This document shows positions 1 to 64,000 of a stretch of DNA of 64,000 nucleotides, piece by piece; the first letter of the stretch is position 1; every line of letters starts with the position of its first letter. The translations under genes and the position numbers were made by a program. The notes beneath the pieces are model-generated. The model saw only the letters and a list, made by a program, of their open reading frames with translations. It had not been told where the DNA came from and searched no databases. Origin of the DNA: Amoebophrya sp. A120 (Eukaryota > Protista > Dinoflagellata); assembly GCA_905178155.1 (NCBI GenBank), contig CAJINV010000004.1:10271661-10335660 (forward strand), given 5' to 3'.

Positions 1-86
1 CATCTCAGGCATCATGGATCACATCATGCAAAACGTGCATGACAAGTCTCAGAATCTTCCAGACCCAGACACTTTTGCATTTGATA
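1..86. mobile_element. Introner family B, right end only (window starts inside it)
   Basis: Ends CTTCCAGACCCAGACACTTTTGCATTTGATA, the same terminus as the complete copies at 4084-4512 and 6049-6313. Open coding sequence resumes at 87. Confidence 0.85.
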
Positions 87-634
87 CGGCAGCTGACCAA
101 ACCAAATATCCACACCTTTCCGATCTTCAAGCGAGTCCGGTCTAACGCCGACGACCAGGACCAGGCGTCGAAAAGAGGCGTGATGATCGGTATTAGTAGT
201 GGTTTTTTGAACTACGTTGACATCAAGGAAATTTCTTGTCACGCTACTTCCAAGCCATTTAAACAGATTCAATTAATTGTCACGCTAATACAGCATGTCC
301 TGCTCTGCTCTGCGATGTAATACTAATATTCGCAAAAAAAAATCCAGGTGCCATCCAGTGGATTTCGAATGGCGATGTGTCGGCGTTTGGTGACGACGGT
401 TTGTTTCGCGGTGAATCCTCCGCAAACCACATGGGAGTCCTTTGGAAGTATTCGGACATCCTCGCTCCTTGCGTCGAGGCCTGGCAGCGGGAACTGGAAG
501 CGAATCCGGATGATACAGGCGTCCCGAAACGACGAAGCACTACGACCAGTGAGGACTCGCAGGGAAAGCGGGAACAGAACTACATGTTGTTCTTACAGCA
601 GAAGACCCTGCCGAAGCTGTCGTCGCAGCACTAG
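87..634 (+). CDS. 3' end of a hypothetical protein (last exons)
   Basis: Open frame RQLTKPNIHTF...DIKEIS follows the introner. A possible GT-AG intron at 238-347 joins it in frame to AIQWISNGDVSAFGDD...SSQH*. No family recognised. Confidence 0.5.
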
Positions 635-1705
635 GTGGTGGAAGTTGACTGTATAGGGGGCGGCTTGCTGTCACTTCGTGGTGCTGTTTGTATACTTTTT
701 ACTTCTATTTGCCGCACTCCTCGTCCTCTCGGGCGCTGGCAGTTTTTCTGCTCTGTTTGTATCCAAGTTTACTTTACTACGCAAAGATCTAGCTCGACCG
801 TTATGACAATAGAAAACTTTTTGCCGTTAGCGTTACTCTTGACAAGCAGTAAACCGTGGTAGTGCTGTTCAAGTGTAGGACATTGCAGGACTAGCTTTGC
901 TCTTGCCGGTATTTGTAGAAGAAGTCGAAGAGTTTATTCGTAAAATGTACAATTCGTTCTCTCGCAAAACACCAGACGTAAATATCAATTTCGCATGTAG
1001 ACATTCTCGCAGCTTCGTTCTTTCAAAGTTTTGATTACACCACGCTATGAGCTTCGCTTCTGCCAGCTTCGCATGATTCGCTTCAAAGTGTAGACATTAG
1101 ACAAGCTTTCGATCAGACGCAAACATCCTATATTCTGACGAGTTTTTGTATCATTCTATCAAGATCAACCTGAAAATGCCACTGTTAAATGTTTTCGAGT
1201 TTCGTTCATCCAGGAGCGCAGTCGCTCACTGGATTTCTCTTTCGACTTCAACTTGTATAATAGACTCCTTTTGGCTTCATTTAACTCCGCATTAATTTTC
1301 TCATCTTCGAGGCTCTGAAATGCTGAAGTACTTGTTGTCAGCCAGCGAGCCGCCGTGATCGATGGAGATGATCCGCTGCAGAATGCACGCATGTGCTTGT
1401 TCCTGTTGCTCCCCTGTGGTGGTAATCTTTTTGCACTCGTCGTTCGTGGTGTGGCCTGTGGAATGAAGATCTACCCGCTTTTTCCTTCCTCGGAAGCCGC
1501 CATGATCCTACGACCGATCGCAGTTTCATTAAGCACGCCATGGTGCTCATAATTTATTTTTGATCCTCGATTTGCGTAGCAGGAAGAGAAACTCCGAGGT
1601 CCGATTTTTGTGTCCTGTGATCTTACAGTCACACTTCTGCTATTGCTTTCTGCTTCGCTATTTTTTCTTACGTTCCACTCGCGGAAAACGAAAAACACAT
1701 TGACC

Positions 1706-2638
1706 ATGTTGCCTGTCTACCGCGACCTGATGGGAGGCAAGCCCTTCGACCCGAATAGAACTGCTTCTTCCAGCTCATCTTCCGCCCAACAAAACCAGCC
1801 GCGCTCCGCCAGGATCATCAACGCCACTTCGCCGGCAAACAAAACCGCCGCCGGGCCGCCTACCGGAATAAACCTGAACGGTGCAACGAGAACGAAAATC
1901 GTGATCACCCCGGTTCCCAGTGTGACGAGCAGCGAAGACACGACAAACACCACGTCAGCGTTCGTAAAGTTGAGCGGAGATTTAGTTGACGGGCAATACG
2001 AAGTAGAATCGAGTTCTTTAGGAGTTGACGTCGGCAAATCCAGCGACCGGGCAAAAAGACCAAAAGGAAGTCGCCAATTATTCCTGTCTCTTACCCGCCG
2101 CCTGTGGGATCTTTACCTCCAACGACTCGAGAAGTCCCCGTTGCAAACGAAAATCGAAACGGCGTCGGTTTGTGGCGTGCTCTCCGAATTTCTTTCAAGT
2201 TTTGTCATCATGAAACAGCGAGATCCGCAACAACTTTTGAGAGGTTTTTGGAACCAAATTTTTCTCAGCGTCGTCTTTCGCGGACCCGTGATGCACTACT
2301 GGACCACTTGGCTGAACGGATTTGTTGCGAGAAAGAATCTGGCTTCAACGAAACTGAATGTCGCGATGAAGGTGTTGATCCACGAATCCGTCTACGATCC
2401 GAGCTTTGTCATCGCCTTTTTGTTTCTCCTGCGGCTCGTTCGGGGTCTGTCCGTGAAGGAAAGTTTCGCCGGGGCGAAGCGGGAGTTTGGGAAAGCGCTG
2501 AGAACACAGTACAGCATCTGGCCGATGATTCAGTGTCTGACTTACGCACTGGTCCCGCCAAAGCTGCAAGTTGGGTTCATAACCTTCGTAGCCATTTTCA
2601 CAAACGCGTATCTCACGTTTCTGAGCACAAGGAAATGA
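1706..2638 (+). CDS. Mpv17/PMP22 (PXMP2-like) membrane protein
   Basis: The C-terminal ~180 aa show the family pattern LEKSPLQTK...GPVMHYW...KVLIHESVYDP...IWPMIQCLTYALVPPKLQV...NAYLTFLS. The N-terminus is low-complexity. Intronless. Confidence 0.85.
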   Translation: MLPVYRDLMGGKPFDPNRTASSSSSSAQQNQPRSARIINATSPANKTAAGPPTGINLNGATRTKIVITPVPSVTSSEDTTNTTSAFVKLSGDLVDGQYEVESSSLGVDVGKSSDRAKRPKGSRQLFLSLTRRLWDLYLQRLEKSPLQTKIETASVCGVLSEFLSSFVIMKQRDPQQLLRGFWNQIFLSVVFRGPVMHYWTTWLNGFVARKNLASTKLNVAMKVLIHESVYDPSFVIAFLFLLRLVRGLSVKESFAGAKREFGKALRTQYSIWPMIQCLTYALVPPKLQVGFITFVAIFTNAYLTFLSTRK

Positions 2639-3345
2639 AGGAGAAGAATGAAAGGAGAAAGCAGTTTTTAGAGCTAAGACAGCACATCATGTTCTTGTGA
2701 AGAAGAAGAAGATGCTCATATAGCTGTCTGGAAAAAAATGAGACGGGAGAGAACAAGCGATACAAAATGTTCCAGAGCTCACTGTTCTTCTACTTCGTCT
2801 TCTTCGATAATGCTCGTCCTTTTCAGCTCCAGCTGCCCGTTGAGGTAAGCGGGGGATCACCTGCACGGTTGAAACGATCCTTTCGCCTTAGAGTACTGTC
2901 AACAAGCCCCCACGGTCTAGGGGCGACTGAGAGTTGGTAGTCTGTGAGCAGTTGGGTCTTGCTTGAATCTGCCACCACAGATCAGCAACACAGGACGAGA
3001 GAGCATATTGTACCTATATTAAAACCCATTCGAACTTCCCTTTGGGATTTTACTTTCTATATATTAAAACCCAATCACACACTGTAGAGAAATAAGACAG
3101 TGAAGAGCATTGCTGTACACGGCGAAGCAAGACCAATTGTGTTGAACAATCCGTACAATAATTTTTAGCGGAGGTGGAGGTGAAGGTCGATTAGTTCAGA
3201 CTTCTCTCATGCAGAAGCATGATCCTTGGGTTCTTACAATATCACTAAAGTCGTACCTTTCGCGTTCCCTGTTACGTATACGTGGTACCTGCAGTTCTAA
3301 AAGACCATCTCGTCCTCCGAGCAAGGTACTTAAACTTATCCCAAG

Positions 3346-6300
3346 ATGCAAACCCGCGACCAGACACTGCATGTGTACAATGTGCCGGCTCGCGACGCGA
3401 AACTCGGCGAAAAACTTCGCAAGTACCAGCAGGTGCGTTCCGCCAGTTTTGCCGGTTTCCATGCGGAGCAATATCGTATTTAAAAACGTCCCCACCCCAT
3501 AGTTGTAATGCAAATCTGCATGCTGAAAATGTTTCTCATGCGGAGCGCCATGAGAAGCATTATCTAGTCGCGTTTTGGCATTTGTCATGCTCCAACCAGC
3601 ATGTTGTACTAGATCTGTGATGCTGCTGAACTACCTCAAACAGTACTACAGTACGAGTTCAAATTTGTCATGCAAACCAGCCAACACTTGTGGATTTGTG
3701 TAGCCGATTCCCCATTTTGACTCTGGGGTGGGAACGTTTTTACACAGGATAAGCAAGGCCTGTACATCACCACGCGTTTCGCGGACTCCAACCAACTCCA
3801 CTACGTCTCCAGCCCCTACGGGATGCGGGAGCATATCCCGCAGAAAAAAGCAGGCAGGGCATATTTGTAATGCAAAAATAAATACACAGGAAAATCTGTC
3901 ATGGGCGAGGCCATAACATCCTGTTTAGGGCATGCAATACAGATTTTTTTGTCTATTTATTTTTGCATTACAAATATGACCTGTCGGTCTTTTTCTGGGG
4001 GATAGAGCAGTTAACCTTCCTGAAAGAGCCGGTGAAAATCTGCCTGACCCCGCCCCCCGAGGCCATCGCGCGAGCGGGGAACATATGAAATGCAAAAATG
4101 TCTGGGTCTGGAAGGTCACAACTTGTGATGCATGCTGTCTGTGGATTCTATTAAAAAATTTGTATTGCATGACCAGCAAGTGCAAGAGGGGTCGGGTTCG
4201 TCCTACGTGGAGGGGGCACTTGTTCTCATGCGGTAGAGGTATCACAAAGCCCTCTAAAATCTGTGATGCTACGGCATGCATCACAGACATCATGGCTCAT
4301 GGAAAATATGCTTGACAAGAAGTCTAGAATTGGCGAGTTGGTATAGTGGCCGGGAGATGATGGCGATGGCATCTCGGTGTCCGCCTGACCCACCTTCCCT
4401 GCGTGACAGCCATCTGCGGCCGTTTGCACAGGGGGAGGCAAAGTGTGTCGCACTTCTGTTTAGCATGACAAGTCTAGAAATCTTCCAGACCCAGACATAT
4501 TTGCATTTGATAGAACAAAGATGCGTTTTTGTACGGGATCGACAACGGCGGCGATATCCTGTGCAAAAGTATCGTACTCCTATTGCAATCATGCATCACA
4601 AATCTGTCGCTGAAGGCAAAGCAGCATTACAAATTTTATCTCTCATGCTGAGGAAATTTGTACTGCATTTATACGAGTGCGATACTTTTGCAGTTCATAG
4701 GCGACGAGAAGACGCAGTTTTGGCTCTTCGCCCGCGCGACGGGCGACGCAAAATTGCTCACCGATGGCAAGAGCTCGAACCGGTCCCCGCATTTCTGCCG
4801 CCAGAGCGGCGCCCTGGCTTTCAGCAGCAACGCGCGGGACGGGAAGCACTTCGATGTGTATTTGCTCTTGGAAAACCAAGTGCTCGGCGACGTGCACAGT
4901 AGTACAACCGGAGGAGCTTCTGCGAATCAGCACAAAGGCGCTCCTGGCGTTGTTGACAAATATGATCCAGAGCCGCCGAAGCCAGTGTTGATTTACCAGA
5001 CGGAAGAAGTAGGGTACATGATGGTCCAGGATTTTTACCATGAGGACCTGCTGTTAATCCGGCACTACAATTCCGTTTCCGATTCGAAAATGTTCCTTCT
5101 GCAAAAAAACGCAGAAACGAACACGTGGAGCCGAACAGACATCGGGGCGGCGGTAGTAGCAGGAGGTGCAGCACCTTTGTCGGCAACAAACAGTACCACG
5201 ACGACCCCGGCAACTACATCATCACTAGGAGCTGCTGCTGCAAAGAACCCGTCAACTACGATCTTTTCCCTCGACGACGGTCGCTTTACGCCCAACGGCG
5301 TGGGCGTCGTTTTCAGCACGGACGCAGGGGTGAAAACTGAGTTTAAACAGTTGTGGTACTACGATATTCTGAAGAAAAAAGCCCTTCCCGTCGCCGATAA
5401 CATTCCCTGGGACGTGGAGGACGTGCACATTAGCAGCTTCGGGGACGTCCTAGTCGTGTACAACGAGGACGGCGTGTCTACCTTCTACCACAGCGTGCTC
5501 CGTGACGCGCTGGTGGCGCCCCAAGCCGGAGGCCCGGGACTATCCTCCCCGTTCCAGACGAAGATGCCCCTGAAGAATCCCCTGACCAAAATCACGCTGC
5601 AGAGTCTGCAGATCGGCGTGTTCGGGTCCGGCGCCTTTAAAGCGAACACACGGCAGTTCGGATTTTCCTACCAGCAGGCAACGAGCCCCTCGGATGTGTT
5701 TGTGGTGGACTTTCAGCGGGAAAGGAACCGGTTTTTTTCCGTGAAACGGTGGACGGAATCGGAAATCGGCGGGTTGGACTCCTCCACCTTCGTGACCCCG
5801 CACCTGATTCGCTACAAGTCCTTCGACGGGCTGGAAATACCGGCTTTCGTGTACTACCCGAATAAAGACATGATCAAGACCGGCGGAGGCGGAGGTCCCC
5901 GCCGTGTGAAGGTGGAAGTCGTGGAGCCACCAAGTGACAAACAAGAAGCTCGTGCTGAAAGCACAAAAAATAGAAATTATCCAGATGAACAACTATCACC
6001 ACCCCCAGTACCACCTGGCGTTCCCGTCATCATCCACCCGCACGGGGGTATCAAATGCAAAAATGTCTGGGTCTGAAAGACTGCAAGATTTGTTATGCAT
6101 ATTTCTCATGACCCATGATGCCTGTAATGCATGACCTAGCATCGCAGACTTTTAGAGGTCTTCCTGATGCATCTTCCGCATGGGAATAAATGCCCTGTCC
6201 GTGTAGTAAAAACTGTACCCCTCTTGCTGGTCATGCAATACAAATTTTTTTAGAGTCCAAAAACAGCATGACAAGTTGCAATCTTCCAGACCCAGACACT

Positions 6301-7607
6301 TTTACAATCCATAGGGGGTCCGGAAGGCCAGCACCGCCCGCGGTTCGCGTCCATCTACCAGTTTCTGTGCGTGGGGCTTGGGGTGTGCATCATCGACCCG
6401 AACGTCCGGGGAAGTGCCGGGTTTGGGAAAACGTTTGTCACTCTGGACAACTTATCCTGTGCAAAAGTAATATCGTACTCGTAGTAATTGCAATCATGCA
6501 TTACAAATCTTTTTCTTAAGGTAGATCCGCATTACAAATTTTATTTGTCATGCTAAAGAAATTTGTAATGCATTTATACGAATACGATACTTTTGCAGCT
6601 CATACAACTGCGAAAAGCGCGAAGACAGCGTGAAGGACATCGGGGCGCTGATTGACTGGATTTGCGACAGTGGAACTAGTATGCATCGCAAATGCATCGC
6701 ACTCGTATGAAAACGAATTGCAGTCAACATACATGACAAATCTCTTTCTAAACCTGAAACAGCATCACAAATTCCACTTTTGTTCTTGCCGTCGAAATTA
6801 CTTATTTGTGATGCTATTCACGCTAGTGCGATGCTTTTGCAATGCATAACTAGTACAGAAGAAGGCAGCTCGACTATGACATCTACGGCAGCTTTACCGG
6901 CGACACCTACTTCTTCAGCGACCGGGACCACGTCCGGGACGACTTTGAATACTAGCCTGAGCAAAAAAGAATCCTCTTTGCAAAAGTCGACCAACAACTC
7001 GAGAGCACGACGAAGTATTTTCCAGTTCGACCCACAGCGGATCGGCGTCTGGGGCGGCTCCTACGGCGGCTACATGGTGCTAGCGTCTTTGATTCACTTC
7101 AACGACAAACTCTGCTGCGGTATCGACATGGTGGGCATCAGCAATTTTGTCACGTTTTTGGAAAACACCGCGAGCTACCGACGCGAACTGCGCAGAAAGA
7201 AGTACGGCGACGAGACCGACCCGGACATGCGGCAGCTCCTGCTGGACATCTCCCCGCTGACCAACTGCCAAAAGATCAAGGCCCCGCTCTTCATCGCGCA
7301 GGGGAAGAACGACCCCCGCGTGCCGGCTAGCGAAGCAGAGCAGATCTTCAACCAGGTGAGGCGGAACAACGGCAGGGATGCGGTTTGGTACATGCTCGCG
7401 GACGACGAGGGACACGGGTTCAGCAAGAAAAAAAACGTCGACGCGTATCAGGAAGCGATGGTGCAATTTTGGCGGAAGTTCCTGTTCAAGGAAGACATAC
7501 AGGTGGAGGACGGGAGCGGAAGTGGCAATACGGGTGGACTAGTAAATTATGCAGGCGGTGGCGGATTTCTCAGAAGAATTGTCGATACCGTCTGCCGTGC
7601 CTGCTGA
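3346..7607 (+). CDS. S9 prolyl-oligopeptidase-family peptidase, 8 exons split by 7 introners
   Basis: The spliced product reads ...YQQVRSASFAGF...TRFADSNQLH...REQLTF...GGDEKTQF...HGGPEGQ...PNVRGSAGFGK...REDSVKD...GGSYGG...QGKNDPRVP...DEGHGF. The Ser-Asp-His triad is intact. Confidence 0.93.
3472..3751. mobile_element. Introner family A (280 bp)
   Basis: TATC...GATA ends; TIR AAAAACGTCCCCACCCC; direct repeat AGCAA on both sides. Removal gives HAEQGLYITTRF. Confidence 0.93.
3834..4004. mobile_element. Introner family D (171 bp, long TIR)
   Basis: TATC...GATA ends; inverted CATATTTGTAATGCAAAAATAAATA; direct repeat GAGCA. Removal gives GMREQLTF. Confidence 0.92.
4084..4512. mobile_element. Introner family B with nested insertion (429 bp)
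   Basis: TATG...GATA ends; TIR AAATGCAAAAATGTCTGGGTCTGGAAG; direct repeat GAACA. Removal gives AGNKDAFLYG. Confidence 0.92.
4555..4699. mobile_element. Introner family C (145 bp)
   Basis: TATC...CATA ends; TIR TGCAAAAGTATCG; direct repeat GGCGA. Removal gives DNGGDEKTQF. Confidence 0.93.
6049..6313. mobile_element. Introner family B (265 bp)
   Basis: TATC...CATA ends; direct repeat GGGGG. Removal restores the HGGPEGQ motif. Confidence 0.94.
6453..6604. mobile_element. Introner family C (152 bp)
   Basis: TATC...CATA ends; direct repeat CAACT. Removal gives LDNCEKREDSVKD. Confidence 0.93.
6680..6848. mobile_element. Introner, family C-related (169 bp)
   Basis: TATGCATCGCAAATGCATCGCACT and its inverse at the ends; direct repeat ACTAG. 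Removal gives WICDSGTSTEE. Confidence 0.9.
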
Positions 7608-8482
7608 AAAGAAACGCGCTTATATTTTTTAGGTCGATTTCAGACCATTTCTTTATCGCCTGGGACTTCCTCCGAGTGGTTTCCAGAGATTGACTTAGCA
7701 TTGAAATTGGCTTACGCGTGCTTGCGCAGTGCTGTTGCTGGAACTTGACAACTAGTATCCTCGGTGCATTAATCGTAATGCCAAGAAGAGCTGTTCTTGA
7801 AAATCAATGCCACTTGGGGTGTCGTGGATTAGGATTCAGTGTGTTTCAGGCAGGGTAGTTCGTTGTTTCGAGACCGTCCGCAGAGTCGTGCCTGGTCGTA
7901 GAAGTGGGATGAGGCAGCAGTCTTTCTTACATCCACCACGTTGGCGTTCGCTAATGCAACAGTGCATCTTGTTTTGTACCAGGATCAGCAAGGATTCTAA
8001 GTGCTCGCTGGAGGCAAAATAGGGGTAGAAGAGCCTTCGTCGTATTTCTCCTCGTTTCTCCCCATCTGCTCTGTGTCTGTTCGTAGTCCCAATTGATCAT
8101 CGTAATCGTATCGCGATTGTTAGTAGCTCGACGCATGATCGGGTAGTAGAACGAGTTGAAAAATCAAAATAGGCGGCACATTTTGGATTTGAGCCCTATT
8201 ACCTGATACAAAAGAAGTACTGGTACTGCGAGAACATACAGTAGAGATCTGTTTGTTTTTTTTTATTACAGTACCGAAGAAGCTTGCGCCATATTGTTTT
8301 TGGATACGCAAGCACTGCCGTGTCACTCCACAAGTATTTCGTTCTCCATCCATCTCATCGTCATCGCTTTTGTTGTGAGTCTCTCTACTACTCTCAATCC
8401 ATCTCAACGTGCAAACTTTCATCTCTGGACTACAACACTAAAGAACAAGAAGGCCCGTAGGATAGAATTCGAAAGCGGCAAA

Positions 8483-10112
8483 ATGTCTGATGACGACGGG
8501 CGGAAGAACGTAGGGCTCCCCGCCAAGCGCGAAATGCTGCAGAAGCATATGGTTGATACGTGGCAGCTTAAGTACACTCGTGTGTACGCCTCGCGTTGGG
8601 AAAAGCAACTAACTACTGGCTGGCCGAAGGCTTGCAAGGACAAGTTGTTTGGGCGGGGGATGGACACGCCGAAATTTTGGGGCGACTTTCATGCGCAGCC
8701 TTTCCAGCAGGAAAAGCAAAAGAGCGGAAAGAAGCATCTGTTTGTGACTATCGCGACCTACAACCGTGACCTGCTAGACGGTTCCGAGCAGCTGCAATTT
8801 CTCGTCGACAACTTTCCCGGCTTTCGTGCGATCGACACGACAAAGTATCTCATTTGTTCGCTTTTTTCATCTGATGCTGCGACACTAAAAGTTTGCTCAT
8901 TAGAATTACATTGCTTGCAATTCTCATTCTTCATCTATCACTATCTTCTTGATGTTCTTTTGAGACGGCCGCTTCGTTTACATCGTGGCTCGTGGAAGTG
9001 TCCCGACTCCATTATGGGCATTGTGACATCGAAGATGTGGCATCAAAATGGAAATCCTCTAACTCAACAGATACATGGACGGTAAGGATCGGTACTATGC
9101 AATCGGAGTGCTCATTCCGCGGAATTCCGAGGTCTACAGGGAAGATGCCGAGAAGTTTGCGTGCAGCTGCCGAACCTTTGGCCTTGAAGACATTTGGTCG
9201 GCCGGTTCCGGGGCAGCGCAGGTATGGGGCTCTCAAGCGTTACGCTCTCAACTGTTGCACGATTTTGGGATGCAAGAAGAGCAAAACAAAAGGCAAAGGA
9301 GGGAGCTTGCACCTCTCGCATTTTTACAAGTGCCCTTGGCTTGCCTTGCCCTTGGCTTGCCTTGCCCTTGGCTTGCCTTGCCCTTGGCTTGCCTTGCCCT
9401 TGGCTTGCCTTGCCCTTGGCTTGCCTTGCCCTTGGCTNNNNNNNNNNNNNNNNNNNNNNNNNNNNNNNNNNNNNNNNNNNNNNNNNNNNNNNNNNNNNNN
9501 NNNNNNNNNNNNNNNNNNNNNNNNNNNNNNNNNNNNNNNNNNNNNNNNNNNNNNNNNNNNNNNNNNNNNNNNCCTTGCCTTGCCTTGCCTTGCCTTGCCT
9601 TGCCTTGCCTTGCCTTGCCTTGCCTTGCCTTGCCTTGCCTTGCCTTGCCTTGCCTTGCCTTGCCCTGCCCCCTTGCCTTCTCTTTTACAAATCTGGCCCA
9701 GATTTCATCTATGTTGTTTGGCCCTTCGCGGACTTGTCATGCGCAGCAGCTTGATCGCGTAGCTGTTGTTGTAGTTGATGGCAATTCTGCATGACAAATC
9801 ACGCAACAGTTGAGACTGTAATGCTTGAGAACCCCATTGCACGGAAACAAGACTTCCACGCAGGTCCTGCTGGAGATCAAGCACGAAGAGAAAGAGGAAG
9901 AGTTCGCGCGGAAAAACGCCCACCTGATGCAGGAAAACAACCGGCTCGCGCAGGAGAACAGCACGCTCAAGCGGAGTAAGGTCCGGTTGGAACAAGAGCT
10001 GCAGAAAAAAGCTACAGGAACCCCGGACAAGAAGCGCCAGAGAACCAGCGTAGATGATTTTTGGGCGAATCTACCAATCCTAGATGACGAGTTCTTCGCT
10101 GTCAAGAAATGA
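8483..10112 (+). CDS. Hypothetical protein with C-terminal coiled coil, 3 exons
   Basis: MSDDDGRK... is joined in frame through a GT-AG intron (8845-9070) and an introner (9223-9838) to ...EIKHEEKEEEFARKNAHLMQENNRLAQENSTLK...*. Confidence 0.65.
8845..9070 (+). other. Canonical GT-AG intron
   Basis: AA|GTATCT...CAACAG|A. Phase 2, frame-preserving (TTKYMDGK). Confidence 0.65.
9223..9838. mobile_element. Introner family E, expanded by a microsatellite
   Basis: ~40-bp TIR (ATGGGGCTCTCAAGCGTTAC...CTCAACTGTTGC); repeats GCAGG/GCACG. The interior matches the reverse complement of 43081-43326. Confidence 0.85.
9331..9679. repeat. (CCTTG)n and 16-bp CCTTGGCTTGCCTTGC microsatellite containing an assembly gap (N at 9438-9572)
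   Basis: Directly visible tandem units on both sides of the N run. Confidence 0.95.
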
Positions 10113-11023
10113 TGTTCCGAGTTGTCCTCGCACTTGACGTAGTTGGTACCTGAAACAGTTACTCGCTCGCGGCCCAAAGTAGAAGCGAGCACCCGATTGA
10201 TTTTTACACTTCGTACATCTTTCGTATTTAATTACAGAATGGCACGATCTCCTTCCCCTTCTTTTTTGAGCATGAGTGATAGAACGTTGGTCAATTTTCG
10301 TATTTCAATTTGATGGTAAAGGTAAAGGTAATTATGTATGAAAACAGATATAGTTCGATATTCAAAACAAACGACAAAACCCCAATTCTCAACGTGCTCA
10401 ATTCAGTTTTGTAGTTCGACAAAGGTCAAGGAAGGAAAACAACTTTGCCGGCAAGACTTGTGAGTGGTTTAGTCGTGCTCTTGTTCGTACAGGTCCCACA
10501 GGACAAGATGGCGATGAGTCTCCTCGGAAAGTATTCTTGGTGGAAGGATCCATTTCTTGGTGTTTAAGATAACACCTGCCCCCTAATCCAAGGCGGTTTT
10601 AAAGGATCAATGTCTCGATCTACTCGTGCTGATGAAGATGAAGATCCAGGAGGTGTGCTGCATTACAAAGCAGTATTGAAGAGTAGCATGATTGCAGATC
10701 ATGCAATCCATGCATGCATGAAGAAGATGTTGGCTTTGTAGCTGGTAGCCCGAGACAGTCGCTCTGGAGGGTTCCTCGTTCGGAAATTCTGTACGTGGAA
10801 CTTGACTCTTTTACATACCACAACGCTCTCAGAGTCAGAACAACAAAAAGGGCGCAAGGGCATGAGTATGATCTGATTGTCATTTCTTCAGTATCAAGTA
10901 GTTAGGTAGTGTACATCTATCAGCGGAGCTTTAAAAAAACCTTCACCAGCTTTGCGAGTTTACGATACCGAAGACACTTTTTGTTTTTGTCGCACAAAGT
11001 CCAAGAAAGACTATAGCAAAAAT

Positions 11024-12154
11024 ATGTCGAAACTACAAAGTGAACACTGTAAACCCGCGCCCTCCTCGTCCTCCACCTCGTCCGGCGCAGTCGGAGGTGG
11101 AGCTCAACCCCCTGCTGCAGAAGCCCCACGTTATTCCGGCACGCCGAAGGTTTACTGCCTGGGCGACTCGCTGACGCAGGGCGGGAGCCACAACAACGAG
11201 GGCTGGGTGACGAAGCTGCAAAGATATTTCTTGCGGAGGGCAGATGTTGTGAACCGGGGTTTGTCGGGGTATAACGCCAGATGGGTCAGGCGGTTCATCG
11301 AAGATATGCTAGAGAAGGACTTGGGACGACCAAGAAGTAGATTTGGAAACGATAAAGAGCAGAAGAACACAGAGCATGAAGATCCACCTCGTCCTGCTGC
11401 CGATCAACATGAAGATGCTAAACCGTTGTTCGCCACGCTATGGCTCGGTGCAAACGACGCCTGCCTGCCCGAGGCAGGGACGCAGCACGTCCCGCTTGGG
11501 GAATTCGCGGAAAATTTGGAATTCATCGCAAAATTGCTTCTCGACGAGTACGTCGATAATTTAATCATCCTCACTCCGCCGTGCATCGCCGAGCAGCAAC
11601 GGATCCGTTTCACGATGAACAGTGGCGCTGCAGCTGCTGGAGGTCGTCCTGCAGCGGGGGATAGTACTGATCCAGCTGGAGCTCCTCCAACCCCCGCAAC
11701 TCCTGGCGACAACGCTGCCCAATGTGAGCAGGAGGATGCTGTTGAGTCGGAGGACAGCTGCTCCATCGACCGCGTGAACGAAGTAACGGTCCAGTACCGG
11801 GACGAGGTTCTTCGACTGGTCGAGAAGTTGAAAGCAGAAATATCAGCGGAAGAGCCGAAAAATGGCACAAGTTCTACATCAAGACATGGAAACATCAAAA
11901 AGCTTGCCTGCATCGACACCTACGAGCTGTTTTGGGCGGAGCGCGCGGCGATCCTGCAGCTGGACGGCTTGCATTTTGGCTGGCAGGGAGAGCAGATGAT
12001 TTTCGAAGAAGTGGAAAAAATTGTCAGTCAAGAATTCGGCTTCGGAGTTTTGCCCGACCCAGTCACCCGGCATTTCGGGCATGGCAGAGCGGTGGCCGAA
12101 AACTTGCCGATGGTGTTGCCCTACTGGAACGATCCGCGCTTGCGCGTCGAGTGA
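11024..12154 (+). CDS. SGNH/GDSL hydrolase, IAH1-like esterase
   Basis: Blocks GDSLTQ, NRGLSGYN, WLGAND and DGLH. Intronless. Confidence 0.9.
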   Translation: MSKLQSEHCKPAPSSSSTSSGAVGGGAQPPAAEAPRYSGTPKVYCLGDSLTQGGSHNNEGWVTKLQRYFLRRADVVNRGLSGYNARWVRRFIEDMLEKDLGRPRSRFGNDKEQKNTEHEDPPRPAADQHEDAKPLFATLWLGANDACLPEAGTQHVPLGEFAENLEFIAKLLLDEYVDNLIILTPPCIAEQQRIRFTMNSGAAAAGGRPAAGDSTDPAGAPPTPATPGDNAAQCEQEDAVESEDSCSIDRVNEVTVQYRDEVLRLVEKLKAEISAEEPKNGTSSTSRHGNIKKLACIDTYELFWAERAAILQLDGLHFGWQGEQMIFEEVEKIVSQEFGFGVLPDPVTRHFGHGRAVAENLPMVLPYWNDPRLRVE

Positions 12155-13352
12155 GCTATTTGTCATTCCGCTTCTTTCCGCAGCATTGCTTTATTTTTCA
12201 ACTTTCTGAGTACTTACGCTTACGCACGTATTTGAGACGACCATGCTTCTTTCAGACTAAGAACGACGTGTGCTGAATAAGTAGCTGATTGCCGCTACTG
12301 CTGTAACCACTTGCAGTTCGATTTCTGCATCACTTGATGTCCTGTAGCAGGTGGCCGCGCGTAGTGGATTCGAAGACACTTATTTGACCCGCAAGGGCAG
12401 AAAGAGAACAAGTCGGTCTAACACTATGATTTCACCTGCACACCGCAGTAGCTTGCTTCGTTCACACTCACAAGTAGTTTGTATAAGGGAGTACTACTCG
12501 AAGGAGCTTCAGGAAATAAATCTATCGGTGCGAGATAGCTACAGAAATGATTCGGTGTTTGTGTAGTTTGATAGCACGTCATCACTATTCTATCTGTGCA
12601 GTAGCAGGCACAAAAGCGCGGTCGCCTCAATCGGTGGTAGAGCAGAATTGCTGGAAGCCAAAACACGAAGTCGGTTTTTGGACGTCCTTCTGCTCGTTGG
12701 AACAGATAGTTCAGCTACTAGAGCATCGGTCTTCCATAGATGACATTACAGCGAGATAAACCTCGATCTCTTCACTTCGTTTCTCTTCGTCAACTCCAAC
12801 GGTCGTAAGTAGTTTCTTGGTGTCTGCATGTTGATTTGTCATTTCAATTTTCCTACGACCGAAACTTTTTCACATCAAGGCCACCATTCTGGACCCCCAC
12901 TAAAACAAAGAAACTTTATTTCCCCCGTAGAATCTCGAAGAAATCATTATATCAACGATCATCCCCCCAAAACGGTATTCTATACTATTACAACCCTCTT
13001 TGTGTACACTAAAAGACAAATACCTAGGATGGTACCAAGCTCGTCTTGTACATCTATACTTTGCTGGCGAGCAGGACCTCCTGAAAAAATAGAAGACACG
13101 TTTCCGTTTCCATTCCTCTACTAGCTGTAAAATTTTCGATTACAAATAGAATTTCTCTCTTACTGCGGGTAATTTCACGACAACAAGAAGTATTTCTACA
13201 TTCCCCCAACATATCTTCAACGATCATTTCTCAAACGTAATTGAAGTTTCTATAATTTTCCCCGAAAATAAAAAGCTTCTCCTGAAGCATTAAACGAAAA
13301 GCTTCTCCTGAAGCATTAAACTACCGCATCTTCATTTTAGTATTAAGCAGCC

Positions 13353-16300
13353 ATGCATACCATCATCAACCTGAACAGTACCTCCAAGCTCCCCGGCGCA
13401 GGAGGAGCCGGGACGACGAGCGGCAAAAACCGGCTCACGAAGGGCGCGCTGTCTATTGCGCAGAACCGGCAGCGGCACGATCCCACGCGGAGCTTGCGCG
13501 ACACCTCCGACCGCTTCGAAAAGTACCGATCCGGGTCGCAATTGAACGACCGCAAGGACGGCTACCACAAGTCCGACAAAGTCCTCGGGCACGGGGCCAA
13601 GGGCGACGTGCACGAGGCGATCCGCGTGGATATCCTTTGTAAAAACGTCCCCACCCCAGAGTTGTAATGCAAATGCGCAATGACAGGAACATTTGTAATG
13701 CGCATCCCCATGAGAGGTATTTCCAATCGTGATTTGGCATTTGTAATGCTGTAAACAGGATTAGAAATTGGCTTTCTCATGCGGCTTGCCTTACTATGCA
13801 CCACTATACTACAGACGAAAACTTGTCATGTACAACTCCCAAAGCTTGCCGATTTGTCTAGCAGATTTCCCATCTTGACTCTGGTGTGGGGACGTTTTTA
13901 CTCAGGATAGTGGAGGGGGGCTGCTTTCGGTACGTGGCGTTGAAAAGGATCAAGCTGTCTTCGATGTCGTTCAACACGGCCCGGGCGACGATGTACGTGG
14001 AATTAAGAGTGGCGGAGCTGGTGAACAGCGTCAACGAAAAGGAGATCCAGGAGAAGAAAGATTCTCAAAATCTTGCGCAAGAGAACAAGCGAATAAATCT
14101 CAGCCCCATGTCCTCCTCCACGCGGTTGGGCGGGTCGAGCTCACCCAACAGTAGCGCCAGCGGGTCCGGGAACGAAGCCGCTGGAGATGGATTATCTTCT
14201 CCGAATGGGAATGGAAGTCAGAGTCATCACACCAGGTTGGCCAAGAACCTGGCCTTGACTGGTGATCATGAGCCTGGGTTTGGTGCAGCGGCTCATTCGA
14301 CGTCGATTTCTTTCTCTGGCGCTCCTTTCTCCACTTACGAAAACACGACGGGGATCCGGCGCGCTGATCTCGACAGCCACAACAGCAGCTTCAACCAAAA
14401 AACTACAGGCCAGCATCAAAACCTCCCGCCCTATCAGAAGATTCTGACCGTTTCCAAAGGTTTGTGGGAGGCGGCGCGACCGCGCTGCAAAAACCTGATC
14501 CAGCTTTTGGACTGGTTTCCGGGGAAAGACGGCATTGACCGCGAGATCTTTTTGGTCATGCAGCGGGGCGACTTGGGCTTGGAAAAAATGATCAACTTTG
14601 TCACGAAAAAGCGCACGGACTACGAGTCCAGCTTTGCCACGGCGAAAGTGTCGATTTTACGGGAGAAGAACCATTTTTACAATCTGAATCAGCACATTCT
14701 AACCCAAGCGGACGCGGATCTGATGCACGCGAATCGGGGGGTGCTCGAGTCGGTCGACCGCCACGGAGAAATTACCGCCAGCATGCTGAACAAGCAGCTG
14801 GCGGGGCAAGACGCGCGGGAGTTCCGCTCAAACTTCGCCGCGAATTCGTGGGATCATCACGGCAACAGAAATAACAGTGGTAACAACGACAGTTCGTTCA
14901 ACGTCTACAACAAGAAGGAAAACAAATTGAATCAAACGATCAAGCTCCCACCCATCAGCCGTACAGTCAGTAACACTTCATCCGGTGCAAGAACCAGCGC
15001 CGCGGCCGCTGCGAAAAAAGCGGCTATTTATCCACTGCAAAAGTATCGTACTCGTATAAATGCGAATCTAGCATCACAGATCTGCTTTCTTACCTGAATC
15101 TGCATGACAAATTTCATTTTTCTTCTAGGAAAAATTTGTCATGCGAATTGTACTAGTACGAAACTTTTGCGATGCATATTATTATGAACAGCACGATGTC
15201 GGTTTCGCTCTCGTCCGGCGAGCCGCTGGATTTCGACGGCAAGAGACTGCCGAAGAGCCTGCGGGTGCCGGGGTACTTTAAGGGTTTTCTGGAGAGAAAC
15301 AAGCTGAATGGGAATAGCATGAGCACCTACGTGCCCCCAAAGCAGATGGAGGGCAGCCACAGGCAGAGTTCGCCAACCTATAGAGGTTTAACATCTCCTC
15401 GTCTGGATGAAGACGATCTATTTGATGCGGTTGAACCGCTTTCTGGAGGTGAAGACGACGAGGGTTTTTCTTCCTCTTCAGCCACAGCAGACAGAGACGA
15501 GAACTACACTATCAACGAACAGAACCGCAGTCGGGGCCGGAGCAAAGCAGAAAACAAGCGCCGCACATCAAGTCGTCCACATCCGACCGCAACCACGACC
15601 AGGGAAGATGTTGTCGAAACTTCCACAAGGGACAACAAGTCAACGCAACCCGCCGCGACCAACTGGCGGACTCTGTACGAACAGGAGCGCGCCACCCGGA
15701 GGTCCAACAACCACTACGGTGGGGCCAACAACGTGGACATCCGCGACCAGATGTCGGCGGGTGCGCAGCGGTTTGCGGAGGGGGAAATCCGGAAGGTTTA
15801 CTGGCACATTCTGTCCGCTTTGGACTACCTGAACTCTCTGGGAATCGTCCACCGGGACGTGAAGCCGGAAAACATTCTGTGGTGCGAGCACGACAAGGCG
15901 CAGACCTTCCCCATGATGCACCCGGCGAGCGCTTTCAACCCGTTTGGAGGCGGCCCCGGCCCGCAGCGGAATTTAGAGGAAAGTGCTGTAGAGACGAAAA
16001 ACCTGCCGCATCACTTCAACAGCCTGAAAGAGTACAGAGAGTACATGAAGGAACAGGAAAACCTATTCTGAGTAAGAACATCCCTACCCCAGAGTTGTCA
16101 TGCAAATCTGCATGCCAAAAAAGTTTCTCATGCGAAGCCCCATGAGAAGCTTTTTCTAGTCGTGTTTTGGGATTTGTGCTGCTAGAAAAAGCATGATATG
16201 CTAGACCTGTGAGTCTGCTGAACTAGCTAAACAGGATTACACTACGAGGACAAACTTGTCATGCGACACAACCAAAGTTGGCTGATTTGTCTAGCAGCTT

Positions 16301-17520
16301 CCCCATTTTGACTCTGGTACTATGGGGACGTTTTTACACAGGATAAAACCAGAAAGAGCAAGAGAAACTGGACGAACAGAACTTGCTCAGCGGGAACAGC
16401 GCAGCAGGGTTCATGAGCTTTCCATCAAACAGTAATTATTCGTCGAGCAGTTCTTATGGGAACAACACTTCTTCTTCTTCTTCAAACTATCGCACCAGAA
16501 CGCAGCGCAGCACGTTTCTGACCGAGAACACTCCCTTGCCGCAGCAGGGCGTCTACAAACTCTCCGACTTTGGGTCCGCTTTCATTTTGCCAAACGCGAC
16601 CAGTTTGGTGAACCAAAGGCAAACCATTCTGAACAAACAGCCAGAGCACGTGCAGAAGAAGATTCTTGACGGCGCGCAGTCGAACGGCATCGGGAGAATC
16701 CACATCTACAACGAATCTCGGCAAGCGGTAGGCACGTTGTCCACCATGGCGCCGGAGGTCATGCGGGGCCAGGCACACGACAACAGCTGTGACATTTGGT
16801 CGCTGGGGTGCGTGTTGTATGAACTGGCGCAGCTCGAGAAGTGTTTCATGCCGTGGGAGCTCTCAGCATATCAGATGGCGATGGAGGGGTGCAGTGGGTT
16901 CGCGAATGGGGGGCTGTTGCAACTACCCGCCTGTTTGAAAAACGCAAAAGAGCAGCTGGGTAAATCAGGAGAAAACAGCCTCCTGAAGGTGACAATAAGC
17001 GCGACGGATAGTGCGGGTGCCCGAGACAGGTCTGCGTCAAACAACAGCAAATATCCACAGATCGAAAAGCTACACCAGCGGAACCGCGGGAAAAATCCCA
17101 GACCAAGTGTGCCAATACCGAGCAAGGGCGAGCGAATCCACCGGAATGACCTGAAACCAAAGTATCTATCGATAAATTGCATTTTCATTTAATTTTTGCT
17201 TCCGTTCCTCAAATGTAAGTAGACCCAGGAGCCGCATATAAGTACATACATGATCAACTTGTCGTGTCAGGCTCGTTTCTTACTTAGTACACAGAAAAAA
17301 TTCATCCCATTTCATGAAAACCAACAGGGGAAGCTGGCTCCGGTGGACGTATAGCAACGGCCTGCGTGCTGCTGTGGCCGAATGTCTGGAGTACAAGCCA
17401 AATAACCGACCGACGGCGAGCAAACTCTTGGAGGAGAACGAGAACGGCATCGAAAAAGTAGCTCTGAACAACAACAGCTCCAGCGCCTGGACGGCACTAC
17501 GGGTGTTTAACGACATGTAA
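13353..17520 (+). CDS. Ser/Thr protein kinase with large low-complexity inserts, 5 exons
   Basis: GHGAKG, VALK, HRDVKPEN, DFG, APE, DIWSLG and RPTA occur in order after removing three introners and one GT-AG intron. Confidence 0.9.
13631..13909. mobile_element. Introner family A (279 bp)
   Basis: TATC...GATA ends; direct repeat GTGGA. Removal gives IRVEGGCFRYVALK. Confidence 0.93.
15029..15178. mobile_element. Introner family C (150 bp)
   Basis: TATC...CATA ends; repeats CTATT/TTATT. Joins ORFs 13886.. and 15172.. in frame. Confidence 0.88.
16064..16345. mobile_element. Introner family A (282 bp)
   Basis: TATT...GATA ends; direct repeat AAACC. Removal gives EQENQKEQEK. Confidence 0.92.
17162..17294 (+). 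other. Canonical GT-AG intron
   Basis: AA|GTATCT...ACACAG|A. Joins in frame to the kinase subdomain XI exon. Confidence 0.75.
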
Positions 17521-18574
17521 AAGTACATGCAGGAGCAGTGCAAAACCAAAAGGACTGTCGGTGTCGGCTCAAGTGTCGACTTCGTATAATGGAGAAAAGC
17601 GAAAGGTTGTCGAGTTATTGCTGCCAGCTTTAGGGGTGTGTCGCTGGATTAGCTTTAGCCCCCATCTAAGACGAAACGATGTCGGGCATCGCAGCAGCAA
17701 TTCGTCACCTCCTTAAAAAACTTTAAATTTTGTTACGAAAGGAGCCACAACACATGACATACCAAAAAGAAACACACATGTGGTCGTGATGTATTACACA
17801 TTCGATATCTTGAAATTGTCTTCCTTGTGTACAGAGTCAGTCGAAGAATTTTCGTTTTCCTCAGTGGAGGCGTGAGGAAAAATCCGTGCTGGTCATTCTA
17901 GTTGAATGTGATGGCACACAGTATGACGAGTCACAACTTGTGTTCCGTGTCTATCGTCAGAATTCTGAGCAGCAGGCGGGAGTTCGTGTACTCCTTCACT
18001 TTTTTGCATTCGTTGCAGGAGCAGGCATCTTAAACGGTGGGGAAATTTGTATTAGAAGGCGACACTTCCTGTTTTGAGAAGGGAAAGAGGACCGACGAGA
18101 TGAGAGCAGCAATTATTTTTACTGGTGATCCTGGTAGGTAATGTAGTACTCGTCAGTCTCTGTGCCGATTTTTAACTTTTTATATTTTTACAACATTGTC
18201 TGTAATGACACATCTAATCGGATTCCTTTTTGTTGATTGTGTCGTTCTTTCGTTGCATGTGAGTTTAAAATATTAACAAAACAAAACAAACAAAATGAGC
18301 ATCTCCACCTCCGGGGCAGTATATAAAATACAAATTTTCCAATAGGCGTGGGCCTGTAGGCCTAAATTCCGGTCGGTTGGTCGGTCGGTTGGTTGGTTTT
18401 GGACAGACGACAATTGACCGAACCCGCTGCATTGTGTTTTGTGTTTTTCTGAGATTCATCTATTATTACTGTTGAAGCTGCCTACCTACCCACCTACCTG
18501 GCGTCTTTTCGATTCATTGTAGTACCGTGATCGCACCGATCCACCTACCTACCTATCCCTTGCCACCCAGAGAC

Positions 18575-19430
18575 AGCTGCCTACTGGTCACGCCTACCGA
18601 CCTACCCACCCACATGGTGGGTAGGTGGGGCGAGGGAGCGCGCGCTGCCTATTGGCCACGCCTACCGACCTACCGACCCACCAGCCTGGTGGGTGGGTGG
18701 GGCGAGGCAGGGTGCGCTGCCTATTGGCCACACCTACCGACCTACCCACCCACCTCGCTGGTGGGTGGGTGGGGCGAGGGAGCGTGCGCTGCGTATTGGC
18801 CACGCCTACCGACCTACCCACCCACCAGCCTGGTGGATGGGTGCGGCGAGCAAACGCTGTCTATTGGCCACGCCCACCGACCTACCCACCCACCTCGCTG
18901 GTGGGTGGGTGGGGCGAGCGTGCGCTGCCCCTTGGCCACGCCTACCGACCTACCCACCCACGGGCCTGGTGGGCGGGTGGGGCGAGCGTGCGCTGCCTAT
19001 TGACCACGCCTACCGACCTACCCGCCCACCTCGCAGGTGGGTGGGTGGGGTGAGCGTGTGTTGCCTCTTGGCCACGCCTACCGACCTACCCACCCACCTG
19101 CCTGGTGGGTGGGTGGGGCGAGCGCGCGCCGCCTATTGGCCGGGCTGCCGAGCGACCTACCCACCCACCAGGCCGGTGGGGGTGTGGGGCGAGCGTGCGC
19201 TGCCTACTGGCCACGCCTACCGTCCGACCTACCCACCCACCTGCCTGGTGGGGGGGGGCGGGGCGAGCGTGCGTTGCCTATTGGCTACGCCTACCGACCC
19301 ACCCACCCAGCTGCCAAGCGGGGGGGGGCGAGGGAGCGTGTGTTGGCTATTGGCCACGCCTACCGACCTACCAACCCACCTGCCAAGCGGGGGGGGAGGG
19401 GGTGGGGCGAGCGTGCGTTGCCTTTGCCTA
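18575..19430. repeat. Minisatellite, ~12 units of ~67-72 bp
   Basis: Unit TATTGGCCACGCCTACCGACCTACCCACCCACC..GGTGGGTGGGTGGGGCGAGCGTGCGCTGCC. Confidence 0.92.
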
Positions 19431-19689
19431 TGGCTCAATCTATTAGCAGGGGGTTTGCAAGCAAGGGACTCGCGAAGCCAAGGGGTTGTGCAAAAAGCCC
19501 CCGCTCGGCATGACCAAGCGGGGGCGGATCCAAATTTTGCGCGAGTTTGTCTCTATTTCCCAAGTGTGTTTTGCTTGGGTTGAGGAAACGCAGGCCGTGG
19601 CTGGAGAAAAGTGCAGCATTGGAGCCCCGACCTCTTTCTATCTCACAGGCGCAAACTCTCACGAGGCCCCCCGGAGCTCCGACTGCGTC

Positions 19690-19895
19690 CACGCAGCACA
19701 GATTTGTGTCTCCGGCGAGCTGCGCGCCGCACAGATTTGCGCGCAACACACAGCACAGATTTGCGCGCAGCGCCGATTTGTGCTGCGCGCACGCAGCGGA
19801 GATTTGTGTCTGCGGCGAGCTGCGCGCAGCACAGGTTTGTGGCGCGCGCAACACAGACTGGCGTCCACGCAACACAGATTTGCGTCTGTGTTGCG
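19690..19895. repeat. Degenerate array of GCACAGATTTG motifs
   Basis: About eight copies of (G)CACAGATTTG(T/C)G and variants. Confidence 0.8.
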
Positions 19896-21885
19896 TGGAC
19901 ACATCGAACTCTCCTTCTGCCGAGACCTTTCTGCCGCCCTGGCGGAAGTGCCTACTGGGCGGCGATAGGATGCGGCGCTACCAGCCTCGCAGGGGCGGGC
20001 TGCAGCCCCGGTAGGGAGGCAGGTGCGCCGCGCGCCCCGACCACCCCCCTATCGTGCTTCGCCCTCCTTGCCGTTGCGGTTGTCTTCTAAATCCGAAACC
20101 GATATGCGTTTTTCCATAAGTCGTAAACTCGGTCAATTGTCGTCTGTCCAAAACCAACCAACCGACCGACCAACCGACCGGAATTTAGGCCTACAGGCCC
20201 ACGCCTACTCAAATTTTCATATTTTTGTTTTTTTCATGCATACATCTATAAAATGAAAGATCATATGCTAATGAATGATGATGAATGCAAATTTCTATGC
20301 AAAATCATGGGTGATCTGCTGTCATGGCACTAAGGTATACATCTGTTTTTCTTTTTTCTTCTGATGCAAAATGAAAATACAAAACAAACAGCTCCCGACG
20401 ACTCGCGTCTTTATATGTTGCTTGTTAAGTGTCTGTTCGTCCAAGAGATCGAAATTTTAAGATCATAAGAGACTTCGGTACTTTTCGGTAGATTTCGATC
20501 TTCGTGACATCGTCGATTTTGTATACTCTCGTTCATTATCGACGCTACAGGCTATTCGTCATTTCCTCAGCTCTTATCTTTTAGTTCGGGTCGTATCTTC
20601 GTAGCATCTTTCCGTACATCCATCGTGCTTTCGCGCTATATATCGTACACTTTCGATTCATCATGCAATACGTATTCTCCTCGTCTTTCGTCATCGTCGC
20701 TCGTATCGATCGAATTATCGTATTTATTAATCTACTGCATCGTCTATCGTAATCCCTCTCCCCTACATATATTTTCCTATTCGCTTTTCGGTCAACTTCG
20801 GTTTCCATCCGATCCTGCCGATCTTCGTCTCCGGTTTGTTCTGTGTGGTGTTGTTTTGCTTCCTCCGCGACCTCATTATCTCTACAACACGTTAAAACTA
20901 TGAGCACTTGGACGGTGGAGCCGGCGCCCCTACCCGCCTTGTGCACTGGGATCATAGTTTTAAGCGAGCACCATTGCACATCCACCACCTAGGGCTGCCT
21001 TCCCACGCAGCGTGGGCGATATGCTTTGGACGGTAGGGGCAGAAGTGTTGTCCTTTCCCTCTCTCTCCCTTTCGTCGTTTCTTGTTTAGCTTTTGTGTAT
21101 GTCATATCGGTGTAAGACTAAGACATAAACACATTTTACAACATTGTCATTGTGTTTTCCTTTTCTTCTTTGACTTCGTGGGGCAGCGTGACGAGTGAGA
21201 AAGAAACATCTTATTTCCAGTAGCATGTATTTCAGTCATTTCTGATGTTTCCTTGGATTTCTTACGCCCGCTGCAAGGAAAAACTGGATAAGTCCACTTC
21301 TTCCAGAGCTTGTGTGTACTACTACCTTCAACGCACGTTTTAGCCTCCCGAGAAAGAACACAAGAAAAAAGCACAGCAATAGCGTCACTACAAAGAACAA
21401 AGATTTTTGCGAGTGCCGTGTAGAACAAAGCATAGAGTGCTGTTGAGAACAAATGTGTGTGAAAATGTGTGCTTCCACTGTCCAAATTCGCTTATCCGTC
21501 AACAAACTTGCTTTCAAATTCAAACATGGTGTCCTCACTCTTCATGAAATTTTGGCAGAGTCCCTCCCTGTCAGCACATGAATCATCATCTTCACCACCC
21601 CAGCGCATAAAGGGAACAAAAAAGAAAACCTCCATTTTGTTCCATGAGAAAAAGAATACGACCCTACATGCAACTACAGATGCGGGAGGACCAGCGCGAG
21701 CTCATGGTTCTTGTAATGTGCTAAACAGTAGCCGCGACTCCAAGCGTGGCCAGCTTTACGTTCCGTTGTTGCTCAAAAAATCTTCCTCCAGCACAGCTTC
21801 TCCTGGTTGTTCGTCACCAAAAAGTAGTACATTTGCCAAAGCGGCCGCCACAAGAAAGACCAAGAAACTTCTGCAAGGGACGGAG

Positions 21886-24800
21886 ATGAGCACTTCTATG
21901 CAGCAGCAGGAGCTGCAGCCGTACAAGTGCGAGCTTCGGCTTGGCGGCATGACGTGCAGTGCGTGTAGCGGCACGATTGAAAATATGCTGAGGAAGACGG
22001 ACGGCGTGGAGCAGGCGCACGTATTGCTGTTGCTCAACAAGGCAGTGATCACGTACAACCGAGCGAAGGTCACCGCTAAGGACTTGGCGGAGAACGTGGA
22101 CGACATCGGATTCGACGCAGAAGTGGTGAAAGACCACGCGGTGGCAACAAACGCGACCGGTCCTGCTGCAGGAGCGGCTGCACCAGGAACTACTACAGCC
22201 GACCCAGCCAGCGTGCAATTATCGATGGAGGGAAATGGAAAGCAAAAGCAGCAGCAAACCGCAGGAGCAAGAGCAGACGGCGCGCTGGACGAAAACCTTC
22301 ACGCGGGTGTTGAACACGTCGAAAATGATATACAAAATCACCAGCAGCACGACCTCCAAGAACAAGACACTTCCGACGAAGAGGTCTGCGAGCTCCACCT
22401 GTGGGAGTGGCCGAGTGAGCGCGCCGATTTGGACCAAATCGAGCACTTCTTTCCGCCGGGTAGCATTTTGTCCGTCCGCGCTCTGCGACCCCGGAAAAAA
22501 CGGTCGATGAAGAAGTCGCGGAAATACATCACGAATTCGATCCCCTCCTGGCTGAAATCGAGCTCCGGAGGGACTTACGCGGCGTTTCTGGACGACAGTG
22601 GTAGTGCTGACAAAAGTCCGAAGCACGGTCGTGCTAGACGGGAAGATCATGATGGCGATGTAGTCGTAGCAGGGAGAAGAAGTGATTCGGAGCAAGATGC
22701 TCGTCACTACGAGCACGAGGACGACGAGGCGACAACCTCTTCGGACGAAGAAGTTGAACAGCGGCGCGGCTCAGGCTCGTCCAAGAGGGAAGTTCGTCTC
22801 CAAAAGAACCCCGCAGCATCGCGGCGTCTCTCGACCCGGTCCTCAGACGAGGAGGCGACTTCTATGAAGAACCCTGCTGCGGGCGAAACCACAGACGGCG
22901 CTGCGACTTCTCCCGCGAATCTGCACGGTGCAATACCGCCACCCGGATCGGGCCGGAGGCACGTCGGTAATATTGTTCCGGCGTTTGGATCCTCTTCAAA
23001 AGGTCCGATCCACCAACGGCTGCGGACGACCTCGGCGGATGACATTGTTGTGACTACGGACGATTTTAGAGGAAGCAAGGCGGAGACGAGTGCTGGTGAT
23101 CAGCACCGCTTTGGTGCAAAAAATGCTGCACAAACTAGTACACAACTCCACCAACCAGTATTACTCAGCCCCAACGCCGCGGTTCCGAGTTCATCTACCG
23201 GCCCGCAAGGATCCTTTAGAAGTACACTGGCAACCGTTCAAGTAGATCATGACCGTAGTTCCGCATCTGCTTCGACCACGACCCTTGTCTGCATCCGCTA
23301 CTACCCGGACAAGGTTTCCGCAAGGCAAATTCTCCAGCTTGCGAGACAGCATCTCAGCAGGGAGATCAACCACGACTACGAAAGGTTTCAGCTCTTCCAA
23401 CGGCACAACAAGCCGGAGAACATCGAAGCAACCGAACTGCGGAAGAATTGTCTCCGGTCCATGCCCTTCGCTTTGGCCATGCTGGTGATGGTGTTTGTCC
23501 TCCCGCATGAGTACGGCCACACGAAATTCTACAAGTACTTGAACGAGACCCAAATCGTGCCCGGACTGCATGTATGGATTGCAAAAATGTCTGGGTCTGG
23601 AAGAATGCAGGAGTTTGTCATGCAGATTTCGCATGACTCCTGATGTCTGTGATGCATGCTCTAGCATCACAGATCTTGCGAGGGCTTCCTGATGCCTACA
23701 CTGCATGAGAAATGCCCTCTCGCCGTGGTAAAAACTGGACCCCTTTTGCTGTTCATGCAATGCAGATTTATTGTGGAATCCAAATCCAGCATGACAAGTT
23801 GCAACCTTCCAGACCCAGACATGTTTGCAATGCATAGCACGTGAAAACCGTGATTTTCTTGCTTCTCGCCACGCCCGTATCCTGAGTAAAAACGTACCCA
23901 CACCATAGTTGTCATGCAACTCTGCATGCTTAAAATGTTTCTCATGCGGAGCCCCATGAGAAGCGTTTTCTAATGCGGTTTTGAAATTTGTCATGCTCCA
24001 ATCAGCACGAGATGCTAGATCTGTAATGCTGCTAAACTAGCTCAAACAGCACTACACTACGCGGACAAACTTGTCATGCCAGACAACCAAAGCTGGCTGA
24101 TTTGTCTAGCAGATTCCCCATCCTGACTCTGGTGTGGGTACGTTTTTACTCAGGATAGCCCGTGCAGTTCATCTTCGGAGCGCGGTTTCACCGCGGGGCG
24201 CGGAAAGCTTGGAAGAACAAAACGCCGAACATGGACGTGTTAGTGTCCGTCGCCGCGACCGTCAGTTACGCGTATTCCGTTCTCGTGTTATTAATAGCGA
24301 TCATCGCGGCCACTTTTTTCAATCTGGACTGCCGCCAACCCCCACCGCACTTTTTCGAGGCACCGACGACACTGATTGCGGTGTTGTTGGGCGGAAAGTA
24401 CCTGGAAGTGAGGACGAAACAGCGGACCGTTGCGGTGCTGGAACGGCTGTTGCAGCAGAAGAGCGATAAGAATGCTAGTGATGGTGGCTCTGGTCGAGAC
24501 ACGGTACGGGTAGTGACTTTGGTCTCGCAGCAGCGGACGACAGGGGGGTCGATCATGGCGAGGACCAGCAGCTCGACAGCTGCAACATCTTCGTCCTCAA
24601 CGTCTGCTCCCTCACTTCTGAAGCGGAAAATCAAGGCCATGCCGCTGGAGCTGCTGCACTATTCCGACCGGATTCTGCTTAAGCCAGGCGACCGCGTGCC
24701 TGTCGACGGAGTGATAACGGCGGATGAATTTGACGAAGCAGATACTAGTAACTTAAGTAACGCAAAGAGCGCATCGTCAACATCGTCTTCTACAAAAATC

Positions 24801-27409
24801 CGTGATGACAACAAAAATCTTCAGCAAATAACCCATCATCAACGCGTTACCGTCGATGAAGCTCTCTTAACCGGGGAATCACAAGGCGTCATCCGGGAAG
24901 TGCACCAGACGCTCTACGCCGGCAGCTTCGTGCTGAAAGGCTCGTGCTACCTGCAGCCGACGCGGATCGGGTCGAAGACGATGCTGAGCGAGATTGCCTC
25001 CATGGTGAAGGATGCGCAGTCGCACAAGCCGGAGATCGAGCGCATGGCCGACAAGATCGCGCGGAAGTTTGTGCCCGCGGTGATGCTGCTCGCGTTCTGC
25101 ACCACGGTGATTTGGCTCATCACGGTTTTTTCGTCGCCAGAGGTCCGCGCGCCGGAAAACGAGTCGATGGACAACATGATGATGCAGGACGAGGTATCAA
25201 AACGAAAAATCCCCCAACCCCATATCGAAACGAAGTTTGTGATGCTGGATTTGCGTACACAGATCAGATTTGTCTTGCTGGAGAGGACTGCAGGCCCATA
25301 CCAAGTCTGAGCAGAGAGGTTTTGGGCTAGGCTCTTAGCATGAGAAACGTCTGCGCTGTAGGCCCAACAGCATCACAAATCGCCTGCATAAAGCGGCGGA
25401 GCCTGTGGAGTTGCCTTCTTGCAAGATAGAGACGATTTGTGGTCGCAAATCAGCATTGCAAATTTTCTGCTACGTGCCTTTTCGATATGGGGAGGGGGGA
25501 TTTTCCCTCACAATACGAGGCGGGGACCTTTTTCGCCCACGCCTTTGACACGCTGTTCGCCCTGAAGTTTGGGCTGGCCGTGCTGCTGGTCGCCTGTCCC
25601 TGCGCGATGGGTTTGGCCACGCCGACGGCAATCTTGGTCGCCACGGGCGTGGCAGCGGAGCGGGGAATCTTTTTGAAGGGCGGGTTTCCGCTGGAGAGCG
25701 GGGCGCGAAAGGGCCTGAAGATCGTTCTAGACAAAACCGGGACGTTGACGGAAGGCAGATGCCGGGTGGTCGAGTCCGGCATCTACTATGACGTGTCTCC
25801 ACCTGCTTCCGACACGAAATCCTCTGTCTCCAGCACGAAATCGCCCGTGCAGCCGGGCGACGGAGCAGACCAGGTTTCCTCTACCAGCGCGTCGCGAACG
25901 ATCGTGGTTCGGACCGGCACTCTGGTGAGCGGAACTGCAAATACGGATCCCACAAGCTCTGCCGACCGAACACTTTTCAATGTGTCCGTTTCCAAAACCT
26001 CGTCCCTACACAGCAACCAAGCTGCCGTTGTCGCGTCCTCCTCCTCGCCGGCCCCGGGGGCAGATGCAGACCCAGACGAGAAACAAAACTACAAAACTGC
26101 AGAAACCATTGGTGCCACCCCGAATGCCAACGCCGACCCTCCAAACCTCGTGATCGGGAAACCGGTTGACCTCGCGGGCGAGGTTGAGGTTCAGGAGGAG
26201 GAGGATCGGCAACGGGACTTGTGGCACGCGGTCGCGGCGCTCGAAGATAAATCCGAACATCCGCTGGCCGTTGCGTTGGTCGCGTACGCGCGGAAGCAGA
26301 CGAAGCGGTTGCTGCTAAATCAACAGATGATGGGAGATGACTCGTACGCAGCGAGTCGTGCAGGAGTAGATTTGGTCGCCGAGAGCGGTTCGATCGCGTT
26401 TTCGCCCAACAATGATATCGAGTTGAAAGTGCGGAACTTTGAGAACGTCGCGGGGCGCGGAATCCAGGGAGAAGTACTGTTTCCGTGGCATAACGACGTC
26501 GAAAACCAGTGGCGATTCGTGAAAATCGGTAGTGCTGCGTTTGTGTTGAACGAGGAAAACAAGGGGCAGGCGACGTGGTCGTCCCTCGACGGTAGTAGCA
26601 CCATGACAAATTCGAAAAGCGATCGTGCACTACAACCCGCGACCCCCGGCAGCTCCACCACATCACCAGCAGCCGCAACCAGCACCGCCGCCACGCTGAT
26701 CTACGTTTCCATCGACGGCATCCCCTTCGGCTGGGCGGCCGTCGCGGACAAAATCCGCCCGAACGTCGCGAAGTCCATCGCGAAACTGCAGCAAGAGTTC
26801 CAGGCGAAGGTCTATCTGTGCACCGGCGACGCGCGCCCGACGGCCGTCAGTGTGGCGACCGAAGTCGGGATCCCCCTGGCGCACGTGCGGGCCGAGTGTT
26901 TGCCGCAGGACAAGGCCGCGTTCGTGCAGGAGCTGCAGGCCTTGCCGCGCGGCGGGGTTTCCACGCCGTTTCAACAGATCCCGGCTGTGTCTTCCTCCAC
27001 TTCAAAACCACATAAAAAGTCAATCGTTTTCTTCGTCGGCGACGGCCTGAACGACGCCGCCGCGCTGGCCGCCGCGGACGCGGGCTTGGCGATCGGGTGC
27101 GGCGCCAGCGTGTCTGTCCACGCCGCAGACGTGGTTTTGGTGAAGGAAAATCTGGGCGAAACGCTGGTGCCGTTTCTGCAACTCGCACGGAAAACGATGG
27201 CTACGATCAAACTGAACTTTTTCTGGGCCTTTTGCTTCAACTTCTTGATGCTGCCCCTGGCCGCGGGCGTCTTCTACCAGTGCTGCGGACTCTCCGTGCC
27301 CCCACTGGTGGCCGGGACAGCGATGGCGTCGAGTAGCACGCTGGTGCTGTTGAGCTCGCTGCAGCTGCGGTACGTACATTTGTCCGACCCGGCGGCAGGG
27401 ATAGAGTAG
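21886..27409 (+). CDS. P1B-type heavy-metal (Cu+) transporting ATPase, ATP7/CopA-like, 4 exons
   Basis: GMTCSAC HMA domain, LATPVQF, PNMDVLV, LTGES, CPCAMGLATP, DKTGT, SEHPLA, TGD, GDGLND and MASSS. The start could lie further upstream (frame open from 21469). Confidence 0.93.
23573..23836. mobile_element. Introner family B (264 bp)
   Basis: TATG...CATA ends; repeats GCATG/GCACG. Removal gives PGLHVKTVIF. Confidence 0.92.
23878..24157. mobile_element. Introner family A (280 bp)
   Basis: TATCCTGAGTAAAAACGTACCCACACCA and its perfect inverse; direct repeat GCCCG. Removal restores LATPVQF. Confidence 0.95.
25195..25515. mobile_element. Introner family F (321 bp)
   Basis: TATC...AATA ends; inverted CCCCATATCGAAA; direct repeat CGAGG. 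Removal gives QDEAGTFF. Confidence 0.88.
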
Positions 27410-28617
27410 AAGCACATATTAAAAAGGCGGCACGCGGTCGCAGTGCGGACCCAGTTACGCTTCACGTGTGACGTTGCTGCCTGTCGTCTCTCGGGGGCGA
27501 AAACTACAAGCAACCAGAAGATCAAGATTCAATGCAAGACTTGAGTAGTACGTGTACGATACGATATCTGACTTTCTGTCTATTGGAAAGGTTTAGAGGC
27601 CAGCCCCCTAGTGATGCTTCATGATCAAAATTTTTCAGATTGAGCTGCATATCGATATGTTTACTTGAGGCTCCATGCACGTGGTTCATGAGTGATCATC
27701 GCAACACTATCAATATCATGAGTGCGCAAAACGCACAACTTCGTGAATGTCACTTTGTGGTTCAAAATCTCGTTTCCGCGACAGAACAGCCACGATGACA
27801 ACTTCATCTACAGTCCAAGTCCAAACCTGTGACGCATATTATCACAGCCTGTTTTAGACTCAACACCGGGGGACGAGGACATTGTGTTGACGTAAAAATG
27901 TTGTCGTTGTGGGCTATGCCTATGTTGCATGTTTTTCGCGTTTGCCAGTACCAGGAACCGCTCTGCTCGCTGAGGTGGAAACGCTGGCAACACCCAACCC
28001 GCCCCCTTGTGGTTTATCAAGCATGTACTAAGACGACCGTGGTTGCACTACAACTACACGATATTAACACACGTATTCAAAAAAGACAAAAAACCACACG
28101 CGCTTAGCGGCCACTTTAGGACCACTTCACGATAGCCCGTGCTAAGCAACATTAATGCTTGTTTCGACGGAGCGAGGCAGCAAAATGAGAATGCAAGCCG
28201 CCAAGAGACTGTCATGAAGATCGATACTATTCCAGAGAAATACAAGACCAAGGTTTCAGCGGTTACGGGTCTTTCCACCTTGGCGGATCCGTTAGACCTG
28301 CAGAACAAGGTGGGAGAAACAAGATGCTGGAGCGTTTGTTCTCTACTGGTGTCGTGTCGTCCCGTCATTTATTTCTCGGTCGTCGGTCGGTTTACCTGCT
28401 CCCTATGACTAACTACACCTATTCGGTTCATTTACTGGCACATTTCGATTTCTATTTCGAAGAACAAAAAGGTGCTCTGACCGCTGTGCACCTAAGTACT
28501 TGTCGCGTGCGTCATTTGAGACTGAGAGTAGGTTTTTCTACGGCCATGAACAGCCTCAGCTGCCAAAAAAATTATCTGACGTGCTCATCCTTTTCCTTAC
28601 CAAGTACTTAAAAACTC

Positions 28618-29301
28618 ATGGCTTTCCTCCCGAAACCCAAAAACAAACCGCCTGGTGGCGGCTCCGGCCACAATCGGGTTGCGCCAGCATCACCTCGTGC
28701 CTCCCCGCGTCCCTCTCCACGGCCGTCACCCCGAGCAGGCGCAGCCGGTGGTCTGCGGAATCCTGCGAATGACCCCTCGCGGCTCGTCGTCGGTCCGTCG
28801 CCACGGGGAGTTGGCGGGCTCGGGCGCCGGCGGTCTCCACGACCTTCTGCGGAGCAGCAGGCAAAGAACCGTGGGGTCGCGCACTTGATGTCGCCGAGGC
28901 AACAACAAATGAGGAACAACAGTAAGAGCAGCAGCAAGAGCAACGAAAGCATCGAGCCCCGAAGGACGAGATCGCCCCGCCCGCCCGAAGAGATTAAGTA
29001 CGTGAGCAGCTATTCTGACAGCAGTCTCGAGCAGCCGGAGCACAGAATAAATGCAGGCGAGGGCAGTGCCGGGAAAGAAAAGTCCGCCCTGGCGAAGTGC
29101 GTCGAGAAACTGCCCTGCTTCCGCGCAATCAACGCCTGTTGCTACTGCTACGGCAAGTACATCAGCGGCTACAAGTGGTGTAGCTGTTTCTTCGATACGA
29201 TACCCGGGAAGGTGTTTTGTGCGGTGTGCTTCGTCGGGCTGGCGGTGGGCTTCGGGTTCATGATTGCCGCTTTTTTGAATCTCTTTGACCGCGGAGACTG
29301 A
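28618..29301 (+). CDS. Hypothetical tail-anchored membrane protein
   Basis: 227-aa ORF with SPR repeats, a Cys-rich juxtamembrane stretch and a C-terminal hydrophobic helix. Confidence 0.7.
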   Translation: MAFLPKPKNKPPGGGSGHNRVAPASPRASPRPSPRPSPRAGAAGGLRNPANDPSRLVVGPSPRGVGGLGRRRSPRPSAEQQAKNRGVAHLMSPRQQQMRNNSKSSSKSNESIEPRRTRSPRPPEEIKYVSSYSDSSLEQPEHRINAGEGSAGKEKSALAKCVEKLPCFRAINACCYCYGKYISGYKWCSCFFDTIPGKVFCAVCFVGLAVGFGFMIAAFLNLFDRGD

Positions 29302-30029
29302 TACTTTTTCGTGCTGGGCATTGTTTTGTCCGTTGATGTTGCTTGCCTGAAGATGAGTTCTTATTTCGGCCTGAACTACACAGCGAGTTATTCATATTTT
29401 TTCGGATTGATGTTGTTCCATAGCACTGCCGTCGCTCCACCGAATGTTGCTTCTGCAGCACAGCAAGATCAAAATCAAAACTGCACGGGAAATAAGCGAG
29501 ATACAACTTTACGGATTTCTTGCGATTGCAGCGTGCGCCAGCGTTGGTACCAGGTGCGGATCCTTTTTTTCCTTCATCCTCTATTTCTTGTATTTGGTTC
29601 TGTTTCATGAAAACCAAAACCCTAACATATCTTTTGATTTTCAGGAAGCACCTCGTAAGTAGCCAACATCTACCAGATGAGCCTCTTCTTGCAGTTTTTG
29701 GCACATGTTCATGTACAAATTTTGAAGTGTTGTACTTAATCGTACGGTACCGGACCTATCTTCTAGAAGTTGAAGTTTTGAAGGAACCTCTTTGACAACT
29801 ACTTCCGATCTTTCTATTACTTCTGCCGGTTGTAAAGGCGTCTTTGAAAGCAAGCTCTTTGCCTTCGGCGCAGTCCGTGTCATTTTTTGAAAAGCGTTCG
29901 CGGTTGTGTCAATACAACTAGCAGATCGCTGTGTCTTAGTGTAGTATACTTCTTCTTCACGTACGAGGGAGGATTCGCATTCGCTGCTTTAGCTTTGTGT
30001 AGAAGTGGTCCTTTTGATGAACTGCAAAA

Positions 30030-33000
30030 ATGTACAACTCGATGCTCTACTCCAATTCCTGTGGCGGGCCAGTTCTCCTCTTGCTTGTGATTTCTCTCGG
30101 ACAGTTTGTGCTCCCGGCGCGATCCAGCGTGTGGAAGCGGGTCTCACTCAGCCCAGATTTATTGCCAGCCAGTTCCACTTCCCAGCATGCGACGCCCACA
30201 CCACCGCCCGATTTACTTTCCAGAACTGTAGTCACTGTGCCTGAGGTTGTAACAGAGACAGTTGCTACATGTGGGCATTCTACTTTCGCCGCTTGTCGTG
30301 AATCCGAAGATTCGTCGTCATCTTCTTCCACCACGACCTCAAGCATCCTTTTCTGGCGCCCAGGTTTTGCGGAATCGAAAGTCTTAACCGACTTCTTTCA
30401 GCATGTGGCGGGTGATGACAGAACAAGCCCCTCATCTATTTCCTGGAGCGAGCTGTGGCTGTTTCCGCTTCTGAAGCAGCACCAGGAAGAGACACGCTGG
30501 CTGCTCCTCAACTATCTGGGCCGCCGCGGCAAGGGGGATGAAGATGATCCGCGAGGACTTCAGACCGCCAGGGACCCCACAGCGAGCCTCGTCAACATTC
30601 AAAAATGTGCAAATAAAGCAGAAGAAGATCGCGTTCGCGACGACGACGAGCTTGGTCAAAATAGGATCCCTGAACAACACGACGAATCGTACCACCAGCA
30701 TGCTCAGAATTATAAACCCCGGTCCCTGTCCGCGTCCAGTATGACCACCAGCGCGAGTAGCAGTTGGTTTGATCCTGGTGCTCCACCGGGAAGATCATCT
30801 TCTTCTGCAGCTCCTTCCGAAGCGTTTTCGTCTCCTCCCCACAAAAATTTGTTAAAATGGCTACAACTGGAGGGAGTAGAGGACGAGGATAATATGGATA
30901 ACGACGAGGAGGAGGCACAACGAAAAATCTTCCCAGGAAGAGCCGTAGAAAGAGAAGAAACTGCAGCAGTGCCCGTGGTAGAGCATCAAGAGCTATCGTG
31001 GGAAGAAGAAAGACAACTGGACAACTTGCGGGTTGTGCCAATTCTGTTACGTGACGCCAGCATTCTTGATGACCGGGATGAAGCCCAAGATGATCATGCT
31101 CCTGTAGTCGATGCTGATGTTGATGGCAAAGAACTGACAACGAGCTCAGGAGCAGCTTCCTTGCCGCCCCTGCAAGCGACAACCTTGGCAAAGGTCGCAG
31201 ATTTCCTGGCGTTGGACATGAAAAAATGCAACGAATGGATCATCCTCAACGTGGCGCGCGAACTACTTTCATCGACGGTGCGGGAGGACAAAAAAGAGGA
31301 TGACGCACGGACGAGATCTACACCACCTGCAGGATCCCGGAGTCGGGGTGCGGCGACTTCTACAGAAGTGTCTTCACTTGCAGTTTCCGAAACTGCAATT
31401 AAAAGCCTTGTCAATAACTTCCTTCTCGACCGCCCAACACGAAAGAGGCTGTGGCGGTGGTTTGCGAGCGAGGTCTTTTGGAACATGGATTTTGACAACG
31501 CCGACGATGACGAGAGCGACCAAAAGGTAAAGGACCACGTCGGAGCTGCGGATGGTGGAAACCGCAGTGACCACGCAGCTTCACAAACTACACTAAAGTT
31601 GCTGCGCCACGAGATTTTCAACGTGGACGCAGACCCCGATGCCCACCCCGCGGGGAAAGAGAAAGTAGAGCACGAGGAGGACAAAGAAGCACTGAACAAG
31701 CGCCGTGAAGATTATATCGCAGACGCGAGAGCCTGGATTCTGCGCGAATGGCGGGAGACTATTGACGAGCTGCTTTTGCCCTGGCTGGACCCAGATGCGA
31801 GGGAGACCTGGACGCAGAATTTCTCCGTTGTGGCTGGAGGAGGAAGTACAAGAACCACTACAAGAACAGTAGAAACAGAAGCCGAAGCCGATCGTCCGCC
31901 ATCTTGTCAGGTGGACGACTCGAGTCTTGCTTCGGGTTCGGACTTGGAGCCGAACAGGAACACCAGAAATGCGCACAAGAACGACCTAAAAGAACAAGAA
32001 GTGCGAAGACTTCCACGACACAACAACAATGCCCCGACCATGCGTCACTTCGAACTCTACTATGACCGGATTTGCCAGCTGCTCACCTGGCTTTCGAATC
32101 CGATCCACCGAGCGCTTCCGGACTTCGACGAGGCGCTGGATGCGTGGGAAGACGACCGCAATCACTTCCGACACATCCTGACGGGGGTGACGCCAGCAAC
32201 TGCAGCGATACAGGAACCACCTGCTCCGCAGCGAGTGGTGGCCTCTTTGGCGGCAGCTACTGGTACAGGAGGTCGTGAAGGCATCTCCAATGCCACGACT
32301 ACAAGACCCTCAGCTTCAACCGGAGGTGCGGCTCCATCTACAGGAGCTCCTACAACCTCGCCGCCTAGCAACCAGCCAGCACCAAAAAGTAGAAACACGG
32401 TAATGATCACCTCCGCCGCGCTGCAGCGATTACGGCCGCAGATCATAGATACGATCCCTGCCCGGAAAACACTACAGATCCTGACCGAGCTCTTCCAGGG
32501 GTCGTTGCACGGAGACCCAACTGGGATTGCTACGCAGATTGCGACCTTCATCTGGCGCGCCGGACGCTTTTTCACGGACCACCTGGCTGCACCAGGAAGA
32601 AAAAGTTATGTAGAGCAAATGCAAAGCCAAAGAGACCACGACGTAAGCAGTGCAGACGAGGAAGAAATGGAACTGTCCCGCGCGGGTATCGCGAACCTGT
32701 CCGTTTCAAGAGGTGGACCAACATCAGTGCCAGCGAGAAGTGCAGAGGACGGCGAGATGTTGAATGGAAATGGTGCAGCTTTACTACTTCAACATCCGGA
32801 AGCGATGACTTTCGAGGCACAACAGCGTTACCACATGTCTACGTCACGACGGGCCCAAGAACGGGCCCCCGCGCTATTTCGGCCTGATGAACAAAATACC
32901 GGTTGGACGAGAACAAAGCAGAGTCTCTTTTTTCCGCAACGGCGGAGGGGGGATTGGGCACGGACCGCGGATCCAGGTGATGTTGCGAGAGGCTCAGCAC

Positions 33001-33983
33001 TCCGTACGCCAACCACTGCAAAGAACCCCAGCTCTATTTACGCCACGTCCTACAGGCCTTCCACGCTCCAGGAGCTCGCCTTCCGGCTGTACACGCGCGC
33101 TCTGGCGACGCAAAACATCCAGGCCGAATTCCAGGAGATTCTGAAAGACCTGGAGCGCACCGAGAACTTCGCCGATCGCGAACGGCTCGTAGCGTACGCC
33201 CATAATGTCGAGTGGATAACTTACGGCGGCACCGCCGTCGCTATACCTAGACGCAGTGGCCGGGCACCATCGCCATCTGCCGCCTTGCGAAACGCTTCTG
33301 GTGCCGCTGCGCACAACACCGACTTTGATGAAGGACAGCACGAAGACCGCGACCACGATGGTATCGGCTTCGAGATGAAACAGGACCTGCTTTACTTCTC
33401 GGAGCGGCATCCGAGGAGGGTGTTTCAGCTGGTCATCAAGGAACTCTCCGAACGCAACTACCGTCTCTCTCCGTATTGGCAGTCGGTGTTCGGGATGCTG
33501 CGTGCGGCTGGAACGATCAGTGGAACCACCCGAGGTGGTCCAAGCTTATTGGATCATGTTGACATCACTGCACACTCGCACATCAATCAGAAGTTGTCCT
33601 CACATTCCCAGGCGCAGAACATGGAAGAACGGGAGCAAAGCAGTAACGGACCTGCAGCCACGGTTTTTACAGAACATAGAGACACTAACATGCGACATGG
33701 TAGAGCGGCATCCGCAAGCAGTAGCACCGTCGGCGTTGCGCCTGCATCTTCTTCAGATGACCTCCGTCTGCACAGCGGCGACGGTCGTCGCGACTCCGTG
33801 CAAGATGAAATGAGTGCGGATCTTCATGCAGCATCATCTTCATCTTGTTCTTCCGTGCCGCTTGATGATTCCTGCTCCTCCCCGTCAGCCTCCAGTACTA
33901 CGCCAGCCCGGAGCTTTAATTTTCTGCAAGCTTTTCCGGCCCTCCAGCTGCGTTTGCGCAGACTCTGGTCCTCGGAAACGTGA
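30030..33983 (+). CDS. Large hypothetical protein (1317 aa) with N-terminal hydrophobic segment
   Basis: Uninterrupted 3.95 kb ORF with VLLLLVISLGQFVL near the N-terminus. No domain recognised. Confidence 0.8.
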   Translation: MYNSMLYSNSCGGPVLLLLVISLGQFVLPARSSVWKRVSLSPDLLPASSTSQHATPTPPPDLLSRTVVTVPEVVTETVATCGHSTFAACRESEDSSSSSSTTTSSILFWRPGFAESKVLTDFFQHVAGDDRTSPSSISWSELWLFPLLKQHQEETRWLLLNYLGRRGKGDEDDPRGLQTARDPTASLVNIQKCANKAEEDRVRDDDELGQNRIPEQHDESYHQHAQNYKPRSLSASSMTTSASSSWFDPGAPPGRSSSSAAPSEAFSSPPHKNLLKWLQLEGVEDEDNMDNDEEEAQRKIFPGRAVEREETAAVPVVEHQELSWEEERQLDNLRVVPILLRDASILDDRDEAQDDHAPVVDADVDGKELTTSSGAASLPPLQATTLAKVADFLALDMKKCNEWIILNVARELLSSTVREDKKEDDARTRSTPPAGSRSRGAATSTEVSSLAVSETAIKSLVNNFLLDRPTRKRLWRWFASEVFWNMDFDNADDDESDQKVKDHVGAADGGNRSDHAASQTTLKLLRHEIFNVDADPDAHPAGKEKVEHEEDKEALNKRREDYIADARAWILREWRETIDELLLPWLDPDARETWTQNFSVVAGGGSTRTTTRTVETEAEADRPPSCQVDDSSLASGSDLEPNRNTRNAHKNDLKEQEVRRLPRHNNNAPTMRHFELYYDRICQLLTWLSNPIHRALPDFDEALDAWEDDRNHFRHILTGVTPATAAIQEPPAPQRVVASLAAATGTGGREGISNATTTRPSASTGGAAPSTGAPTTSPPSNQPAPKSRNTVMITSAALQRLRPQIIDTIPARKTLQILTELFQGSLHGDPTGIATQIATFIWRAGRFFTDHLAAPGRKSYVEQMQSQRDHDVSSADEEEMELSRAGIANLSVSRGGPTSVPARSAEDGEMLNGNGAALLLQHPEAMTFEAQQRYHMSTSRRAQERAPALFRPDEQNTGWTRTKQSLFFPQRRRGDWARTADPGDVARGSALRTPTTAKNPSSIYATSYRPSTLQELAFRLYTRALATQNIQAEFQEILKDLERTENFADRERLVAYAHNVEWITYGGTAVAIPRRSGRAPSPSAALRNASGAAAHNTDFDEGQHEDRDHDGIGFEMKQDLLYFSERHPRRVFQLVIKELSERNYRLSPYWQSVFGMLRAAGTISGTTRGGPSLLDHVDITAHSHINQKLSSHSQAQNMEEREQSSNGPAATVFTEHRDTNMRHGRAASASSSTVGVAPASSSDDLRLHSGDGRRDSVQDEMSADLHAASSSSCSSVPLDDSCSSPSASSTTPARSFNFLQAFPALQLRLRRLWSSET

Positions 33984-34376
33984 GAGGAAAACACCAGGTC
34001 CAGGAAGCGCGAGATGATAAATAACATCGGACTTTCGCGCATTTTTTATTTTTGCGGAAAACAAAACATCAAATCATTACCATTCTAGTTCGTGGAACAG
34101 AATAAAAATCGCGATCTGTATAAACGAGAAAAAATAACACGCTCCACCACTTCACGGAGCTCGCAGTTGTTGCATCGTGTTTCGTTGATGTAACAGCCAA
34201 CTTTTGATGTCTTGTCATGATCTATCAGTAACCAAGTGATTTAGCTTCCCGTATATGATTTCATTTCAGATTCAGCCCGTTATAGCCTTGAAGTTGATGT
34301 ATCTGAAACTGTATTGCAACTGTAAAAATCAAACAACAGCATATGACCCAAGAATGAAGAACAACACACAGGCCGT

Positions 34377-35792
34377 TGTGTCTCCACACTCTTGTAAACG
34401 AGAAAAACGAATTTCTGTTTTGTTTTTTGTGAAGCGAGAAATGTTTTTTCCACGATGAGAAACAAGAAAAAGAAGCATGATTTCTCATGCGGAAATCAAA
34501 TCCGAACTCGAACAATTCTCATGAAAAACGAACAGTCTTTTGGGAATCTATCAACGCGAATCTTTGGCCAATCCTCGGAGTAATTTCTGAGTGTTCCGAA
34601 GATCCAACATTGGTGGAGAACCTGAACTTACCCCATTTTGCCTACCCACCTCCATAAATAGTGGTAGCGCTTTATCTTTAACAGCCTTCGGTTTTGCGCA
34701 CGGTAAAACTCTAAATTGTTAAAGAACAAAAGAAGTAGCCCAAATACCTCTTTAACGATCTTCGGTCTGTGTCACATATACGCGTATCTTGTTCGTTAAA
34801 GATTTAAGTTTTTTCGTCTTTAGTCGTATCTTCTTCTTCTTCTTGGGCGTACAATCTTCCTTATCGTACAACCAGTTTTCCAAAAGACTTGGGCCACTAG
34901 TTGATTGCCTATCGTGCCACAACAACCTCTTCGTACATCGGTGGGGAGCAAATTTGGAAAATGATGAACGGAAACAAACCGCAGGGGAACAGCAACAACA
35001 TGCCAGACGACAAGAAGTACGACCACCTTTTCAAAAAACAACCGGTCTTCAACGCCGAGGTGGACACGCTCACGGACTTCCGGAAGCGGTTCGCCGGGCC
35101 TGGCAGCTCCCCAGCACGCTCCTGGGCTTCCTGATGATCGCCAGCGCCGGGCTGGACGAGTCAGCGGAGCGACAACTGGTGGACCGGATTGCGAGGGAGA
35201 CGACCGAAAACGAATCGGGATTCGCTTCGCAAAACGTCAAGGCCCACCTGGAGACGTATTTTAAGCTGTCGCCCACCAAGGCGAAGCAGGACAGCAGTGA
35301 CGGAACAGCTACCCACGCCATGTACGGGTGGGGGTCACAGAACAACAGCGGGAAAGGATCCGGCCACCCGAAGTCCACCGCTACTACGCCTTTTTCGCCG
35401 CCCGGCCGCGCCGGAGCAAAGTGGTGCAAGTACCACGAGAAATACTGCAGTCACACGTCCTACGAGTGCAGTCTCAACCCCGCCAACAAAGGCAAGAAAG
35501 GTGCTGGCAAGCACCAGCACCCGCCCTGCTCCCGGTCGGCCGCGCGCTCTTTGGTAGCGAAAACAGAGCCATCTGCTTGACCGCCTCCAGTGTGTCTCGC
35601 CGTCGTACGGCGGCCGCGCTCTTGCTCATCCCCCGGCCGCGCTCTTGCTCAGTCGCACCGGTCCACGTCGCGGAGGAGAAAGTCGTACCCGACAACGGTG
35701 TATTCTGTGCAAAAGTATCGCATTCGTATAAATGCAAGTCTTGCATTACAAAGTCTATCGCATTCGTATAAATGCAGGTCTACTTCCTGCTG
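34377..35792 (+). mobile_element. Truncated LTR-retrotransposon fragment (partial LTR, PBS, frameshifted gag)
   Basis: ...CCAACA followed by TGGTGGAGAA (34611-34620, PBS-like). Gag-like ORFs from 34961 carry a WCKYHEKYCSHTSYEC knuckle. Bounded by a 34-bp direct repeat. Confidence 0.6.
35701..35779. mobile_element. Truncated introner family C (left end only)
   Basis: TATTCTGTGCAAAAGTATCGCATTCGTATAAATGC matches the left ends at 4555, 6453 and 15029. No right TIR. Confidence 0.75.
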
Positions 35793-37236
35793 ATGACCCA
35801 AGAATGAAGAACAACACACAGGCCGTCACCTATGCCTGCGACCGCCTGAGCCTGACTCGACCTTTCAAAATGTAATACTTGATGCGTCTTGAGTTTCGCC
35901 TTCGCTCCTTTCTTTTGACATTTTTCAAATTTTTTGTTTCGCACTTCTACCGGCGCCGCTCCCTCTTCAGTTGACACTGCTTTGAGTTCTGTGGTCAGTT
36001 CATTCAGACACGGCTCCGAACCTTAACCTTCTCTCCTCCTAAACACTATTCTGTTTTTTTGTGCATCACACTACATGGTACCGAAACAATACCGACACAA
36101 ACAGAAAACCTAAAGAACGGAGATGCGTATGCGAGTTCCAGAACTAAATTACTGACCAAAAAGAAGGTGGTGCACCAATACGACGAGAGGCATGATTTTG
36201 TGTAAATCTGTTTTGGATTCGAGGTCAGTCCTTGTTCGCCTTCCTGGCCTAAACTTCTCAAATGCAAGCTGTAGATCTGCACTACCTTTTCAAAGTCAAA
36301 CACAGCAGGATAACCACAACAAGCTCATGCGAGATGCGGGTCTTCTGATTTCTTACCGATATGCGCTTTTTTTGCGCTTGCTAGAGACCATGCCATGTTC
36401 TTTCATTTTGTTTTTGCTTCAAGGAAAAGCAAAAGAATGTATCTCTGGACAGCACAAGAGCTAGAAAATTCGAAAAGAACTTCTAGAAAAGAGAAATGAT
36501 GGGTTTTTTCTTGTAAAACGAAGTAAAGGCGCAAAGGCTTAACTGCTATCGCCTCTTGGGTTACCGTCGAGCAGCCGTACCACTATCTGCGTCGAAAATG
36601 CAAGGGCAAATAGTATCCTTGTTCACCTTGTTCACGTTCACTACAACTTGTCAAGATCACGCATTTTGCGCCGGCAACATAAACTACGGATCATGGATCA
36701 AGGCCAGCACACACAAATCACGGAGAGATTATGAGCGTTGATATGCAGCGAAGAAGCCGAGGCTTCCAAACAAGACCGAAAGAAAACGGCCCACGGGTAC
36801 GAGACACATCATCCGATGTCGTCGTATCGCGCCCTCCCCCGTCGAGAGGCGCGGTAGCTCGCTTTTTTTTTCTCGAAAAATCTGGTTTCTCTTTAACCCT
36901 GGTCCATCCATTTCCATGATATGTGAAGATTGTGACCACATTGGGTGTAGATAACCGATTTTCATCAGATCAGCGACGCTACCACGTGGAAGGAGGATAA
37001 AAGGACAATGTGATGCTCTCTTCAAGAGTGCAAAATTTTTCTGATCGTGACGATCTCGATCACGAGTACGACCTTCACCTTGGAAGATGAGTATACTACA
37101 ACTAAGCACGGTTTTGAAAAATGTTGTACAACTTCTTCTTTAACCGCCTCTGCAAGCAGTGAATTGCGTGCGCAGCACCAGCCGCCGCGAGCTCCTGCTT
37201 CCAGCTCCTGCCCGGACGAACACCCTTCACCACAAG

Positions 37237-39402
37237 ATGAACGCGGCAGAGTTCGAGCAGCGCCGCCTGAAATTCTTCGAGAATGTGGCGGCTGCCGGGC
37301 TGGACCCCAAGAACCTGCGCGTCGGCGGCGAGCGGTTGCAGAAGAAAAAAAAAGTTCGGATGTCCAAACTCAAAAAGCTGATCCAGCTAGATCAGTACGA
37401 GGCCGCGGAAACCGAGCGGGAGCGGCTGCGGAATCTGTATTCTGTCCGCGACACACCAATGTTCCGGCCCTTTTCAATACACAGGGCAGATGAACAAGAT
37501 ACTTCCAGCATTGCGGACGCCGAAGATGCTCATCCGGTGGAAAGTTCGAATTGCAATAAACTAGAAAGCCTGACACTATTTCCTCCTGTTGGTCAGCTGC
37601 AGCAGACTCGAAGCGTCGACCCTTTCGCATTCTCGTTTTCCATTCGGGAGCTGCTCGAAGCCGACGCGGACGCGGCGGAACTGCTGCACAGCAGCGGGAC
37701 GGAGGCAGAAGGCGACAGTGGCAGTGCAGCAGGAGATAAAAAGACACATCATAAAGGCGATCCTAGAGTTGAAGAGAACCCAGTGGAAACTGCTACTTCC
37801 GGGTCTCTACCGTCGAAAGCCCTTGGTGTAGCAGCAAGTCCAGTGGCGGAAAGAACTGCAACTGGGGCGGAAAAGGCGAAGCAAGGTCAGAAAGGGAGCC
37901 CAACACCAAACGGACTGGCCATGCCATCGGACCAAGAGTGGAGCGACGCGTTTCGAGCAGAGTGCCGCCTGCTTTTCGAAGATATCAAAGAGCACAGCGC
38001 AGTAGCTGGAGGACACCAAGACGTTGGCAACACCGAAAAAGAAATAAAGCCGGGAAGTTTATCCTCCAGTGCTGCTGACACTCACGAAGGGTCATCTGCT
38101 GTTGCAGCAAGTCAACAAGGAGTTGTGGCTCATCAAAGGAGGTACAAGACGCTCCAGCTCCCGTCCTGGGCGCTCCAACTCGGTGGACAGTCTCGACCTC
38201 TTGCGGGATCGACAACCCCAGGGGACGAGACTTCAACTGTCACAGCTGCATTGCCGCCGGAACAAACACCCCCTCCTCGCGAATGGGAATGGGTTCAAGA
38301 AGCTTACGCGGACATGTTTCATCTGCCATTGCAAGATCAAACTTCTAGCGGCAATAGACCCACAGGCGGCAAGGGAAGTAAGGCTGCCGCGGCTTCTAGT
38401 GCAGGTACTTCGTCCAGCAGCAAAGCTCCTTCAACAAGTCAACCACCCCCAGCGACCATTTGGAACCACCAGCCCTTTTTCGAATACCGACTCCACCGTA
38501 ACGACAAGAACTTCTATACGACAGGGGATAAACCACACCTCGAAGGCGGAAATAACCTCCCGGGCAAAGGAAATAAATCGCACTTTGCAGCATCCTCATC
38601 CTCGTCCGCCCCGGCGCCACCAGCGACTTCTAATTATCACAGCAACAATATTCTCCGAATCCGGCACTACGTGCACGCGCTGATTTCCGAGGATTTGAAT
38701 GAAAAGGTGAAAAACATGTTGCTTCAGCTTAACATGTACCAGGAGCGCGTGAAGGAGTCCAATCCGATGAAATTTGCGAAGCAGAAACGGCTCGTGCTGG
38801 GGCTCCGCGAAATTGCCCGTGCGTTGAAGCGCGAAAAACTGCTCGGCATGATCGTGGCGCCGGACCTGGAATCCAGCGCCCGCGGGCTGGACCAAACGGT
38901 AGAGGACATGATGGAGCAGTGCCGCAGCCAGAACTTGCCGATCGTGTTTGCGCTGACGCGGCGCAGCTTGGGCTTCACGCTGAAGAGACTGCGGGACAGC
39001 AACGGGGTTGCTGCGGTCGGGCTGCTCTCCGTGGAGGGTCAGAACCGCTATCAAATGCAAAAATGCCTGGGTCTGGAAGATTTGAACTTGTCATGCTAAA
39101 TCTAAATGATGCAAAATTCTGTGTTGCGTGAGTGCCAAAAGCTGTCGGCTTTTGACCAAGTTGCGAGGGAGTTTCTCATGCAGGAAAGGCATGATAGAGA
39201 CCTCAAAGAATCTGTCATGCTGGGTCTCGCATTCCACACCTCATGGGTCATGGAAAACCTGCATCACAAATCTTGCATTCTTCCCGACCCAGACATTTTT
39301 ACATTTTATAACCGCGAGTGGCGGGCGATCTGCAAGCAGAGCGAGGAACTGCGCGCGGCCTGGGTCATGCAGCAAATGGGGGGTGGAGGGGGGATCATGT
39401 GA
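37237..39402 (+). CDS. SECISBP2: SECIS-binding protein 2 (L7Ae domain), 2 exons
   Basis: RHYVHALIS...YQERVKESNPMKFAKQKRLVLGLREI...GLDQTV...PIVFALTRRSLG...VAAVGLLSVEG follows the SBP2 RNA-binding domain pattern. Confidence 0.87.
39049..39310. mobile_element. Introner family B (262 bp)
   Basis: TATC...TATA ends; direct repeat ACCGC. Removal gives EGQNREWRAI. Confidence 0.92.
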
Positions 39403-40808
39403 GAATCATGATCATCCAGAAAGAGGTGTTCCTGTTTTGGATGGTTGTAAGAACACCCCGCGCACGATCATCTTGTTGTGTCTCAGCTCGTAATATCCCA
39501 CCTGTACAGAGCTACGCCAGGTGCCTGAGTCTCTGCTCCAGGTTTCTGTTTATACAAGAAAGACAAACTACAGTGCCCCCACATGTGAAAGTGAATGAGG
39601 CAAAGGCACTTTTGAAATAATTTGAATTTCAAGCGACAGCAGCACGCGGAAATAAAAGCGACGAGACATCAACCCCGAATCCTAAATCCTAAACCCTCCG
39701 GTGTCGTTGAGGCTTCGGGTCTGCCCAACTTGGCTTTTGTTCCCCTTTTCCTTGATGCGGTCGAAACTGGGAATGACAGAACGATCTCCTAGTTTTTTGT
39801 CTCTTGTTTGCTGGAACTGCACGAAGATCCATATCCATTATGGAAAGGTTCATCTTCCGCGCTGAAGCATGTATGTTGCGCGAGGACTAATTGAGATCTC
39901 GATTTATTAAGTTGCACCATGCTATTCCCGTACTAATCAACTCATCCGATCTGTAGTACGTCTTCAGCTTGAGCTTCACGATTTCCGTGCACAGGAGAAG
40001 CCGACTCGCAAAAATAGCTCAGAATATTGCATACCTTTTCGAAGTCGTAGAGGTGGATCAAAAAGCGGTGGATCAATTTTAGCAACCATCATTCGTTTCC
40101 GCAATAGGACCTTGCAGGCCACAGAGCTGCACGAGATCATTTTGTTTTTCGGTATAATTCCATTTGCAAGAAGAAGGCATTTCTTATTTTCCGGGCTCTT
40201 TTACTATTGTTTGCAGGACAGTCACAGTACTCAGTGACCACATAAGACTCGAGGTTCTTTCACTTACAGTCGCCACTGTATTTCGATTTTTGATAATTAC
40301 GGAATCGGCGTGAGCAGTCGACTTTTGTTTTTCACCTGCTTGTGCTTGAGATTTATGTCTCCTCTCGTCACAATTGTTGTCGGTCTCGAGCACATTTTGT
40401 TGATGTGAACAGTTTTGTTACTTTAAGGTTTTCTTTTTGCACGCTAGGTGGACGTCGCACCTCTAAAACGAAAACCACCTTACCTGTATGCATTTTATAA
40501 GAAGTACCTTCCCGTACTGGTACTAACGGAGCCTTCGATGTTGAATTCATTTATTCGAAAAGGCACTTTATGCTTTATTTGCGCCAACGGAGCAAGATCG
40601 CTTTCTTCCTTTTGCTTCGTTTTTTTTCTCTTTAAAGTCGCCGAATTCTTCACGTTGATCCAACGCTATCGGGCCGCCCTCCTGAAACTTGTGCATATGT
40701 TTTGAGTTTATTTCCGCTACTTCGCTGCTAAAAAACCGTTGTTTTCGAGCTACCACTCGTTGTTACAACTAGAAAAAACGCCAAGTGTACTACATTACAA
40801 GCGCCAGC

Positions 40809-43800
40809 ATGTTGGCGTTCTTCCATTTCAGTTTTACTACATTCGTCCTCGCGGGTGCCTTTGCCCGACTCGCTCTCGGCGCCCGTGTAGGATCTTGGAC
40901 ACAGCCGGTAGGCGGGGCGGCGGGGCCCAACACAGATGTTGAAGTTCCTGCACCGACGCAGCAAGAAGTCCCCGGACACGTAGATGAAGTCGCCCACGAG
41001 CTGCAGGGCGGACAGCACGACCGGCAGGTGGAACATAACCAAGTACACGCACACCAGGCCCAGCCTACAAACCTTTCCACAGTAGAGGAGCTGCAACAAC
41101 AGGAACAATTGTCGTCGTGCAAAGGATGGTTCTTGCCGCACTGCAGATCCTCACGCCGGTACGCAGAAGATCAACATCCTTCAAGCTCTGCGCGCGCAAG
41201 AAATGAAGGAGCAGAACAGGTCGCACCAAAACGTCATACGCAAGAAGATCAAACTGAGTTTGGCCAACCGTCTTCACCTGTTCCGCAGCTTCCATCTGAC
41301 TTGTTCGTCGTCCCAGGTGTGCCTTTTCGCAACTTCAGCCAAGAACAGGGCTTCTTTCATCCCATGTTGATGCAGGAACGAATGACGAGCCACAGTACCA
41401 GGGATGATTTTTCGGCTGCTGCTGCCCAGCCGGTGGTCCAGCAACAGCAGCAGCAGCGGCAGGAGAGTTTTTCTGTGCCGGCGCAGCAGGTCCAGCATGG
41501 CTACAACACTCGACACGCTTGCAATCAACCCGGGTTTATTACTGCTGATGGCTCTGCAGCTGCGGGCCAGCAAGATGAGCAAGGACAACAACTACAGCAG
41601 CAACTGCAAGTTCCCCACCAGCAACAGATCTTTCCTTGCGCCGTGGTTCTGATGGGCATCCCCATCCCGGATCCGCCCCCGTATATGGGAAACGATCCCC
41701 AGCTCCAGCACAACCTTCTGCAGCTTCAAGAAATAAGCGAACAGCAGGAAAGTGGTGGCACTGCCAACTTCAACTTGTCCTTCGAGGACCATAGTCAACA
41801 ACATCCTGGACGGCCCGATGCACAGCAGAATTGTTCTACGACTAATTTGTTCCAGCGACAATGCTCGTCGCAGTCCCAGATATCGGCTGGGAGCGCAGCA
41901 GCTTCAGAAGGTGGAAATTTTTATAGCGGTCCACAAACAGGTTGTGGGATGCGAAGCGATCTGTTGCAACTCGACCAACTCGCGGAGGAGGTGAAAAGGC
42001 AGCTAACGCTCGGAGGCGCAATGGCGGAGAGCGGCGGTAGTGCACAACGGGCCCCAGAAGGAAATATCAACGACATGAGTAGGCCACAGGCCACCACGAG
42101 CACAACGGTGGCGCCGGGGGCTCCTGCACCTCAGCATGATAATTGTCCGGTTTTTTATCAGCAACAGCAGACTCAGTTCCACATTTTTCCGCCAGCGTCA
42201 AACATTTTTCCTGTGCAGCAGCAACAGGCAACTACGCAAGGCACACAGCAGCACCAGCCATCTCAGAATTTTCAAGTGCCAAGGTCGCAAGAACATGCAG
42301 CACAGCAGTATGCTGCTGCCCCAATGGTCGCAGCTAACTCTTCAAGTACTTGCCTGCAACAAGGCGTAGTGGTCCACCCGGGAATTGTGAACGCCTGTGC
42401 TGGTCCGCCTCCCGCTCCCGCCCTTGGTCACCAGTACGTGTATGTGATGCAAGTCGCTCCTTCGAGCGCGATGTCGCATCACAGCTTCTTATCGTCTTCC
42501 GCTGCTGGCACGGAAGATAGTAGCTGCTGTGCCAGCAGCAGCGCACCAGCCCTCGGGTCAACCTCGTCCGCGCCGGCATCTTCAGAACCCCTGTCTCCGG
42601 TACTAGGGCCACCGGATAAACAACTGCAGCGCCAGCAACTAGTGGAAGCAGCGCTAGGTAACGATGAACGCCGACCCCGTTGTGGTACTGGTCCTCCGAT
42701 AGCAACGGCCCATGCCCTGCCCTGCGCGCAAACCGGCAAACCTCGGGCACAGTTGCATTTTCCCTCGCAAAAATTTGACATTGGGGTCATGTCCGAGGCC
42801 AAACGCGAAAAGTTGAGAAACCTGCCACTGCAAATGCCCCTCATGCTCGACAAGAGGAGGGATAGTTGGACGACCACGCCGGGAACATCAGATCCAGGAG
42901 CTGCTTCGTCGGCCGGAGCGCTTGCCGCTGCACCTGGAACTTCTACACGAAGAGCAACGGCCGCCACAGAAGGCGCTACAACTACTTCGTACCAAGGACA
43001 ATCTCTTTGCTCCGGGAGTAACTGCGTCAAACTGGTTTCCAAGGGTTCGGTCGGCCACCCCCGAACCTGCGCGCCGCCGTTATGGCGTCCTCAACTGTTA
43101 CATTCTCAACTGTTACACGATTTGTCATGCAAATTTACCACCAAGATCGCCACGATTAAGCTGCTTCGCATGACAGATATCCGAAGGGCTACACAGCATG
43201 GAAATCTGTGCCAAATCTGTAATGCAAAAGGCGCAAGCTTGTCCCTTTGCCTTTGCTTTCACTTTTGCCGTTCTTGCATTACAAATTCGTGTAACAGTTG
43301 AGAATGTAACACTTGAGAACGTCATAGCCGTGCCCCTTTCACGACCAGTGTCTGCGGGGGGCCAACTGCGACTTTTGCCACGAGTGCTGGCCGAACCAGC
43401 TGCAGGAGCGGGAATACACGATCCCACGACAAATGATTTCGCGCGGATCCGCCTCCGAGCCGGCCGCCCGGTTTCACACGATGGGGTGCAGCTGCCAGAA
43501 CGTCTGCCCCTACCAAGATTGTGACCTCGGGGTGGACTGCGAGATGTGCCACTGGTGCTTGCCAAACGAGTGGCAACTGAAACACGAGCAGAGTTACCGC
43601 TTGGAACTGCCCATCAAACCGCTGCCGAAGCGTGAGTCGAAGGGTAACAAGGCTAGTGGCGGTAGTTCTTCTTCGTCTTCTTGCCGTCGTCCTGACGCGG
43701 CGGTCGTGCTCGCGGAAAAGAAGCAGAAAAAGAACATCATTGCTTCTACTTCATCATGTTCTTCTCACGCCGCACCGCCGGACGGAAAGTTATCTGATGC

Positions 43801-45069
43801 TCGGACGGATGGCGGCGCAGAGGCTGGTGTTGCTGCTGCAACTTCGAGAGAAAAAGGACGACAAGAGGAGCAGCAAAATTCTTGTACATTTGCAGAAGAT
43901 GTTGCTGCCGAAAACGAGCTGGTAATAAAGAAGATGGCAGGAAGCCTTGCACCCTCAAAAGATGATCCAGCTGTAACGTATGAAGAAGACCACACTGACG
44001 ATCGTACGACACAGGGCTGCAAGGCTGTCGACGGCGTCAACAAGTCACGCACTTCTGGTAAAGCTGAGGACCAAGGAACCGCTCCTGGAGGACCTCCTGT
44101 AGCACTACAAGCGGACGGACGAGTGCCGGTGTCTTTCCCAGAAGCCGCAGCCGCGGTGCAATCCCGAGTACTACAGCTGCAGAAGAACCAAATGGCGAAC
44201 CAAATAAAGAACCAAGATGGCCGCGGTAAGAAAGGTGGCACCAGCAGGCGCGGCGGCACAGACACCGCCTCCTCCCAAAGTGCCGCTAGCTTCCTGTCCG
44301 CGCGAAGCCAGGATAAGAAAGTACAAAAAACGACCACCGATATCGATGTACCGCCAGCAGCAGGCCCTGGTCCCGCTGTTGAGACCGCTAGTAAAAAACC
44401 CTGTACGACTGCAAAACGCCCAGCAGCCCGGGGAGGTAAGATTTTTTCCACAGCTTTTTAGGCTTGTTTGGCAGAAAGCCTGTAAGTAGGAAAGACAAGC
44501 AAAGAAGATGATGGTGGTGCATGTTTTTTCTCGTAAAAAATAGAATCATCTTCTGTGACTCTTTGCAAAAAAATCACCATCTTCTCCCAGCGCCGGATGC
44601 CTGGGTAGCCACGAACTCCAAGTCATCTGTTTGTGAGCAGCCCACGACTACGCCAGCTGCACAACCTCGGCCCCGCAAACCGCCACACCAAGTGCAAGCA
44701 GATGAGTTTTGCGTGGATTCTGCTGCCTTCCCGCCGTTAGCACCTTCACGAGGAAACAAGGCTTCTTGTGCCTCACCGGCCTCGACGTCTGCGACGACGT
44801 GGTCCTGCAAAATAGAAAGCACTGACTTGAAACCAGTGCGCAAGATTTCTAGCACCAGCACGATGTTGGGAAGCGCTTCTAGCTGGACCACCTGCTCCCC
44901 GGCCAGGGACCAATCGCCACCCGGCCAAGAAATGGCAGAGGACCCAGACGCAGAACGAGAACAAGTGGCACTATTGTTACGAGACAAAAGCCCAATCCCG
45001 GTGATGCGATGGTGCGACGCTGTGGAAGATGCGAAGGCATGTGGCGAGGCCGGCAATAGTGTAAAGTAA
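40809..45069 (+). CDS. Q-rich CCCH-type zinc-finger protein, 3 exons
   Basis: Spliced SKGSVGHPRTCAPPCPFHDQCLRGANCDFCH, plus a second CPYQDCDLGVDCEMCH finger. The last exon is joined by GT-AG intron 44436-44590. Confidence 0.78.
43081..43326. mobile_element. Introner family E (246 bp)
   Basis: TATG...CATA ends; ~40-bp TIR; direct repeat GCCGT. Removal restores the zinc finger. Confidence 0.93.
44436..44590 (+). other. Canonical GT-AG intron
   Basis: G|GTAAGA...CTCCCAG|CG. Phase 1; links ORF 43433.. to ORF 44521.. in frame. Confidence 0.75.
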
Positions 45070-46631
45070 AAAATCACGGCGAGGCGCGGCCATGGCCTGC
45101 ATCAATTAATATTTTCCTGGTCGCGCCGTGGTGTGCTGCACGCGAAATTCCAATTCTTATGTTGGATAGGATTCCAATGAAAAGCTTCTACAACTACTTT
45201 GAATCACACCCTAAATCCGACCGATTAGGCAGCTATTGTTCATGTTGATAAAAAAAGATACAAAACCTTGTGCACTAGCTCTATTGCAACGAAATAATTG
45301 CAAAAATACTATTACAAGAGACAATCACAACCACAACCAACCATGGTGGACCACGGAGTGATTATTTGCAAATTACGTATTCATACATTATCGCACGCTA
45401 CGGATTACAGACAGGATGAAAATTATCGCGCGCTACGGAACATTTCTCTTGTGGAAGCGGATTGATTTTCTCGCGATCACATACCACAAATAACGATGAA
45501 TGAAGGCCATGTCCAGTTCATTGTTCAGACACCTGAGGAACCAACACAATCCACCACGGGTTTTGCCACGGGTTTTGTTGAATGATCCTGATCCAGAAAA
45601 AATTGTTGCGCTTTAAAATTGTTGCGCTTTGATATCACCAAATATCTTCGATGTTTTGGATCTCTTTCATTTAGATTTTCGTTTTCGTTTTTCGATCCGT
45701 AATTGATTCCCGAAGAAAGTAATGAGTATGGTCTTATCATTTCGGTAATCAATATTATCCTCTTTCTTGATCTAGATGTGTCTCTCTTTCTTCTCGAATA
45801 TCATTCTGAAATTCATATCTTTAATCAAAATCAAATATCATTCCAAAGATTCAAAATCCCATTCGGACCAAAATTTTTGGGTTTATGAATTCAAATCATA
45901 ATGATTATATTCGAAGAAATCAAGATTGGAGTCATTGTCATGGATGATGATCGAATGATCTAGTGATAAATTGGTAGTATGTGTGTATGTAGGTGAAGGT
46001 ATTATTGAAATCATATGGATGAGTGTGTGTTTCATATCGGTAGGATCTATTGAAAATCTTTTTCTTCTGAACATTTATTTTTTTAATTTCTTATGAAGAA
46101 TCCGAGAAGATAGAAGAAACAGAAAGATGAGAATATGATGAGAAAATAGAATCTGAAATGAAATATTTGCCATCCAATTTCAAAAATCTTTGTGGGATAT
46201 TCGATAAATATCTTTCGAATTAGAATCTCAATTCATATAAATATTCTTCGATATTTCGTTATATATTCATTGAATATTCGATTCGATAAAATGAAAATCA
46301 ATATTCATCATCATAGAAAAAATCACATTTGTTTTTTTTTTCTTTTTCTTTTGAGAGGGGTCATATTTTAATTATGTTTTTTCTCGGATTCATATGAATA
46401 TCATGAGAGGAAGATAAACCCTCCACATGGAAACCATGATTCCATCACTAACAAAAAAAAAAAGAAAGAATTGAATCACAATTGATTCGAGATTATTATT
46501 CAAACTGAATTCTGGAGAATTGCACTAGAATAATAATTTTTCCGAATATGGACAGAGAAGATATGATGGTGGAATCTTATTTCCTTTGACATGAAAGAAA
46601 TTGACAATCCAACGATTTTTTTTTTCCATTG

Positions 46632-47103
46632 ACAATCAAATTCTTCAAGATTCTATCCATAAATAATTCCAATTTGATTCTTCGCACGATATCTGATGGA
46701 GATCAAGAACATGAAAAATCAAAATATAATGATGAAAAGATTCAATTGCAATTGATTATGATTTCGTTTGCGATGAAGCAGCTAAAATAATTGTGTCGTA
46801 ATCCACAGATATTGCATTGGGTGGATTCCATCGTCGTGTTCATCTTTCAGTGTCTGTTGGATAAGCCTGAATCAATCACCATGAACAGCAACACCGCCTT
46901 AACCGAATGCAGGCATGTAGGCGAGCTTTGGTGCCTCAGCCGAAGAAACTTGCGCTCGCGCCAATGTGGTCTTTCGGCCCTTTACTGGATGGGGGCAAGC
47001 TCAAGCAGCCTGGCGTTTCTGTTGAGGCCTGGCGCCATGCGTGGGCCCGAATGGAATTCCGGGCGAGCACAAAATTAGCCGCGGATTGGCCCAGCCCGCG
47101 ACC
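46632..47103. repeat. Dispersed repeat block R, copy 1
   Basis: Aligns in direct orientation with 51712-52203. Confidence 0.9.
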
Positions 47104-48457
47104 CGCCCCGGCGGGCGCGCCGACGCAATAGTGGGCGCAATGCCTGGCTTCCGGCAAGCCCTCGCCCAAAACTGCATGACGACGCAGGGCCCAGGCGAAA
47201 ACCGCCGGCCCCACTTCTAGCGCAACGAATGGGGGCGAGTGTCTGTGCCTGTGGCGCCACCACACGCGGCGCCCGGCACGCGGGCGCCAACGACTGGCGC
47301 CACCCGTCGGCCCGAGGGTGGCCCACGGTGGGCCGGGCACGGACGGCCCCAAGGACTGCGGCGCCGCTCCCCTTGCGGCGCTTTCGCTCCCGTGCGTCGT
47401 CCACCGCCCCGTGTCGGACTTTTCGATCACCTTCGTGTGGCCCCTGCAGTGTGATGCAATAATAAAACTCAGTCGTTTATTGCAAAGTTAAATCTCATGC
47501 AACCAGTGCAAGACAAGAGTCTACTAGTACTACTATGCATCAAATCGCAGGCATCGGAGCCAAGTGTTGGCCCCTCTGTACTGGAAAAGAATCAACGCTC
47601 TAGCAATAATTACCTTCCGGGAGGGAAAACTCTTTGGACGCGTGTCCATCTGTTTTCTCCACACGAAGAACGGCAACAATGGTAGGGGAGCACGAAGTTG
47701 AAAACAAGCGCGCAAGTTTTTGCTTTTGGGCTGCAGTTCAAATAGGACGGATTGCGACACTATTGACCTCAATCTCTATCGTTTTAATTTTAAATACAAA
47801 ATAATGTGCATGAAAATGGAAGTCAGATCAGAGCTTTACCGTCTTGGTATGCTCGCACTCAGTTTAATTTTGTTTTGTTGTGCTCTATCAATTTCGATTT
47901 TGGTTATTTTGGGGTGCTTCTATCACTGCTCTGTTCGTGCTTGTTTCCGACAACGATCTTTTTTGCTCACACAACCCGAGCATCGTTTTAGACGAATCAT
48001 GACCGGACGCAAAGGTCGTCGCGCTCACACTCCCCCTCTCTCGAAAATCACTCAAAAAATAACATCACATGAAGGTCGAGAGGTCCGACAGAGCATACAC
48101 GCAAGAAGGAGAGTGAAACAAAATTAGCAAGGAAAAAACGCCGGGCAGAGGCTACCGATTGTGATGTTATGAACATGAATCTTCTTGGTTCAAAACTAAT
48201 AGAAGAGAAACAAGCTCGAGCAGGCGAGTGCGTAGATCCTGGCTCGCTTCTCCTCCGTTTTTTTCATGGGGTTGTTTTTCATCTTCGTGCTTCATCAAAA
48301 TCAATTCTGGGAGCCTATTTCTTGATGAAACTTCAAAGGAGTCAGATCTGCAGATGGTATAGTCCATTCCTTTTCTTTTATGAAATAGAGAAGGTTTGTC
48401 GCGCTGATTATAATAAGTACTTACTTCTACTTGTGCGGCCTTCCTCTGTTTTATCGA

Positions 48458-48955
48458 GCACAAGCAAGGTGTATGGTGTTGTGGTTGTTCGTTTTGTTTT
48501 GTTCGAGGCCGCTATAAAATCAAATAACCTAAACCCTAAGACCCTCAAACCCTATCGACGCAGGGACGGAAACAGGACGTAGATTCGGAGGGAGGAAGAT
48601 GTGGTGGAGGGGCAGAGGACTGCCAGATCAAAGAAAGCGCGCAAAACACATGGTCAGAACCTAAAAATACTATGAGAAGATTTACAATCCGAAAAGCCAA
48701 GGTTAAGACGACACCGAAAGTGTCGTGCCCCAACCCAAAAAAAATACTGCTTGGTGCCAGTAGGGCCCGGGGAAAACAAAGAGCAAGCAAGAAGAAGGGA
48801 AGGTAAAATCTACTTTCAAAAAGCGCTAGTATAGCCTTATGCTCTGATCCGTCCGGGCGTGCACTCCCATCTGGATCTAAAGCTTCAGCAGTGCTGAGAG
48901 CGCTCCGACCCTAAACCTCAAGACAAAAGCCAAGAGATCTACGTACGTATGCGCA
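48458..48955. repeat. M motif plus A module, copy 1
   Basis: AAGGTGTATGGTGTTGTGGTTGTTCGTTTTGTTTTGTTCGAGGCCGCTATAAAA, then CCCTAAA-like repeats and conserved blocks shared with 52793-53198. Confidence 0.85.
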
Positions 48956-49436
48956 CGAGCAAGGCAGGAACATCGCCTGATGTGGGCGAATATTCCTAAC
49001 TAAAAACAAAAACGACACTCATACCGGAGTCAGGTGGAGGGCCCGGGGCGATTTCGCCCACTAAAAACCAGCTAATTTTTTCGGGATTTTTGAAAAATCC
49101 GGCGCGCCAGGAGGGAGCCGGGCGGCGAGGCGAATGCCGAGAAAGAAAATACCCGCGAACCAGAGGTAAAGGAAAAAGGAAATCCCATGGGGCGGCATGT
49201 GGTTGTTGCGCTGCGGCCCGCGCCGCGCATGCGCGACACCATGCGAACGCCCTCGCCCCAAAGATGCATGGCCAAGAGCGAAAACACCCGAAGACGGGAA
49301 GGCGGAAACACAATTTACGAAGGCAAACACACAAGCTCCCGGAAACGGGTGAGGCCCCTACCCAATCTTGCGACCCGGGAACCGGCACCCTAACTCAACA
49401 ATCCCCACCCGAAATCTCCACTGCAAATCCCGGCCG

Positions 49437-49745
49437 CGGCTAAATTCCCGATTTAGCAGCAAGGTAGTAACTTTGCTGCTAAATCGGGCCGCTAAATCAT
49501 GTGCTAAATCGGGTGGCTAAATTGTGTGCTAAATTGGGCTTCTAAATCCTATTCTAATTTGCCCTTCTAAATCCTATTCTAATTTGCCCTTCTAAATCGC
49601 CTTCTAAATTGCCTTTCTAATTCTTGTTCTAAATTTTGCGGGATTCACACCTCTTCCTTCTTCTCCTCGAACGGCTAAATTCGGCAGTACAGGGATTTCG
49701 GGAAGGAAATCCACTGTTTGCCGATTTAGCCGCCGATTTAGAAGA
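49437..49745. repeat. CTAAAT/ATTTAG motif array
   Basis: More than 15 CTAAAT/CTAATT motifs, some inverted, including the hairpin ATTTAGCAGCAAG...TTTGCTGCTAAAT. Confidence 0.8.
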
Positions 49746-50463
49746 GGAAAAGTTGTGAATCCCACGACTTTGGAAACCCAGAGGCCATCTTGACCACTAA
49801 ATTTCCAAAGCCACATTTAGAACAAGAAATACATGAAGAAGGCCGACATCACCAGAGCTGATCTTTAAGGAGAGAAAAAACACCCCGAAGAGCGCGACCA
49901 AGGACGCTTCACGCAGAAGCGGGCCGCGCGGTCTGTCCGAGATAAGGGCAGGCATTATCTCGAACAAGTGCCAGCCGAGATAATGGCAAGCCCTGCCACA
50001 CAAATGCACGAGAGACCGGATATTTTGCGCGGCGCAAAACATCCGGCAAACCACCGCCGGGAGATGGGCCAAAATTGCGAGGCTTCAGATTTCGGAAGAA
50101 AACGGGGCAAATTTTTAAATTTGAAAATCTTGCCCGCGGCCAAACACAAAACACCCAGCGGCGGCAGAAACTACGACCCCACCAGCCCAATGCCATAACA
50201 CAACAAAACCCCCCCCCCGGCGAAGCGGGCCACACAAGGGAAACAACACAAAACTGCCGAGGGCGGGGGCTCGCCGCGCAAACTTTGGACGCGCCTGCCC
50301 TTTGGGGCCGCGAAGAAATCCCGAAAAATTTAGCCACTTTTTAACCCAGGAACCGGCCCCGGTGCCCTCCGACTGACCGGAGGTACACCTCAACGGCGTC
50401 GATACGAGCGACAAAGAAATCGATGGCGAAGCGAGAAGCGAAGCGAATTCGAGAAGCGAATCT

Positions 50464-50527
50464 AAGGTGTATGGTGTTGTGGTTGTTCGTTTAGTTTTGT
50501 TCGAGGCCGCTATAAAAACTACAAGTA
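50464..50527. repeat. M motif copy ending ACTACAAGTA
   Basis: Near-identical to 48466-48519. The same ending occurs at 53623-53660. Confidence 0.88.
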
Positions 50528-51191
50528 CTAGCCCTTTGACGCGGGCGTCCCGGACGCCCGCTGGGCTAGTAGCTTGAAAAATAATTCTACACATGGAGCG
50601 CGCACCGCTCACGCTATTTTGGTTGGTTAGAAGGTGAAGGCATGGGACAGACAGAAATAGGCAAAAAAGGCCCCGGAATTCGCCTCAGAAAAAGGGGGAG
50701 GCGGCACCGCAAGAGGAAGAGAAAAAAAAAGCATAGCGCGGACAGTCAGACTACACGGAGCCAGGCACATACGACCGTCCAACAGGGCCGCGGGACTCGG
50801 ACTGGTGCGGTTTTGCTTTGTGCATGGGAGGGCTGCCCCGAGGGAGGTTGGTGCGCCTGGGCCGGCCTGCGCTTGCCCTAGCGGCCTCGCCGCTTTTGCG
50901 CTTTTGCGGTCCGGCGTCCAGGACGCCGGCCCGGCGTCAGCCCCTTTTGCGCGCCCGGCAAGCAAAGCAGAGGGGGTCCAACCGCAAAGCTTATTTTGAT
51001 TGTTTGGGGCGGCTTTGGCGGCCGGCTGGCCATCACTTTTGCCCGCCCGGAAAGTGGTGGCAAAGGGGCTCTTGGCCATCACTTTGCTTGGCTGGTTGCC
51101 CGTCGGCCCGTCCGAGCGAAAAGCGACGGCCGGGGAGCCATTGGCCATCAATCACTTTTGCCCGAGCAGAGTGATGGCCAAGGGGCTCTTG

Positions 51192-51345
51192 GCACAAGCA
51201 AGGTGCATGGTGTTGTGGTTGTTCGTTTTGTTTTGTTCGAGGTCGCTATAAAAACTACGCCACGCAGCCGACACAAGACACAGGCCGCTATAAACACTCG
51301 CCACGCAGCCGCTATAAAAACTACGCCACGCGGCCGCTAAAAAAC
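51192..51345. repeat. M motif copy with tandem GCCGCTATAAAAACTACGCCACGC repeats
   Basis: Direct sequence match, followed by about four reiterations of the motif's 3' end. Confidence 0.85.
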
Positions 51346-51495
51346 TCGTTTGGTTCGCCACCGACACAAGCCCCGCAACCCACCGACACAAGCCCCGCCA
51401 CCGACACAAGCCCCACAAACTCGTTTGGTTCGCCCCCACATTGATGGACTGTTTTAGGGCCTTGAACATACATTTGACACCATGCCCAGGCACGA

Positions 51496-51677
<182 letters not shown>

Positions 51678-51711
51678 CTCATTTCATATTAAGACAGAAC
51701 AAATTTTTTTA

Positions 51712-52203
51712 ACAATCAAATTTTTGAAGATTCTCTCAATGATTAATTCCAATTTGATTCTTCACATGATATCTGATAAATGGAGATCAAAGACATCAAA
51801 ATTATAATGATGAAAAGATTAAATTGCAATTGATTTCGTTTGTGATGATTCGACTAAGTAAAATAATTGCGTCGCAATCCACAGATATTGCATTGAATGG
51901 ATTCCATCGTCGTGTTCATCTTTCAGTGTCTGTTGGATAAGGATAGTCCGTATTAGTCTGAATCAATCACCATGAACAGGAACACCGCATCAACCGCATG
52001 CAGGCATGTAGCCAAGCTTTGATGCCTCAGCCAAAGAAACTATTTGCGCTCGCGCCAATGTGGTCCTTCGGCCTTCTATTGGATGTGGGCAAGCTCGAGC
52101 AGCCTGGCGTTTCTGGTAAGGCCTGGCGCCATGCATGGACCCGAATGGAATTGTGTTTCCGGGCGAGCACAAAATTAGCCGCGGATTGGCCCAACCCGCG
52201 ACC
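51712..52203. repeat. Dispersed repeat block R, copy 2
   Basis: Aligns with 46632-47103 with small indels. Confidence 0.9.
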
Positions 52204-52792
52204 GGTTTCTGGTGTCACCGGGCTCAAAATCGAGCCCGGTGACACGGAGCACAAGTCGGCTGTCACCGAGACGATTTCTGGTGTCACCATCGGCTGTCAC
52301 AGCTCGTGGCGACACCAAATTGGCGATTTTTTTGGCTCCGTGTCACCGGCCCGTGTCACCACTCGTGTCACCAACCCAAAAAGCTGCCTCGATTTCCTCC
52401 CACCCCCGCTTGATATCTGTCCAAATAGCCCGCAAATAGGCTTGGTAGCTGCCACAATGGACCCCTGAATGCACGCGCAGCAGCCTGGAGACAGCATCTT
52501 TGTGCAGCCTGTGGACCTTTTAGGCTTCATAACTGCATCTATTGAGGCTGTGGCAGAGGCTTTGCCTCTACATCAAAAGGCCAGGGCTAGCCGGCCCATC
52601 CTCTTCACGACTCTGACTACTTACAGTCAGAGAGGCGGCCTCCACTGGCTGAGAAAGGACAGGCGGAAGAAGCATCAGCGCAGGCATTGAGACCTAGCAC
52701 AAAGGTCGTTGCTGGGGGGGTGCCAGAGATTCATACTGCTCGGCAGTCACCTGAAAGTCACCGACTGAATTCCTAACGTCCGTCCAAGCTGT

Positions 52793-53198
52793 AAGGTCTT
52801 GTGGTTGTTCGTTTTGTTTTGTTCGAGGCCGCTATAAAAGTGGATATCCTAAACCCTGAAACCTAAACTAAACCCTTTCCGGATCGAACTTGTGCAGCAG
52901 GAGAAGGCGTAGTCGAAGGTGAGACGGTCGCGACGACAGCCATCCCGTGCCGGCAGCGGTGGCGGCCTACCTAAACCTAAACCGAAAAAAACTGCTTGGT
53001 GCCAGTTGGGCCCGGGGAACAAGAGGCAGAGCAGAAAAGGAGGATTTGTAAAGCGATCGTCAAAAAGATAAAAGGCGGAGCAGACTGAAGGCCAGGGCGT
53101 GCACGCCCCTTTCTTCTTAAGCTTCAGCAGTGCTGAGAACGTTCCGACCCTAAACCTCGAAGTGCCGAAGCACCAGGAGATCTACGTACGTATGCGCA
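52793..53198. repeat. M motif plus A module, copy 2
   Basis: Shares ACTGCTTGGTGCCAGT.GGGCCCGGGGAA, GGGCGTGCAC, AAGCTTCAGCAGTGCTGAGA, CCGACCCTAAACCTC and GAGATCTACGTACGTATGCGCA with copy 1. Confidence 0.85.
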
Positions 53199-56100
53199 AG
53201 AAAGCTCGCCTGACTACCTAAAACAGTCGACAAAAAAAACGAGGAGTCTCTCGGGGAAACCGAGAAGCCTCATGTCGACAAGTTCAGGCGAAACTCAGGC
53301 GAGGCAAAACATCTCGGGCGAAGGCGATAACAATTCGACGTGCGATGGCGATTAGTAGTGTCTTCTCTTCTCAGGAGCAGGATCGAAAATCGATTTTAGA
53401 GCACTGAGTTATCGAGCGGAGGCACACCGATAGGAAAACCGAGGAGACAAAGAAAGTCATACCGAAGTTTGATCGAAGGAAAACGCTCAGGAAGGGCACG
53501 AACGCAGACTCAAACTCAAACGAGATCGAAATCGAGAAGTCGATGGACAGTCACATTTCATTTCAAAGAAAAATGAATTCGTTCAAAATCATCCTGTCAA
53601 ACAGATTCAACATGTCATATCATTTTGTTTTGTTCGAGGCCGCTATAAAAACTACAAGTATGTAGGACCTGCGCAACCGATGACATCCTCTTGCTCACGA
53701 CAAAACTACATAGTTCGATGGGTCAAAAAAAAACTTGTACAGCAAATTTGTTTACCAGAACTATCAACAGCGGTAGAACTCTTCATCGCCACAGTTTTCG
53801 AAGTTCAAATTTGTATCGGCGCTACAGTGCGTTTGCATCTCCATTCAGTTGTAATGGCGCAGCTCAGAGCCGGTGCAGTCCCAGGTTACGGATTAGCGCC
53901 TTTGTGAAAAAGCAGGCCAAAAGTAATCAGAGAAGTATCTATTTCCATATCAAGCAGAAGTATAAAACATTTTCCTACCTGCAGCAAGGGTCTGTCTGCT
54001 TCCGTCCTTGCCATCCTGTCTGCTGCCGCCTCGAAGTAAAGAACGCATTTACAAATTTAGAGAACTGTCAAAAAGAGGGACGAAAAATACCGTCCAAGTC
54101 TACTAGTAAAAAGCTGTACGTCAACATAACAGAACGAACTTCCTTAAGCAAGCAAAACCAAGAAAAAAAAAGAATCAAATTTTTCCTCCTCTAACACGAT
54201 GTAGTAGTCGCCTTCCGCGCGCGCGGGGGCAACGCAGCTGTGGTCTCCGTACAGTCAGGAAAGCGGGTTGCTGATGATGAAAATAGACCGTGACTAGAAA
54301 GTCGCCTATTTATTCCACGGTATCTGCTATAGAAAGTACGTTGACACTATTAGCCGGCTGGGTTCTTTCCTCTCATGGCACCAGTCCCATCGCGCTGTAA
54401 ATTATACGAGATGCAAATTTGGTAGGACGGTGCGAAAGAGTGAAGACCTGTGCTCAACTATCGTCTGCGTGCAGCAAAATTTTCTTCTTCAACTTCAACA
54501 AATTCTTGCAACTTCTTCAGGAGCAAAAGTGTTCCCTTCAAGGTAGTCCGCTGTCAGTGCCAATTGATTTTTGTACAAGTCCTAGCTACAATGAATAGCG
54601 TATTATTTTTGTCGACTACTTATTGTTCAGTATATTTCTCAGCTCCAAATTTGCATAGAATTGCACGCGCGGAAGTCGTGTTTTCGAAGTTGCGCGGAGG
54701 TATCTATCTATCATCATGTAGAGAATTGTGCCGTCAGAATCGGTTTCCATAACACCACAAGGAAATCAATAGAAATCAGGTGATTGCCGGTGTGCCTTTA
54801 GATCTGGTGTTCCTTTCCGGCGCATGGGGGAACGGAGACTCACTACTGACGACAATATCACAGTGGCTGCTCGGCAAAGTTGTAACCACTGACGAGGTCG
54901 TGGATGCAACTACCGCCAGCACTAGGACTTAGAGTTGCTGGGGAACGCAAAATGGAGACTCAGTCATGGCCACTACTTCAGATCTCAGGAAGTAATGGCA
55001 CATAGACGTCCCCCTTTGCAACTCTAGAAAAATTCTATTTGCTTTCACTCGACGGCCGTATTTATTCTGTATCTACTGTGTCGCATTTACCGCCTAGTTG
55101 CGCATTCTTCTTTTGAACGGTAGATAGTGTTGGTCTGCGCGTTCGGTTTTCAGGGCCGCGCTAGGAAAACAAATCGAACTTACCATTCTTTTATGACAAT
55201 AATTTTTCACAACGGGTAAATTCTCCGTGGGCTATTTTCATGCAAAAGTACCAATATCAGTTGTTTTGTAGAGAAAAACATGAAAATGAGTGCAACGAAA
55301 CTACGATCAGTAGGCGTCACGAGTATAGGTAGATCACAGCAACATGGCGGTCACGAGCGGCCGACTGGCTGCTGCAGGTGTAGATTAAGAAATTTCATAA
55401 TTGGCGGGCTATTAAGGCGATACGTATTTTAGCGCTAGCAGCACGGCGGTTTTGTTTATTTGCTTAGCACTTCAACTAGGAACCTAAAAATTTTTTTCGT
55501 ATGAAAGTAGAAGGAATCATTTCAAGACAACGGAAAATTTCTATCGCAAATACTGCTTGATATTATTCAAATTTTGTAAGTATACGAGCAAACGGAGGTC
55601 GCAAGAGCCTAACTCTATTTAATAGTGTCAGACGCTGTTATCCTTTCTCGAGTTCCCACGGTTGTAATATCAAGGATAGAGAAAAATAGATTGCTGACCA
55701 CAAAATCACTCTGTAGATATAGTGCCCTTGCTACAGCTGCAACTATCGCGCGGACAAATTACCTATGACACTGTTATTTGATAATTTGATATTAAAAATG
55801 AATCCAGACGCGATACATCGCACCAGACGCATGAGTCCGGTGCTTTCTCGCCTCCGGAAAGAAAAAGAATGTAAACAAAGCCAAGCTAAGAACATAAAAA
55901 AAGTTGAAAGTTAGTGATCTTCAAGAACTTACCTAAAAAGTAGTCACAGAGAAACAGAAAAGATTTTTTCAAAGAGCTGCAACGCTCTCGAGAGAACGCA
56001 TCTGCAGCGCGTGCTGCTCCACACCAGTGGAAAAACAAAAAAAAAGCTTGTAGCTGTAAAAAAAATAAATTCATTTCCAAACTTTCACCGTACTTATGAC

Positions 56101-57939
56101 GGTCGTCGGTTACATTTGACAAGCATATTGATATTCATATTTCGTAGTAATAATCTTTCTATATCTAGGTCGAACTCGAAGGCGAAGAATCGCACACGAT
56201 ACTACAGAGGGTCATTTTTGGGACGAGATGTTTCTCAGAATCGGAAGTGAACAACAAGAGGTTACATAACTAGGGTTCGATGAGCCACCGTCCCCGGAAA
56301 TAGGCACGCAGTCCAGAGATGATGGCTTCATCTATGACACACGATGAAGTAGATCTCAAATTTATTACAAATTGCTTCATACATAGATAAACACGCAAAT
56401 GCGGATCAGCTGTACTAAAAAGAATCTACTTGTAGTTGGCTCTCTTGTAGTAGTTGTTGTGCGACGTGGTAGTTTTCCGCTGCTGTTTCGAAAACCAAAC
56501 ACAAGCACAACGCGAATAGTAGTCATCTTTTTTCTATTCGCAATGAAAACGGAAACAATCAACGCAAGAGAAGAGAACGCTTAAACTTGAACCTGTTAGC
56601 GGTGCTTTGATAGAATATTAATTGCTAAGAAAAGAAAACAGAAACGCTAGAGACGAAACGGTAAAAGCATAAAATCAGAATCCATAGGTCGACTTCGTGT
56701 CCACCACGTCGTCGTTTGAAACAGCAGCTGCAGGTTGAAATTTGACTTGAAGTCTATCTTGTGACCCAAATAATTACCCCCTTCGCGATCTTCGCGACCT
56801 ATTTCAACAAAATCCGCGCAACGGAAAGCGCGTCGTCTTTAAAATTGTGTCATTGGAATGCGCGTTAAGAACTAGAGACCGCCTTCAGTTGCCCTCTTAT
56901 GTCAAAGCGATTAGATAACAGAGTGACGACTCGAGGATGTCTCGTCCTGTTCTTGTTCTTACAATGCTATGTGCTACGTATCCCTGCTTCCCAGCTGCAC
57001 CACAAAAAGTTCGCTTCATTTCTAAGTACAAACAAGTCCGAAGAATAGAAATCAAGAGTCCTTTCCCCAGACGGACTGCAGACTGGAGCTTGCCGTCGTT
57101 GAGGCAAAATCTGTGCCGGCGGTCGTGGTCGCATTCGAGTCGCGGCTCGTCTCGATGTACCTGCGATGCACCTTCGCGACTAGGCTCTCGAGGTAACTTT
57201 TCACACTACCCTCGCCCGTACACATCGCGTCCAGGCGTGCCGCGTGGATGCTGTGACATTTATGGATTTCAATTTTTGCACGTACTTCGTACACAAATGT
57301 ATGATCATGGTGCCAGGGGAAAGCATGACAGACGTAAATACGTACTCAAAAAAACTTCGTCGTCTCATTACAAACGGTCGCAAAGATCATTCGAGGTATG
57401 CAAAAAATATCGAAGTGATACTATGCGATCACAAAAAGAAAAAAATACGTTTCGTATTCGCGCAACCGGCTTTTGGACGGAATTGGGCTGGTACCGCCCA
57501 TGCAGATTGCAACCGCATGGCTACTCAGGGAGCACGCGCGGAACCGCATTTTCGAAGCCGCTGCGTTTGTGTTGCGCCTCGACCGGGTCACGCGCTCGAC
57601 GTTATTACCGCAGCTGCGCCGCACAAGGAGGTTGCCATTCTCCTGAAGATGTGTATTTTCCAGTATTTCTGTTTCATCACTGCTTGTGGCGTAGAAAAAG
57701 AACGATAAGGATAAGGAAGATCAAGATACTATCTCATGCAGTTATGAGTTTGCCAAGAGTGTCAGTTTGCATTCTATACCTGTTGCATTCCCGTATTTGT
57801 CTGGGCCTGCGGAGCACTTCTGCGAGCCTCCTCGCACTTATTGCTACCGGAAAATTTGTGCGGATGCCTCTCCACCGACAGTGCGCAACATTTTGGACGG
57901 GTCAGCACCTGGTCGGTTTGAAAATTCAACAAAATTTTT

Positions 57940-60372
57940 CAGAGACACTGAGTCATATTCCTATCATGAAGCTGCCCCAGCATCTGCATGACAAGTCCAA
58001 AATACCAAACCTGGCATGTTGACATGTATTAATATGGGGCGGGTCGATAAAGCATAAGCATTTCTGTAGTACCTCGTCCTCACAAATCTGTTGCAGTTTC
58101 CGGTCCACACTGCACAACCTGTGAAACTCCTCGGTAATGCCGGTGCGGGCAACAGGCGAGTCCGGAAACTTGAAATCTCGGTTGTCTGCATTCGGAATCA
58201 ACTCAATGCTACTACCTGCGGAGACGAGTCAACTTATTTTTGTGTGAAACAATTCACGATTTTGCTTTAGGCAGCCGCGAGTGTTGATCCTACTCAGCAT
58301 TGATCTGAAGCTGTACTGCTAGTGGATTTAAGTAAAAGAACGCACTTACTTCTTCAAAGAAGTTTTAACTCTATCGGTCTCAATATCGGAAAAGAAAGGA
58401 AGATCGTTTTTCATTTCTATACTCAGCAGCAACTCCGTCGCGTCTTCACTGACAGGCACACCGCCGAAGGGTGCGGGTCGCAACGAGAACTTCGGCTTGC
58501 CCGGGCTGAGACTCTGCTCACTGCCATCCGAGGAGGACGTGGTGGACTCATGCGGTGAGCCGTGGTCGACGACCTTGGTGTCAATTGAACAGGAGCCCCA
58601 TCAGGGATCATTATCTTGAAAGACGCTTTTTTTGATTGTAGGAAGGTACTTACATGCAAGTGCTTTTGAAGATTGTCTATCTCTTGCTGCAGCTCTTCCA
58701 TAAAATATTGATCGTTCTCTACCTGCTGCACCTGCACATCGCCGCCGCAGTTGCTATGCCCGCCGGTAGTTGCGCCCGACCCCATTGGAAAAAACTGGCT
58801 CTCTTCGAGGCTGAACTCCGTAAAGTTGTCCGACGCGCAGGACGAAGCTAAGGAAACGCAGCTCACCGTGCAACGCGGAAATCTGGTACTTAACTCAGGC
58901 GAGATGCACCCCTCCAGCGAGGTTGCGTCCTCCAGGACCAGGTCCGGTGGGGAAGCAGAACTTGCTCCACCGCCAGGGCATGTTGGTGGGTAAGAAGTTG
59001 TACCATCATCGTCGTCGAAGCTGGCACGCGGATCGTCTACCACTTGAAGGGGATCCCGTTTTAAGGAGGTGGGAGAAGGCAGTTTCACCCCGTAGTTCAT
59101 CTTTCTCACCGGCGACGATGCTGCACCAGCACGATGCAATGCTCTAGTTGTACAACTCCCGAGGTATTGATGTTCCCCGTAATTTGTTCTACAACTACCG
59201 TCCTCGCCACCCATGAGTGTGTTGTAGCTCGTTGCAGGATTTTTACTATTTTGCTGTCCTTTCGCGTGGTCGTGCACAACGGAAGTTTTTCTCGAGGAAG
59301 AAGATGATGTCGTGGTCGACTGGTAGGGACCGCTGTCGTTCGTAGTTTGGTGTTTGTGACTGTTCACTCCTGATGAACAAGATGACGGTCCCGAGGTTGG
59401 AATAGATCCGTTCCCACGAGGACCACTACTGCGCCCCAGCACGGGCTCCGGCTCGTCTTGCCAGGCCAATTTTCGCGCAGCGGTCGACCGTGACGCGACC
59501 GGCGAGAGACCGTGAACTCCTTCTCCTGTTGATGTTGTTAATGTTAGGTCCTGTTCATTCAGACACGAGGGCGCCGAGGCGTACTTCGTTATGAAGCTGC
59601 TGGGTCGTCCTCGTCGTGGTTCTCCTCCTCCTTCACAAGATCCGCTCGAGCGGCAGCTGTTTGCCGACTGCCGAAACTCGAGCAGCGTCGTCGTTTTGCC
59701 GTAGGAGGCTGCTGTGCGTAACGGCGAGTCCTCACCGTGCGGACCACGCTCGACGACGTCAGAGCAGCTGGTGCCCACAACACCTTGGCGGAATCGGCTC
59801 GGGGACGTCACCGACTGCAACAGCATCACGTGGGCATTTTTGTCTGTAGACGACTGGCCTGGCGGTGTCTTTATTCGCCCCCCGGACGGCCCAGCGCGAC
59901 CGGAAAATATTGGCGAGGAGGACCCTTCGCCGCCGTCCTGTTGAGGTTGTAAGGCATTCGTATTTTTTCAGATTTTGTTTTGATTAGTATTTTGTTTCAG
60001 CCGGCTGGTGGTGCATATTCACTTGCAAAGAGCACGATTCTAATAGGATTTTTGTGAAAATCCTTCAAGATCATCATCATGCTGCAAAAAGATGAACATC
60101 ATTAAACATCAGCCGCGCAAGTACTTGTAGAAAAACGTATAAATTAAAATTTGTCGTAAAATGCACCTGCTCAGCCTGGCTGTTTCGGACCGACATGTCC
60201 CCTGTCTTGTCAAACAAAACAGTTACACTTTCCGCCAACTCCGATGTCGGTGGTGACAAGGGCGCGGTGCGCCCGCGCCGCGGGCGCTCTGGTGTTGTTC
60301 CAAACATCTCTACTGAGGTAGCCAGACCACGTACTAGCGACAGCCGCTGCGCTCGTCGATAGTAGTAGTACC
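57940..60372 (-). CDS. Hypothetical Ser-rich protein, multi-exon, minus strand (ends uncertain)
   Basis: The 468-aa ORF 58423-59829 joins an upstream exon by an in-frame GT-AG intron (60166-59938). Further AG/GT-bounded coding-like segments lie near 58.0-58.2 kb. Confidence 0.55.
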
Positions 60373-63300
60373 CGCCTGCGAGTTGGAGTTCCTATTTGCT
60401 AGTACTCCCGCGAGTAGAAAGTAGTGTGAAGAATCGAAGGGTTGATGTAGAGTTCGTGATTGTACTAGCCCTTATTGGAGAAGCACCTCTCGTTCTTCTC
60501 CCCCGTTTTGTAATATCAACTATGATAGTTACTATCGTTTTCTAGAGTGGAAAATAAATTTCAGTACAGTATTATGTAGCCCGAGAAGTCATCCGGCGAA
60601 ATTAGCCCATAGTTGACCAATCGTCCTAGTCAAGAGTTAGTACAGGTCGTGTTCTGAATTTTTGTGAGATATAATTTTCTTCTATTGTTTAAATTCTCTA
60701 CTTTCTTTATTTCCTTGGGATTATAGTATCTTTCAATGCGTAAAAATAAACGAAACAAGGTGCCATGAATTTGAAATTTCTCTGGCTGAGAGAGGTATTT
60801 TTTGCGGCTGCAAGATAGCTAAAGTAGAGGATCCCCACTTCAGAATCCGTTCATCGATCTGCCCTCCGCCTCCGGTGAAGATGTCTAGTACCGCAGTCGA
60901 CGCGCGTATGGTTCTGCAAACCCCACTGCCAGGCGAGTAGTTCCTGCAAACGGATGTTTTGCTACTGACCGATGCGCTGGTAGCACAGCTTGTCCCCAAG
61001 CATATGATCGTAACTAAACGCGGGCGCCATTATGACTTGTTCGGCACCTGCATCTAAATCAGTAGGTCGTGTGGTCGCTACGATGCTGCACGACGAGATG
61101 ATGATCGAGGCAATTTTCATTGCGAATCGTAGCCACAGGCAGCGCGGTTTCCTCGTTGTCGTCGGTTTTCAAAGCAAAGGGAGCGCGTTCCGAAAAAATA
61201 TCAAATGCAGCCAGTAAAAGTACAGTGTTTTTGAATCATGATGAAACATATTCGAAAAGAAAATGATCCAAGCAGTATACAAATTCAGAGAATTACGAAT
61301 GGGGCAAGGAGGTAGCGTGTGAATTATATGACATCAGCAAAACATCGCCAGGAGCACGCCACACGGAGTGGTAATGCCGCAGCCTATGGAAATGAAAAGT
61401 GTAGACAGCACCAGGGTTGCAAATTCCAATTTGTAGTTTCGTTAATGCTATACATACATGCAACTCTGTCGGATTTTGCTTTATTTTTTACTGGAAACAG
61501 TCCGCCATCCACACAGATAAAACAGTGTCATGTACAAACCTGGACAATCATGTGTAAAAGCATGTCCCGCAAGAGCTGCCTGCGCTTCTTTCGTCCGATA
61601 ACGCTAAGATACTGGCTGGATCCTCGGTGGCATCTGTGGACAGGCCGGCCACTCCGGGGGGTTGGCGCTCCACGACCGTTCTTGCCTTCAAAGAGAAGTC
61701 TTTGATTGGCTCTAGGAAATAAAACCTTTTTATTTGTGGGCTGGTTGTGGTAAATGACGACGCGATAATTCAACTAGTACAGGCATACAGGATAGATGAT
61801 GGTTACAAATACAAATAGGATCATGTCACATCTCCTGCAATAAAAATTCACGCATACATACAAGAAGGTGGCTACGGAAAAATAAATAAACTACATCAAG
61901 AGGCGAAGCACGATGGATTGCTGGGAATAAACCTACATAAATTCAAATTTAAAAATATCGCAGAAAAAAAGCTCAACACGCAGAAACAAGTACGAGTTCA
62001 GTAACCGGAGGTGGTCGTGGTCAGAAAAAGAAGTATAAGAACAGGGTGTCTAAAGAAGCACTTGATGCTTTGATCAGTATTGCCATCTTTAGGGGGTTAG
62101 ATAGATAATTATCAAAGTGTAGTCCCACATTTGTTCTAAAAACACCAAATCAACAGAGCCGCCATAATTTTTTGCGTGTGGTGTTTTTTTCTTGATGTTG
62201 TTGATGCGCAGGGGGACTTTCGAAGATATAATTAGGTGGTTGAGTTTCAATAATGTCCGACAACGATACGTGATAGAAGCAGATTGAAATTACAACAGAA
62301 AAAAACACATCTATGTATCATTTCAATGAGCAGGATTTTTTATGTGCACTTTCGTAAGAGCGAAAGCACACCGGATGAGTAAGACCTTCCCCCTTGCGTC
62401 TACTTGTTCTCACATCACAGGCTGGCCGTGCAGAGGCTGTGCCGGCATTGGTAATGAGTATCCCTCTGTCGTTTCTTTGCCTATCAAGCAACAGTGTCAC
62501 CCCCTTCGCTCTTCATCTTGTCCATCTACGCTCGTGCAGCTGCTGTTCTTCTCGCCTGCTCTAGACTTGACTCGGTTTTGGCACTCACATTAAAAGGCGG
62601 GAAGGACAAGAAGCGACCTGCGCCACCTCCACAACATGCTCTCAATATTGAGCGTTGTCCTCTCGGTACTGCAAGTGGAGGCCGTTGACGTTGCAGCCGA
62701 GTGCGTAAAGGTACGGAAGCAGTGAGGTAAACTCGGCATACTTACGCATGAAGAACAAGCCAAGAAACGCTTTTATCCGCAACAAAGCGGAAGCGCGCTA
62801 CTTCCATCGCCGAGCCACCTTCGCATCGTCTGCCCGCAATGTTGGTATGGCATCGTCAGCGCAGCCCGATCGATCTTTCTTGGTTTTCAGCACGGGGCTT
62901 CTTTTCACGAAGACAAGACTCATCAAAAAATTTTGGGCGGTTCCACCTCCAGCAGCCGTGTACGCACGATAATCGCTAGTGTCATGATGTCATCTCCTCT
63001 GAGAAAAACAAAAAGTACTAAAAGTAGGGGACAAATTCAATAAAACACCGGCACCGGGCTAGTCGATTGATGGAAAGCAATAATATGCAACTTGGAGACA
63101 ACATTTTAGAAAACATCACTAGATATTTTTGTGCCCAAGCACGATTAGGCAATTGCAGTGGTCGTACTAATTCTGGTGACGATTACGGAGTGGTCGTACT
63201 ATTTCTGCTCAGGACTACGTCTCTTGAGCTGACTTGAAGCGTATAGCAAGAGCTGGCAACTGAGGAAAACAAAGTCATTCAATAGCGTAAAGATCGACGA

Positions 63301-63939
63301 TAAGGAGTGTATTGGAAGTAGAGAAATTGAAAACTTACAAGACCACAAGAACAGACTGTAACATCAATCAAGTTGCAACAGGACGAAATAATTACTGTAC
63401 AAATGTAATTAGTTTTTAGAAGTATGCAGAACCGTATACATCGCCAGAGCGATTATAGGTGGCAGATTTCCTTTTCATAATAAAAAACACTGGTCAGGGA
63501 GATCAGTAAGCATTGAGTAAGAACTGAAACTGTGGTAAGGATCCTCCTAGACATAATAAAGCACGCAAAATAAAGCTTCAGGAAAGAAGTGAAAAAATCC
63601 AACGCAAGCAGCACTAGAGAAGCACATCTACTCTGTTCAGAGCAGCTAAAAGACGTGTAAAAAGAAGATTCTATAGTTAGTATTTTGTTTATTCGAAATC
63701 AGCAAAGAGAGCGCAATTAGACTGCAATTTGTTGTGCACGATGAAAACTAGAATCCTCGTGGGTAGGTAAATGCAAAATTTAACTCTAGTGCTGGTGGGA
63801 AGCCTTAGCGTATAACTCCTATTGCTGAGCGGGGGCAGTTAAAATTTTGCGCCGGGAAAGAAAACCGCCCACGTCGCAAGTTTTTTGGCAATTTTGAAAC
63901 TTTCGAAAGCTGTCGCGATTTGCGAAATCGCCCACCGCC

Positions 63940-64000
63940 CAACGGCCAACGGCAACCGGCCAAATCGCAAACGGCCAACGGCCAACGGCCAACGGCCAAC
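63940..64000. repeat. (AACGGCC)n tandem repeat running off the window
   Basis: Directly visible heptamer units. Confidence 0.85.

Follow-up and report, generated by a model that had tools for sequence, protein, structure and literature searches.

Introduction

Introner elements of the dinoflagellate Amoebophrya sp. A120 have been described by Farhat et al. (2021; PMC7789003), whose text, in the part available, gives them TAT + 7 nt + AAA ends and 3–5-nt repeats, with a 5-bp direct repeat in the legend of Fig. S19 and a count of 29,850 repeated introns. The introner system is already published, and in the same strain. The first-pass annotation had noted introners with inverted and direct repeats in Amoebophrya, and the available sections of PMC7789003 describe this system in A120. 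Among introners of other protists, some classes in Polarella, Symbiodinium and Aureococcus are functional in either orientation (10.1101/2020.10.14.339549; PMC9860276). The IS3EU/GingerRoot DNA transposons have integrase-related transposases (PMC10045372).

We analysed a window of 64,000 nucleotides of A120 DNA (contig CAJINV010000004.1), the whole stretch to which all positions below refer. The elements in it are almost certainly the published introner elements of this strain, and the value of the follow-up lies in constraints and cheap tests on a system already published in A120.

Elements and host genes

All 16 TAT…AT(A/T) elements with 5-bp direct repeats were located between positions 3346 and 43326, in six host genes (Table 1). 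Each starts with TAT, and 15 end in ATA and one in ATT. The direct repeat is perfect in 13 elements and has one mismatch in three (9223–9838, 15029–15178 and 23573–23836); the window scan returned all of these counts as first annotated. A strict scan (inverted-repeat match of at least 14/22 plus a perfect repeat) gave 14 matches in the window, comprising 13 real elements and one spurious cross-element pair, and 30 shuffles gave three in total. At a looser threshold there were 24 window matches against a shuffle mean of 8.5, and the 8 extra matches are therefore at chance level. A first general inverted-repeat scan was discarded as too loose, with ∼230–250 matches in each of three shuffles. No Rfam families were found in the window.

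Table 1. Host genes, canonical introns and elements of the window.
Feature	Position	Strand	Description	Basis
g1	3346..7607	+	Prolyl oligopeptidase (Peptidase_S9); hosts E1-E7	Pfam; after splicing, same 871 aa as deposited P0003
E1	3472..3751	.	Family A; repeat AGCAA	Window scan
E2	3834..4004	.	Singleton; repeat GAGCA	Window scan, clustering
E3	4084..4512	.	Family B, orientation opposite to E5; repeat GAACA; ~165-nt internal insert	
E4	4555..4699	.	Family C; repeat GGCGA; GC-AG register possible	
E5	6049..6313	.	Family B; repeat GGGGG; splits HGGPEG	
E6	6453..6604	.	Family C; repeat CAACT	
E7	6680..6848	.	Family C-related; repeat ACTAG	
g2	8483..10112	+	260-aa protein without Pfam family; hosts E8 and one canonical intron	
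g2 intron	8845..9070	+	Canonical GT-AG; donor GTATCT	
E8	9223..9838	.	Repeats GCAGG/GCACG; ATT end; contains microsatellite and assembly gap	
g3	13353..17520	+	Protein kinase; hosts E9-E11 and one canonical intron	Pfam; model identical to P0002, 1091 aa
E9	13631..13909	.	Family A; repeat GTGGA	
E10	15029..15178	.	Family C; repeats CTATT/TTATT	
E11	16064..16345	.	Family A; repeat AAACC	
g3 intron	17162..17327	+	Canonical GT-AG; donor GTATCT	
g4	21526..27409	+	Heavy-metal P-type ATPase; hosts E12-E14	Pfam; model identical to P0006, 1667 aa
E12	23573..23836	.	Family B, same orientation as E5; repeats GCATG/GCACG	
E13	23878..24157	.	Family A; perfect 28-bp inverted ends; repeat GCCCG; splits LATPVQF	
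E14	25195..25515	.	Repeat CGAGG; GT-AG register possible	
g5	37237..39402	+	Weak L7Ae match (21.7 bits, cut-off 22.1); hosts E15; start uncertain	
E15	39049..39310	.	Family B, orientation opposite to E5; repeat ACCGC	
g6	41364..44461	+	Cys/His-cluster protein, CCCH-like by eye; hosts E16; start uncertain	
E16	43081..43326	.	Clusters with E8; repeat GCCGT	

The motif TAT + 7 nt + AAA is present at 13 of the 16 5′ ends and at 13 of the 16 3′ ends, the A run being missing from the ends of E8 and E16. On clustering, 15 of the 16 elements group with other copies. The span of E8 includes 135 N of assembly gap, and its assembled length may not be the true length. The CCCH finger first annotated in g6 is retained as a cluster of Cys and His residues that looks CCCH-like by eye; a Pfam search found no match on either exon.

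The elements are likely to be non-autonomous DNA transposons: they have the terminal inverted repeats (TIRs), fixed-length target duplication, absence of an open reading frame and occurrence in both orientations that define MITEs. The longest copies found (within a limit of 1.2 kb, with open frames read by eye) revealed no evident autonomous copy or transposase, none of the loci examined was an empty allele of a gene in the window, and families A, B and C gave 0 matches in viral contigs.

Relatives in another assembly

Relatives were collected from another assembly as 143 copies with computed strand calls. The three families occur among them in both orientations (26:29, 8:6 and 6:11), which supports the view that the symmetric ends carry the signal. 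Repeat bases are unbiased across the 143 relatives, and among 299 unfiltered end pairs an exact repeat of 5 bp is found in 179, compared with 0–3 for lengths of 3, 4, 6, 7 and 8. The motif TGTNATGC is present in 239 of 243 elements, is subterminal and is directed inward from both ends, with one strand only in the window copies of family A. Family A itself is found in both orientations despite this one-strand arrangement.

Two further statistics derive from this single set of relatives. The first T of the element is invariant (0 of 119 free ends changed), while the last A is changed in 6 of 128 (p = 0.03). Four of the six changed terminal A's are G, which could pair with the 5′ U, so the end asymmetry also fits pairing. 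Among mismatches between repeat copies, 16 of 25 are synonymous, whereas the wrong frames give 6/25 and 4/25; a fixed cut predicts a share of 0.30–0.46, and the excess has p between 0.0004 and 0.055 depending on parameters. This excess hints that both repeat copies may be able to reach the mRNA.

Reading frames and deposited proteins

When each element is removed together with 5 nt, the proteins covering 14 of the 16 (E1–E14) match four deposited A120 models letter for letter (GSA120T00016907, 16906, 16904 and 16902), and the longest frame is obtained in g1, g3, g4 and g6. The first-pass claim that this deletion restores every frame stands to that extent; in g5 the longest-frame test is non-discriminating because E15 lies close to the stop. 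The pipeline behind the deposited models combines transcripts with proteins and favours the longest ORF. Exact removal of an element with one repeat copy, without GT-AG, is supported by these sequence comparisons, and the elements are very probably removed at the RNA level.

Use of nearby canonical sites by the normal spliceosome, with codons added or dropped in frame (for example G^GTAT...ATAG^, net +3), is an explanation to which we give hardly any credence. E5, E12 and E13 each offer such a GT-AG pair with net +3, and frames are recovered just as often by taking out +2, +5 or +8 nt (60, 60 and 59 of ∼149). Against it, the net change is 0 in 14/14 elements checked against deposited proteins, and for E2 and E15 the searched range contained no pair of this kind. 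At the split motifs, the homologues P0004 and P0005 have HGGPEG; of 150 homologue matches, 71 have TPVQ with a single proline, none has two prolines and 79 lack the motif. The deposited net 0 and these homologues led us to reject the net +3 reading.

The published evidence is based on cDNA, and a hairpin between short repeats is a known substrate for false introns (PMC2923612, in the part available). Element-free cDNA could accordingly be an artefact of template switching by reverse transcriptase, the mRNA keeping the elements and the genes being dead or read through by ribosome bypass. This is very improbable in view of the in-frame stops that all 15 gap-free elements carry, in genes that include four with Pfam-level or near-level domains, and of A25/AT5 orthologues that are colinear across the junctions. 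To equal deposited P0001, the g2 model has to retain the upstream repeat copy, through base 4; a 3′-side switch would rarely be expected to give this. Ribosome hopping on a matched codon, considered separately, is unsupported, as 15 of the 25 repeat mismatches lie within the single complete in-frame codon, equal to chance expectation.

Splice-site registers

Sliding the junction through the repeat yields GT-AG once (E14), GC-AG once (E4) and AT-AC once (E3); the first two had been annotated and the third overlooked. A register with the GT/GC donor and AG acceptor of canonical U2-type introns is available in only 2 of the 16 window elements and 10 of the 143 relatives (GT-AG in seven), with no preference for a +1 G or AG. 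A bias to G at repeat position 1 in the window (9/16, giving ...ATAG) is gone among the relatives (45/143). U12-type introns have an RTATCCTT donor and an AC/AG acceptor. Only E9 gives ATATCCTT (register −1), but its acceptor is GG; the U12 type was rejected, and minor snRNAs are reported absent in A120.

In a simulation each junction was slid to its best GT-AG/CT-AC match by the scoring rule of BLAT. This reproduced most of the NT-NN motifs in Table S4 of PMC7789003, where, in the part available, all nine top A120 motifs are of that form, and the table therefore lends no support to an N^TAT register.

Mode of removal

Any mechanism has to work whichever way round the element lies and whatever the five bases of its repeat. 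Our preferred explanation, held tentatively and at a little less than even confidence, is that the elements are removed from pre-mRNA by a relaxed, U1-less spliceosome that reads the symmetric ends. A DDE/integrase-like transposase would create the 5-bp target duplication on insertion, and TGTNATGC would be a putative subterminal protein-binding motif. The 5′ end N^TAT(C/G) would replace a GTAT donor, its +1 base being free, and the 3′ cut would be made by position, 4 nt beyond the inverted end; no AG or polar branch signal would be needed, because the paired ends would bring the two repeats together. The A120 spliceosome has nearly all proteins together with U2, U4, U5 and U6, and U1 was not detected. 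Canonical and element introns coexist in g2 and g3, and both canonical donors, the only two seen, match N+TATC. The fixed first T beside a variable last A also favours this explanation, and the repeat retained in deposited g2 is consistent with a cut at −1 or 0. Counting against it are the missing +1 G/AG preference, the orientation-blindness of the elements, which does not allow for a polar branch site, and a synonymous mismatch share above the fixed-cut prediction. The TAT ends are explained equally well by the needs of a transposase.

A separate, non-spliceosomal RNA route, as the first-pass annotation proposed, is the strongest rival but less likely than the relaxed spliceosome; it could be Euglena-like or use endonuclease and ligase, paired ends or bound proteins would align the repeats, and the join might slide. 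Such a route would suit orientation-blind families, among them E3 and E5, opposite copies both absent from one deposited protein (g1), as well as the junction without sequence preference and the synonymous excess. The minimum-energy fold pairs the ends in 13 of 15 window elements (E13, z = −9.7), but every TIR element folds, so folding alone is uninformative. Arm mismatches show no overall G-U wobble excess (G-U versus A-C, 112:130); in a strict subset the ratio at arm positions 17–22 is 18:4, but this is one of 20 tests. Of 159 elements, 67 lack pairing at position 4. Covariation of the arms is seen in family A (p = 0.0055), where it may come from subfamily descent, and not in families B and C (p = 0.31 and 0.42). 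The hairpin-guided removal proposed in the first-pass annotation is not borne out by the wobble ratio or by arms that co-vary in only one of three families. The CDG signature of Euglena, as given in the available part of PMC12501133, is missing from all 16 ends.

The lack of an RNA-pairing signal, the full strand symmetry and the subterminal motif of DNA type, which faces inward at either end, would also suit precise, transposase-like excision from DNA in expressing cells, whose RNA would never contain the elements. Ciliate internal eliminated sequences are excised in this manner. We consider this improbable here: the elements are present in the DNA of both assemblies, the asymmetry of 5′ and 3′ ends follows transcript direction, and to our knowledge Amoebophrya has no separate somatic nucleus.

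A further reading, which we regard as rather unlikely, is a sequence-blind and orientation-blind joining guided by homology, in which the junction would slide within the 5-base duplication and a putative TGTNATGC-bound factor would hold the ends. If this sliding join were true, both repeat copies would be under protein-coding selection, tens of thousands of coding insertions would be made harmless, and the system would reverse transposon insertion in RNA (or DNA) by a means other than spliceosomal splicing. The cut position should be readable in existing RNA-seq at elements with mismatched repeats (E8, E10, E12 and ∼1/6 of relatives).

Comparison with known systems

The window elements share organism, genes, inverted ends, short direct repeats, families and the absence of GT-AG with the A120 introner elements of PMC7789003 and Gozashti et al. 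(2025; PMC12130899), and do not differ in kind from those of the former, as far as the available parts of these papers describe them. Both orientations, the unbiased repeat, the TGTNATGC motif, the absence of a G·U wobble signal and the mismatch statistics appear to be new here; orientation-blindness, the common TGTNATGC motif and the mismatch statistics are absent from the available text of the published A120 accounts.

The TIR-bearing introners of Polarella, Symbiodinium and Aureococcus (10.1101/2020.10.14.339549; PMC9860276) are likewise DNA-transposon introns with target duplications. Their G(T/C/A) and AG are carried or co-opted, with the element or the duplication as the source, and their duplication is sequence-biased for that reason, whereas the A120 repeat is unbiased. 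The TA..TA termini of IS3EU/GingerRoot transposons (PMC10045372) are found here too, and a further likeness is that A120 is reported to have an introner family in which TIRs are combined with LTR-element-like ORFs; however, the IS3EU/GingerRoot duplication is usually 6 bp and that of the A120 elements strictly 5 (a 6-bp repeat in 0 of 299 end pairs). The nonconventional introns of Euglena (PMC12501133, in the part available) are likewise abundant, non-GT-AG and paired at their ends, and lie alongside canonical introns. They are set by an N3CDG...CH′G N5-6^R code that the A120 element ends lack, and the same part of that source does not mention for them the 5-bp duplication that is present in the A120 elements.

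Elements in the window and deposited proteins

A scan for TAT...ATA-like ends, a 5-bp repeat and paired arms recovered the 16 elements of the first-pass annotation (E1–E16, in genes g1–g6), 13 with a perfect repeat and three with a single mismatch. The strict threshold gave 14 hits in the window, of which one is a spurious pairing across elements, versus three in total over 30 shuffles; the 16 elements are real and above chance. Retention of any of the 15 gap-free elements introduces 1–7 in-frame stops into its gene. Sliding the junction within the repeat produces GT-AG once and GC-AG once, as first annotated, and also AT-AC once.

Exon queries retrieved proteins that turned out to belong to Amoebophrya sp. 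A120. Spliced models, with each element and 5 nt deleted, were compared letter by letter with the deposited A120 proteins, and the identity of the g1–g4 models supports the annotated precise loss of element plus one repeat for 14 of the 16 elements (g5 and g6 were left out). The g4 orthologues in A25 and AT5 are colinear at LATPVQF, the motif interrupted by E13, and at the GLH site. The protein match is indirect evidence of splicing, since the deposited models derive from transcript and protein alignments with the longest ORF chosen (text of PMC7789003).

The proposed identity as reported Amoebophrya non-canonical introners also stands: the elements exactly match the A120 class in the text of Farhat et al. 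(2021), which has 8–20-nt inverted repeats, 3–5-nt direct repeats, 29,850 copies and an end motif of TAT, seven variable bases and at least three A (PMC7789003). The published motif (TAT + 7 + AAA) occurs at 13 of the 16 window ends on each side. The element system is already known, A120 elements being listed by Farhat 2021 and Gozashti 2025 (PMC7789003, PMC12130899).

Spliced models and features of the window and of related metagenome loci (L-numbers)
Feature	Position	Size	Observation
g1 model		871 aa	Seven elements deleted; letter-identical to deposited A120 protein
g2 model		260 aa	One element and one GT-AG intron deleted; letter-identical to deposited A120 protein
g3 model		1091 aa	Three elements and one GT-AG intron deleted; letter-identical to deposited A120 protein
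g4 model		1667 aa	Three elements deleted; letter-identical to deposited A120 protein
17th element (family B)	1–86		End only, cut at window edge, then open frame
E3	4084–4512		~165-nt insert relative to other family-B copies, duplicated stretch on flanks
GDSL-lipase gene	11024–12154		No elements, amid element-bearing genes
Element between g3 and g4	18325–20225	1.9 kb	Inverted ends of 97 nt with 93% complementarity; palindromic tandem repeats (~70 nt) inside; no target duplication seen
ORF	~34962–35580		Apparently frame-shifted; Cys/His cluster, gag-like by eye
Family-C fragment	35701–35777		Truncated, internally duplicated, directly after the apparently frame-shifted ORF
Gene-poor region	45100–56900		Long; dispersed repeats, GAAA microsatellite, recurring CTAAACCCT-like motifs
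Local match to L024	48514–48614		
Decayed TAT...ATA element	57260–57420 (minus strand)		No matching 5-bp repeat; apparently embedded in a larger stretch with GT-AG borders; may have escaped constraint by lying in a putative canonical intron
Local match to L013	63805–63987		
Long family-B copy	L046:1501–2531	1031 nt	Perfect 5-bp repeat; longest open frame 151 aa
Long family-B copy	L053:1501–2472	972 nt	Perfect 5-bp repeat; longest open frame 86 aa

Relatives and orientation

The family-B end pattern occurs at at least 141 loci of the metagenome collection, 80 with full flanks (all 80 listed come from one assembly), and among these loci 15 of the 16 window elements have relatives, at up to 94% identity. 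An exact 5-bp repeat flanks 179 of 299 end pairs, unfiltered and with duplicates and cross-pairs counted; repeats of 3, 4, 6, 7 or 8 bp occur in at most three each. We retained 232 unique elements; strand and frame could be called in 143 (89 were dropped) with a codon model that had been trained on three genes of the window, and 30 of the 34 loci with several elements gave concordant strand calls. Deletion of the element plus 2, 5 or 8 nt opens the frame in ~60 of 149 cases, with 23–27 for other lengths.

Orientations are mixed in families B (26:29), A (8:6) and C (6:11), also in the strict subset (15:13, 3:5 and 5:8, respectively). Within the window, E5 and E12 point one way and E3 and E15 the other, and the oppositely oriented E3 and E5 are both missing from a single deposited protein. 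Removal is indifferent to element orientation. Because the exact sequence is restored either way, the removal signal is expected in the symmetric ends. The terminal inverted repeats (TIRs), fixed-length repeat and both orientations point, in the simplest view, to a cut-and-paste or integrase-like transposase that would duplicate 5 bp on insertion. An A120 family that combines TIRs with LTR-element-like ORFs has been reported.

Element ends

Arm positions 1–3 and 11–13 are almost fixed. The annotated guidance of removal by a terminal RNA hairpin was not borne out: position 4 is C or G yet unpaired in 67 of 159 cases, G-U and A-C mismatches between arms number 112:130 and the arms covary in family A only. 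End conservation looks motif-like rather than pairing-like. The first T of the element is never changed (0/119) and the last A is changed in 6/128 (p = 0.03), four of the six changes being A to G, still able to pair with U.

Of 243 elements, 239 carry the motif TGTNATGC, chosen by eye from the window sequence; it recurs in 16 of 18 clusters, A and B counting as one cluster (shuffle mean 0.46 clusters). Its density is 15.6 per kb in elements versus 0.13 per kb in the remaining window, its first copy lying mostly 30–49 nt inside each end. Part of this sharing could be explained by common descent of all families. Families A and C (E1, E4, E6, E9, E11 and E13) carry a U-rich tract and CAG 4–6 nt inside the 3′ end, resembling a normal acceptor that the deposited models leave unused.

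Cut register and route of removal

We tentatively favor removal by a relaxed spliceosome, given machinery present without U1 (undetected in A120 according to the text of PMC7789003), the canonical donors (both in the window are GTATCT, like N+TATC) and the putative cut register. The cut would fall one base before TAT, which fits the invariant first T and variable last A and the upstream repeat bases retained in the deposited proteins at E8 (position 4; Gln, not His) and E10 (position 1; Ala, not Val).

A separate, homology-guided route is a less probable alternative, with which the orientation indifference, the lack of base bias in the 5-bp repeat among 143 relatives and the GT-AG register available in only 7 of them agree. 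It also draws on the 25 repeats whose two copies differ at one base: 16 of the differences are synonymous and 15 affect a third codon position (expected share 0.35, p = 0.01); wrong-frame controls gave 6/25 and 4/25 synonymous. A fixed cut would leave one copy of each repeat base free to drift and thus predicts a synonymous share of 0.30–0.46 versus the observed 16/25 (p 0.0004–0.055), or 17/28 including the window's three cases, in a post hoc, small test on a single sample set. Both routes are likelier than excision at the DNA level, which is improbable and has a parallel in ciliate excision, a reverse-transcriptase artefact, more doubtful again, or splicing at nearby canonical sites, the least probable.

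We also simulated aligner sliding, with the sliding rule of BLAT. The simulation yields most of the published splice-site table (PMC7789003 supplement), which is therefore indecisive on register and was rejected as its arbiter. In Gozashti's dataset, the ends annotated for large A120 families scatter in the same way, about half being non-canonical (PMC12130899; 21 of 58 A120 rows).

Comparison with known systems

The system is real, striking and already published; the follow-up adds constraints on mechanism and tests. In the papers searched, including the text of PMC7789003, whose Figs 3, 4 and S19–S25 may show some of this, we found no mention of how the A120 elements are oriented, or of any branch points, lariats or subterminal motif in them. 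IS3EU/GingerRoot elements share the TA..TA termini but usually duplicate 6 bp rather than 5 bp (as described in PMC10045372). Some introners of Polarella and Aureococcus likewise work in either orientation, but with canonical-type sites.
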